Shown here: positions 1 through 64,000 of the stretch, in pieces
How the letters are laid out: each line of letters opens with the position of its first letter
Position numbering within the stretch: position 1 is the stretch's first letter
Origin: Octopus sinensis
Lineage: Eukaryota
Direction: 5' to 3'
Length of the DNA: 64,000 nucleotides
NCBI RefSeq assembly: GCF_006345805.1
Contig: NW_021832840.1
Coordinates: 1-64,000, forward strand
Position numbers and translations under genes: made by a program
Notes under the pieces: model-generated
The model's database searches: none
What the model saw: the letters and a program-made list of their open reading frames with translations, nothing else
Told to the model about the DNA's origin: nothing

Positions 1-296
1 ATTCGAGGGTATGGCGGATTCGAGAGACTTTACTGTATTTGTATAATATTTGGTCCAAAATGTCCATCCATCTCGAAGATTGAGATTCAAAAAGACTTTT
101 TCCTAACCAGCGTTTAAGCGTCTGGTTAAATCGTTCGATCTGACCCTGGCTCTGAGGGTGTCTTGGCCTACCATAAATTGCCGTCACACGCCAATCTTGA
201 TAAATTTTTTGAATTTCGTTATTTCGAAATTCTTTTCCATTATCTGTATGCATAATTCTCGGAGGACCAAAAGTTCTGAATAGTTTTTGAATAATT

Positions 297-470
297 GGAC
301 AAATCGGAGGAAAAGTTGCTAGGCGACGTGGGGAGCCTCGAGAAGTGTCATGGTTATTCCAACAAATTGGAATAGCTGTCGTTCGCGGCAATGCACACTC
401 CATCATGCGTGCAACCGCAAGTGCCTTTTAATCATTGACTAACTTATTTCAATAATTAAAGAAAAAAAAA
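297..470 (+). mobile_element. 5'-truncated CRE-like retrotransposon 3' end inserted in the integrase ORF
   Basis: Translates GKVARRRGEPREVSWLFQQIGIAVVRGNAHSI, the same C-terminus as the other CRE-like copies; followed by an A-run at about 461-470. Confidence 0.75.
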
Positions 471-1172
471 ATTGGACAAATGATCTTTGAATTTTTCTTT
501 TTAATTCCAAAAGACCAGGCAAATTTAGTGAAACAATCAATAATATTCAATTAATTCCATCATTATAATTGGATATCTTCTCATGTCTATACAATCCATC
601 ATGTATCGATCATATTTATCGGTAATATCTATTACATTTAAACTGTCTGTGGTTTTCAGAGAATTAAATGCAGAACACGATTGACAACCATTTACAAAAT
701 CTCTAATTACGGACTGTTTAATTCCCATGTATTTTGTCGAAATCAATTGTCGCATTTTGAAAATCCCAGGATGTCCTTGTATATGCTCATCATTTAAAAT
801 CGCTCGAATTTTTTCTTTTTCGAAAGAGCATAAAAACTTCTTTGGATTTTGGTTTGAGTTGCTTTTATAATATAATTGATCTTCGATAAGAAATAGCTTA
901 TCGCATTTTCTTCTAATAGATCTCTTAATGTGGTCTTCTGCATTTATTGGGTACTTTTTAAATTGTAAATAATCTTTTACTTCTTTCAATTGATTTTCCG
1001 ACTCAATTTTTAGTATCCTAACCATCAGACAAGAAAACGGAAACGTTTAATGATAAAACAATAATAATAAATTAAAATAAATAAATATTTTTTTAATTAA
1101 TTCCGTAAGATTTTCGGTTAAATCAATAAAAATCATAAGTTTTACAAATGATTAAAGATGATTAATGTAGAT

Positions 1173-2398
1173 CAGCGGTTCTCAACCTTTTTTAGACTGG
1201 GGACCACTTTTGCACTATAAAATTTTGTGGGGACCACCTTAAATAAAATAAACATTTTTTGGTATTAGCGCACAATTTTTGGCCTCGTCAGGGCCAGGTT
1301 TAGACATGTTCGAATATTTATTATAAAAATAACATGAACATTATGAAAATAACAGAAAATTTAATAGTAATTTAGTGAGATTTCTGATCTTGTTTGCTCA
1401 GAATAATTTTACTTATATCAGGCTCTATGTTCGACAAAGCTACTCGCATATCATCTTGTACCCGTAGTCTATTTCTATATTTTGTTTTTAGAAAAGTCAG
1501 ACACGACATCGCCATTTCACAGTGATAAGTAGTGGGGAATGCAAGTATTGATTCCAATGCAGTTTTACTCAAAATGGGGAATTCTTTCGCCATCTGACAC
1601 CTAACAATAAAAAGTAATTAATAATGAGAATACCAAAAATCTAATAATGAAGTACATTTGAAAATAATCTGAGCAGACTGATTACATTGAAGTTCAATCA
1701 AGCTCTGCTGAAAATTGAGTTCCTGATATTCTTTAAATGAGGTCAAGAAAGGTTGAACGATCCAGTTTGGAATTGGGTCTTCAACAGGAAAATAATCATC
1801 AAATTTTGTCTTGAGATTTTCCAGATGTTTGATTATCAGACTTAGAAGAACATTATCCGGTGGGTTGTGTCCGAGATGATATTCAAGCATTGGGAACATT
1901 GATGTTATTCCTTTTTTTATTTTCATTATTCGTTCTTTTGACATTAAAATATTCATGTGAGGAAGAATTTTCTGGGTGTACAGACTCTTTGTGGCGCCTA
2001 AGTTGAGAAGGCTTCAGTGAATTGTTTCCCAAAATTTTATGGCAAATCATGCATTTTGCCTTTATTTCATTATTTGGGGCAATGAATTTAGTGAATCCAA
2101 ATTGTACGTAAGAATCCGACCAAAGACGACGATTCTTCAAATCAGATTAATTTCAATGTTTTTGATTTATACTTAATTGTACAATTAGTTTTAAATTTAA
2201 TATATTGTTATTTTTCGAAAATTCCTGGGGACCACTAAAAATTTTCTGGGGACCACGATTGAGAACCGCTTGATTAATTTCAATGTTTTTGATTTATACT
2301 TAATTGTACAATTAGTTTTAATTTTAATATATTTTTATTTTTCGAAAATTCCTGGGGACCACTAAAAATTTTCTAGGGACCACGGTTGAGAACCGCTG
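1173..2398 (-). mobile_element. Internally deleted hAT (Buster/Charlie-like) DNA transposon
   Basis: TIR CAGCGGTTCTCAACC at both ends; perfect 8-bp TSD ATGTAGAT (1165-1172, 2399-2406; nnnTAnnn). BED finger (CMICHKILGN...RRHKESVH, 1883-2140) and hAT C-terminus (FPTTYHCEMAMS, 1372-1593). Confidence 0.93.
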
Positions 2399-2489
2399 AT
2401 GTAGATCATCACCCCGGACGATATAAACTGCCCGGACGATATAATATACGACATTCATTAATAACAGAAATACAGAATTTCATAATCGA

Positions 2490-3330
2490 GTGCAAATTAA
2501 AAGAGAAATCGGCCTGAAAGATGCCGGGTCTCCTCTTGGTCTTCCAGGCTTCAGTATCGGTCTTATTAGGGCATGTTTTCATATTGACGGAATCACATTG
2601 TTGTTGATTGAATAGTTGAAAATAGATGTTAGGAGCCTGACTCCTTTGACACCAAGGTTTTTTAATAGAATGACCGGGATTTTATCCGGGCCGTGAGAAT
2701 ACGATGATTTTGTGGAGTGCAAGGCAAAGGTGAGCAAAGCAAGCTTTCTTAGCTGGTGTGTAGTGGGGTGAATATTTTTGTGGAGTGGGGTGAGCAAAGC
2801 AAGCTTTCTTGGCTTTTCCCGATGTTGGACTCTGGACCCAACGCAAGTGCGGAACGGACGGGGAACATTTTTTGTAAGGAATTGAATCGGGGTGATGTGC
2901 TTCTGGTTGCTAAAGTCTTGGTCTTTTGACAGTTGGTCCTGTTGAATGGCTAAGAAGACCTTTCCACCTTCCTTAAATAGGTGGTCAAGTGGGCTTGGAA
3001 TAATATTGTTCAATTTGGAAATTGTCGTCGTTTGAGACTGCGAATGGCAGCCCGGACGTCACCCACAGCTAGTTTGACACAAACACGATCATTCAGGGTG
3101 TCCTCCTGTGAGGTGTTCTTTTGTTATTTGGGGAATGCTTGCGATAAACATGGGGCAAGGTTGTTATTGGGTGCGAAGAGATTCTGTTGATGTTCTCTTT
3201 AATCAATTCTGCGAGAGGATGTGGATTTTCCCAGTGCGGATAAGGGTTCCGTGCGCCAGTGGGGCAAAACTGATTAGACGAGAGCATGCTACCCAACTAT
3301 TAGACGTGAGACGTTGATGAAGGAAGTAAG
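2490..3330 (-). mobile_element. Degenerate APE-type LINE (Jockey/I-like) remnant
   Basis: HGPDKIPVILLKNLG...LTSIFNYSINNNVIPSI followed by RPISLL-like RT start; frameshifted. Confidence 0.7.
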
Positions 3331-3830
3331 ACATTTGGAAACTTGTATCTTTGCTGACTTTGAATTGCGATTGGAAATTTTCAAAGAACTTCGAAACCAG
3401 GACAGTTTGAAGAGGAATGAGTTGACGTCCAATTGACTAGGACTACCTTGTTAAAAAATGGGTACTTTGCCATACACAATAAATGCTGAAGACGTCCATG
3501 TCTCCTCCTTTTTAACCATTAAACCCATCTGTTCCACACCATAAAACACATCCCGTAAGAACATCTTCATGTGAGTGGCAATGTCTGGCAACTCTCTCTG
3601 CCTTACTGCTTCTGAGTCACCAGACACCAGTTTTTATGTGACATTCTCTCTATTCAACGCTGTATTTAGAACCCTCGTGTCGTCATTTACAGTGCCCCCA
3701 AAAAGTCATAGCACCACTTAATAAATTTTAGTATTTTACGTTTTTACCCATAAAATATGAAGTATTTTGACTTTTAATTATTTTTTTGAAAAATTAAAGC
3801 ATAACTCACTTTAAAATTTGAACGAACCTA

Positions 3831-5263
3831 CAGTGGTGGTGAAAAAAACCGGTTTTGCAGTCACTAAGTTTTTTTAGCTTATAGCTATTAATTTTCCAAA
3901 TGAAATAAAGAGTTTGAAGTTGATTATATGTATAATTTTTTCACTTTTGAAAATTTCAATAATCGGCGAAAATTTAAAAATTTGAATTTTAGCATGTGAA
4001 TAAAAAACCGGTTTTAACAAAAAGAGTTAACAAAATCAACAGTTAGTATGTTGTGTGGTATCCTCGATTAATAAATAGCTCGTATAACCTTTTAGGCATA
4101 CTATCAATTAATTTCCAAATATTTTCAGATGGCAATTCGTTCCAAATTTTTTATTAATTTACTTCGAGATCAAGTTTATTTTTGCAAAATCTAGTGAATA
4201 ATTTTGCTTCATCATGCTCCAAACATGTTCCATTGGGTTCATGTCTGGAGATTGCGGAGCCCAATCAAGAATTGGAACTTTATTTTCTTCAAAAAACTTG
4301 ATTGTCAACGCAGATTGATGACAGGGAGCCAAGTCTTGTTGGAAAGTGAACTTATTTAGTCCCATTTTTCAAATTATTCGTTATTACATTTATATATTTA
4401 GCGGAATTGAGTGCTCCATTAACAAAAACTAAATTGCCAACTCCTTGAAAGAAGATACAGCCCCAAACCATAACAATACCTCCACCAAATTTTACTGTCG
4501 GTGTTATATGACTCAATTCATAACATGAAATTTTTTTTCGATTACAGTATTGCCTTTTTTTAGTATGAAAAATCTGAAAAGATGTTTCATCAGAGAAAAT
4601 AATAGTTTTCCATGGGTCATTGTTCATCCGAATAAAAATTTTTGACAATTCACATCTTTTTATTATGTTTTTCTTCGAAAGCAACGGTTTACTTTGACAT
4701 ACTCTTCCGAAGAGAAAATTTGAATTTAAATAAGTTCCAATTGTCTTTCTACAGACACTCTTACCAGTTAAATGTTTTATTTCATTTCTTAACGTGTTAG
4801 AAAATTTTTTTGGATCGCACTCAATAAGATGTAATAGGATTTCAATGTCTGTTTTCTGAAGCTTTTTATGACGTCCGGAATCAGAAATCCTATCAGCAGT
4901 TCCATATTTTTTGAATTTTCGAAAAAAATCTCCGATTGTCGATTGTAAAGTATTTAGATGTTTTGCGATTTCTTTTATCGTCAAATTTAACTCAAAAAGA
5001 GCAAGGATCTTTCCTTTAATTATTGCATTTAACATTTGCTTATAAAACTTAAAATTCAACAAATAAAATATCATTCAATAAATCAAACCGGTTTTTTATT
5101 CACACGCAAAAATTTAAATCTTCAAAATTTTAAACGATTAATGAAATTTTTTATAAACACAAAAATTATAAATCTAATAAACTCCAAAAAGTTCAATTCA
5201 ATTGAATGCTATCTGCCAAAAAAACTTAGTAACTGCAAAACCGGTTTTTTTCCACCAGCACTG
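3831..5263 (-). mobile_element. Tc1-like DD34E transposon, full length, frameshifted transposase (about 4043-5074)
   Basis: TA-flanked TIRs CAGTG(G/C)TGGT..AAAAAAACCGGTTTTGCAG; motifs IFSDETSF, FQQDLAPCH, SPDMNPMEHVW. Inner repeats of AAAACCGGTTTT at about 4005 and 5085 (IR/DR-type ends). Confidence 0.92.
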
Positions 5264-5440
5264 TATATTTATGTACTAAAAATTGACTTTTTTAATTCTA
5301 AAAAAAATATGCCGAATAAAATGAGGCATTAAAAAATATCTATCAAAAAAGATTAAAAAATTGCTCATTTCAATTATTCAAATGTATTGTTTTTATCTGT
5401 AAAAAATCCAGTTCAATTAAAAAGACAAATTTGTAAGATA

Positions 5441-5665
5441 CAGTCAAACCTCTAAATCTCGCCATTTTTTGGGACCGACCAAATCGTGGCGATGTAGGCT
5501 ATTTTGCGTCTTTTTTCATTGAACGTCAGTCTAGTACACTTGCGCATGTTGGATGAAGCGTGGTTAAAATTATTTTATATTTAAAGTCAGTTTAACCAAA
5601 AAAAATTTTTTTAATAATTAAAAGTAGTGGCGAGATTTAGAATTTGGCGAGCAATAGAGGTTTCT
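5441..5665. mobile_element. pogo/Tigger-like MITE remnant
   Basis: TA|CAGTCAAACCTC start and subterminal TCGCCA/TGGCGA palindrome, similar to the element at 58787-59723. Confidence 0.5.
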
Positions 5666-5879
5666 TTAGAAATTCTCAATTTTTTTGAAAAAATGTGGCG
5701 ATTTTCACGTCTCAAAACTTACATATCAGTTTTTCTTCTTTCAAAAATATTTACTATCACACATTAGCTCTGTATGATTTTAATACTTTATTAATGTTTT
5801 TTTTATTTGTCCTTATTTTAATTGGAAAACCTAATAAATTAAAACATTCTCATACGTCTGTTAGATTAGGTTTGTTGTA

Positions 5880-6360
5880 CAGTCCGACCTCGATTTGGAA
5901 CAGATCTCGGGCCTGGAACACCTCAGTTTTTGGAACAACCTCAGTTTTTGGAACACTTTGTAGGATCTCTGCCTAGAATAAATAATTCCTTTTAAATAAA
6001 AACCTCGATTTGGAACAAAATTTATTATTATTATTTATTTCTAGTCATTAAAAAAATTAATTAATTTGGATTAAAAAAAACTCCACGCTAAATCATTATG
6101 GGTTTCAGTTACGAGAAAAAGGTTGAAATTGCTCGACAACTAAAAAGTCATTCACACAGAGTATTTGCTCAAAAATATGAAACGAGCATTGGCACAATTT
6201 CTCGAATAAAAAAAACGATTACGCCGCAAATAACCTGTGGGAACATTATTCCAAATTTTCGGACTGAAAAAAAACTGACGATATTTTTAAAACATTGGAT
6301 AGTAAAGTTCTCGACGTTTTTCAACAATTACGGCTCCAAAATATTCCAGTTTCAGGTCCT
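5880..6360 (+). mobile_element. pogo/Tigger-like left end with HTH (psq-type) transposase N-terminus, truncated by an RTE insertion
   Basis: TA|CAGTCCGACCTCGATTTGGAAC with internal repeats of that motif; ORF 6098-6373 FSYEKKVEIARQLK...YETSIGTISRIKK. Confidence 0.6.
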
Positions 6361-6361
6361 C

Positions 6362-8290
6362 TTATTATTATAGCACTTTCACGAAAGCCATAATGTTTAT
6401 AGCCCCGCATGTGCAACACTCAATGTAACGATATTTAAGGTTAGTTTTTTCCATTTTCCTCTGTCGTATGCGAGTGATCTCAATTCGTCCAGGGCGTCCC
6501 CCGTCTTTAGGTTTTTCCTCACTCGATTTAGGTCTTTATTTAAGGCAGTTGGAAGTGTCGATCTAGGTCGTCCGCGGAAGGGTATGTCGCATCTGTCGAA
6601 GTAGTCTTCCATCGCTTTGTTAGCGGGTGCGGCCGGGTTCATTCTTAGTACATGCCCGAATAGCCTCCACCGGGCATCTACCACATCCCCGCTGATGCAG
6701 GAGCACATACATTTGTTGTAGATACCATTGGTTGATATTCGACGTGGCCACTCCATTCCGAGTAAGCTTCTTAGTTGCCTTCTATGGAATGAGTCCAGTT
6801 TCAATAGATCGTTGAAGGAACATCCCCATGTCCCAGCGTTGTACAGCAGGATCGGTTTCACAAACGCGTTGTAAAGCCTGCATCTGATGCCAACTCCAAG
6901 TCCTTTGGCTCTTAGCCATCCTTTCTTCAGTTTCACCATTGCCGAATTCGCCAGTGTTTTCCTCCTTAGTACATCTTCAGCGTCTCCCAGTAGGGATCCA
7001 AGCTTATTAGTGTGTCTCCATCTTTCATGGGTAGTATCATCTTCTCTTTTGATTTCCGTAATCTCAGTTTTGTTCACATTTACGCTGAGGACCCATTTCC
7101 CAAGCTCCATAGCTGCATTTTCTAGTAAATGTTGGAGTGCGGTCACGTCCCGTGATACGAAATCCACATCATCGGCATAGGATGCCTCTTCTATGTCTCC
7201 CGTATAGCATTTACGGAGGTCGCGGAGTGCAGATTCAAGGTAGATGGTGAATAGTAAGGGGGAGAGGGAGTCACCCTGGGGTGTCCCAGTCGTTGTTTTG
7301 AAACTGCGGGAAGTTGCTCCTTCTGGCCTCACAGATAGTCTTGTGTTCGCAAGTAGTAGTCTGATTATCCTAACCGATGATTCATCCAGTATTTGCTCAA
7401 GCACATTCATCAGTTTCTGTCTGTTTATTGAGTCGAAGGCTCTGGAGAGATCTATTCCCAGCACGGTCGTTGTGCTCTTGAATCTTTGGTGCGTTGCGCA
7501 GCGCCATCTGTGGCTCCATACAATGTCTGCCGTTGACCTCCCATCTCGGAACCCACTTTGACTCGGTGATAGGTATTGATCCGCCACACCCTTTATTCGC
7601 CTTAGTGCGACGTTTGCCAGCACCTTGCGTATCGAATTCAGGAGTATTATCGGGCGGAGATTTTCTACTGGTTTTTTTGGTTTGTTCGGTTTTTGTATGG
7701 GTATTAGTAATCCATTTCCAAGTCCCAGATCGGTATTAGTTTCGAAAATTTCATTTAGGGTTTTTGCAATTGTGTCGCTGAGTTTTTTTGGCCCATATTC
7801 TAGGAGCTCGGGGCTTATGTTGTCCGGCCCAGCACTCTTGTTGTTCCTCAGTTTATTTATCGCTAGTTCCACCTCTTCCGCTGTGATTGGGATTTTTAAC
7901 GCTTTTGCATCTCCCTGGAAACAGGGAAAGTTCGTGTTTTCTTTATTCACCAAGGTTTCGAAGTGTCGTGCGATCAGCTCTGCTTTTTCTTTCGGATTAC
8001 CCACGAATTTTCCATCTTTTTCTTTAATGTGGAGGATGTTTTGTCCTTTCTTAGTAGTCCGCAGTAGTCGTAGGGCCGCATACATCCTTGAATTGTCTTT
8101 TAGGCATTCCACATCTTTTAGTAGGGATGTAATGATTTCTCGTGAGTATTTTCGGTTCATCTTTTGGATTTTGCATTTTAGTTCCCTTTGTTGGATGTTG
8201 TTATATGAGGCCATCCACCGCGAGGAATCCTTCCAAATCTTTGTCTAGCAGAATGAACCACTTCTGTGGCCCACTGAATCTTGTAGGAAC
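6362..8290 (-). mobile_element. RTE-clade non-LTR retrotransposon, 5'-truncated, with open 605-aa RT ORF (6397-8214)
   Basis: RT motifs LRPIILLN, GIDLSRAFDSI, GTPQGDSLSPLLF, YADD; RTE-like C-terminus (WRLFGHVLRM...GRPRSTL); short 3' UTR ending in (TAA)n; no APE domain present. Confidence 0.9.
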
Positions 8291-8342
8291 TTTAAATTTG
8301 ACAATGTAAAAAATTACTTTATAAGTTTTTATAAAAAATTCT

Positions 8343-10434
8343 ATCCGACAATCAACTTGGTACGAGGAGACAGTATCAGGGTGCTAAAGAACAGGCCCTT
8401 ATTAACCAATGCCTAAATAAAGAGTATGGAAATGGGCTATACTCTGCATGGATTGATATCAAGAAGGCTGTCGATTCTGTTGACCACGACTTTCTATTTC
8501 ATGTGTTGGAGTGCTCTGGAATACCTTTATGGATTGTTAACTTTGTGAAAAGGACTGTACGAATGTGGACTGTAAAGCTCCATGTTGACGGAAGGAGAAT
8601 TGGTTCTGTAAAGTTGAGCCGAGGGATTTTACAAGGAGACTCATTATCCCCGCAACTGTTTGTTATGGTGATGGACCCACTAAACAGGATTCTTAATGCC
8701 ATGTTTCCAAAGGTTCAAATTAATCAACAGGACCCAAATATGTTGACCTATTCTACTAATCATTTGTTCTTCATTGACGACCTAAAGATATTCGCTCTTA
8801 AAGAAGATGTAGTAATTAAAATGATGGAAGCTGTTGATGGATTCTTTAAAACTGTTGGCTTGGAGATGAATTCAGAAAAGTCAGCATCAAATGTCAAATC
8901 TTTATCTTGTTGTGAGACTTTGGAAGGAGTCAAAGGATATCGCTACTTGGGTGTACTTGAAGATGCAGGAAGTAATGTTCTTAAGAGTAAAGTAATGGAT
9001 TCTATCCTTGGAAATGTAAAGGAAAGGATAACCATGCTTTCAAAGACGAAATTAAATGCGGTAAATTTATTCCACGCTATAAATGAATATGCCATTTCTC
9101 TATATAATTATTACATCGGACTTATTAATATTGAACCTCATAAATTTGATTGTATTGACCGTCAAGTACGACAACTTCTTACGACTCTTAGACTCCATCT
9201 CAAACCTGCAAATAAAGAGAGGTTATATTTAAATCGGAAATCTCTTGGGAGAGGACTTGCTTCAGTCTCTTTCAGAAGTGAACTGATACTCTTCCAGTTC
9301 ATGAAAAGTTTAGAAAGACAGTCGACAGTATGCTTACAAAGATCGGGAATCCTGCGTGTGATACAAACAAATAAATGGCATATGGCCACAATTGCAGGAT
9401 TTCTCGCCTCCAAGTATGCAATTCTCGACATGGAGAATTTGGGTGTTGAGTTTATCAAAGATGCTCAAAGAAAATATTTGCTTAAGAACATCAATTGTAA
9501 AATGCTACATTCGGTTCTATTCAAATGCATGGACGAACAAAATGTTGATCTAGCCACATCCTTAGAGTGGTTATCTAAAGGAAATAATGGTCCACGGAGT
9601 GAAGCATTGTACTGTCTCTTGCAGGATAGGAATTTGTTCTTCACATCCATGGGATCTTTATGCAGTCACTGCAAAAAATGCAAGAAAACAATTGATCATT
9701 TGGCTACGCAGTGTGGGAAAATTTTAAACAGTGATTATCTGCGGAGACACAATGAAGTTGTAAAGTGCATTCACCTTCATTTGTGTCGAACCTACGGTAT
9801 TAAGAGAGAAAGCAAATTAAAGACTCATTCTGTTCAGTCCATAATATCGACGCAGAATGTTGAAATCAGAGTCGATATGTCAATCATGACGGAATCTAAA
9901 GTTCAATCCAACAAACCAGATATCTTCGTGTATGACAAAACCAAACAAGAGATAACCTTAATCGAAGTTGGCATCACGTCACAAGATCGCCTCAAACAAG
10001 TCTAAATCGAGAAATTTCATAAATATGATCTGCTCGCAAACGAACTTTCGATACTTTATGATGCAAAGGTAAAGATTATCCCGGTTGTCTTGACGTGGGA
10101 CGGTGTTGTTTCGAGATACTTCAAAAACTATATGGACAAATTATCGATCGAAAAAGCCACAAGAACTTATATTCAATCTGTTGTTTTAAAAAGGACTCTA
10201 GAAAGCATGTTAGTTGAACACAGACATGGAGTGAGAGTATCTGCCGAAGAATACGCCTCTGCTGCTTACCAGCTTGCAGAAGTGGCATGCTGCCGTGACA
10301 CGCCGGTGAAAGATATGAGACAAATAGAAAATCTATCTGGCTGGGAGATGAAGAGTGAGGAGGAACTGGTTGCAAGCTCTTCTCCTAAAAGGAGGAGAGA
10401 GATTCCAATGATCGGGACTGAGAATCTAAATTAA
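8343..10434 (+). mobile_element. R4/Dong-like RT + restriction-like endonuclease retrotransposon, 5'-truncated, one premature stop at 10003-10005
   Basis: WIDIKKAVDSV, GILQGDSLSPQLF, FIDD; CCHC finger (CSHC...HLATQC), RHNEV and KPDI...IEVGIT...EK RLE motifs; frame continues after the TAA to 10434. Confidence 0.88.
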
Positions 10435-10519
10435 ATAGTCTAGCTTAAGTTAAATTTCTCAGGCTTTGCGCTATATCCAACTTTGTGGTTGCCCTACTAA
10501 TGACACACCCGCCGCGCCC

Positions 10520-10870
10520 CTACAGAAAATGTGCGGGAACAAGGAAAGAACGTCAGGAAAATATGAGGACCGAGGAAATAACTTTTTTAGTAATTGTTTT
10601 TATTTCTATCACCAGATCTTTAGCGGATTTTGCACAATTAGCTTCAGAAAGTTCGACCAATATTTTGACTTCGTTTTTGTCAAGTAATGTTGGTAATCCA
10701 GATCCACCTTTTCTAAAAATGGTCCCTTCGGTAATGTATTTCCGAACAGCATAAAATACAGTGATTTTGAAAAAGCAAGGATATCAGAAATTCTTCTATA
10801 GGAAATATTTTCTTTATAGTAGAATATAATTTGTCCCTTAAAAATAGAATCCATTAGTATTTTATAAAAT
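10520..10870 (-). mobile_element. Tc1 transposase N-terminal fragment
   Basis: MDSIFKGQIIFYY...SYRRISDIL is closely similar to ORF 44543-44818. Confidence 0.7.
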
Positions 10871-11099
10871 AAGTAAAAAAATGACTCTTAACTATAATAA
10901 CGAGAAACAGAGGGACTTGAAGCGATTAAAAAAACGCATCCAGGAGAGGGTGGCACAAGCGAGATAACTTTACTAACGTTATTTTTCGGTTTGCTTATTA
11001 ATAATAACAAAAATGACTATTTATTACATGTCCGGATTTTTTTACTAAAGGTGCAGATAGATTAAATAACCACAGCTTGAACAACGTCGACAAAAGGTT

Positions 11100-11480
11100 C
11101 TAAATGCCCAGGCTTTCGTTCGGTTCTAAAGTCCACTAATCTGGATCTTGCAGACGGCAAGCGTCTGGATGGAATGACGGTCTTTCCATTCAAAAAAGGA
11201 AAGAATCTTGTATTAGGCATAAGCTATACCGACAGATTTGCTCCAAGAGCTTGATTCAATCTGGTTCGTGTTCTGGCTTAAGGGGGGCAGGAGAAACCAA
11301 ACGGAAAAGTACGCGTCCATTACTGAAACATAGAACTTTGTCCAGATTGCGGTGAAGATGAGAGGTGTGATTGAGCGGAATAGGAAGAGGATTCTGTCTA
11401 TAATTATATAAAAGATATGAAAGAAAACGATTGACCATCGAAAATAACCTAGGTGTAGCAGAGAATATCCGAAGCATTTT
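11100..11480 (+). mobile_element. Degenerate CRE-like RLE 3' fragment
   Basis: DGKRLDGMTVFPFKKGKNL and a degenerate FVPxAVE/RGN tail, with many frameshifts. Confidence 0.65.
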
Positions 11481-11555
11481 TGGCAAGTAAATGGTTAGTA
11501 TTGCGGGACAGCCAATGGCGAATTCGAATTTCTATATGTCGAAATGTGGAAAAAA

Positions 11556-11628
11556 TGCCTCGAGTGGGGGTCGAACCCACGACCTTAGGATTATGAGACC
11601 TACGCGCTAACCACTGCGCCACCGAGGC
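11556..11628 (-). tRNA. tRNA-Met(CAT): Elongator tRNA-Met(CAT)
   Basis: GCCTCGGTGGCGCAGTGGTTAGCGCGTAGGTCTCATAATCCTAAGGTCGTGGGTTCGACCCCCACTCGAGGCA: 7-bp acceptor stem, CAT anticodon, GGTTCGA T-loop (elongator, not initiator), followed directly by a T6 Pol III terminator. Confidence 0.96.
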
Positions 11629-12429
11629 TCTTTTTTCTTTACTAATTTTTTGTCCATGTGGTCTTGATCTTTTTTATTTTAAATTGTGTAAAAGCCATTT
11701 AATATTTTTGAATATCTGTTCGATTACGATTATAACGATTTTTTATACGCCTCTGTTATGTTTAACTTAAGTTCAATATCCTAATGACGGTGGTTAGAAT
11801 ATCCGTGACATACCAAGCCCCTGGGCCTACATAACTTGGGTTATTCTGTCAAATAGTAAGAGATTCTGACATTTTTGTAGAACTGCGCTAAAACCTATAT
11901 TACAAATTTTTTGGTCTCCAAATTATTTACATCTAGCTTATCGAGTAAGCAAGCTTTCATATACCAAGATTCTACATTTGTCGCAGATTTTTCTCTGTTT
12001 TTTTTCAACCCAGCTAGGTCAAAAAACTATTCAAATTCGCTGAATAATAAGAATAAAACATTTTATTTTATTATAAAAAAATAAAAATTAATAAGAATAA
12101 TAAGAAAAGAAGGAGAATCAGCTTGAGAATTGATACTGTATGGCATTTATTTTTGGTTAAAACTGATTTTTATCATCTGAAATATCCAGAGTTATCCACT
12201 TTCTGGTAATCACTAACATAATAATCGTGAAAAATCGATTTTTATAGAACAATAAAAAATAATCGACGGTAAAACAATTGGAATTTAGTGAAATAAGTGT
12301 CGGTTCAAAAATTTTACTAAAATAACAACTTTAAAATATAAAATAACAAATAATAAATAAGATGGCAATCAGATCATAATCGATATTATACATTGAAAAA
12401 GTCTCTCCTCTCCAGTTTAAGTTTTAAAT

Positions 12430-13335
12430 CACTTTTCTGATCTCTTTCAAGAGTACCTTTGCCATCTCATCAAGAACACCACTCGTTTCAAACTCAAGTG
12501 GAACGAATTCCACACTGTACGGAAAGAGCCGTACTTCACTTGCTTATAAGAGTTAGACAGAAAACAGATATGTTCAAAGCGTCGCGACAAAAGGAGAATA
12601 ATCAAAGAATTATCTGGTTATCAAAATAACAATTTTACAAAGAAAAATTTAATGTAATACACAGTAATATCAATTTTTTGTAGAATAAATATAAGATGAA
12701 AAAATCAACAATTTTTGTTAAAAATAAAAATAAAAGCTCCATATACCAATATAATATTAAATAAAAAATAATAAAAGTAGGACTAGCTAGCACGATGTTT
12801 AATTATTAATGCGGATCAAAACATAACAAAATAAAACCCCAAAACCAAAATTTAATATTTTCAAATTTGGTTACGGAAATTTGATAAAAATAATTAAATA
12901 TTGTGCTATCAGATATATTCAAAATACAAATATTAAAAAGTATATGTGAGTTGATTCAAAATAGAATAGAAAATAATAACTAGCCGATATTTTGTTCATT
13001 AACCAAAAGTATTCAAATAAATTTATTACAAATACGTTCAGCCATTTAAAAATTATTTTATAAATTTAGAGCTTTTAGTAATAGTTAGCATTTTATAAAA
13101 TGAAAAATTTTCTTGCTTTTTAAAATTTTTAATCCTCGATAAAATGTTTATTTGATTGATATATTCTTACACTGAAATTTCACTGTAACTAAAAATCTAA
13201 GCGAGTTAATTAACTCCAACTTCTCTAGGAAGCCAGCAGCTATAATGAAACGGGCAGCCAGCCTCAAGAAATCCCGAGGATCTCAGTCGGAAGATGAAGA
13301 CGGCGGGTCTGGAAAGAGACAGAGTTAGCTGACGT
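12430..13335 (-). mobile_element. Two small CRE-like 3' crumbs (about 12430-12550 and 13215-13335)
   Basis: FVPLEFETSGVL and ...IIAAGFL-type translations match the CRE C-terminus. Confidence 0.45.
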
Positions 13336-13539
13336 CATAAACCACAGTTTGAAAGTTTGGAGTTTCATTCTGCTAATATGGCACTAATAATTTCATCCCA
13401 TGGGATGAAAAATTATGAAAAACTTTGACTGCTAGTAGAGATGGTCAAAGGACATGATATGAGACAACTAGTGATAATCCAAAAACTTACATTTTGCAAT
13501 TATAGGAATCCAAAACTTAAAAAAGCAAATGCTAATATT

Positions 13540-14356
13540 TTATACGACGCCTCCATTGGAGGCCCGGCCGATAGTGTTGTAAATGACCTAAACAATGTGG
13601 CTCCGATACTGGCTTCTATAGGCCTTACCGTGAACCCACAAAAATCAGAGATTTTCAATATTGGATACGACCATGCACTCTTTACTCTGGAAATCCAGCC
13701 CCTGTTCGACCTTCATCTCCCAGCCATACGCACCGTTCTGCCCGAAGAACTTACTCTTCTCGGTACGCCTCTATTCTCGTCCGGAATCCCATCTTTCCTC
13801 CGCGCTAAACTTCTTAATATGGAAAAATCATTCGACACTCTTAAATCCATCGACGCCCATGTGGCTTTCTTTCTACTGAAGAACTTTCTTGCCTTTCCTC
13901 GTTTGGAGTACGCACTTCGCACTTCTCCCTGTTTCCGATTCCCGGATGCAGTCGGAGAATTCGATTCGCTGCTCAGGAATACTCTCGTTCAAATCTCAAA
14001 CGTACATTTTGACGAAATGGGCTGGAAACAGGCTATCCTGCCTATCAGGCACGGGGGTCTCGGATTCCAAGCCCCCTCTGTCCTCTCCTTGCCATGCTTT
14101 CTTTCTTCCTCTCACCGATGCATGCCTCTCGTAGTCCAGATCCTTCCTCCTCCCTCTGGATCGCTCACGGACTCAGAGCTTTCATACGGCACATTGTTGT
14201 GGACAGATTGCGGTCTAAATACTCCCGTTGACCTATGCCTTATCCGCGAGTGGACGGAGATCAGCAGCTCTCAGTCTTTCCGGTACTTACTGTCTCACGG
14301 AGACCAACACCGGCGTGCTTGTCTGTTGTCTGGAGCATCTCCACGGACTGGCGCCT
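13540..14356 (+). mobile_element. CRE-like RT C-terminal fragment, cut off at the satellite junction
   Basis: GLTVNPQKSE, LGTPLF, AFFLLKN, GWKQAILPIRHGGLG, RRACLLS...TGA; matches 30590-32930. Confidence 0.85.
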
Positions 14357-15968
14357 GTAAGTCGAGGACATTGTATTGTTCATTTTAACCAAAATGCAGA
14401 AAATTTTTTTTTAATTTTTTTTGGGGGGAAGGTTTTAAGGACTTCATCATGTAAGTCGAGGACATTGTAGTTGTTCATTTTAACCAAAATGCAGAAAATT
14501 TTTTTTTAATTTTTTGGGGGGGAAGGTTTTAAGGACTTCATCATGTAAGTCGAGGACATTGTAGTTGTTCATTTTAACCAAAATGCAGAAAATTTTTTTT
14601 TAATTTTTTTGGGGGGAAGGTTTTAGGAGGACTTCATCTTGTAAGTCGAGGACATTGTAGTTGTTCATTTTAACCAAAATGCAGAAAATTTTTTTTTAAT
14701 TTTTTTGGGGGGAAGGTTTTAAGGACTTCATCATGTAAGTCGAGGACATTGTAGTTGTTCATATTAACCAAAATGCAGAAAATTTTTTTTTAATTTTTTT
14801 GGGGGGAAGGTTTTAAGGACTTCATCATGTAAGTCGAGGACATTGTAGTTGTTCATTTTAACCAAAATGCAGAAAATTTTTTTTTAATTTTTTTGGGGGG
14901 AAGGTTTTAAGGACTTCATCATGTAAGTCGAGGACATTGTAGTTGTTCATTTTAACCAAAATGCAGAAAATTTTTTTTTAATTTTTTTTGGGGGGAAGGT
15001 TTTAAGGACTTCATCATGTAAGTCGAGGACATTGTAGTTGTTCATTTTAACCAAAATGCAGAAAATTTTTTTTTAATTTTTTTTGGGGGGAAGGTTTTAA
15101 GGACTTCATCATGTAAGTCGAGGACATTGTAGTTGTTCATTTTAACCAAAATGCAGAAATTTTTTTTAATTTTTTTTGGGGGGAAGGTTTTAAGGACTTC
15201 ATCATGTAAGTCGAGGACATTGTAGTTGTTCATTTTAACCAAAATGCAGAAAATTTTTTTTTAATTTTTTTGGGGGGAAGGTTTTAAGGACTTCATCATG
15301 TAAGTCGAGGACATTGTAGTTGTTCATTTTAACCAAAATGCAGAAATTTTTTTTTTAATTTTTTTTGGGGGGAAGGTTTTAAGGACTTCATCATGTAAGT
15401 CGAGGACATTGTAGTTGTTCATTTTAACCAAAATGCAGAAAATTTTTTTTTAATTTTTTTGGGGGGAAGGTTTTAAGGACTTCATCATGTAAGTCGAGGA
15501 CATTGTAGTTGTTCATTTTAACCAAAATGCAGAAATTTTTTTTTAATTTGTTTGGGGGGGAAGGTTTTAAGGACTTCATCATGTAAGTCGAGGACATTGT
15601 AGTTGTTCATTTTAACCAAAATGCAGAAAATTTTTTTTTAATTTTTTTGGGGGGAAGGTTTTAAGACTTCATCATGTAAGTCGAGGACATTGTAGTTTCA
15701 TTTTAACCAAAATGCAGAAAATTTTTTTTTTATTTTTTTGGGGGGAAGTTTTAAGGACTTCATCATGTAAGTCGAGGACATTGTAGTTGTTCATTTTAAC
15801 CAAAATGCAGAAAATTTTTTTTTAATTTGTTTGGGGGGGAAGGTTTTAAGGACTTCATCATGTAAGTCGAGGACATTGTAGTTGTTCATTTTAACCAAAA
15901 TGCAGAAAATTTTTTTTAATTTTTTGGGGGGAAGGTTTTAAGGACCTCATCATGTAAGTCGAGGACAT
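14357..15968. repeat. Tandem array of a ~94-bp unit (17 full copies plus a partial one)
   Basis: GTAAGTCGAGGACATTG recurs at 14357, 14451, 14545, 14641 ... 15954; period 91-96 bp; variation lies mostly in T and G homopolymers. Confidence 0.97.
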
Positions 15969-15993
15969 CGTATTGCCAATTTGAAGTTGGTGT

Positions 15994-16053
15994 GCACACA
16001 CAGACAGACAGACAGACAGACAGACACACACCATACCATTTTATTATTAAGAT
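15994..16053 (+). repeat. (CAGA)6 microsatellite and putative element 3' terminus
   Basis: CAGA x6 at 16001-16024, then ...TTATTATTAAGAT immediately after the 94-bp array. Confidence 0.7.
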
Positions 16054-16199
16054 ATGGTGAAGATGGAGAAGCAGACTTTTCAAAAATAGAATTTTTAAAA
16101 TATATTCACAATGAAATAAATGGATATAATCTTAATGAAACAGGGATTTTTATTTAAACTACGGGAAACGAAAGTTATGTTTTGAATACAACTAACAAC

Positions 16200-17075
16200 G
16201 TATTGGAAGCAACCTCCAGATAAGAGGGGAACCTAATAATTTCTCACCTGGAAAATCTGTGTGTTGCAAACGACCCCAGAATGAACACTCGAACCCCTTA
16301 CAACGAGAAAAATTCACTCACTTCACCCGATATTACTATTGCTCACCACGACTGGCACCTCCTGTTCATTGGTCCGTTAATTTTGACTTGGGGAGCGATC
16401 ACAACCGTATTCTTATCAAAATCAATTGCACCCCGGCGACCCGGTCAAAACATGCAATATTTCACGATTACGCTAATGATATAAAAAATATGTTGATTCA
16501 TCCCTATGGAACTTTCATCCTCAGGATTTCAACTCCCTCGACACGGCAGTCAACTACTTTAACAAAGTTATTCTAAAGGGGAGAGATCTATTTGTAAAGA
16601 AAGAAGTCCTGAAACTCACGAAAAGAAAATACGACGCTAAAACAGTCAAACTAATAAAAGAAAGAAATCGCCTCAAACACAGTACACATCTGACGAACTT
16701 ACAACAAGAAGGATTCGGGAATTGAACATGGAGATCGCAGAAGTGCGAGACGAGTGCAAAAAAAAATTGGACACGATTTCCCGAGGATGAACAAAAAGTG
16801 CTCACTCTCGAAAATGTGGAAGATGCTGCGTAACATTAAAAACGCCGACAGTACAAACGAGGATGACAACAATCACCAACTAGACTAAACACCTTTATGA
16901 AACATTGCGTGAAGATAAGTCACAAGCCTTATAAAAAACGAAATCCTCTTCAATTATTAAGGGCAAACCGAAAAGGGAGCATACAGCCACTGTCCCTTTT
17001 ATGCGTCCAGGCACGAATTCTAGAGAGAATGGTGATGACTTTGATTCGCCCCCTCCTCCTAGAAGTCAGTTTCCA
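16200..17075 (+). mobile_element. Degenerate APE-type LINE (Jockey/I-like) remnant
   Basis: APE C-terminus SPDITI...LGSDHNRILI, then linker and RT start (PLSLLCVQARILERMV); frameshifted. Confidence 0.7.
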
Positions 17076-17464
17076 TTGAAAATTGTACGATTGGGATGCA
17101 ATTAACCTGATTAATAAAATTGTCCTTATTAATTCTCATCTTGATTTAGCCAAATAGAAAAAGTCCTTATGTGTGACGGTTATAAAAATATTTGTCAAAA
17201 TTACGCACTTAAATAATTTTTTACATATGAAATGAGACAAAGTTTCTAATTAATCGAACATAGGACAAAACTGGCTCGCAGGATTGAGAGACAACGAAGA
17301 GTGCACAAACGGCCAATTTTTGTCGAAATTGATATAAAAATTGTCAAATTAAACTGAAAATGGTATAGAATTTAACATATTAATTGAAAAATACTATTTT
17401 TTCGGAAGGAAATATGTGAAATCAATAAATATCGATTAAACTCAATAACTTTTTTTTTGTAAAG

Positions 17465-17645
17465 CAGAAAAAGTATCCCACAGGCTGCGTCCCATACGAG
17501 GCCTTTTCCGCCCTCAAAAGAAAAAAGTGTCATCCCGTCAGGACGTTTCCCCGTCACCGCAGTCAAAACCCGGTGGTTCGAGGACCGAAGGAAATTCCGC
17601 CGAGTCGAGGGCCCTCCGTATGATGTCATTCATAGCAGAGTGCCT
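17465..17645 (-). mobile_element. CRE-like RLE fragment
   Basis: [22 protein letters not shown]. Confidence 0.8.
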
Positions 17646-17772
17646 CGGAATTAAAAAAATTGAATATGATAAATTTTATTACAAAGCCAATAAACTAAAT
17701 TACAAATTATTAAAAGTATGGAGTGTAGAAATCTTGTTCTGTTAGAGCTTTGTCATTAATTGTAGAACCATG

Positions 17773-18314
17773 TTAGTTTTCGAGGGGAAACAGAATATCA
17801 TCTAATTCCTTTGAACACTGAACGAACCAATTTGAGTATTCTGTATAATTGTAGCCATATGAAGTATAATGATTCGGAAAATACATATTCGGTTGATAAT
17901 ATGAGTAGTACGAATCCTCAAATGGCACATAAGACTGACAGATTTGTGGCTGGATTTTGTCTTTCTGAATTGTGTATTGGGGATACGATATATTGGGGAT
18001 GGTTATCTCTTTAGTCTGCTCCGGTGACTTATGTGTTCGGATTTGTTCTGTTTTTTGATTTAGGAACATGTAGGTATTTCTTGAATGAGGTACTTTTTAA
18101 GAATTTTTGGATATTTGTAGTATGTTCTGAGAGCCCTCAAAAGTTTTTGTTCGTTCATGGAAGGGTTTGTTTTACATTGTCCCCACCAATATGCCAGCAA
18201 ATCTCCATCGGTGATCACAAATATTCCATAGATTTATTTTCCATTCAATTGCTTTGTTTTCAGTTTTAAAAGGTTGATAATAAATTTCCAAAGTATTATC
18301 GTTTTACAACCCAT
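17773..18314 (-). CDS. Divergent ETS-domain transcription factor with N-terminal ETS domain (apparent frameshifts; gene or pseudogene)
   Basis: Joining frames gives MGCKTIILWKFIINLL-KTENKAIEW-..YGIFVITDGDLLAYWWGQCKTNPSMNEQKLLRALRTYYKYPKILKK-VPHSRNTYMF, then the Y/Q/S-rich ORF 17773-18069. Requires about 4 single-A additions in A-runs. Confidence 0.8.
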
Positions 18315-18372
18315 TTCTGATTCTGAATTGTTGCGTATTACAGATACCTGGTTTTAAACGTTCTAGCGTTAG

Positions 18373-18399
18373 GTACTTCCGTTTTTTTTTACTTCCTTT
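18373..18399 (-). promoter_or_regulatory. Two ETS-type GGAAGT sites upstream of the ETS gene
   Basis: ACGGAAGTAC and AAGGAAGTAA on the - strand, about 60-85 bp upstream of ATG 18314. Confidence 0.35.
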
Positions 18400-18519
18400 T
18401 TTGAACTTTTTTTCATTCGCAAATATACTTAACACTTACAAGCGATTATTATTTTAAGAAGGGCTCTCAATCGTGTGCGATAATGAGTTCACCACTGTTT
18501 ATTTGCAATAAAAACCTGG

Positions 18520-20150
18520 TAGACCGTTACAGTAAAAATACGACTAATAAATTTAAGAAAGAATATAATTGGATTGTTTGGTTATCCTCTATAAAAGCGA
18601 AATGGGAGATTGACAGGTGCTGATTTGAGAAACCAAGTTTTCAAACGCCTTGTCTCAAATAAATAAGATGGTGATTAAAAAAATAATAAAAAAGCAGCAA
18701 TCCAAACAGTAAATAATAGAATAAAACACTGAGAAATCACCACAGATTAATTTCAAAAGTCTCGTCGTTATCGAGCAGTCCCGGAACGTTAGAATGTGCC
18801 ATTTTTTATTCTCGTATGCTCTTTCATCTGTTCAGAAAACTTCTCCAAATAGAGATCCTGAACCAGAGAAGAGGAGGATGAACGGGAGACGTGGAGAACA
18901 CAATTGATCCAATTCCTAACTCGCTTTTGTCAAAAACTTATCTAGTAGAGGGTTAGGGAGTTGTGTGTCCTTAATTAAGGTAAAGTGATAAAAGTAAAAA
19001 ATCACAAAGAAATGTACAGTCAGTCCAAATTTGTTAATGTAGGTGACCATAAAACTTTCGAATTGTCCTCAAAAATGGCATTAGTCAACCTAGGTATCAA
19101 ACAGCAAGGTAATTAATTTTTACTTTCTTCTAGGTTTGAGACATAGCTACTCCCAATAACCGTCAGAAAAGAACGACTTGAGTTAAAGGAACAGAAGAAC
19201 ACCATTGTCCAAAACATATCCAATGGAAAAAAGAAACTCCAAGAATTTGAAGATAAAATTTTGATGTTGTCCGAATAATATACAAATAGGCTCTCAAATG
19301 AAACTGAAAGATCTATATTGGATGACGAAAACCTTATGGAGACTCTTAAATCTATCGAAGTGACTAACCAACTCAACGTAGCCCAACAGACCGAAGAAAA
19401 ATCGATGCCATCAGAGAGGTAAAGTTCCAGCTCTATACTTAAACGTCACTAAATGGGTTATTTAGAGTGCGCACAAGGAGGTTCAATTTTATTTTTTATT
19501 GTGAATGAACAGGGTAAGGTAAATGAGATGTATAAATATTGGATGGAATGTTATATTAAGATTTTCAAGTATTCTATAGAGAAAAGTTTCAGATCCTCAA
19601 AGCTTGACAAAATGCAGGTGAGTGTGACAATGCCCGCAATGACTTACAGAAAATGCTGATTATACGGCCAATCCGTCCGGACCGCGTCCCAATATGTGTG
19701 GCGTCGTTTGTAACGAATAATTTTGGGTCGAAGTACGTCAAGCCTCCTCTTCTTAACATACAAGACGTTTTCATCGAATCTCATCCACAAACTCTTTTAA
19801 TTTTCATCTTTTCTCCCGGAGTTATTGGTCGTGTTTGAATAACTCACTAATCTAGTACCCGACTCAGGCAATCTTATAGATCGCCATAAAATAAAACATG
19901 GCAAAAAGTTTCCCTTTCTCTAGTACAAGGACAGTCCTCCATTGCCAACAGAATGATCTGAGACGACATTAGAGAAGTTAGGTAAATTCTATAATTAAAG
20001 GAGCACTGGATATTCCTGCCCAATTGACACTTATTACTTTGTTGAATGCAAAATTGGCCACTTTTATTTTAAGTCTTCAAAGTCTCCACCAACAACGAAG
20101 ACTGGTCTGACTTTTCCTACCAACATGACAGTTAAAGTTAGTTAATAGCA
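18520..20150 (+). pseudogene. DNAH2: Decayed axonemal dynein heavy chain (DNAH2-like) fragment, AAA5-AAA6 region
   Basis: Segments IDPIPNSLLSK, VNLGIKQQG, LLPITVRKERLELKEQK, SILDDENLMETL, CAQGGSILFF, MLIIRPIRPDRV...FSPGV, QGQSSIANRMI, HWIFLPN follow DNAH2 order. In-frame TAG/TGA, frameshifts, an internal deletion near 19620, and 21-25-nt introns. Confidence 0.82.
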
Positions 20151-20184
20151 CTTCCGCGTTGCCATAAGCATAAAAATGAAAAAA

Positions 20185-20264
20185 TTTCAGACCTCCATTT
20201 TCAGGGAAACCTCCATTTTTGGGGCAATTTTTCAAAATTGATGCCCCAAATGGAGGTTATACTG
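20185..20264. mobile_element. pogo/Tigger-like right end
   Basis: ...GGAGGTTATACTG|TA terminus with a long subterminal hairpin. Confidence 0.5.
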
Positions 20265-21980
20265 TATCTAATTGTAAAAAAATGTCGATATTATTCATCG
20301 CAGAGAAGCAATTATGCCATTTCAGTCGCTGTGCTCGCGGAAACTACTTTTCAATACGCAGCCCTAAGTTGTTGAGCTGACCCGTAACAATAAAAAATAG
20401 TAATTTATAAAATCAGCATTATTTTTGACTCATTCAAATTGATGTAAGGTTTAATTTTAACTTTATGAAATATAATTCAAAATAAAAAGGTTATTTGATT
20501 AGTTTGGCTATTGGCGGATACACTATAGCTAGAGATTCTCCTTCAGCTAAATTCCTGTGTTATTTGTAACAAAATTCTGTTTTATAATATTTTTAATAAT
20601 ATTAATGTTAAAAAATAAGCAATATTTGCTGGTTAACGTATAAAATCGAATAAAATATTAATTTTTAAATAATTAGTTCATTTAGGGTGCCACAAAATGT
20701 CATGCGGCATGCCAATTTTACGTCACTAAAACATATTTTAACTTTTTTTCAAAAGCCATCTCGTCATCAGACCGTAAAATAACTTATTTTTATAGCTAAA
20801 TAGAGTTTTCAGAATGAACGGAGAGTTGGAAAATTGGCGTTCTGAGTCTCAGAGATTAATGCACTTGTTAATATTCTTTCGTAATTATAATTGATTTCAT
20901 AATTTTTCTTTCCTTTTTAAAATCTCAAAAAATGCTTTAGTTTCTAATTTTTTAGTATTTTTGATTTTACTGTAAAGTCTTGTCTATTAGGGTAACTTCA
21001 AAGGATCCGTTTATAACAGCTTGATTTCTTCTTTCCTCGTATTCTTTTTTGACATTTTCCAAAATCTTACTAAGCGACAGATTTTTATGTTTATTTTTTT
21101 ATTTAATTTGATTGATTTTTGTAAAACAGTTTACTATCTGTATTATATGATCGAATAATGTCAATTTTTTTCTTTTGTGTTTGTAATTTTTTAACTAATT
21201 AGTTTTGTTCGTAACTGATATCAATAACTGATATCAACTGATATCAATTACTGTCATAAATTTTTGTCAATAATTTTATTCTCAGACATATTGATATTAA
21301 TGTGGTCTATTCCAGTGATTCTCAAGTTTGCGGCCTTGGATTCAATTGTGGCCCCTTGGTAAACTCTTAGTTTTTCTCTTTTAATATAAATAAATTTAAT
21401 TTTAATTAAGAATGTTTACTTTTCAATTTTTCATTAATGAAATGACCATTAAAATTTCAGATGGTGTTTGGTAAAAACTTTATCCCAACAATTGATAATA
21501 GTCGCTTTTTTCATAAATTTTTATTTTTTGGATTTAGATGTAATTGTTAGTGGTTATTTGAGTAGTTTTACTATCATTTTTCACGCAACTTATAAATGAG
21601 ACTAATACCGTTTTGCATAAAGATGACTTACACCAACTACCTCTTTGGCTTATTGACAAATTTCTCTAACCATTTTGGGGGGAATTTGGATTTGATATTA
21701 AGAATGTCTCCTCAGAGAAATATGAGTTTTAATTCATTTTCGCTATTATGTAACATCTATCAAGATCTGATTTTTTAGGAATATAAAAACTGTAAAAAGT
21801 AAAAATAAAATTTTGAACACTGAAAATGAGGGTATTTTAAAGCAAGGAAAATAATTTTTATCTTAGCTTGTTACAAAAATACTCATATCTAACTAGTAAA
21901 AGATCCCTCAATAAAATTAATATATCAGTCCACTTTATAGTCAAATACATTGTCATACAAACATATAAAATGTACATGTA

Positions 21981-24072
21981 TCAAACGCAAGTATCACATT
22001 TTGACTTGTTAGAATATGACTTGCTTTTTGATGGAATCGCCCCCGGAGAAGTAACTTCAACAATCATTTCATCCCCCGTCAGTGAAGTACCACAACTATT
22101 CTCAACAATATCTCCCGTCTTCTGCCTCTTGGCCGAACTCTCATCAGGAGGCTACAGTCACGCCAACAACCTTACCATCCAGTGAAGACACTCCTCATGA
22201 ACCATCACATCCTCAACCACTCTATTCTCCCAGTCCAACGACAACATTGTCCTTTCTAATAAACCACCTAGACTGACTACTTTTCATCATGAATAGTGAG
22301 GATCCCTAGATTCTGCAACGTGGCTGCAATGTCGTGTGTTGACATTCCTAAATCGTCACTCAACACTGGCAATAAAATCTGGTTGTACCCTTAATCGTGA
22401 TCGACTTTGAATCAGCTAGAGAAAGTCTTCTAATCACACTTGACTTCCAATATGCCATATAAGCAGCCCGCCCGTGTTCAGTAAGTGGTTTCTCTGGGGA
22501 GCCAGTCTTCCCTTCTCTCCGTGACAGAGCATAGCTCAATTCGATCAAAAAACGTCCAAATCCACGACGTTGAAAAACCGGGAGAACCATGATACATGAT
22601 AAATTATAGTTATGTCCGCTGTTCTTTTCTTTCGAGAAATACCCCACAAAGTCCCCTTCGACGGAAGCACTCTGAGGGCGAAGAATCATCACGTAGAACA
22701 TGAAAGGTTCAACATCGTAATAAAGAGTTTTGTGCAGCAAAAACAAGCGTGACAACAAACAGAGATTTTGGCAGTAAATTTTGTCATTGTTTCCATCAAC
22801 TTCAAACACTGCAATATTTCCGTGACGGTAAATCTCATTTCCAGGCGGGAAAGTCATTTGACACACAGCCTGACAGTCAAAATTAGTCAATAACCTCATG
22901 TCTTGCTAAAATTTTTGCGGTCTTCATATAAACGAGACACTTTGAACACAAAAATAACCGCGAAAGGCTATTCCGTGATCTTAGAGTAGTACCTGGAGAA
23001 CTCCTGGGGATACGGAGAAGAGTGCCAGGCTGGAATTTCATGAGGACCAATAATAATTCGGGGAGTGGAAGCTTCTGACTTGGAAGGCTCATCTTCGTCC
23101 AAATTGGAATTTTCCGTAAAAACAGTATCGAGTGAAGAGAGGTGTGCCATCTTGAATATCTCACGGTCTTCCGCGGTGATGTACTCCGGCTGCCCTGTCA
23201 TCATGAGGGTTGTCTCAATCACTGCAGTAATCTCAAGACCAAAACAACCACTGGAGTCATTTTTTGTATTCCGACGGGATTTGATTTTTTGAGGACATTT
23301 CCCACATCTCCAAGTCTCAATTTGCTCGCTAAACTCAGGCACATTGACAGAGCACTCAGAATGGTCTACCAACATTATAAACAAGAGAAACATATCATCC
23401 CACAGTCAGTGCACTGAAGAACTAGGCTGTTGGAGGAAGGGTTGATCAAATCCTTACAGACGGGACAGATCAAAGGAATTTAACATTCTTAAACTAAAGA
23501 GGATTGAAATACCTTAACGTTGTAGGTCATGTACTGATAAGTGGGTATTTCTGTGACTAACTAAGTGGTTTAATCAAAGAAGACTACTTTAACGTGTTTG
23601 TCTGGCAACATAATTATGAGATTCTGAGAGACGGCCTGGGCAATTGCCTCGTCTAAATATTTTTCCAAAGTCGCGTTTTTTGGGAGTGATATGTCATAAG
23701 TGAGGGTGATGTGTTGGAGGATTGTTGAAACTGAAATTAACGGGAAATTTGGGAAATTGAGTTCTTGAATAAACTCGGGGACCAGAGGAGTCAAGTCAGT
23801 CACACAAGATATATTTATTTTCCGTTTTTTCCGATTTCGTAATACTTCTGAAGTAATAAAAACGAATCGGCCATTGACTATTAAACGAGAAACTTTTCCG
23901 ATTCTTATTGATTTCATTAAAAGAAAGTAAAAATCAGATATTTTCAACTGCGTATTTAGTTAACAAAATGTACGTTTTTGTTTATAGAGGTGACCTTTTG
24001 GGATAGTCGGTAGAACTCCGGGAGACGATTTATTTTTACTAGTGAGTTTATGGAATCCAAAATGACGTCCAT
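21981..24072 (-). CDS. KAT6: KAT6 (MOZ/MORF/enok)-like MYST histone acetyltransferase: WH1-WH2(H15)-PHD-MYST, 10 exons
   Basis: Introns 23948-23973, 23561-23587, 23488-23512, 23366-23391, 22968-22992, 22870-22894, 22366-22388, 22252-22280 and 22152-22175 (23-29 nt, GT-AG) restore PHD CPVC..CTDCGMIYHSEC..WRCGKC and MYST (WHSSPYP, C2HC finger, NLSCI, QRRGFG, SPEKPL, EECLHW). One 1-nt frameshift near 23480. Confidence 0.9.
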
Positions 24073-24289
24073 TGGCCAAGAATCAAATATTGCTCATTTA
24101 CCACAAGAATTGGATAATAAAATACAATTATATATAATACAAATAATTATATTTTTTAATATATAGTTTCTGATTTTTATAATATTAAGTAAATTCTTAT
24201 TATAAAATACAAGCATAAATTATGTACTAAAGAATTGAAAAAATGATAAATTGGGAATGAAATTATCAGTCATGTGAGGATCCTAAGCA

Positions 24290-25235
24290 GCCTACGATTA
24301 TTTCAAGTCTACCAAAAAGAGCTGGATAGCTCATGTAGGCACCTATGCTAGTCGATGCTTAGACATCTCGAAGGCTCTCGACAGCGTTTGACACCGAGAC
24401 CTGCTGGAAAGGATCCAACTCTGTAAACCACCGGAAGAGGTCTTTTTGTGGTACAGTGCTTCCTCTCAAACCGTTGCTCTTTCGTTTCCGAATCGGGCTA
24501 TCGCTCCAGGAACATCAAACTCCTCAGGGGGGTGCTGCAAAGGTCCTACCTCAGTCTACTTTTCTTCAATTTGGTTATGAGCAATTGCCCTTTTCCCCCG
24601 ACCCCCGGACAACTTTGGTTTTATATGACGTCCTCGTCCTAGACATCTCAAAGGACGCGAAGACTTCAGAAAGAAGGCTTGCCAACTACATTGAGATGAT
24701 AAAGAAGTGGTGCGCCAATAAGCGGCTCTCGCTAGGAATGAACCGCTTACCTCTGAATCAACACGAAAAAGTCGCCAGATCAAAGTCCCGGGCCCTTAGC
24801 TGAAATTGACCGCCCCAGCTGCATATGTTATTTGGAGCTTACAATTGACGCTAATCCGGGTTAGTGTCTGCGTGTCAAGGAAAAGAGAGCGAAAGCCATC
24901 GGCTCCTATGAAGAATGCATCTGGACCCAAGGACTTTCCTCTTCATGTTCCACGCAACCATCCTAGCTTGCTGTAGAAAATGGGAGCGTGGTTCTACTCG
25001 AAATATTTCGAGAAAATTAACAGGAAATGCAAAAAAATCCGACGCTATACGCTGAAGCTAGCTTACAGACTTGACCCACGAGGCCCGGTCCCAAGCTGGG
25101 CGGAGACCAAGTCCTCGGAGATACGGCAGGTCATTGAGAAATCTATCCAGTCTTTCCGGAAACGATCTCAAGTGACCGACCTATTGAGACCGGTAACCGC
25201 CTAGCCTGCTCCAGACAGCAAATAAACGTTTCCTC
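24290..25235 (+). mobile_element. Degenerate LINE RT remnant (L2/Jockey-like)
   Basis: LDISKALDSV, CFLSNR, GVLQRSYLSLLFFN; eroded YADD. Confidence 0.65.
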
Positions 25236-25652
25236 TGAAGAGTTCAACTGACTAGAGCAGCCGTCTCGTTGTATCAGACGTCAAAAATTTCTGTCACTGT
25301 TTCTGTTTTTTTACAATAAATTGGATTACTTTACTTAATAGTCGATGAATTATAAATTGTTTTACGATATGTTCCAAGTAGGTAATAAAGTGAATTACAT
25401 CAAATTTTTTTTATCTCATACAGTCAACACTCTTCATAGTGAAACCGTTCTATAGTGAACAGGCCCTATTAAAGCAATCTACAATAACAAATATTAGTAA
25501 TTCTCATTATTCAGAATGTACATATGTTTATTTAAATATTTTGGTGTTCACTATTAAAGAATAGTGGACGTCAAATTTTTGTGAACATAAAAATATTAAA
25601 TTTAATATTTTTACATATTATTATTTACTCCACATCCGCAACAACAAGAAAG

Positions 25653-26760
25653 TTACAATCTCCTCGGCGTTTGTCCCACACCCTGTAAGATTTTGTCTGT
25701 TAGACACCTCCACGCTTTTCTTGAGATTGCGATTTTTCGGAGGCTGTCTAGATCGTCTGTATTTTCTAGTAGCAATCCGACATGCTTAAGGTCGTTATTT
25801 AAGATTAGTGGTGGTGTTGTCCTTGGCCTGCCTCGAGAAATACCAGAGCATTGAAAGTATGTTTCCATGATGTCATTGGGAGGAACTAAGAAATCCATCC
25901 GTAGTATGTGGCCGAAGAGTCCCCATCGGCTCTTAGTGATAATTGCATTGAATTGTTCTGTTCTAAAAACGGAGTATAAGTCTTAGTTCTTGATCTTCAC
26001 TGGATAGTGTATTTTCAATAATGATCTGAGTTGTTTTCTGTGAAAAGCATCGAGATTTTCTACAAATTTCTGGTTCAGTCCCCCATGTTCCTAAGTTGTA
26101 TAGTAAAATGGGCAGGATGAAAGCATTTTACAAACGTACTTTTACGGGATTTGTGAGATGGGTGTAGCTTAGCCATATCGATTTAAGCCTCTTCAGTGGT
26201 AACAGTATCTTTCTTCGTTGGACATCTTCCCAATCACCAAGCAGTGGCCCGATTTTTCTTGATCCCCTCCATATCTCGTCAGTAACTTTACTTTCTCGTT
26301 TAACTGCAATGAACTCAGTCTTTTGTTCGTTCATTTTCAAAAACCACTTTCCAGATACTTCAGGAGCGTAGTCAAGTGCAATTCTGATATCATTCATTTC
26401 TTCTAAAACAAATTCTATGTCGTCCGCATATATTAATTCTATGATACTGGTTGGGCAAATTTTAGCTCTCAGATCACAAAGAAGAGCTCCCAGATAGATG
26501 AAGAATAAGATCGGAGATAAGGAGTCACCTTGTGAAGTGCCAATGTGTTTTTTGAATTTACGAGAGTGCTCCGAGCCAACCCACACTTCCAGATCAGCGT
26601 ATAACTGATGAGCGAGTGAGTTTGGTGAGTATTTTAAAAGTTCTCCATTCATACCATCAGTACCCGGACTCCTATTATTCTTCAATTACCGCAGAGCAGT
26701 TTGTATCTCAGTGATGGTGTTTGGAACAGTTAAGCTTCTAGGATCGTCAACAAACTGAAA
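25653..26760 (-). mobile_element. RTE-clade remnant with internal deletion
   Basis: GTSQGDSLSPILF, YADD, GRPRTT; related to 6397-8214. Confidence 0.82.
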
Positions 26761-29239
26761 TCTGTGTTCATCGTCAGTTCTGAAGAGGTACTCGAAGTAA
26801 GTAGCAATTTTGTCGGCCATCTCTTTTTTATCAAGCAGATTAGATTTTCATCGATATTTCAGAAAAAATATTCACGAAAAAAATATACTTTAAAAATAGA
26901 TTCTATTCTAAGAAATTGTGAAGACTTACCGGCAGCAAAAAACGTACAAAAACTACTATTTCCGATGCTCGATGCAAAGTTGAATGAATGTATTTGATTA
27001 AATGAAAATGTATTAATCTTCTAAGCAAAACACCAATTTAGTTATAAATAATTTCCTATAAATAAAGTGTATTTAGAACTAAAAAAGAAAATGGGAATTG
27101 AATTTTATTTAGAAAAAGTTTTTACTAATATTCATAAAACATAATTTTAGCTGATGATAAAGAGTTATAGGGTGAAGTCGGGTTGTTGTGAAATTAACAA
27201 AAATGCAACTTGAATTAAAAACATTGAGTTTATTCGCGAATAGGCTATTTCACGAATTTGCAAAAAATTTTTGAAGAGGTCAAAATTGCCAATTCTTTGA
27301 GCAGTTACTGTATAAAAATTTATTACTTTTATGGACATAGAAGTTTACTTTAACCAATATTCTTTAAAAAGTTTCTCTTCCTGTTTTTTGTCAGCTTCAA
27401 CAGTCCCTCCGGCCTCTAAACTCGTAGGAACCAAACTTGAATTATTTTTGTTCGTTGTGAACTTTATAAAATAAGAATTATTATTTACATTGCTCGAGTC
27501 TCTATAAGTTTTTTTTAAATAAAATTTAATTAAAAATATTATTTTCAAACGTTATATCAGATATGTCGTTTGGTTTTCTCTTCATGTATATCGAATATTA
27601 GATCTAATTTATTAAATACATTTTTTTGAATTTAAACATTTTCTAATTTGCTTAAACATATTGTTTTTAAAAATTTTAATAAAGTTAAAAATAAAAGTTC
27701 GATTAGTGTTCGAATTAATAAAAAATAATGAATAAATGTTTATTTTGATTTAAAATTTTAGATGAATTTTGAAGGTGTAACTTTTTTGTTAGAAAATAAA
27801 AATCAGACTCTTTTTATCTAAAATAAACTTATAAAATCGATTTTTTAAAAATTCTAATTATTTTGGAATTTAATTCCATCAAAAAATACTTCGAGGTAAC
27901 AGTTGAAAGTTTAATTAAAAAAGTTAAAAATAATTAAAAAACACAGCTTCAAATGAATGTATGTTCAATTTTTTAGACAATTTAAAATGATTTCAAAATA
28001 TTTTTTTAATGAAATTTTCATGCATTGAAACAATATTCCTAGAAAGTTGATCTAAGATATTGTTATGTTCTACAGTTTGAATTTAAGTTTAATGGGATCA
28101 AAAATGCTAATCACCGCAATAGCATGTGTTTTTATTCTTTATGATTTTAGGAATGTAAATAGAATTTGTTGGTTTAAATGTCTATTCAAAGATGAGCATA
28201 TTGATTTGTTTTGATCAAAAATCCATTAAAAATCAAAATAGCTAACATTAACAGATTAGTCTGAGTTTTCAGTGATAATTCTCTTATTAATAACCCTAAA
28301 TCTTATATAAAACAGAAAATTATTGAAATTCCAACATTATAAAAATGCTAAAAATCAGACAAGGAAGTATCCCCAAACACTGAGATTGTTTCAATGCTAT
28401 CGGCATCGCTATCAGTTTCGCTTTCTAAAAATAGATATCTTTTTAGATTTAATATTTTAGAATACAGATCATTTTCAGATGTAAGCTGATTGTTTTCCTC
28501 TCGAAAGTTTCTGCAAATTTAAAAAAAACTTTGTATATACAATTTATCTATTGTATTATCTAACATGTGATTCTCTTCTAGACAACAAAATAATTTTTGA
28601 TTTAAAATTTGATTATTATATTCTGCTCAGGGTAAAAAGTTAAAAAAATTATTTTTTAATGTTAAAAAAATTATAATTTAAATTAAATAAAATCTTATTT
28701 TCTTCTTTGAAAATATCTTAAATTTATTAATTTTTGTAAGATGTTAGATTTGTTGTTTTTTGATTATCTGAATCATTTTAAATTTATAATTTTTAAAAGT
28801 TTATTATTTATAAATATGTCAGTAGTCTACAATTAAAGGAGTGGCAACCACAACAATTATGGATTTATTATGAAAAATTATATTTGTAAAATTAAAAGTA
28901 AATGGTTTTTAAGTCGATACAATCTAAATTTTTTTTAGTTTTTTTATTATGTCCGTCTTTCTAAATATTTTAACTAGAAAGTTACAAATTAAGTATTCTA
29001 CTCAAATTTAATACGAAAAATAATTTTTCGGGATATAAAAAATAAAATATTTTTTTACAAAATCTAATCAAACTTTTAACAGATCTGCACAAATTTCCTA
29101 AATATTTTGTGTACCAGTTCTATTATTTTTAAAAGCACGTTCACAGAACAAAGAATGTAAATTAACTAAGGTCCTTTTTGTGCCACACGTTTCGAGATTT
29201 TATTCTCCAAGCTTCTCCATCGGTATCTGTTTCTCACGT

Positions 29240-30100
29240 CTTCTAGTTTTTTTCTAATTTTATTAAGAGCCTTGTTTAGAAGAACAAGGAGAGTGACTCA
29301 AAGTCTTTCTTTGAAAGATGTTTTGTTTTCATTGTCAAAGTAATTGTCTATTGTAATGTTGGCGGGAATGTTTATGTCAATTCAAAGTACATGACCAAAT
29401 AGCCTCCATCTTGATTCGATAATTTCAGTGCTTATTGGATCCGATAATTTCATAGAGTACAATTTCTTGTTGGAAATCTTTGTTGGCCAATCTAGGCCAA
29501 GTAAATTGTGTAATAGCTTTCGATAAAATGTGTCTATTTTCTTGAGTTCTAACTCTGTGACTCTCCATGTACCCGAGTTGTAGACAAGTACGGTTTTATA
29601 TACAAGTTGTATAACCTTATTCAGAGCTTTGTTTTTATTAGCTTTGGTCGACTTGCATTTTCTTATACATTGGACTGGATAGCACCATTCTATATATCAT
29701 GCTATCATAAAGTAGCGATCTCAGTTTCCTTTTTTTCCTTTAGTTTTCATCAATATGGTTTAATTCCCTTTTAATTCCTTTGTGTTTGGTCTTTTCTTCA
29801 TTAACATGTAGGGACCAATTCTTAAATTCGTTGGGAATTTTTCTAAAAACAAGTTCAAATTCCAAATACTTTTCTGACTCAAAGTCTATGTCATCTGCAT
29901 ATATAATGATCCGCCACATGCCAGGTCCTCCACATTTAGTTCTGAGAGCTCTCTTTGAGGCTTCCCCGTATACGATGAATAAAACCCTGAGGTGTTCCAA
30001 CCGTAGTCGTGAAAAGCATCAATGTCATATTCCTAAGCCGTACAGTTTATTCAGTACTAGATAAAAGAAAACGGATCAACCATGTATTATCTTCATCCAG
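29240..30100 (-). mobile_element. RTE-clade remnant
   Basis: IIYADDIDF...WSLHVNEEKT; related to the other RTE copies. Confidence 0.7.
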
Positions 30101-30157
30101 AAAACTTCAAAATTCTATTAAATTCTATTAACTAACTAAAATACTTAAATCATTAAT

Positions 30158-30350
30158 TGTGACCGGTTGAATACGAGCCCAGGTTGAATACGAGCCGTTA
30201 AAGTGGCGTTAATGCCGTTAAATCATATTAGGGTTAGGGTTAGGGGTTAGGGTCTGTTTTCTTTAGTGTCATTTTTATGATGAATCTGTTTATAAATAAC
30301 GTTGAAATCATTTATAGTTAGAGTTAAAGTTAAGGTTAGAGTTAAAGTTG
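30158..30350 (+). mobile_element. Ginger-like left terminus containing telomeric (TTAGGG)4
   Basis: TGTGACCGGTT start (compare TGTCACCGGTT at 58777), tandem GGTTGAATACGAGCC x2, TTAGGG x4 at 30228-30252 and degenerate TTAGAG/TTAAGG hexamers at about 30317-30347. Confidence 0.55.
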
Positions 30351-30589
30351 TTACAAACTTGCCAAAAAATTTAATGTAAATTATAATCTGCTAATGTTGC
30401 AATTTATAATATCAAAAATAAAAAATAATTCACATTATAATTTGCTAATGTTGTAAAGAATTTTACTGGAAAAAAGTTAATTTTCATGTTTATCTACTAT
30501 TTATTTTTATCTTAAATGATACATATTTTTTTTAAATAGAAGGTAATATTTTGAAACGAAAGAAATTGTTAAGGACAATAAGAAGAAGA

Positions 30590-32930
30590 ACTGATGGCGA
30601 TCCTGTTTCCCCTCACTATTGCTTGGGACACGTTCTCTTACGGAGGACTATTCATTCTAAATTATTGGAAGGGGGAATACGCTCGGCTTTGAGAGTGCTC
30701 TCCAGTGATAGTCCATTCCTGAAGCCTTCAATTGAGACTCATGAAGCTCTCCTGGATCGACATCCGGCCGCTCCAAGCGACTCACGAAATCCTCCAGGGA
30801 TTCTTCAGCCATTGTCTGTCTCGGACGATGACATTAAAGCCGGAATTTTATCCTTCGCTCCAAGCAGTGGGGCGGGTCTAGACGGGCTGCGACCAGGACA
30901 TCTTAAGGGCCTAATCTCGCCGGACACTGGAAACTCGGGATCACGGCTTCTTTCGTCGATCTGCTCTCTTATCAACAGAATGCTTTCGGGAGATCTTCCA
31001 GAGCTAGTCCGTCACTTTTTCTTCTCTGCAAAACTGATCGCGCTAGAAAAGAAAGGAGGTGGTGTTCGACCCATTGCAGTTGGATCTGTCTTCCGTCGGC
31101 TAGCTTCAAAGATGGCATGCAGGGCTGTTATCCCAACATTAACCCCGCTAATGTGCCCTATTCAACTTGGAGTTGGTACCCCAGGAGGTTGTGAAGCTGC
31201 AATACACGGAATCCGTGCATTCAACCACATAAACAACAATACCCCACATATTATTGTTAAATTGGACATCCGTAATGCATTTAACACCATTCGCCGCGAC
31301 TCTATATTGGAGAACTGCTTTGAATTTTGTCCCGAAATATACAACTATGTACTCAGCTCATACGCAAAACCATCCACCCTCGTCCATGGCCCTTACCATA
31401 TTTCCTCATCCTCGGGGGTTCAACAAGGAGACCCATTGGGCCCTGTTCTCTTTTGCCTTGGAATTAATCACATTGCTAAGAGCTGTTCAACCCCGCTGAA
31501 TGTTTGGTACCTTGATGACTGCACCCTCGGAGGTCATCCCGAAACTGTCTTCAAGGCGCTCGTTGACCTAATTCCAAGACTTGAATGCGTTGGTCTCATA
31601 CTGAACACTTCAAAAAGTGAAATCATTAATTTTGGGTTCCGTCGTGATGAATTCGAGGTTATTGTTTCTTCTTTCAGTGAGATAATTCCCGGAGCGTCCA
31701 TCACGCCTAGTATCAGTGTGGAGATATTAGGCTGCCCATTGACAGATGGTGGAATCAAGGATGCTCTTGAAACTAAGGAAATGCTACTGGAAAAGACTTT
31801 TGTTCGTCTTAATTTGTTGGACCCACATACAGCCTTCTTCCTGCTCAAAAATTCCCTTGGCATCCAAAAATTAAATCATGTGCTACGAGGGTCACTCTGC
31901 TTCTTAGAAAATGATCAACTTCATTCTATTAACGTCCTTTTCCGGAAAACAACTGAACGCATCATAAACATCAAATTCGACGATCAAGGCTGGAAACAAG
32001 CTTCCCTTCCTGTCTCCTTTGGAGGTCTTGGCATCCGAAATCCTACCGATGTGTCCCGCCCTGCATTCCTGTCTTCACTGTACAGCAGTCAAACTCTGGT
32101 TCAGAAGATTCTCCATCTCCTCCCCGAATCTTCAATACCTAAGATGACTGCCTACTTTGACAGTTGGAGCGCAAACGAATCGAAGCTGCCGCCGGACTTC
32201 TCCTTACAGAAGAGTTATGACAAGATTGTGTGCGAAGGTCGGTTCGAGAGTCTCCTAAAGACATCGAATCAACACCGTAGAGCATGCTTGCTTGCCGGGA
32301 GGTCCACGGGGAGTGGAGAATGGTTGGAAGCCTTCCCAATCGGAAGCTTGGGGACTCTCTTGGATTCTGACACACTGCGAGTTGGTATCTGTCTACGTAT
32401 CGGTCTCAAAGTTTGTTGGACACCACCCTCTTTCCTGTCGAAAAAGCGCTGGTAGATTCCCGAGGCATTCAGCTCTCAACGACGTTATAAGAAGAGCTCT
32501 CGATTCAATCGGATTCCCATCAGTGCTGGAACCACCTGGATTGGACCGAGGAGATGGAAAACGCCCAGACGGGATGACTATCTTTCCGTTTTTGGAAGGA
32601 AAGCCTCTCGTATGGGATTCAACATGTTCCGACTCCTTGTCCAAGACAAACATGTTGGAAAGTGCCTGCAATGCTGGCACAGCTGCGGATAAAGCAGAGG
32701 ACATCAAGAAGAAGAAATATGATGGGCTCACCGATCGTTACGTTTTCTAGCCGGTTGCTGTCGAAACCCTGGGATCGATTGGGAACGAGTCGTTGTGCTT
32801 TCTCAAGAGTATTGCACGTCTCAAGACCTTGAAAACACACAATCCTCTGGAGACGAGATGGCTCCTCCAGAACGTGTCCCAAGCAATAGTGAGGGGAAAC
32901 AATGATACATATTAATCTTTACTTATCAAA
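30590..32930 (+). mobile_element. CRE-clade non-LTR retrotransposon (RT + RLE), longest copy, with frameshift/deletion near 32410 and stop at 32748
   Basis: KLIALEKKGGGVRPIAVG, QLGVGTPGGCEA, LDIRNAFN, GVQQGDPLGP, WYLDD; RHSALN..GKRPDG..VWD RLE motifs. Confidence 0.9.
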
Positions 32931-33826
32931 TAAAGTTGTCTGAATGTCATTTTTATTTGTTTTTTATCAGTCAAATGTAGACAGATGAATTGGATTCTAG
33001 TACTGCTATTTGTTACTGTTTTTTTCTAAATAACGTTCAATATGTAAAGTTTCTTATAACTTTCAATTTACCTATTTTTATTATAATTTTGACACAAAAA
33101 ATTCTAGAACTCCGGCATTCTCAACTAGATCAAAGCGCTTATCCATTCACAGCATGTAATTACCAAGTATATTGTCAAAAAATAATAATCGTGTTCATCA
33201 AAAAAACAAGATAAAAAGAAAAAACTTTTTAAAACTCTTTCCTGAGGATTTTACTTCCAAGGATTTAGGAAATTTTAGGTCTTTGATATCTTTAGACTCA
33301 CATGACCGAGATTTCAATATGTACTATGGAATCATTATTTGCTTTTTGAAATTGTTTTGCTTTTATTTCTTTTACCTAAACATAAATAAAATCTAATTAT
33401 AGATAAATAAAACTTGTCAATTCCAGCTGACTCAATCAATTACAAACCTTTAAATTGGCTAGCCGACTTAAAAACTAATTAAAAATTGATTTTTACAGTT
33501 TAAAACATTGATTGTTTGATTTTTTCTCTGTTATATGATTTCTATCTACACAGCCTGTACTTCGCGTTTAGTTATTTTAATACAAAAAATATCTAATCTG
33601 AGCACAATCTATTTGTTTTTTTAGATTTTACATTAGGTGCTTTAGATGAATCACATTGCAGTCTAATTGAGTTCGAGATGTATTTTGAAATGCCAGTACT
33701 GACTAGTATTTATTTTAAAAAAGTACCTAATTAATAGTACTTGTGATTATTATCAAAAATGCAATGTATTCCTCACATATGTCGTTAAATCGATGACCGT
33801 AACCGTAAAAAGACAATAAAATTTAG

Positions 33827-35540
33827 TTTGCGACGCCTAACAATTCATTCATGCCTTTCTCGGTCACAAATTCTTTTACAAACTCAGCAAATTGTGACAA
33901 TTTAAACTCAAAACTCAAACCTAAGGAATATAAAATTTTGTTTTGCCCAGGTGGGATCTCCTTAAAGGTACTACAATTTTCCTAATTGGCATATTTTAAT
34001 ACAAAATTTGGAAGAAATTAAGTTTTATCTGTAATTTGTACTATAAAGCTCTTTGTTATTAAATGTTCAAATTTATGTTTTTTTAACAATAATGCGACTT
34101 TTATCTGGGCTATTAATCATATATCAAAGTTAGTCAGACAATAAATAATCGAATTTAATGCTAATTCGTTTTATTATAAAGTATCATAATTGGTTGGATT
34201 TGGGAAATGTGTTATCTGGTGAGAGTATTTCAAATGTGGTTAGTCATCTGAAATCTTCAAAGGTTTGCCGATTGATTTAAATTCTTAGAAAAGTGAGAAT
34301 GCCAAAAATGTGACTTTGATATTGTCAGATCAAGCGATCGAAATTTATGATAGATTTTTTAAAGTTAAATAATAAATTTAATTCTGACAGAAATGTTATC
34401 TTCGACTTTTTTTCCAAAATATTTCTTTTGTCATCTGCGCTACACACGAAAAAAAGGTTGCAATCATTGAAAAAAGCCAATTACAAAAAACACATTTTCA
34501 CAGTTTTGCTCATATTTTATCTACGGAAAAACAAGAAGAGGTTGTGTTCACAGCATGTGCCTGTGTAGTCTGTATTTAATTCTAAAAATTACTAATTAGT
34601 AACATTTGGTACTTTGTTATAATTAAATTCTAATTATAGACAAATCTAATTATTTTTAGACACTTTTGCTAAATGATACGCTCCAGGCCATTATTGAAAA
34701 AAGCGATCAAAGTGCTGGACAAAATAACGTAATTGTTGATAAATATAACAATTAGAGTCTCAAATCCAAAGACACGTGTGGTCCTCGGAGTATTGCAAGT
34801 GATTTGGCCGAAAATCTAACACCGTAAGATTATAAATAACACATTTGTAGTAGTTCTTCTTATTCACTGAAGAAGTATATGCAAGAACATTCAACATTTC
34901 TCAGAACCAGACAAAAAATTAAATCAGTAGTAAAATCTGACTTGCAAACTGATGCAGAGGCATTTGTTTTTGTTCCTATGGTATACAATCCAGAATATTT
35001 TTCGTAGAAAACGGATGATTGTCGTCCGACTCATTTCTCCCCTTCCGTTCAAAAAATTAAAAATTTCACGAGACATGGTGAAAGTAATTTTCAAAATTTG
35101 TCAATATTTAAGAATATAAAAACGATAGTGGAATTGGTACAAGTTTTTGCAGTTTTAAAAATGAACAAAAAGACGTAACTGCGATCAATCCGCTGACTGA
35201 TTTTACTAGTTGGAACCACCCCGAGTTCACTCGGTGTAATTTTTTCATTTTTGATTCCCAGAGAAGACGCCGAAAAACATTTGGTCTTTCGTCGAGTTGG
35301 ATGTTTTATCATAAGAAATTCAACTACATGGAAAGGCTGTTTTGTTATGTCTGTGCTACAATGTGAGGAGCATCAGACAGTTGGCCACTACCTTATCAAA
35401 AAAGACCGGCATGGAAGAGTTTATTTTGACGTATAGTTGTTCTGATATTATTTTAGGGACACCAAGAAACATGGGAAAATATAGAAACTCTTGTAGCGAG
35501 CCTACAAATTCCACTTATAAGATTTTTTAGATCAGATTAA
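33827..35540 (+). CDS. SHC: Shc-like adaptor (PTB - linker - SH2), many micro-introns; 5' end uncertain
   Basis: Introns 34263-34288, 34364-34390, 34729-34755, 34824-34850, 34981-35007, 35084-35112, 35234-35261 and 35431-35456 (26-29 nt) give a PTB-like VTLILSDQAIEIYD...QNISFV, a YKND motif, and SH2 WNHPEFTREDAE..GCFIIRNS..VMSV..HYLI..WENIETLV. Junctions at 33968-34181 and 34572-34659 are unresolved. Confidence 0.75.
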
Positions 35541-35722
35541 TAATTTTTTATAAATTCATATTCTTTAATAAATATTTCTTTTTTATATTTCTATCCTCAT
35601 TTACACCTTTCTATAATTAGCAACAAATTTATGTTCCTAAATATTAGTTTATAAAAAAAATCATTCAGTTTTTAAAATTTTATTTTTTATAAACATTTCT
35701 AGTTTCTACAGTAATTGGTTAA

Positions 35723-36481
35723 ATGTCTGATGACGACGCATTCCCAAATATATCTATTCCCACTCCACACTTTCTAGATTCGCCATATTTTGAAGAATCG
35801 TTTGAAAATGAAAGCAGTGATACTCTTCTTGAACTTTCATCAGCTCTCTCTTCAGAAGAAATCCCCATTGAGCATTTACCAAGTCCACAGCCACAATTGG
35901 AAATGATAAAAGACCATTCCACGATTCTTTCTACAACAAGCTTTGATTCGACTGCAAAAACTGAAATAGATTTACCTCCAGAAGATCTTTTGATCAATCC
36001 CCAGTCCAACGCAATATCCCTTCTAATAAAAAACGAGATTAATAAACTCGAAAACAACTCAGAATACATCGAAATTACTAAATCAGTTGAACAGCTCATA
36101 GATCAGAAAGTAATTTTTATTTTTTAAAAATAGGCATCCACATGTCTTAACCTAAGAGGTCCCCGTTACTCTAACCTGACTAAAATTGAAGTCTCCTCTC
36201 TGGAAGTTTTAGACAATGAAAAACAAAATAAATTCAATTTCAAAAACTCAAATTCAGTAAGTTGTTAACTTTTGTAAATAAAATTTATATTTTGATTATT
36301 AAAATTAATTTAGAATCGTGAAAAAATCGCGGAACCAGGTTTAATGGATTTTTTCAGTGAAGATTTTCAATTCCGTGAGTTAGCTGATCCTCACGTACAA
36401 CTAGTTAAGGCTGAACCAAAACAAAAAAATTGCACAATTTCAAATTTGACAATGATTTATAAACACTTCAATAATTTTTAG
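35723..36481 (+). CDS. Orphan acidic/Ser-rich protein, at least 3 exons
   Basis: ORF 35723 continues in frame across GT-AG introns 36110-36133 (24 nt) and 36257-36313 (57 nt); no recognisable domain. Confidence 0.55.
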
Positions 36482-36689
36482 TAATTTTTTAAATATTTTT
36501 GTTCTATTTTTTTAACAAATCAACAATTAGTGGAAGTTATAGATTATCACGGAAGATGTAAATGTGAGGATTTTTTTCTATTTAAAGTAATTTTGATATT
36601 TCATGTTTGTGTGTTTTTGTTTAAAATTAACGAATCATCTATTCTAACGGTAAAAGATTTCGATTTTTTTCATAATTTTGTAACCCTTG

Positions 36690-38283
36690 CCTTCTAGTCA
36701 AACTGGACCTGATTAACGCCTTTAACAGCGTTCGTCGGGACGTAATATTTGAATCTATTATCCGGAGTTCACCTTTTATTGCCCGCCTGGTCGCTTTGTC
36801 CTACGGTCGCCCCAGCCTCCTTATCGCTGGCGATCATTCAATCTCGTCCTGCAACGGTTTCCAACAAGGCGACCCTCTGGGTCCTCTTCTCTTTGCCCTG
36901 GCAATTGATCCAGTTGCCAGAAGTGTATCCTCCCTTTTCAATGCGTGGTATTTGGACGATGCCACTATCGGAGGTACTCTCGAATCCGTTCTTGCCGACC
37001 TGAGAGTTTTAATCCCTGCATTACACGCAACCCTAACCTCGAAATCAATCCCCCAATCTTTAACATCAGTTATGATGCCCACCGTTTCTCCGTTGTCCAT
37101 GGTTCTATAGAGTCATTACTTCCCAACATCCATGTCACCTCGCCCAGCAATCTCAAGATTTTGGGTTCCCCGATTTTTAACACCGATGTCGTTTCGACAT
37201 TGTCAGAAAAGACATCAAACCTTGTGTCAATGTCCCGTAATCTTGGTATCATCGACTCCCGTTCGGCCCTGTTTCTATTGAGGAACTGTTTCGCCATTCC
37301 CAAACTATTGTTTACACTTAGAAGGGCTCCATGGTTTGCCAGTCCCGAGAGCCTCTCCAGATTAGACCATGCTCTCAGGACTTGCTTCGAATCAATATGT
37401 AATGCCCCCTTTGACGATCTTGGCTGGGAACAGCCAACGCTCCCCATCAGTCGCGACAGCATCGGTGTGCGCTCAACCACTGACCTTTCTTTGCTAGCAT
37501 TTCTTTCTTCTACACATGCCACGAGCACCCTTGTCCATGAGATTCTCCAACCCGTTACCAAATCTTCTATGGACTCAGAGTCAGTCGCCACAGAAAGTCG
37601 CTGGCTTGGGTTGTCTCTTGAGCTTCCGCAGAATACACACGCACAGGACGAATGAGACAGGATTCTCTGTGATCAGAAGTCGAACAACCTCATCAAACCT
37701 AAGCTTAACCAACATCGCTTGCCCTGTTTATTGGCTGCCTCGCAACCATATTCGGGGGCTTTGTTGACCGCCATCCCAATGGGATCTATTGGAAACTTAT
37801 TGAACGACGATTGCCTGAGGATCGGCGTCTCATTGCGCCTGGGACTAAACGTATGCAGAGAACACCGGTACCGCTGAGGATCGACCGTTGACCCATTTGG
37901 ATTGCACCCATTATCGTGCCAGAGAAGCTCCGGACGCTTTCCCCGACACACTGCCCTGAACGACATAGTTAAGCGGACCCTTGAAACTGCCGGATTCCCA
38001 ACACAGTTGGAACCGGTCGGCCTGGTTCGGGAGGATGGTAAACGTCCTGACGGCCTAACGACTTTCTCTTTCGAAAATGGCAAGTCGCTCATCTGGGACG
38101 CAACTTGCACGGACACCTTCTCCGCAGAAAACATCTTTACGTCAGCCGCAGAGCCGGGCTCCGCAGCTAGCCTGGCCGAAACGCTAAAAATCAAGAAATA
38201 CAAAACGCATATCGCTTTTCCAACGCATATCAATAGCCATCTTGCGTGGGAATTGCCATTCAATCTTATCCTCTGCTGTTAAT
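36690..38283 (+). mobile_element. CRE-like retrotransposon, 5'-truncated, degenerate
   Basis: GFQQGDPLGPLLF, WYLDD, RLE GKRPDG..IWDATC; stops and frameshifts. Confidence 0.88.
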
Positions 38284-38419
38284 TAAATACTAAATAACAG
38301 ATTCTTTAATAGTAATTTGAACAAAAAATTATTAATGAAAAAAAATTGCAAAACTCTTCTAAAAGGGCAGAATATTTCAATTTATTATAATTTTTTTTTC
38401 ATAAAAAAATCAATTATTA

Positions 38420-38660
38420 ATTAGCGTTATGTGCCAGCGGCAAGGACGCTTTGTGCTTTGCCGCGAACGATTACCAGACCGATGCGCTGGCGGAACGAGA
38501 GGCCCTCTCTCTGGTCCTTAAGTCTCCTCCCAATGGACTGCCCGACCTCGTTGAGGAACGATTCGGTATCCTTTCCCGCGGGTCCAGCAGTCTCCAAGGC
38601 GATTGGTGTAAAACGGTAGCGGTCCGCGAGAGAAAACTATTTTTGTAGTTTTATCTTTTC
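38420..38660 (-). mobile_element. CRE-like 3' fragment
   Basis: RYRFTPIALETAG...RQRIGLVIVRG. Confidence 0.8.
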
Positions 38661-39930
38661 GGCGTAGTTTCATATTATTAAAACCAAAAAGAATAAAATT
38701 GAAATGTGAGAATTTTTTGTTTAAAATAATTTTGATATTTTATGTTTGTGTATTTTTGTTATAAAATTAACGAATCTTCTCTTCTAACGATTTAATAGTA
38801 ATTTGAAAAAAAAATTTATTAAGGAAAAAAAATTGTAAGATGATTAGGTATGGACGCGGCCTTGTCGGCACCCACACGTGGCAATTTAACATGCTTTGGG
38901 ATTATAAGTACTACTCTTTCACATTTTCAGGACGGAAACCCAAAACGTTAACTGCATCAACTTCCTCCAAAACCAAAAACTCGACATTTTTATGCACAAA
39001 AAACACGGAATAGATCCAACGAAATTTGGAACGCTGATAATCAGTTCTGGCCTTGTTCTCAACCAAAGAAACGTTTTTATCGGATTTCACTGGTACCCAT
39101 TTTATTGTAAGATATTGATTTTTCCATAAAATTAATGAATCATCTCTTTTAACGATGAAAGATATTGATTTTTCCATAATTTTGATCCCTGAATTAATTG
39201 TAGGATCTTGAGGGTGGGTAATGTATAGCTGATGTAAATGTAGGAATTTATGTTTAAAGAAATTTTGATATTTTCTGTTTGTCTGTTTTTTGATAAAATT
39301 ATGTATTGAAAAATGAAAATTGTTTTGTTAGAACTATTCTTTTATTTTGGAAATGTTTCAATATTTGATATTTTTATTTTCTGGAAATACAAGTTTCTCA
39401 AATCCGTTTATATATATCATCTAAACTAAAAATCGATGAACGCTGTTTTGTCTAAATTAAATTTTTCTTATTACTTCCTTCCTATTTATATACAATCTAT
39501 AAATAACAAATAAACTGCAGTTTAATTAAATTTTAATTAATTCGGACTAAAATGTAAAACTGCATTAATTATGATCCACCATTATTAACTAGCAATTTTT
39601 TTATCAATTATTTATCCAAAACTATTTAAAATAGTGAAACCACTTTACAATAAAAGTTTTAAAAGCTATTTATAGCAATTCTATGGAAGATTTTCTTTCT
39701 ATATGGGTGAATAGAGATGATTATGGGAATTTTTTATTACTGTATAAAGATTACTGTATTAACTCAACATTTAAATTTAATGTAAAATTATACTTGTTTC
39801 CCAAAAAATTTGGGCTGTTCAACAAAAGCATAAAGCCTCTAAAACCGATGTTTATAGTCTGTTTATCCAAATATGAAGGATTGACTAATATATACAGTCT
39901 GCAAAGAGATAAAACAATTTTTTAAATAAT

Positions 39931-42203
39931 TTAATGCAACAAATCATGGAAGGTGACCCCCACATTCGTGCTCAACTCAATATTCTCAGGGTATACAAAC
40001 AATCCGTGATTGGGTGGGCAATGAAAGTAAACAATTCCATCGACCACCCCGTCGGTATCCCCCTTCTCACTCTCCAACTCAATTCCCACCCGACATTGAT
40101 CCCCCTCATGTGTCCTCCCCACATATCGAACAATTCCACGCAATCCCCCATTCTTCAGTTGGACATATCGACCACTCGTCAACCACCAAGGCAAAGATGT
40201 ACACTCCCCCTCCTCTCCCTGATCTGACCATACATCTCCCAATTCATCCAACCCTCCCAAAGCGTCCTCTTCACTCTCTTCAGGAGAAGGAGGGACAATA
40301 GGAGCAACAGTAGGGGGACTGGGTTGTTCTACCGGCTGACTCGGAGTTGTTGGTTGGAATGAGGAAGTAATACTTTTGCAGAATGAACCAAGACGGTTGA
40401 TGAGAGTAGAAGAGAATGTGTGGAGTGGGGAGTTCTGAGGGGTTTCTGCTTGTCTTATCTACAAATAAGAGGACAGGTCAACCTGATATTGTTTGTCCTG
40501 TTGGACTAGGTCGATCACGGATTGTAAAGTTAAACATTCGTGGGGAAGACTTCTCCCTCCATTCAATTGAAGGAAGAAACCCAAGAATGCTTGTTGGGGA
40601 AAGGAGTACTAAAATATCCCCAAAATAATACTCGAGGAATGCTAAATTCAACAATATTTCCCCATTTTTGAAACAGCGGGCACATCAAAGAATGGAAGTA
40701 AGTCGAATGGATTATTCCCACATCAAGTGTCACGTTTTCTCCATAGAAAGGAGACTCCCACTTGACCGATTTAAGCTGAGATAAAAGAGGAGTGTTACTG
40801 TAAAAATATTGCCGAGGTAGTTGTCCCACCGGTCGAAAGTATGGTCGTCCCGTTTAATTGAGATGTGGCAGTGACCCAAAGGCATTCCACAATGGCCAAT
40901 GACCTGTGCAGAGAGACTGTCCCTCTCGTACAGACAATCGGCGAAAATTAAGCATGTCCCAAACACCTTCTGACACAATTGGGGTATCAATCCAAGAGGA
41001 ATGGACTGTCCGGGAGTCCAACCGACATAGGGTGGTGGAATACATTTGGAAAACGAAGAAAGTCTTAATAATAGGCGAGTAAAATATTCAGGAAGTGACT
41101 GGAGAGGAATCGGGAGGTATTCAAGCATATCAGCATAACTGAGGGGCTCATCCACACAGAAAAAATGCTGATCAGCAATAGAAAGGACATCCCCACGGCG
41201 AAGAGGAGTGGGGGAGGAAATAGGCCTCTTATTAATAGTGATATAACTAATGTGCCCAGACAAAACTACCCGAATGACTCCACCATCAGTCCCTCTTCAC
41301 AATATATTCGACAATGGGGGGACTCGATCCCCTTCCCTCCCAAAAAAAGAGTGTGTGCTGAGTATGGGACTTGTTCTCCGGTAGGGTAAACCAACAAATA
41401 TGTCTGGGAGTAAAAAAGAGACCATACGTCGATTTGAAGAAAAGATTCACTAGAAAATGGGAAGAGACAATGAGGAGTGTGTCTCCTTTCTGGAAGGACG
41501 ATGTGTCGATAAGAGTAGTACCGAGTTCTGTCGAGAGAAGGGGAATGGATGATTTGGTTATCTCGCAAAAGAACTGTCCATGACCACTTTCCCGAAAAAC
41601 AGCGGACATTTCTCATAAGAATATTCCCAAAAAGAGTCTAGAATATAATTTTAATGATACCCTCCACACTTTTCTCAACTCGACAGTCACCTGCAAGTGA
41701 CGAATAGCCCTCCCTACATCGCCCAACATACACTCCTCCTTCCTGATCAAGCCTTCCATCACCTCAATTTCAGACATTCTCAACAATGTCACTTTCGGAG
41801 AGGACGTGGCCACTGACTGGAGTAGACTAGGAATTATACTTTGTGACTAATTGTCCGATGTAGAGTTATCACTGTGGTTATGTTCACCACTCCACTCTCC
41901 ATCAAAAACATTCCTTTCCTCCACTCAATGTGACTCATTATGTCACCCCACGTGTCAGAATCCACAGAGACTGTACCTCGACTGTCATTGCGAGTGCCGA
42001 GCATGTCGATTAGTTTGTGTTCTTGAGAAGTGATTCCACAACAAGACAGTTCAACATGTCCACCCACTGTAGTAAGCAGACGTTTGGCTGTATTATCAAA
42101 TACAGTTCTTTGAGTTGTATCTAGACTGTCAATATGCGCAACCACCGTTTATGAGTAGTATCACGTCCTCCTCCTTCCACAATTTTGCTGACAATTGTTC
42201 CAT
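39931..42203 (-). CDS. KIF13: Miniature KIF13/Khc-73-like protein (FHA, stalk segments, C-terminal CAP-Gly) with no intact motor motifs
   Basis: Introns 41817-41839, 41638-41660, 41404-41427 and 41247-41269 (23-24 nt). FHA GGKGIESPHC..INKRPISSPTPLRRGDVLSIADQHFF; FGTCLIFADCLY..LGHCHISI stalk motif; CAP-Gly PWWL..GIVRYVG..VGIEL..DG..YF.C..HGLFV. Middle exons (40260-40830) not fully resolved. Confidence 0.68.
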
Positions 42204-43479
42204 CACATGAACAGATATTTCAATAACGACTATTTATTGTATATAAATTTTTTCATTAAAATTTTATTGTTCAACAAAAGTTAAGGAAAAATCATTTTTG
42301 TGCAAAAATATTGGTTTATAGTCGTTGATTTTTGCATGCTCGTCTTAATCGCGGAATGCCGGGTATGCGACCGAAATATTATGTATAAATAAAAATATTT
42401 TTTCAAAAAGAAAGTTTAATAATTAATAAAAACACCCCTAGTTAATTAGATTCGATAAGCATTAATGCATTCTTTTATTCTATTCAAGATAATTAAACTG
42501 CAATTGTTTTGTTATTTATAAATTGAATATCAGCAGGAAGTCTATAAAAGTAAGAAATCGAATTAATTTAATCAAATGACCTTACATTCCAGATACCTTC
42601 ATTCCGTGGTTTTGTTCAATTACATTCTCTCAGGAGTCTTTTTCAGCACAAATGATTGGATGTGTATCTTTGCTGCTTTTCTAATCAATTGAATTATCTG
42701 TAATTGAGAGTCGTATAGAAACAAAAGCACACTTTTCATCAAACCATACTTTTGATAGTTTTCAAATTCCACCTACTTGAAGCAATCTTGTAAAGTACTA
42801 TGCACTTAACTCCTTGGCTCCTCCTGTCTGAAGAACTATATCTTTCCAAATTTCTTTAAAATGACATGCATCGATAAAGTTATTAAGCACCACTCATGGC
42901 TGTTAACTCAGTCGGCGGATATAAAAAGAAAACTTTGACAATCTCAAATGGAGTCTAACAATACTGAATGATTCATCGAGAAACACGAGGACCCTCTCAG
43001 GGTGACGGATAGGCCTACGTCGCCGAATTTAACACTTTGCTCTTTATCACTTTCACTTAATGCTGATTGGTAAGTCTTTTACAAAACAAGAAGAGACCAC
43101 AATCCGCTTTTGTTAGGATCAAAAGGATGTTAACACCAAATGAGTTCCTAATTGATAAAATTAAAATGCTGCAAACTAGCTACGGTTCCAAGAAATCTAA
43201 ATTAAAGAATTTTTATCTGGATAACTTCAGCTTTCTGGACAAGGTTATCAGCTACTTTGCGAAAATAATTCTGGAGGCAAAATCAAGGGCTATACCCAAA
43301 CTTCAATTAAATTCTGAGAGTGGTTGATAAAGGTCTGTCTTAGTCAAAAAAAATTATCTTAAGACATTTGATATAAAGTTTTATATCAGCACATTAAATA
43401 CTTATTTTTTTTATTTAACCCAAGGATCAACAACAGTTAATATCACATAAAAAGTATAAAAATCCGATATATTAGCCTC

Positions 43480-43800
43480 AAAAAGAAGGCTGAAAATACG
43501 CCCAGCACCTCTCCTTTCCTCGGAAAAAGAAGTAGTGGATACCTTACATTCCACAAAACGACTTATTTTCATGGTCCAGACAAAATCTCGATTGGTTTCA
43601 AAAACCTAATAGATTCTGTTTCGAGAACTCTGGCCTTATGTGTTCAGCATCAGTAATTCTTTTTCCAACAACATCATATGATTTAAGCCTCGCATTTCAC
43701 TCGCTCCAAGCTTCTTGCCAAAAAGAGGCACGAGGAACACATCAAATTCATATGTCTTCATTTCTTTCATTGTAAAATTGAACATTCTTTTTTTGATTTA
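43480..43800 (+). mobile_element. Degenerate LINE linker/RT-start remnant
   Basis: EKEVVDTL...HGPDKISI resembles the pre-RT GPD motif. Confidence 0.4.
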
Positions 43801-45067
43801 AACCAAATCACCGATTACGAAATTTCTTTTTCAAATTTTTATAGATTAGATATAAACAGGAGAAATCGGTAAAGAATACGAACAACAGAAAATCCTGGTA
43901 AAACTAATAGAGAGAATGTTACAGAACACGGCACAAGGTAGACTTAATTCACTTTATGTTTTCTCGAAAGTGCTCTTAATAATAAATAATTAACAGGAAG
44001 TAATTTCTAACTATTTAATTAGAGTCGATTAACTATAGTCAACTAAATTATCTAATTATAAGTCCAGATCTTCAGTGATTTTACTTCTTCCCTTGGAAGA
44101 GGAGTTTGCCGCAAATTTCCTTTGCTTTTCCATTTCTGTGTCAAAATTTTTGTTGAGCTGTGTGTCATCGCAAGATTGCAGCTCTGACTTGATTGGCGAC
44201 AAAGGCGTACTTTACGTCGTCTACTTTCATTATTCGTTTGTGTAAAACTAATTTAATTTAGGCTAACAGCGTTTATCGATTTCTAGTTTGAAATTAATAT
44301 ACACCCCTCGACATTAAAATCCGGACAATTTATAAATCGTCATTTTTATTATCAAATTTAGAAAAAAATCTTTGAGCATAATATTTTTTTCTATATTTTT
44401 ATATTTAAAAAAAATATATTTAAAAAAGTTTTATAAAACGATATTTAAAAGCATAAAACGTATTTCAGTGGCGTAAAATTCCGGACACTTTTGCTATTAT
44501 AGTTAAAAGAGCTAATTTTTTAAAATATTTTAGAAAAAATTAATGGATTCTTTTTGTAAAGGACAAATTATTTCTTATTACCAGCACAATTTTTCTTATA
44601 GGAGAATTTCTGATATCCTCGGAGTTCCGAAATCGATCGTTTTCGATGTTGTTCGAAAATACATAAACTCAGGAACCATTTATAGAAAAAGTGGGTCTGA
44701 AGGACCAACATTACTCAATACAAACGAAATCAAAATATTAGTGGAACTTTCTGAAGCCAATAGTGAAAAATCTGCAAAAGACCTCGCTCTAGAAATGGAA
44801 ACCATCACTCAAGAGTAATTTGCCCGCGAACAATTACCCGCAACTTAAATAAGAATGGATTAGTTGGAAGAGTAGCAAAGAAAAAACCATTGTTAAGTAA
44901 AAAAATACTCAAAAGATATAAAATATCGAAAATATTTGTTGGTATGTACATTAGTCTTAGGACACTTGTTTATTTTTAATAAAATTTTATTTTCGTTAAC
45001 ATAGCTGTTTTTATTTAATTTTTTCCAATAGTATAATAGTTCTCCTAGTTTTCTTTACATCCTAGAT

Positions 45068-46500
45068 CAGGGGTGCGCAAGCTTTTTGGGTTTGCGGCCG
45101 CATAGCATTTATTTTTCCTTCTCTTCCACGGCCGCACATTTTCTGCATTATTTTTTCGATATTAATATAGTAGTTTTTTTTAATTATTAAATTGACCGCA
45201 TAAGTTGCCCATTGTCATCGAGACCGAATGAGTTCTTGGACAGGAAATGCTCTCGTTTATCAGGGACATCATATTATTAAAATAAATAATTATTTCATGG
45301 ACAAAAGATAAGAAAGAAGGAAAGTTAATTAAAAGAAATGTATTATACAAGTTATTCTAATGACGGCCAGGATCTTTGGTATTTTTTGCGAGCTTATTGA
45401 AATCCACTGGTAGGGTAGATATCATTATGCGCAAACATGACTCTAAGTTTGCATCCGTTATCCGAGATCTATATTGACTTTTTAAATATTTCATTTTGAA
45501 AAATGTAGACTCACATAAATATGTGCTTCCGAATGGCGCATTCAAATTGAAATTCCAATGTAATTCAATTTGAAATTCCAATAACGCATTCTCAATCGAA
45601 ACAGTATGTGGTGCTGCAGTTAATTAAAGTTTGAGTTCAATTTTTTAAATTCGTTAAATCGCTCTTCAAATTGTTTCAAAATATAATCGAATATAGTATT
45701 AAATGTATTTGGTGTAAGATCGTCATAATTAATTATTTTGTCATCAATGAGATCAATCAATGATGAGACATGTCATGTCCAATTTGAATTCCAAACAACA
45801 TTGTTTAACTATTTCAAATATATCTTGACCCCGTACATTTCCAGGTAGTGACTTCATGGATAGAAAATTCTCATGTATTTCAAAATCGAAGGATAGAGTA
45901 CGAATAAATATGATCAGCTGAGCAGAATCACATATATCATTCGACTCATCAATGGCAAGTGAAAATAACGTAGTTTGAGAATTTAATTTTTGTAGGAGTG
46001 ATAGATTAAGATGCTCGGCAATATGAAACTGTCGGCGCTGAATTGTGTCACGTGAAAGTGGAATTGCTTCAAAGTTATGCTCCTTGTCGGGATCAATGCA
46101 TTTAACTGATTCCATGATACATCTTTTCAAAGTTCGCCGTCTGAAAAAGGTTTTCCAGCAGATCCAAGGATATGAGCAACTCGAAAGGATGCTTCAACTC
46201 TTGCATTTGCCACATTTAAAAAAGTTTTTAAACATTTTTTTGTTGTCTTAATTTGTATTTCAAATTTTCGACGGAATCTTCTCTTGAACACTTGGAGTTG
46301 ACAACTAGGTGGTCTAAATGTCGTTGAAAATGTTGTTTAGCATTGTCCCGTTTTATAGTTTTCACAATTTCATGACACAAAATCATTGCATACTATTGTT
46401 GTCTGTTTCGACTACGAAGTATTCACTTTCCCAGTTGATATTAAATTTTCTTTTTTCTTCATTCAAAGAACGTCGTCTTTTAACAGGTAATGACATAAAT
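45068..46500 (-). mobile_element. hAT (Buster/SPIN-like) transposase remnant with one TIR
   Basis: CAGGGGTGCGCAA preceded by TCCTAGAT (nnnTAnnn); FSLAIDESNDICDSAQL and PFGSTYLCESTF motifs. Confidence 0.8.
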
Positions 46501-46944
46501 AAATTAAGCCGTTTATGATAATTACTTTTAATAAAGGTTAACCATTATATAAAAATAGAATTTTATTTAATATGAATATTTTTAATTATTATGTCGCTAG
46601 CGCAGCGCGCGACCGAGCGCTAGACGCGACTTTGACACCAAATAAGCCTATCATCAACAAATATATTTATTAAATTATTTAAAATTTTAACATGATTTAA
46701 AATTAAAATTGAAATAACTTAAGTTTTCCATTGAATCCCATAAAATAATTTATAAGTAGACCTTAATAGAAAAAGTAAAATCAATGAATACTTAATAGAA
46801 AAAGTAAAATCAAAAAGAACGCAAAAACAATCTAAGTCCCTTGGGCAAGGACTAACTTGGAAAACCTAACGGTGTAGTCCCGCTTCTTGGTGGCCAAGTG
46901 ACAAAAGAACGCAAAAACAATCTAACGCAAGAACAACTAATTCT

Positions 46945-47610
46945 AATCGTCCAAAAAATACCATACCAACAGTTAAACATGGAGGTAGCAGTATTATGCT
47001 ATGGGGGTGTTTTTCTTCTTGGGGCGTTGGAGAACTTCATGTGATTGACGGAATATTGAATGCTTCTAAATACTGTGATATTTTGGAAAAAAATCTATTT
47101 TCGTCAATTGAGAAATGTGGTATTGCAGGAAATTGGACATTTAACAAGACAGTGATCCAAAGCACACCGCAAAAAAAACTCAAAATTCGTATATTTAAAT
47201 GATTATTAGCATTATTTGCGATTAATTTTTTGTACATGCTTAAGCGAAAGGAACATTCAGAAGAAATAAAAAAACTTATACTTCTTGAATATAATGCAGG
47301 AAACTCAATCCGAAAAATTTCCGAAAGTGTTCATATTCCGAAGAGTACAGTATGGAAAATTATCAATAAATCGAAATTATTTAAAATTACCAAAAATAAG
47401 CCAAGATCAGGACAACCAAAAAAAATATCATCTCGATCAATTTCCATAATTAGACGAAAAGTGCTTGATAATCCGAGATTATCTTGTAAACAACTCTCTA
47501 CTTACTTCGGTGAGATAGGAACACCAGTATGCTCACAGACTGTTACAAATTCTCTAAGAAAAGAAGGGTTCCATAAATGTCGTCCACGTAAAGTTTTTTT
47601 TCTAAATTAA
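46945..47610 (+). mobile_element. Tc1 transposase pieces (catalytic middle followed by an N-terminal HTH piece)
   Basis: TVKHGGSSIMLWGCFS...DPKHTA, then MKRKEHSEEIK...IPKSTV...RSGQPKKIS. Confidence 0.75.
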
Positions 47611-48340
47611 GACTTTTTTTTGTTGATTATAGATCAAGTGTTAATTAAGTGAATTTATGATGCTAATTCTTTGATTGAGAGGACGCGCGAATAGATAAGC
47701 AGTTTCAGCGCAATATCGCGAGCGAAATGCGCTCCGTGTTTTCACGAACAAAATCTCCTTTCCGATATTGAAAATATTCTGAAGTTCGTGACATAATTAT
47801 ATAATTAAATCATTTATCTCAAAAAAGATATGTAAAAATATAAACGTACACGGGATCCATTTTTAACCCCAAGGGGTACAATTTATCAAAAATTTGAAGA
47901 GGTCAAAAACCGCTGTACTAGAATAAAATACCACAATAAAAATACTAAAAAAGATCGAGATAAATAAAACAAAAAAACAATCAAATACTAGAAAGAATTA
48001 AATTTAATTTAAGAAATCCATATGAATGAAGATTAATTAATTGATAAAATGAATACAAATTTACTTGCAAAATAAACTTTATAGAAAATATTTTACTAGT
48101 AGTCAATTTAATTAATCTTCAAACAAATAAAAAAACAAAAATATTATAAAAATACAGAATTAATTGGCAGTAAAAATAAAATAGGAATTAATAACCAGAA
48201 GCACAACAAAGAAAAAGAAAATAGCGTGCATAACACGTGATATGTAATTTAAATTTAGAATATTTAAAAAGTTAAATAAATAACATTTAATATTGTCAGT
48301 TTGTTTAAATTCAGCTAGTTTACTTTTTATACTTTTTTAA

Positions 48341-48750
48341 TTTTTTTTTTTTTTTTTTTTTTCAGTTAATAAATTCAGAGAAGAGATTGATTTGAGAAAT
48401 CAATTGAGGAAGCCCGCTGCCTGTATGGAAAGCGAGTTCCCTCGGAGTATGGCTATTCCGATCCTTTGTCTTAGCCATACTCCTTCACGAGGATCATTCT
48501 CCTTTGTGGCGAGCATTCTTCCGAGTTCGCGCAAGAACTCGGCAGTCGCTGGGCCAACTGCTCCTGATGACTCAGCCGCAACAGGGGTGAATCTGTAGCG
48601 GTCCCCGAGGAAGGAATATTTTTTGGTTTTAAGGTTTTCCGCGATTGAGGCAGCTGCTCCAGGTGTCTGAACCGATTTAAGGAGATTCGTGCTTGAGTAA
48701 GTATCGACGCAAGTTGCGTCCCAGACCAAAGATCGTCCGGAGTTGCGTCC
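48341..48750 (-). mobile_element. CRE-like 3' fragment with poly(A) tail
   Basis: GRSLVWDATCVD...RQRIGIAILRGN; 23-nt T run at 48341-48363. Confidence 0.85.
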
Positions 48751-49199
48751 TTTTTTAAATAGAAAATTTTTTTTAGCTGAATGCATTTATTACGAAAAAA
48801 GAATTCGGTCAAGTGTTCGAAAGCTTCATAGACGGAAAGCCGACGCGATCGAGAAAGAATTAGAGCGTGCTATCGCAAGGGATATCCGCTCGAAAAACCA
48901 TCGCGGGCGTAATAGAAAATTAAATTTTGAATAATTATTTTTAAATTTTGTTAAAAAAACACAAAATATAAATTCAAAATTGAAAAAGTCTAGATAAAAT
49001 TAGTTTTTAATTAGTGGGTCTGCTTTCAGTCGATTCTCCTACTCTTCGAGCCTGAGCTTGGCCACATTTATCCATTTTTTTAGGGCTGCTCTAGTGTTTT
49101 CCGGATGACCACAGACTTGATGTAAGCTTGATGTAATTGGTAGAATTGATGGATACAATAGAGTCTAAGGTATTAATTGAAAATTAATTTGTAGGTGAT

Positions 49200-49830
49200 T
49201 TTTTGAATGATTCCTTAATATTGTGTAAGGATGCGCATTTTGCCAGAGTTACAACGTAATAACTTTAAAAATTCTAATGAATTTCTGGAAAAATTTAAAA
49301 AGAGCCATGATTTTAGAATGTTAAAATTACACCGAGAGATGCGAACTGATATAGTAGTTGACATTAATTCTTTTCGTCAAGAACTTAAAGAAATTTATAA
49401 ATTGTATAAGCCTGATCAATTCTATAATCTGCATTATACTACAAGCTTATTCAATCAAAAAGCACCCCTTATCGAAATACCGATTCCAAGGATATAAAAA
49501 TTTTAAACCTGGATTGTATTAAGATTTTAATTTTTTCTAAAAATTCTACTGGATTACTACAACCAATAGATATTTGAATTATGAAAACATTCAAGGCTAA
49601 CTTCATAAGAAGAAAGCAAGAATACTTAACTGATTTTCCCGACGATGAAAATGTTTCTGTATACAATTCATACAAAAAATTGACATTAAAAGATGCAATT
49701 TTGTTTGTTAAAATGGATTGGGATGACGTATCTACTGAAACCATTCAAAATTGTTTTAAGATTTTAAATGAATCTAATCACGAAAATTTAATAATTGAAC
49801 ACTAGATACTGAAATTGAAGGAACTTATAT
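49200..49830 (+). mobile_element. Tigger/pogo transposase remnant
   Basis: FKNSNEFLEKFKK, YKPDQFYN, LLQPIDI..MKTFKANF. Confidence 0.65.
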
Positions 49831-49859
49831 TTTCGCGTCCGGCTCGGTAACGCGTCCAG

Positions 49860-50451
49860 CTCGTGACATATTACCCGCCTGCAAATCTAGAAGAATTGGA
49901 AGAGAGCATCAATCATTATTTTCCGTCTCTTAATATTGAAATATATGATTAGATTAGAAATCCATTCTCCGAATCATGTGAATATCAACTTACTCTAACA
50001 GAAGAGGAGGAGCTTTGTCAACTTCGATATGACCGCACATTAAAAAATTAAATTTACTAAAATAAAGACAGATAAGTTCTGGATTTTGATAAAAGATTCT
50101 TATCCTTCAATTTTTAAAAAAGCAATCAAAATATTACTTCAGTTCTCACATCATATAAGTGTGAACAAGCTTTCTCTTGTCTCGTCAAAAAACAGAAACT
50201 GGTTGTTATCAGTTGAAGATGACCTCCGCGTATGTTTGTCGCAAATTCGTCCCCGTCTGAAAATTTTGTGTGCACATAAACAAACACAAGTGTCTCATTA
50301 GTTATTATAATTACAATTTGGTAATTTTTTGTTAAGTTTCTTGAATATATTAATTAAAAAAACATTTCTAATGAATACTGATTTTTTAAATGCCGGGAGA
50401 AAAAAAACCAAGTTTTAGGTACCGCGAGCACAAAAAGGTTGGGAAACGCTG
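49860..50451 (+). mobile_element. hAT (Buster-like) 3' portion with right TIR
   Basis: YPSIFKKAIKILL..CEQAFS..VEDDLRVCLS; terminus GGTTGGGAAACGCTG abutting the Tc1 APCH codons. Confidence 0.78.
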
Positions 50452-51034
50452 CCCCATGTCATACTTCGAAAGCAACAAAGGAGTATTTTTCTGCAAACAA
50501 AATTAATTTACTCGATTGACCGGCACAATCCCTCGATATGAATCCCATTGAACATATTTGGTCAAAAACTAAATATGAATTATCGAGGGATGATGCAGAA
50601 AATCGACCAAAAAATAAACATCAAAAAAATAAAATATTAGAAATTTGGAATAAACTTCCAATTGATTTTATTCGAAAATTAATAAATTCGATGAAAACTC
50701 GGAGTTTAAAGTTATATAAATCGAGAGGAAAGCATATTCCTTACTGATATTTTATTTTTTGACATTTGTCCGAAATTTTTTGTCTTAAAAATCGGTTTTT
50801 GCTTTATTCTCAATATTCTAAAAAGATTTATGGATAAATATTATAAAATTAAAAAATATAGATGATATAAGCATGCTTAAGTTTTTAATTTAATAAAATT
50901 GATAATAAAAATGACGATTTATTAACTGTCCAAATTTTAATGTCGAGGGGTGTATAAACGCATTTTAAAACAACTTGGGATTTTCGTTGATTAATAATTT
51001 TATCAAGAAACAGAAATATAAAATAGCAAATGAC

Positions 51035-51445
51035 GGAAAAACTGAAACGAGACGGAAAAAGACCCGACGGTCTATCGACTTTCCCGTTTGAGTTCGGCAA
51101 GTCTCTGATATGGGATGCGACGTGTTCAGACACTTTCTCAAAGCTTAATCTTCTTTCTTCAGCTGTCGAGGCTGGCTCAGTCTCTCGCAAAACCGAAAAA
51201 ATGAAGATCGGAAAGTACAAGGAGCTCTCTGAACGATATCTGTTCACTCCTATCGCCGTCGAGACATCCGGCGTCATCGGCGAAAAGTCTCTCTCCTTTT
51301 TGAAAAAGCTTGGCCGCATGACTTCCCATAAACGGGGAGACCCACGCGAGTCCAAGTGGCTTCTCGAAAGGATTTCCTTGGCTATAGTACGTGGAAACTG
51401 TGTTTCCATCTACGAGGCCGGGAATTTTGTATTCAATTGAATAAT
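51035..51445 (+). mobile_element. CRE-like RLE-only 3' fragment
   Basis: DGKRPDGLSTFPF..IWDATC..ISLAIVRGN. Confidence 0.85.
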
Positions 51446-51688
51446 AATTTGATATAAAAATCGTCCTTGTTGTTGTATTACATTATTTGGCCGATCTTAA
51501 AAGATTATTTTCGTTTTTGGATCTAAGTTTGTTTATTGAAAAAAAATATCAAAACATTCATAAAATACAATATTACTTTTAACAAAACAATTTTCACTTT
51601 TCAAAATTCACAATTTTAGTTAATAAATACAGTTAACAAAAATAAAAATGGAACATGCTTTTTCTTATAAATGTCAAAGCTTCATTTC

Positions 51689-53101
51689 AAAAACACAAAC
51701 ATAAAATATCAAAATTACATGAGATATGTTCCAAAATAATTTCCATTTTGAGGCGCGAGATCGTATGACAGGGAAAGGACTGAGAATGCATTGGTCGATG
51801 TTTGAAACAGAAATACAAAATATTTACAAAATACAATATTAATTATAACAAAACAATTTTCAAAATTCATAAATAATTTTATAAAAAACACATAAACATA
51901 AAATATCAAAATTACCTGAGATATGTTCAAAAATAATTTCCTTTTTGAGGCGCGACATTTTATGGCAGGGAAAGGATGGACAGACTGACAAAATATTTAC
52001 AAAATACAATATTAATTATAACAAAACATTTTCAAAACAACAAAACAATTTTCAAAATAACAAAACAATTTTCAAAATAACAAAACAATTTTCAAAACAA
52101 CAAAACAATTTTCAAAATAACAAAACAATTTTCAAAACAACAAAACAATTTTCAAAATAACAAAACAATTTTCAAAACAACAAAACAATTTTCAAAATAA
52201 CAAAACAATTTTCAAAATAACAAAACAATTTTCAAAATAACAAAACAATTTTCAAAACGCGGTTGCGCTCGTTGTTGCGCTCGTTGGTTTCTATTAGTGT
52301 GTTTGGATCTTCTTAATTACACGCGGTTGCGCTCGTTGGTTTCTATTATTGTGATGCGTTGGCCACCAGAATCACCTAATCTAAGGATTTCCTTCAGATG
52401 TATGCATATGTCTGTTGTAACGGAGTCGGTTCTACTCCCCTTCCGAACATAACGGCGACGACTCAGACTTGTGCACATTCCCTGTTGGATCTTCAATGGA
52501 AAGGGTTTTCTGGAGACAATGATCTTCTTAATTAGTTCGGATTCTTGTTCTCTCATTTAAAAAAAAAAAAAAATTTTCAAAACAACAAAACAATTTTCAA
52601 AATAACAAAACATTTTCAAAACACAAAACAATTTTCAAAATAACAAAACATTTTCAAAACAACAAAACAATTTCAAAATAACAAAACAATTTTCAAAACA
52701 ACAAAACAATTTTCAAAATACAAAACAATTTTCAAAATAAAAAACAATTTTCAAAACAAAACAATTTCAAAATAACAAAACAATTTAAATAACAAAACAA
52801 TTTTCAAAATAACAAAACAATTTTCAAAACAACAAAACAATTTTCAAAATAACAAAACAATTTTCAAAACAAAACAATTTTCAAAACACAAAACAATTTT
52901 CAAAATAACAAAACATTTTCAAAACAACAAAACAATTTTCAAATACAAAACAATTTTCAAAACACAAAACAATTTTCAAAATAACAAAACAATTTTCAAA
53001 ACACCAAAACAATTTTCAAAATAACACACATTTCAAAACAACAAAACAATTTTCAAAAACAAAAATTTTCAAAACAACAAAACAATTTTCAAAATAACAA
53101 A
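51689..53101. repeat. ~196-bp duplication plus a 20-bp minisatellite (AACAAAACAATTTTCAAAAY), interrupted at about 52259-52560
   Basis: 12 near-perfect units at 52019-52258 and a more indel-rich array at about 52570-53101; C/T variant at the last base of the unit. Confidence 0.93.
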
Positions 53102-53109
53102 AATATCAT

Positions 53110-53963
53110 AGCACAGATCGTAGATGATTCCATTCGAAACCTTATGGTTGAACGGATAATTTTATGCTTCTCATTTCCGATGCTGCACGGTATATGACAT
53201 CCGGTATTGTTTTAATTAATTGATGATTTAGCCGGGAAAATTTTAAAAATTTATATCCCAATCTTTTTCATGTTAATTGCGTCACCCATATTTTGCATAA
53301 TTGTTCAATGGAGGTCAGAAAATCTTATCCAAAGTTGATGATGTGATAGCTAGCGTGCAAGCTTCTGTCAGGAAGAACTACAAGCGAAAATTGTTGTTTT
53401 ACGAAATTGGAATTCCTCCGAAAGTTGTGTTGACGAGATGGGGCACCTGGTTATAGGCTGCATCTTTTTATTCAAGAATTTAATCTCAGTGATTAACATT
53501 TTTGATTTGATTGAGGACGAAGGAATACTAGTGACTGCCACCAAAAATGCATTGAAAAGTGAAAAACTAGTAAAAAGCTTATGTGCAATTTCGCATAACT
53601 ATTCACATATTCCAGGTTTTTCATATAGTAATTAATCTCATAGAGAAAATATTACAACTTGAAAGTAACGAATGTACAATAGAATTTGCATATTCGGCGT
53701 TAAGTACACTTGACTTCGGGAAGGATGAAGCAGGGATCAAAAAATATTAAGAGAAGAGAATTTTAGAGAGCGATATGACTAAAATTATTAATATGGATAA
53801 TAAAAATATCTCTCCGGAAGATTATTCGTTACTTCAAAACTGTCAACCATCCTCGGCATCTATTGAACGATGCTTTTCGCAATTTAGGAGTTTTATGAGG
53901 TTAAACAGAAACTTTGCTACACAAAATTTGGAAAGTTATGTTATGTCCATTTTCAATAAATAG
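53110..53963 (+). mobile_element. Degenerate hAT-like transposase
   Basis: ISDAARYM, FHVNCVTHILHNC (CxxH), PPKVVLTRWGTW, SSASIERCFS. Confidence 0.7.
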
Positions 53964-54486
53964 TCTTTAAAGTATTTTATTGTTTCTTATTTTTAAGGTT
54001 AAATTTTTCAATTTTTAAGGTTAAAAAATTCAAAATTCACAATATAATGCTAATTTGAGCTGATACATAATTTTATACAAAACACACAAACATAAAATAT
54101 CAAAATTACTATGAACTAAAACAATCTTCACAGTGTAATATTGAAAATATAAATTGAATAAAAAAGGATGACAAATAAAATAACAGTTTTGAGAAATTTT
54201 AAAATATGTAAAAAAACAGATTATAGGAATAAACTCTAAATATATCACGAAATGATGAATTTTCAGATAATTTAATCATTAAATGAAATTACATCACAAA
54301 TTATTCCTTGTGAATCCATTTACATAAAAAATAAAGTGCGACTAAATAATAGGACAATTCCAACAAAAAGCACTGGGCACGTGTAATCAAATAATAATTT
54401 AAAATATAAAATTATATTAAAATTTATATAAGAATATATTTATAATTTATAAATAAGTTCATTTAATCCTTCATACTCTTTGATAC

Positions 54487-55026
54487 CCAAATTTGCGGGT
54501 GACGTCTGGTCCATCCGTAGGACATGTCCGAACAGTCTCCATCGGGCTTCCATCACATCCAGAATCACAGGTTGCACTGAGCATTTACGGTAAAGTGCCC
54601 CGTTGTTGATCCGGGTCGACCATTGTACCCCACATAATATACGCAGTTGTCTTTGGTGGAAGGAGTTAAGGTTTTTAATTTCGGAAGCAGAGATCCCCCA
54701 ACAGGAGGAGTTGTATAGCAAGACCGGTTTCACAAATGCATTGTAGAGGCGCAAACGAAGCGCAATCGTTACCGGCCTGTTAGCCACCCAATCCTTCACC
54801 CGCAAATTTGGCTATGGAAGAATATTTTGCCGCTAGTGGAAAAAAATTTTGGGGACGCCCGCGCATTACTCTACCGGAGGTGCTGGATGCTGACCTCAAA
54901 TCAATCAACCGCAAGCTTAAAAATGGGATGATCTGGACGCAATGAGAAACTTAGCATGCAACAGGGGAGGTTGGACAAGGATTATCAAGAAAATCGTTTC
55001 AAGTGCCGCACGTGTGGAAATATAAC
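54487..55026. mobile_element. RTE-clade insertion with 5' inversion
   Basis: 54487-54795 encodes RTE (..WRLFGHVLRMDQTSPANL) on the - strand; 54796-55026 continues PANLAMEEYF..GRPRITL on the + strand. Confidence 0.85.
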
Positions 55027-55031
55027 TATTA

Positions 55032-55793
55032 TGTCGCGACCCACGCTGGCGACCATCCCACGCTGGCGACCTGAGCGACCTTCATTGTTGACAAGATTGA
55101 CAGGTGGAATTTATTCACCACTTCTTCAATTAAATTTCAAGTCTTACCAGAAGCAGTTTTATTTTTTAAAGATTTGCAGACAACAAATTTGCTGTAGATG
55201 TCAATAATTGTCAGTATCCAATTAGATCCATCGTTAAAATCTTTATATCTTCTAACAACAATAAGATCCGCCTGAAATCTTTCATTGGGTTTTCCTGCAG
55301 TTACATGGTAATTAGAATCCGACACCTAGGTATTTTTTTTAAATACTTTCAATGGTAGGACAAATTTACAAATTTCGCAGTCTTTTATAATTTGTTCGAT
55401 GATTGGACGTTTTACAGTGAAATAGAATTCACTGCACTTTTTCTGAAGCTTTCGTATTCCCCATTGGGATTCTTGTTAATGGCGAATGCTAGTGTCCTCA
55501 TCTCCATTTCATTGTCCAGACAAATGACCAATTTGTGTTTTTGGTTATTCTCGTCCTTTAGATAAAGACTATGAGTTAGGAGTCGCAAATATACCGATCA
55601 TTAATAATGATTAATTGAGTCGCTTTTTTCATGCTAACATCTTTTGAGAGAAACCATTTTTTTTTGTAAAATGACGCTAAACCATTTCTTAAAATGAATT
55701 TTTTCCGGTTTGAATCACCTGTCAAACTGAAGGTCATAACCTGTCAAACTGATGGTCGCCAGCGTGGGATGGTCGCCAGCGTGGGTCGCGACA
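55032..55793 (-). mobile_element. Internally deleted Ginger/TDD-like DNA transposon
   Basis: Perfect 40-bp TIRs TGTCGCGACCCACGCTGGCGACCATCCCACGCTGGCGACC; 5-bp TSD TATTA (55027-55031, 55794-55798); integrase remnants CEIC, ERFQADLI, LTIIDIYSKF. Confidence 0.9.
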
Positions 55794-55869
55794 TATTATG
55801 TTTCTACGGCAGTTGCCGATAATAATAATACTCTTTGATGCAAATTAGTTATGTTCATTGGGATTTAAG

Positions 55870-56160
55870 TAGGGGTGTCTAACTCATTTCGCTTCAAAGG
55901 CCGCACTGTAAAAGAATTTCCTTTAAGGGGCTGCATTTATAATAATTTTTCACACAGGAAAGATTATTTATTTTATTGGAAAATAAAAAATAAGGAAATC
56001 TAAATTTCTAAAGTTTTTAATTTTTTTAGGAAGATGAGTAAAGAAAGCAGGTATTCTAACCCCCAACAAATTTTGAATCCAATATTCGATTTGTATCTTG
56101 TTTGTGTTTTGGTCTTTCATTTCCACATAAGGCTCGCGGGCCGCATGTTTGATATCCCTG
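55870..56160. mobile_element. hAT-type MITE
   Basis: (T)AGGGGTGTCTAAC ... GTTTGATATCCCTG ends, subterminal GGGCCGCA, degenerate TSD GATTTAAG/GATTAGAG. Confidence 0.65.
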
Positions 56161-56239
56161 GATTAGAGGATTTTATCATATAAAATATGCAGTTCTAGTT
56201 TCTTCTTTTATTATGGTAGCTTCAGACTTCCCTCTCAGA

Positions 56240-56612
56240 TATAAAAAAATTGCCAAATACGCAAATCTTGGACAACGGTATCGTTTCATCCCTATCGTTG
56301 TGGAGACATCCTGGTGATTCCACTTTCTTTTCCAGCGAAGAACTGGTCTCAAGGTGCCCTCATTGTAAAGCGGCGAAGAAAACAGTGGATCATCTGGCCA
56401 CTAGATGTGAACGTATGCTGTATCTTGACTACACGAGACGTCATAATGAAGTTGTGCGCTGTTTGCATCTCCATTTTTGTCGTCTTTATGGATTGAAGAA
56501 TCAGAAAAGGTTGAAGACACACTCGATGCAGGAGGTAATATCGAATGAAAGAGTTGAGATACGGGTGGACACTCGAATCGAGACTGATTTTACCGTTCGG
56601 TATAACAAGCCC
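56240..56612 (+). mobile_element. Adjacent CRE crumb (about 56240-56312) and R4-like CCHC/RLE fragment
   Basis: KYANLGQRYRFIPIVVETS, then CPHCKAAKKTVDHLATRC..RRHNEVVRCLHL..YNKP. Confidence 0.8.
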
Positions 56613-56900
56613 CAGTGGCTGAAGACTATGAATTTTGGAATTCAAACGTCGTGGGTTCAAATCCGATGGAACCAAGTTTTCAGCCGGGGTCAAATCTTGT
56701 CAACGTTTCCCACCCGTGAGGCGACGAGTCCATCTGGCACGACACAGATGTCGAAAGGGGACCTCCTACCTTCCCCTGATCACATTACCGATGAAGAATC
56801 TCCATTATGCGAAAAACCCGTCCGGATTCAAATGAAGTGCGGTGAGCTACGGTAGGAGGCTGACAAATGGGAACTGGGCATACCAGAAATTCCCCACCTC
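56610..56900 (+). other. Candidate tRNA-derived SINE head plus structured GC-rich body
   Basis: CCCAGTGGCTGAAG (A-box-like), TGAAT/ATTCA stem, GGTTCAAATCC (B box); inverted pair CCTCCTACC/GGTAGGAGG downstream. Confidence 0.4.
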
Positions 56901-56949
56901 TCTTTGGAGACGGATGGCTGTAATGAAGATTTGGAGGCTAATGTTGATC

Positions 56950-58070
56950 GGCACAAGCAATCCCTTCGTTCCTTGCTCCTTCATTTGATTAGTTAGTTGT
57001 GACTGTTTGTGCTGGGTTTGCCATGTTGTGCAAGCATTTCCATAAATACACGAATAATTCAGGAGGGAAATCTCTAAAATTAGCTTCTTGAATACTATTC
57101 CATGGCATTGAATTTGTTCTTTTTTTAAATATTGTGCAATCTCACATGGATCTTCCCCAAAGTCGATAGAATTAATACTTTGAATAGCATCTTTAACAGT
57201 ATAAAAAGTATCTTCACATTTCTTTATTCATTCGCTTAGACAGTTGTAAAATGCTATGTTTGCTAGGTTCCGCTCCAGTGAATCAAAATTTATCGCCTTC
57301 TTTGCATTCAAAACAATTTTTTCCATTATTCGATAACGAGGAAACTATCTTTCGGATTTTGTTCAAATTTTTTGAATAATATGTTCCAGCATTAAGCCAG
57401 CTGCCCCATCTTGTGACAACAACATCTGGAGGTAGACCAAATTCAGAAAAAATGCTTTTGACGACTTTTATTTTTAAGCGTCACGATCTTCATCGATGAT
57501 ATTAAGAAATCGATGGCTTGATACTGAGAACGCACTTTTAGTGCCCAATTATGAAGTAAATGAGCAAAACAAGTAATGTGAATCATATTCGGATAAAATA
57601 TACGTATGCTAGTTGCGGCTGAGATCATCTACGGTGCAGCATCAGTTAACAACAAAACAAAGTTTTTTCTCTCAACTTGTTAATTTCGTAAGCAATCATC
57701 AATTGTTTGACAAATTGAACTTGCATTACACGTCTCAACACAAATACAGTCAATTAAATAAATATTGGTTGGGTTGTCAATCTTCCCTGCAATAATGTTC
57801 ACATATTTTAGTTTTTCAACCTGTTTCACAGAAATAGTGGAAACAAGATTTTGGAATGTGTCTCACTAGGCAGTTAAAATCCCAAAATTTCAAAAAAAGT
57901 TTGAAAATGGACACCCCTTAATTTGAACATCGGAATATTTGTTTTTGTCATCATTTCGACCAAACTGATTGCGAAAGATTCTTCGGAAACCACATCTTTA
58001 GAAATCAACTTCATTTAGACATTAAATTTTCCTGATTCTAATCTCTTTTTGTGTATCAACGTTTGGCGAT
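56950..58070 (-). mobile_element. Degenerate hAT-like transposase, same type as 53110-53963
   Basis: TDAAP-like motif and IHITCFAHLLHNW (CxxH). Confidence 0.65.
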
Positions 58071-58199
58071 GTGTTCAATGTTGAAACTTTTTCCACATTT
58101 AACAGGAACACAACATTTTAAATAATAAAGTCTCCTGTGATCATCCTATTAGAATTCGCTAGGAAATTTGTTAATTATAAATGCAGAACTAAATGATGA

Positions 58200-58777
58200 G
58201 TCAAATTCAAATTATTTTGAGAATGACGATAAAAATACTGAGAAACAAGTACATGAAAACCTTGTTAAAGCTGGAGAGAAAATGAAAAAACGTTGTAAGT
58301 AGAAATATGACGCCGAAGACATTTAAATTGGAGATACAGTGCTGTTGAAAGACGACAGGGATGATAACCTGGTAGCCGTAGATACCCATTATATGACGAA
58401 CTAAATATAAATAAGTACAGTTTCAGAAAAATTTGAAACTACGTGTACTATTATTAAAGATAATGGAGAAACAGCATCAAACGTGCATCTAAGTAGATTG
58501 AAAAAGATTTGATGAAAATTTTGATTTTTTTCAAATGAATTAATTCTTATTTTTTGTTGACTCCCATTAAATAAATTAAATTTTATTTATTTTAAAAATG
58601 TAAAGCTTCAAATGAATTATGTGTGATTTATGTAGCACGCAGAAATATAAAAACTAATAAAAAAGAAGAAAATCAAGTTAATTATATTTTTAGATGATTT
58701 TTAGATTATATTTATATTTTTTGTTAATTTTTTCGATGGTGGGTTATCCAACCCGGTGGGCTATAAAACCGGTGACA
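58200..58777 (+). mobile_element. Ginger-like 3' end
   Basis: IGDTVLLK..VHLSRLKKI integrase C-terminus; terminus ..AACCGGTGACA with tandem CCGGTGGG(T/C)TAT repeats, followed by TATTA. Confidence 0.65.
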
Positions 58778-58786
58778 TATTATATA

Positions 58787-59723
58787 CAGTCAAACCCCGG
58801 TTACTCGCCACCCCACTTACTCGCCACCTCAGTTAGTCGCCACTTTTTTGACGAAATATCAATTTTTATAAGAAGAATTCAGTTACTCGCCAGTTTCAGT
58901 TACTCGCCACTATTTTCTAAAAATAAATAAAAGCGAAATAGCCTCTATTAATCTAATTTTTTGGGGAAAAAGTCGTTTATCTTGCGGAAAATTCCCTGCA
59001 CTAGAATCGGAAGTTGTATCTTGGCTCGAGAAAATAGAATTGGCTGGAGGATTTCTTGATGACAATGCAATTTTATTAAAAGCAAAAAGTATTACAAGAT
59101 TACATGAAATAACTGATTTTATGGGAAACAATGGATGGCTTTCCAGATTCAAACAGAGAAACAATTTAAAATTAAGATTATTCCATGGAGAATCTGGCTC
59201 AATAACTGAAAATCTAAATCAGCAAATTGAAAATTTTCAAATAATTTTATCTACGAAATTACAACAATATGATCTTGAAAATGTTTACAATGGTGACGAA
59301 ACTGGTGTTTTTTTATAAAAATGTTCCTTCAAAAAGCATTTGCTCAAAAACTCGACTTGGAAATAAAATCCTTAAAGATCGGTTGAAACTTTAATAATCA
59401 TGCTTGAGAAAGATGCTTTAAAAACATTAAAATTGAGAAATATTTAAAATACTGTCATTCCTCAAAAGCATGGATGACTAAAAAAATTCTTAATTAATGG
59501 CTTTATCATTGGGATATTGAATTAAAAAAAAAAGAAAAATTCTTTTAATTATTGACCTATGCCTGAAATAATGATATTTTTATTATTTACTTTAATTATT
59601 TTTAATTTTGTGAATATAAAATTTAATTAAAATTTGATATTGATTATTCAGTTACAAGCCAAATTCAGTTACTCGCCATTTTTTGCTTGGTCCCAAATTT
59701 GGCGAGTAAACGGGGTTTGACTG
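58787..59723 (+). mobile_element. Internally deleted pogo/Tigger transposon
   Basis: TA-flanked TIRs CAGTCAAACCCCG(G/T)TTACTCGCCA; CENP-B-type HTH (GNNGWLSRFKQRNNL) and YNGDETG. Confidence 0.9.
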
Positions 59724-59933
59724 TATTTTCTTTTTATTTGATTTTTTAGGTTTAGCCATCACAACAAATATATTTAAGCGTGCGTAATTATTAATTTATA
59801 AATTTAAACATATGACTTTATGAAAAAAACATGACATTAATGACCTATAAGACTACATCGAAAGTAAATAAAAATATAATTTGTTTATGATTTTTAGTAA
59901 TAAGGTGAATCAATTTATGATAATTATGTATAT

Positions 59934-61035
59934 TTAATTAGCAGCAGAGGATAGGATGGAATGGCAATTCCCACGCAAGATGGCTATTGATATGCGTTGG
60001 AAAAGCCATGTCCGTTCCCGATGATCATTTCTTCTTCTGCTTGCCAAATCCCCCAGTTTAATAAGGAATTTTTTAGTTCTGGGGCCGAGGACTCCCGATG
60101 TCTCCACTGCGATCGGGGCAAAGATGTGGCGGTGAGATAATGCACTGTATTTCTTGATTTTTAGCGTTTCGGCCAGGTTGGCTGCGGAGCCCGGCTCTGA
60201 AGCCGACGACAAGATGTTCCCGGCGGAGAAGGTATCCGTGTAAGTGGCGTCCCAGATGAGAGACTTGCCGTTTTCAAATGGGAAGGTCGTTAGACCATCA
60301 GGACGTTTACCATCCTCCCGAGCCAGCCCGACCGGTTCCAGCTGTGAAGGGAATCCGGCAGTTCCCAGGGTCCGCTTGACTATGTCGTTCAGAGCCGTAT
60401 GTCGAGGGAAGCGTCCGGAACTTCTTTGGCACGATAACGGGTGCAATCCGAAGGGGTCAACGGTCGATCCACAGCGACACCGGTGTTCCCGGCATACGTT
60501 CAGACCTAGGCGCAGTGATATGCCGATCCTCAGGCAATCATCGTCCAATAAGGTTCCAATAGAACCCATTGGGATAGCGGTCAACCAAGCCCCCGAATAT
60601 GGTTGTGAGGCAGCCAGTAAGCAAGCCAAGCGATGTTGGTTAAGCTTGGGCTTGTTTAGCTTCTGGTCGCAGAGGATCCTGTCCCATTCGGCCTGTGCGT
60701 GCGGATTCTGAGGAAGCTCAAGAGACAACCCAAGCGAGCGGCTTTTTGCGGCGACTGACTCTGTTTCCAAAGAGGATTCGGAAAAGGGTTGGAGAATCTC
60801 TTGGACAAGGGTGCTCGTGGCATGTGTGGAGGAAAGGAATGCTGGCAAAGAAAGGTCAGTGGCTGAGCGCACACCGATGCCGCCATGACTGATAGGGAGT
60901 ATTGCCTGTTCCCAGCCAAGATCGTCGAATGGTGCATTACATATTGATTCGAGGCAAGTCCTAAGGGCATGGTCGAATCTGGAAAGACTCTCGGGATTGG
61001 CAAAGCATGGTGCGCTTCTGAGGGTAAACAGTAGT
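59934..61035 (-). mobile_element. CRE-like 3' half (RT thumb, zinc finger, RLE)
   Basis: ORF 59934-60872: CRCG..H..SC, RHTALN, GKRPDG, IWD, ISIAILRGN; close relative of 37300-38283. Confidence 0.9.
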
Positions 61036-61129
61036 TGTTTATTAAATTAAAAAAACAATTCTTTTTTGATATGACTTTAATGACTTTTGGTTGCCCTAGT
61101 TATAACGGTAGACAGCATTTTCTAACTTA

Positions 61130-61960
61130 TCAACCCACTTTTTTAATGTTATCCACCATTTTTAACAACTTCCTGGTTATCGTTTAATTAAATCTTTAGA
61201 CAATTCCTTGAGCCCGAGGATTAATAGGCCTTCCGTGGATTTGTTAAAATCAACGCATAGTTGTATTATTTCTTGATTTTTAATTCCGACCCATTGTCGA
61301 TTGAGGAAGTTTGCACGGTCCATTTAGGCGAAACAAAAATCTTAAGTTTTTACACACTTCTTTACCAGACTTATAGAGTGGTCTTGCAAATGCAAATCTA
61401 TACAAAAAATTAAAAAACCAACCTACAATAAATGTCAACGACCGTTAAAATTCATTTTAAATTGTCGTTTAGTGTTGAAAATCTTTTCAGATCTATTATA
61501 TATCTATTTAGAAGCGTTCATTTGGACATGAAACGAGCACATAGTGATTTATATCTCAAATCTACAATTGAAAAAAAATCTCAAACTTTTAAAGAACGCA
61601 AAAATTTGCAAACTTCACAATTTCGAATGACTTTTCTGATAATCTCATTCTTGACAGTGGAATATCTTGTCACCTATTCAATTTTATTTACTCCTCCGTG
61701 AGAAATAATGATTTCGCCACAAACTCCATTCCGTTTTCATTGTCGAGGATAAGATAAAGTCTGTAAATTTATTGCAAATTTACAATACTTGCCATTGATA
61801 ATGACGAAATTCTCCATCTTCTTAAATTTGTTATGTAAAGCATCTTTTAAAATTTGACATTCAACGGATTCTTTTACAAAACCCTTGTAAGAAGCCATTG
61901 CAACAAAACAATCTTTAAATTAATGTTTGCCTTATAAAAAAATAAAATCTTTATAATCAA
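61130..61960 (-). mobile_element. Ginger-like integrase remnant
   Basis: HGGVNKIE..CEVCK finger and DNGSE..PRAQG..RFN core, heavily eroded. Confidence 0.6.
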
Positions 61961-62289
61961 CATTTATAAATAAAAACTAATCTAATAGATCACGATAAAA
62001 ATCAGATATACAAAATTTAATGTCGAATAATCAAGACATTTGCAAGGTCAAAAAATGTAACAGGCTGCCCATGCGTAGCGCGCCGCTCATTTAGCTAGGC
62101 TAGAAAAATTTTCCAGAAATTTATTTTGCAAAGCATCTTTAGAAATTCGATACTCTGAAGAATTTTTTACATACCTATAGACAGCAATTAAAAGAAAGTA
62201 AAAAAAAAAAACTTTATGTTTACCAAAATTAAAAAATAATTTTTTAAGTAATTGAATACATAAATATATTTTTATTTTTTTTAAAATAA

Positions 62290-63240
62290 AAGGAGGGATC
62301 GGCTTGATCACCCCGGCAGATTCAGCGCACGGCGCATATTTTTCCTCAGTACTCTCGTCCAGAGATATGATCGACACTGTTCTTTCTCAAATAAACGAAC
62401 AGAGGAAATCATTTGCTGTGGATGATTGCGTCGCCGTATGGGAAAAGCTGGGATTGCCATTGCCATCTGATGTGACCTGCCAATCGGAGTGGACGTCGAA
62501 AGTCCACGCCAATACGTTTTCATGCCTAAAGGAAACCATGGACCAGAGAAGGTTGGCTTGTTTACAAGCGGGCAGCCAGCCCCTAAGCGGCGCGTGGCTA
62601 AACTGTTACCCTTGTAATACAACTGGCTGCCTTCTTAATGATGAAGCCGTAAGAATTGGAGTTTGTCTGCGCCTCGGTCTACGCGTCTATGAAAAACACC
62701 AATGCCGGTGCGGCATGTAAACTGACGAGTTTGGATATCACTCCCTCTCATGTCGAAACGGAATTGGACGTTCCTCACGGCATTCCGAACTGAACCAGAT
62801 CATCTGTCGATCTCTTCGAACTGCTGGATTCCACACACATTGGAACCTGCAGGGATTTTCGTAGAGGACGGCAGAAGACCCGATGGGATGACCACATTTC
62901 CATTCCAGAGGGGAAAGTGTCTGGTTTGGGACGTCACGTGTGTGAACTCCTTTTCCAATCAGAACATCAAATTATGCATCGAGAATCCTGGAGCCCCGTC
63001 TGAACGGGCAGAGAAGAGAAAAGCTGAGAAATACGCTGGAATTGGGAATGGGAGAGTGTTTGTCCCCCTGGCTGTTGAGACGTCAGGAATACAGGGGCCT
63101 TCTACTCGGACCCTACTCCAGCGCATTGCCTCATTAATCGGAAGGGTTACCGGCGATCCGTGTGAGCACCGGTATTTAATCGAAAGAATATCTATAGCAA
63201 TAGTCAGAGGCAATACTCTGGCTATCTGCCAATGACTATT
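62290..63240 (+). mobile_element. CRE-like 3' half (another subfamily)
   Basis: SGAWLNCYP, CRCG, GRRPDGMTT..VWDVTC, ISIAIVRGN. Confidence 0.88.
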
Positions 63241-63339
63241 TCTCTTTTGGTTTACATAAATAAAATATCACAAATAAAAGCACTCAATTTGTCAAAAAAA
63301 CATTTAAAACTTGCAGACAATAGAGAAGTTAACTAATTT

Positions 63340-64000
63340 AGATGAGTCGCCGAGCGGATGGACAGGCAATTTCCACGTAATATCGCGAACGATATCCGCT
63401 GAAAAAGCCAGCTTGTTTCACAACTGTTGTGACTCCTCCTCGAGATGATTAAACCAATCTCTGAGAGGATTTTGAGGGCTTTGGGTCAATTATCCCACTG
63501 GTCTCGAAAACCAGAGGAATCAAGCAGCAGGTATCGGTAAAAGAGCCATATTTTGCAGTTTTCCTAGATTCGGCAAGGGCAGATGCAGATCCAGGACGAG
63601 AAGCGGAGTAACCAAAGATGATGAGGAAAATGAGTCTACGCAGGTAACATCCCACACGAGTGCCATTCCCTCCCTGAACGGGAATAAAGTCGACCCGTCA
63701 GGGCGTTTTCCGTCCCCACGGTCTAGTCCTATCGGTTCTAACATCGAGGGGAATCCAGCGGCGTTAAGCGCGCGCTTCACAACGTCGTTCAATGAGGCGT
63801 GCCTGGGGATCCTGCCGGCCCTGAGGCGACAAGAGAGAGGGTGTAAACCTCTCCTGTCAATGAGTTGTCCACATCTGCAATGGTGCGGCTGGCAAATCTC
63901 TATGCCAAGCCGTAAACAGATTCCGATGCGGACTGATTCGTTGTTTAGGAACATGCCCGCTGACGAGATCGGTAACGCATTCAGCCAATCGCCCGAATGC
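63340..64000 (-). mobile_element. CRE-like 3' fragment (continues off the window end)
   Basis: CRCG..HPLSC, RHASLN, GKRPDG..VWDVTC. Confidence 0.88.

Follow-up and report, generated by a model that had tools for sequence, protein, structure and literature searches.

Very short GT-AG introns in a transposon-rich contig filed under Octopus sinensis, and its probable dicyemid origin

A stretch of 64,000 nt filed as octopus DNA (the window; bases 1-64000 of VCDQ01009166.1, an unplaced contig of 95,692 bp) carries 32 GT-AG introns in five loci, with a median length of 26 nt and a mean of 31.9 nt. Judged from the DNA, the tiny introns are confirmed as real at the coordinates listed below, and they would be removed from RNA by splicing. 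The contig belongs to GCA_006345805.1, the assembly of Octopus sinensis (PMC10700109), and very probably derives from the nuclear DNA of a dicyemid mesozoan, either Dicyema japonicum or a co-infecting relative, that was co-assembled with the octopus. The ORF of the MYST exon was located on no NCBI contig other than this one.

Introns in the five loci

The first intron in the window begins at 18952 and the last ends at 42142; nine lie in KAT6, 11 in an SH2-domain gene, two in an orphan gene, six in a gene with FHA and CAP-Gly domains (gene 4) and at least four in a dynein relic. The identity of KAT6, a MOZ/MORF-type MYST histone acetyltransferase, and its count of nine introns, both proposed in the first-pass annotation, were confirmed. 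Its best solved relative is the MYST domain of human KAT6A (2rc4, E = 1e-83), and PHD, zf-MYST and MOZ_SAS domains were detected by Pfam. Splicing extended the MOZ_SAS match from profile positions 1-152 (225 bits) to 1-178/180 (249 bits) and the zf-MYST match from 6-28 (21 bits) to 6-55/55 (55 bits), and the PHD match after splicing covers 1-47/47. The alignment with human KAT6A is free of gaps across the junctions at residues 325, 350, 510 and 564. The nearest database protein is 58-63% identical, and the MYST domain, which forms a long branch in the tree, has no match above 63% identity among 5.8 billion proteins, from which D. japonicum is apparently absent.

21981..24072, minus strand: KAT6, 620 aa, 10 exons
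23948..23973, minus strand: intron 1, 26 nt; frame continuity; 17-nt alternative; spacing presumably fits the KAT6A N-terminal domain
23561..23587, minus strand: intron 2, 27 nt (or 24 nt); frame continuity; multiple of 3 with an in-frame TAA inside
23488..23512, minus strand: intron 3, uncertain, 25 nt; requires one added A in the run 23475-23487, as otherwise no GT-AG path leads into the PHD exon
23366..23391, minus strand: intron 4, 26 nt (alternatives 17 and 38 nt); within the PHD match; removal restores the C-x2-C-x4-H-x2-C spacing
22968..22992, minus strand: intron 5, 25 nt; within the zf-MYST match; ungapped at residue 325
22870..22894, minus strand: intron 6, 25 nt; sole GT-AG solution; ungapped at residue 350
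22366..22388, minus strand: intron 7, 23 nt; accounts for the extended MOZ_SAS match; ungapped at residue 510
22252..22280, minus strand: intron 8, 29 nt; frame continuity; region of poor conservation
22152..22175, minus strand: intron 9, 24 nt; 'ECLHWM/PP' junction aligns ungapped with KAT6A 'ECLRWTP'; retention would expose an in-frame TGA

The gene previously called 'Shc-like' does possess an SH2 domain (Pfam SH2 1-74/77, E = 2.8e-11), with alignments ungapped across both junctions, but a search of Pfam and PDB for a PTB domain found none. Eight of its 11 introns measure 26-29 nt, in agreement with the eight or more claimed before. At 34541..34659, no single-intron path shorter than 88 nt is available.

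33851..35540, plus strand: SH2-domain adaptor gene, 407 aa, 12 exons
33968..34048, plus strand: intron, 81 nt (or 72 nt); frame continuity, 4 paths; AT-rich
34133..34181, plus strand: intron, 49 nt; sole GT-AG path between the flanking frames
34263..34288, plus strand: intron, 26 nt; frame continuity and intron signature
34364..34390, plus strand: intron, 27 nt; frame continuity; in-frame TAA inside
34541..34659, plus strand: intron, 119 nt (or 116, or 54 + 44 with a micro-exon); 8 alternative paths
34729..34755, plus strand: intron, 27 nt; frame continuity; in-frame stop inside
34824..34850, plus strand: intron, 27 nt; frame continuity; in-frame stop inside
34981..35007, plus strand: intron, 27 nt; frame continuity; in-frame stop inside
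35100..35128, plus strand: intron, 29 nt; frame continuity
35234..35261, plus strand: intron, 28 nt (alternative 37 nt); within the SH2 match; 'WNHPEFT/RED' junction aligned without gap
35431..35456, plus strand: intron, 26 nt (alternative 38 nt); within the SH2 match

The orphan gene has neither a Pfam match nor a homologue among the 5.8 billion proteins (D. japonicum again being apparently absent there). The one tiny intron reported earlier is present, and a further intron is the 57-nt segment that had been listed as an exception. Its exon 1 is overlapped by an ORF of 126 aa on the opposite strand.

35723..36481, plus strand: orphan gene, 3 exons, ATG-start ORF
36110..36133, plus strand: intron, 24 nt; frame continuity; GTAA...ATAG ends; in-frame TAA
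36257..36313, plus strand: intron, 57 nt; frame continuity; GTAAGT...TTTAG ends

Gene 4 had been described as 'KIF13-like' with four introns. CAP-Gly (CAP_GLY, E = 7e-19) and FHA domains are indeed there, but no motor domain was found in this gene, and the tiny introns number six, all of 20-24 nt. Bridging of the 1-nt frameshift at 41283-41300 is needed for the FHA match (E = 1.3e-4, above the Pfam cut-off) to emerge, and the match to the FHA domain of KIF1B (2eh0) is weak (E = 0.18). For a 188-aa reading-frame segment within the large exon (40733-41296), no homologue was found among 1.84 billion representatives.

39931..42203, minus strand: FHA and CAP-Gly gene, 7 exons
42121..42142, minus strand: intron, 22 nt (or 25 nt); 2 paths; a weak PDZ-like alignment crosses the junction
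41817..41839, minus strand: intron, 23 nt; frame continuity; 2 paths
41638..41660, minus strand: intron, 23 nt; frame continuity; 4 paths
40776..40798, minus strand: intron, 23 nt; sole GT-AG path
40590..40609, minus strand: uncertain intron, 20 nt; one among many paths
40459..40482, minus strand: intron, 24 nt (or 21 nt); frame continuity; several paths

The remaining locus is dynein, as proposed before, but a decayed relic of it, with at least four introns in place of the two counted earlier. The AAA_9 match spans three junctions. Two 1-nt frameshifts, a conserved Cys position occupied by TGA (20019-20036) and, by eye, the lack of ~200-300 internal residues suggest that the locus is either a pseudogene or a gene that was badly assembled. 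The candidate intron at 19618..19649 connects two blocks that lie far apart in intact dyneins.

18749..20036, plus strand: dynein heavy-chain relic (AAA5 / AAA_9 region); Pfam AAA_9 49-218/222, E = 1.7e-21 in the spliced model
18952..18979, plus strand: intron, 28 nt; within AAA_9; joining the upstream exon lets the match reach profile position 49
19109..19133, plus strand: intron, 25 nt; within the AAA_9 match; the 1-nt frameshift at 19138-19153 also needs bridging
19266..19289, plus strand: intron, 24 nt (of two GT-AG solutions, 24 or 21 nt); within the AAA_9 match; in-frame TAA if retained
19618..19649, plus strand: candidate intron, 32 nt; frame continuity only

Size and splice-site signature

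The class of 20-29 nt comprises 27 of the 32 introns (84%), with a length of 25.4 +/- 2.5 nt and a GTA start in 17 cases; 26 introns measure 21-29 nt, which bears out the earlier figure of about 25 in that range. Five introns fall clearly outside the short class, at 32, 49, 57, 81 (or 72) and 119 (or 116, or 54 + 44) nt, a longer list than the exceptions first named (57 nt, which stands, and one of 31 or 51 nt).

That such introns restore conserved domains exactly, as the first-pass annotation put it, is borne out by alignment for ten of them, in which the removal of 23-28 nt yields ungapped matches to human KAT6A or to the Pfam domains PHD, zf-MYST, MOZ_SAS, SH2 and dynein AAA_9. Just one to six GT-AG solutions of 15-130 nt exist per anchored junction, and the one fitting the homologue is 23-28 nt long. 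The other 22 introns are based on reading-frame continuity and on a signature common with the anchored ones (GTA start, YAG end, 29-31% GC). As a naive spliced-ORF search finds chance GT-AG paths throughout the window, transposon interiors included, frame continuity proves nothing by itself. Compared with a decoy set of 148 unused GT..AG strings within exons, however, the introns are distinguished by A at +3 (p = 2e-6), C/T at -3 (p = 8e-5) and lower GC (p = 2e-5), and this contrast is seen for anchored and unanchored introns alike (p 5e-4 to 2e-6). Each of the 11 introns with a length that is a multiple of three holds a stop that would be read in frame on retention (computed, partly by eye).

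We therefore find it scarcely credible that the short segments are GT..AG strings present by chance, or that they are small insertions disabling genes that are dead. Chance paths of 20-29 nt are indeed available nearly everywhere in the window, decay is evident at the dynein locus, and bridging is required at four 1-nt frameshifts, probably long-read errors (KAT6 23475-23487; dynein 19138-19153 and 19393-19409; gene 4 41283-41300). Together with the one in-frame TGA, these frameshifts reveal imperfections in the sequence or in the genes. Nevertheless, exact removal restores ungapped conserved-domain alignments at ten junctions, GT...AG stands at all boundaries, the composition and splice-site signature common to the segments is absent from the exon decoys, and KAT6 is, apart from its frameshift, intact through 620 codons.

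Transposons between the genes

The window, with a GC content of 35.2%, contains at least four ORFs matching RVT_1. Three reverse-transcriptase ORFs are listed here.

6400-8244, minus strand: reverse-transcriptase ORF, Pfam RVT_1, E = 7e-34
8335-10002, plus strand: reverse-transcriptase ORF, Pfam RVT_1, E = 2e-20
30536..32452, plus strand: LINE-type reverse-transcriptase ORF between KAT6 and the SH2 gene

The LINE ORF at 30536..32452 shows 95% identity to the RefSeq entry 'LOC115227355 [Octopus sinensis]' on VCDQ01005081.1 (93.7% nucleotide identity across 2.3 kb), and this sequence, on another unplaced contig in GCA_006345805.1, is the one 95% relative of the family among the 120 matches listed. 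A 668-kb contig also has repeats in common with the window. Five alternations between genes with tiny introns and LINE, Tc1 and BED-finger elements are seen along the window, a pattern impossible from a single chimeric join; the transposons and the mini-introns thus belong to the same genome. The decoupling of intron shrinkage from genome compaction that had been suggested is seen here, and has already been published for D. japonicum.

Source of the contig

Mini-introns are a hallmark of dicyemids and the contig lies within the O. sinensis assembly, and the conclusion that it is parasite DNA filed as octopus is therefore supported. The first-pass annotation had anticipated contamination of this kind should the DNA come from a host-animal assembly, which fits O. 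sinensis, the known host from which the D. japonicum specimens for the reference genome were collected (PMC6736024). The reading is further supported by intron sizes, the reduced 'GTa' site, 35% GC and LINE-rich spacers, all of which match published dicyemid genomes. Dicyemid introns measure 26.2 +/- 1.9 nt (Aruga 2007, PMC2222250), or have a median of 27 nt with two thirds below 30 (Zverkov 2019, PMC6543705), their 5' splice site has shrunk to 'GTa' (PMC13644364), and Lu 2019 (PMC6736024) is a further reference for their mini-introns. The published D. japonicum genome has a mean intron of 38 bp, 48.9% repeats with many LINE ORF2 copies, and 36.7% GC. Spliceosomal mini-introns of dicyemids were reportedly also treated by Ogino in 2010. 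Dicyemids (D. japonicum, D. acuticephalum, Dicyema sp.) and the window share a narrow GT-AG class of ~26 nt with a longer minority, the GTa site, very divergent proteins, GC of ~36%, a repeat- and LINE-rich genome and the host; there is no difference in kind, albeit the window needs four 1-nt frame corrections and the likeness is one of traits.

The notion that such introns are known, among animals, from dicyemids has to be widened, since myxobolid myxozoans have been a second animal group with introns below 30 nt since 2026 (PMC13644364). Another parasite of this sort, a myxobolid-like myxozoan or an undescribed lineage, is an unlikely source in our estimate, although myxobolids (Henneguya, Thelohanellus, Myxobolus) combine a median intron length of 22-27 nt and likewise reduced GTa/AG signals with genomes very rich in repeats (PMC13644364), and no direct Dicyema match was obtained for the window among the 5.8 billion proteins, apparently without D. 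japonicum. The record is nevertheless an octopus assembly, O. sinensis is a documented dicyemid host (PMC6736024), and extreme shortening is confined to myxobolids, introns of Kudoidae being longer (PMC13644364). The GC content of the window (35%) is near that of D. japonicum and above that of Henneguya (29%), and its intron peak of 23-27 nt is slightly longer than the 22 nt of the shortest myxobolids. Myxobolids are cnidarians of fish and annelids; the myxozoans on record from cephalopods are, to our knowledge, Kudoa, and we know of no myxobolid from octopus.

Genuine octopus DNA, holding either octopus genes with tiny introns or parasite genes transferred to the host, is more doubtful still. 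The contig was deposited as O. sinensis, and RefSeq lists a transposon ORF from a sister contig among the genes of O. sinensis, but the contig is unplaced and 96 kb long, tiny introns are common to all five loci within 24 kb, and none of the 120 matches listed for the LINE family carries the name of another octopus species. In its catalytic domain, KAT6 reaches no more than 63% identity with any animal KAT6, far below what is expected for a mollusc orthologue. Introns below 30 nt occur in just two animal groups among 51 genomes surveyed (PMC13644364). Very improbable, even beside octopus DNA, is a Chromidina-like ciliate of cephalopod renal organs. Ciliate introns are also ~25 nt long (Paramecium 20-35 nt, mean 24.8, cited in PMC2222250; Stentor 15-16 nt), and a ciliate code would allow read-through of the two in-frame TAA codons that precede the KAT6 PHD finger. 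Ciliates have TAA/TAG reassigned, whereas the standard code of the window argues against them: its 667 homology-supported codons include no TAA or TAG, Gln is CAA/CAG in 25 of 25 cases, TAA ends two genes and TAG one, and TAA-holding introns, such as the 24-nt dynein intron, are needed for exact alignment. In Paramecium, introns that are multiples of three carry in-frame stops, as in the window. The gene content and architectures are of animal type (KAT6 with PHD and MYST; SH2 adaptor), and so dense a load of LINE and Tc1 elements sets the window apart from an expressed ciliate macronucleus. The nucleomorph of Bigelowiella natans (18-21 nt) is similar in its extreme, uniform shortening of GT-AG introns, but its tiny genome is essentially repeat-free while the spacers of the window are full of transposons.

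If the contig is of dicyemid origin, parasites in the renal sacs of O. sinensis would have contributed DNA that was assembled along with the octopus genome and left as an unplaced contig. The introns, with a mode of 23-27 nt and a minority of 32-119 nt, are best read as U2-type GT-AG spliceosomal introns of the ordinary kind that have been reduced to a class of minimal length. They are presumably recognised by intron definition from very little information, namely GT, mostly with A as the next base, a pyrimidine ahead of AG, an AT content well above that of the GC-richer exons and, as a branch point, probably at least one A residue. The genes are compact (0.8-2.3 kb), with LINE, Tc1/mariner and BED-finger/hAT remnants and satellites filling the spacers. 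The mini-introns are of an already known kind, and their occurrence in an octopus assembly is a useful flag of contamination. Since transposon-filled spacers surround compact mini-intron genes, the introns of this putative dicyemid would be minimal while its genome as a whole is not.

Short introns at the five gene loci

The five mini-intron loci (a dynein relic, a KAT6 gene, an SH2 gene, an orphan gene and an FHA/CAP-Gly gene) were all curated by three-frame reading, and for each junction all GT-AG segments of 15-130 nt able to connect the two neighbouring frames were enumerated. The 32 catalogued segments, without exception, begin with GT and end with AG; their lengths have a median of 26 nt and a mean of 31.9 nt, and 27 of them fall at 20-29 nt. 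The near-uniform tiny GT-AG introns proposed for the host genes by the first-pass annotation are thus borne out. Its intron counts (nine in KAT6, at least eight in the SH2 gene, four in the FHA/CAP-Gly gene, two in dynein and one in the orphan gene) were also reproduced, although two loci contain more introns than it stated. Likewise, the exceptional 57-nt intron was recovered, but there are more long introns than had been listed.

Mini-intron loci and intron lengths
18.7-20.0 kb, plus strand, dynein relic: at least four introns (28, 25, 24, 32 nt)
22.0-24.1 kb, minus strand, KAT6: nine introns (26, 27, 25, 26, 25, 25, 23, 29, 24 nt)
33.9-35.5 kb, plus strand, SH2 gene: eleven introns (81, 49, 26, 27, 119, 27, 27, 27, 29, 28, 26 nt)
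35.7-36.5 kb, plus strand, orphan gene: two introns (24, 57 nt)
39.9-42.2 kb, minus strand, FHA/CAP-Gly gene: six introns (22, 23, 23, 23, 20, 24 nt)

On the minus strand at 22250-23500, the MYST zinc finger and catalytic domain of KAT6 are broken at three places by GT...AG stretches 25, 25 and 23 nt long. With splicing, the Pfam match to MOZ_SAS grew from positions 1-152 in a single exon (225 bits) to 1-178 of 180 (249 bits), and that to zf-MYST from 6-28 (21 bits) to 6-55 of 55 (55 bits), while a complete PHD finger (1-47 of 47) spans a 26-nt intron in the spliced model. The alignment of this model with human KAT6A (PDB 2rc4, E = 1e-83) has no gaps across the junctions at residues 325, 350, 510 and 564. 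The SH2 profile (1-74 of 77) spans the 28- and 26-nt introns of the SH2 gene, with PDB SH2 alignments ungapped at both, and the Pfam AAA_9 profile (49-218 of 222) spans the dynein introns of 28, 25 and 24 nt. Altogether, ten junctions fall within ungapped Pfam or PDB alignments; each of these anchored junctions admits only 1-6 GT-AG solutions, of which the one in agreement with the homologue always measures 23-28 nt. The claim that splicing restores conserved domains exactly therefore stands at these ten junctions, whereas the other 22 have frame continuity only.

All 11 introns with a length that is a multiple of three carry a stop codon in the frame of the upstream exon (scripted, with the unscripted loci read by eye), so that retention would truncate the protein. 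Examples are as follows.
23561-23587, minus strand, intron with in-frame stop
22152-22175, minus strand, intron with in-frame stop
34364-34390, plus strand, intron with in-frame stop
36110-36133, plus strand, intron with in-frame stop
19266-19289, plus strand, intron with in-frame stop
In-frame stops in introns whose length is divisible by three have been described for Paramecium. The eleven found here are too small and too AT-rich a sample for calling selection.

Chance and signal at the splice sites

Dynamic programming for the longest spliced ORF, allowing introns with GT-AG ends of 15-80 nt and then of 20-29 nt, was discarded as evidence: it built long chains on either strand, even within transposons, and chose wrong sites in real genes. 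Frame continuity by itself is worthless in this window, because GT-AG paths can be threaded anywhere, transposons included, even at 20-29 nt. We therefore compared the anchored introns and the frame-only short introns with decoys, namely 148 stretches of GT(N)AG form, 20-29 nt long, that lie unused within exons of the same genes.

Sequence features of introns and exonic decoys
A at +3: anchored 6/10 (p = 5e-4); frame-only short 11/17 (p = 2e-6); decoys 16/148
C/T at -3: anchored 10/10 (p = 2e-5); frame-only short 14/17 (p = 8e-5); decoys 47/148
GC: anchored 0.32 (p = 2e-4); frame-only short 0.31 (p = 2e-5); decoys 0.45

The two sets share this signature against the decoys, which places the frame-only introns in one class with the anchored ones. 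Over the 27 short introns, A occupies +3 in 17 and C or T occupies -3 in 24, with little signal past +3; position counts gave A-/T-rich columns upstream of the AG and no fixed branch-point motif. The main marks that set an intron apart from an exonic decoy are an A at +3, C or T at -3 and its AT content. We regard the introns as almost certainly real, read them as U2-type GT-AG spliceosomal introns, and infer their excision from RNA.

Gene identities and frame corrections

The identification of KAT6 was upheld: the MYST domain scored 285 bits with KAT6A, 265 with KAT7 and about 242 with KAT5 and KAT8 among PDB sequences, and both zf-MYST and MOZ_SAS are full length in the model. Instead of the tandem PHD finger, the Pfam search of the spliced model found one PHD only (residues 177-225), and the protein is short (620 aa). 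For the SH2 gene, designated 'Shc-like' previously, the C-terminal SH2 domain (residues 317-393 of 407) was confirmed, but no PID/PTB match was detected in Pfam (E <= 0.1) or PDB (E <= 1), and the best PDB matches of the SH2 domain are of Csk-, Src- and Crk-type, not Shc. The PTB resemblance of this gene is one seen by eye. Besides eight introns of 26-29 nt, the gene carries three that are far longer, at about 20% GC.
33968-34048, plus strand, long intron
34133-34181, plus strand, long intron
34541-34659, plus strand, long intron
These might hide micro-exons, as in a 54+44 solution with a 6-codon exon. An antisense ORF (33826-33981) faces exon 1 of the same gene. Similarly, exon 1 of the orphan gene (35723-36127, plus strand) is mirrored by an ATG-started antisense ORF of 126 aa (35719-36099, minus strand); the sole reason for favouring the plus strand is that its frame carries on downstream across intron-like segments of 24 and 57 nt.

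The FHA/CAP-Gly gene had been called 'KIF13-like'. In Pfam its CAP_GLY domain is clear (E = 7e-19) and its FHA domain scored 22.7 bits, against a cut-off of 20.7, once a 1-nt frameshift was bridged, but the Pfam search of the spliced models found no kinesin motor and, by eye, the 1.1 kb upstream has no motor-like reading frame. The exons searched singly in Pfam gave nothing. Of the solved structures, KIF1B alone gave an FHA-type match, and a weak one (E = 0.18). A segment of 188 aa in the large exon (40733-41296) found no homologue among 1.84 billion representatives, its one match, to a bacterial Ig-repeat, being spurious. The frame-2 reading of 41640-41300 ('HFLVNL') as the FHA start was dropped, as frame 1 with the G-run frameshift bridged gave the Pfam FHA domain, and a PDZ-like match at the start of the gene (4r2z, E = 0.03) was set aside as Pfam gave no confirmation. 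Upstream of the ATG, at 42204-42420 on the minus strand, lies the frame 'YKPIFLHKNDFSLTF', joined by a 46-nt GT-AG segment, which could encode the opening strands of the weakly PDZ-like part. This frame has no start codon, and thus the gene may begin farther out than the end coordinate of the present finding.

At the dynein locus (18749-20036, plus strand), AAA_9 was found as proposed, but the reading frame through AAA5/AAA6 is not intact. Two 1-nt frameshifts are present, TGA replaces the conserved Cys of 'LQNCHL' (20019-20036), and about 200-300 residues are absent between two blocks linked by a 32-nt GT-AG segment. The locus is a relic and looks like a pseudogene.

Frame corrections of 1 nt were made at four places, three of which are homopolymer runs.
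23475-23487, KAT6
19138-19153, dynein
19393-19409, dynein (A-run)
41283-41300, FHA/CAP-Gly gene
The KAT6 exon for the first PHD Cys pair (23451-23512, minus strand) is preceded by in-frame TAA codons, and no GT-AG intron of 15-130 nt reaches it uncorrected; the frame would be mended by a 25-nt intron if the run at 23475-23487 had one more A. At 41270-41640 (minus strand), three long ORFs overlap, and one G added to the GGG run at 41283-41300 fuses two of them into the Pfam-significant FHA domain. This case and the others suggest homopolymer indel errors in the contig. It is possible that they are real frameshifts, but the simplest reading is long-read indel errors that stayed in a contaminant contig of low depth and poor polishing.

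Source of the contig

The MYST exon ORF (22360-22899, minus strand) is recorded on exactly one public contig, VCDQ01009166.1 (95,692 bp), in GCA_006345805.1. The coordinates of the record coincide with those of the window, so that the window corresponds to bases 1-64,000 of this contig. The assembly is the chromosome-scale one of Octopus sinensis (Li et al. 2020, PMC10700109). The window is eukaryotic sequence. Four of its ORFs contain RVT_1; a Tc3-type transposase domain, a BED finger and two satellites are also present, and the five gene loci make up about 8 kb of it. The latter interleave with the reverse-transcriptase ORFs, the transposase, the BED-finger remnants and the satellites; this repeated alternation indicates that genes and transposons come from one genome and rules out a chimeric join. 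The tandem repeats comprise a satellite of 94-bp units (17 copies, 96% identity) and 20-bp-unit arrays of 12 and 29 copies (14356-15972 and 52018-53102). As a check on spliceosomal components, an Rfam scan of the window returned no snRNA gene; its sole match was a tRNA-Met (CAT) at 11556-11628 (minus strand), amid transposon remnants.

The first-pass annotation had raised the possibility of parasite contamination, and the properties of the contig support it. Dicyemid introns have a median of about 26-27 nt, with about two thirds below 30 nt (PMC2222250, PMC6543705), and their splice signals are reduced to GTa ... AG (PMC13644364); the introns in the window match in both respects. The dicyemid genome has a GC content of about 37%, about half repeats and LINE ORF2 copies (PMC6736024), comparable to the 35.2% GC and the RVT_1 ORFs of the window, and dicyemid proteins were reported as very divergent (PMC2222250), as are those encoded here. 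The reference genome of Dicyema japonicum was obtained from animals in the renal sac of O. sinensis (PMC6736024), the species in whose assembly the contig lies. Small introns alongside a heavy transposon load, as claimed, are seen in the window; both introns of 20-29 nt in an animal and tiny introns in a repeat-full genome were already established from dicyemids in 2007-2019. A survey of 51 animal genomes found such introns only in D. japonicum and myxobolid myxozoans (PMC13644364). According to the same paper, no myxozoans but the myxobolids show extreme shortening, and the introns of Kudoidae are longer.

The standard genetic code of the window excludes a ciliate source. Myxobolids are not known as parasites of octopus. 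Sequence searches, in collections seemingly devoid of dicyemid entries, yielded no close relative and no transcript-derived protein that matched any part of the genes: the MYST exon protein matched only its own genomic ORF, and a chimeric query built from lineage-specific parts of four genes gave zero matches. The nearest Logan match (P0003) stems from unrelated runs. The suggested phylogeny of KAT6 gave, as a neighbour-joining tree of MYST domains, a long unplaced branch only. On the strength of the intron, composition and host evidence, we consider the source of the contig to be very probably a dicyemid.

What is new is that VCDQ01009166.1 has gone unrecognised within both the assembly and the annotation of O. 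sinensis, as other contigs probably have. Among the 120 hits listed for the LINE ORF at 30.5-32.5 kb, there is a single 95% relative, on the unplaced contig VCDQ01005081.1 (668 kb), which RefSeq names 'uncharacterized protein LOC115227355 [Octopus sinensis]', and none of the 120 is labelled as another octopus species. A stretch of that contig (318310-340187) has three repeat families in common with the window (30230-32900, 51049-51430) at 86-94% nucleotide identity. On three contigs of the assembly besides that of the window, the 22 kb read around relatives of the transposons proved to be transposon throughout, with no host gene in which to look for mini-introns. A speculative and rather unlikely reading is that the O. 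sinensis assembly and RefSeq hide a substantial long-read dicyemid genome, comprising this 96-kb contig and perhaps repeat-sharing contigs of up to 650-670 kb, that the parasite is perhaps not D. japonicum, and that some LINE families are perhaps shared with the host by horizontal transfer.

A reference cephalopod assembly thus appears to contain parasite contigs, the ORFs of which RefSeq calls octopus genes, as for LOC115227355 on a candidate parasite contig. Such labels can mislead cephalopod work on transposons, on horizontal transfer and on gene families. Genes of this kind will be broken up by any predictor that requires introns of at least about 30 nt; the MYST exon already stands in the records as a standalone ORF product of 179 aa. 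The curated introns provide clean cases for how a spliceosome finds 25-nt introns, and the contaminant contigs offer long-read sequence, at no cost, from a phylum of which very few genomes exist.
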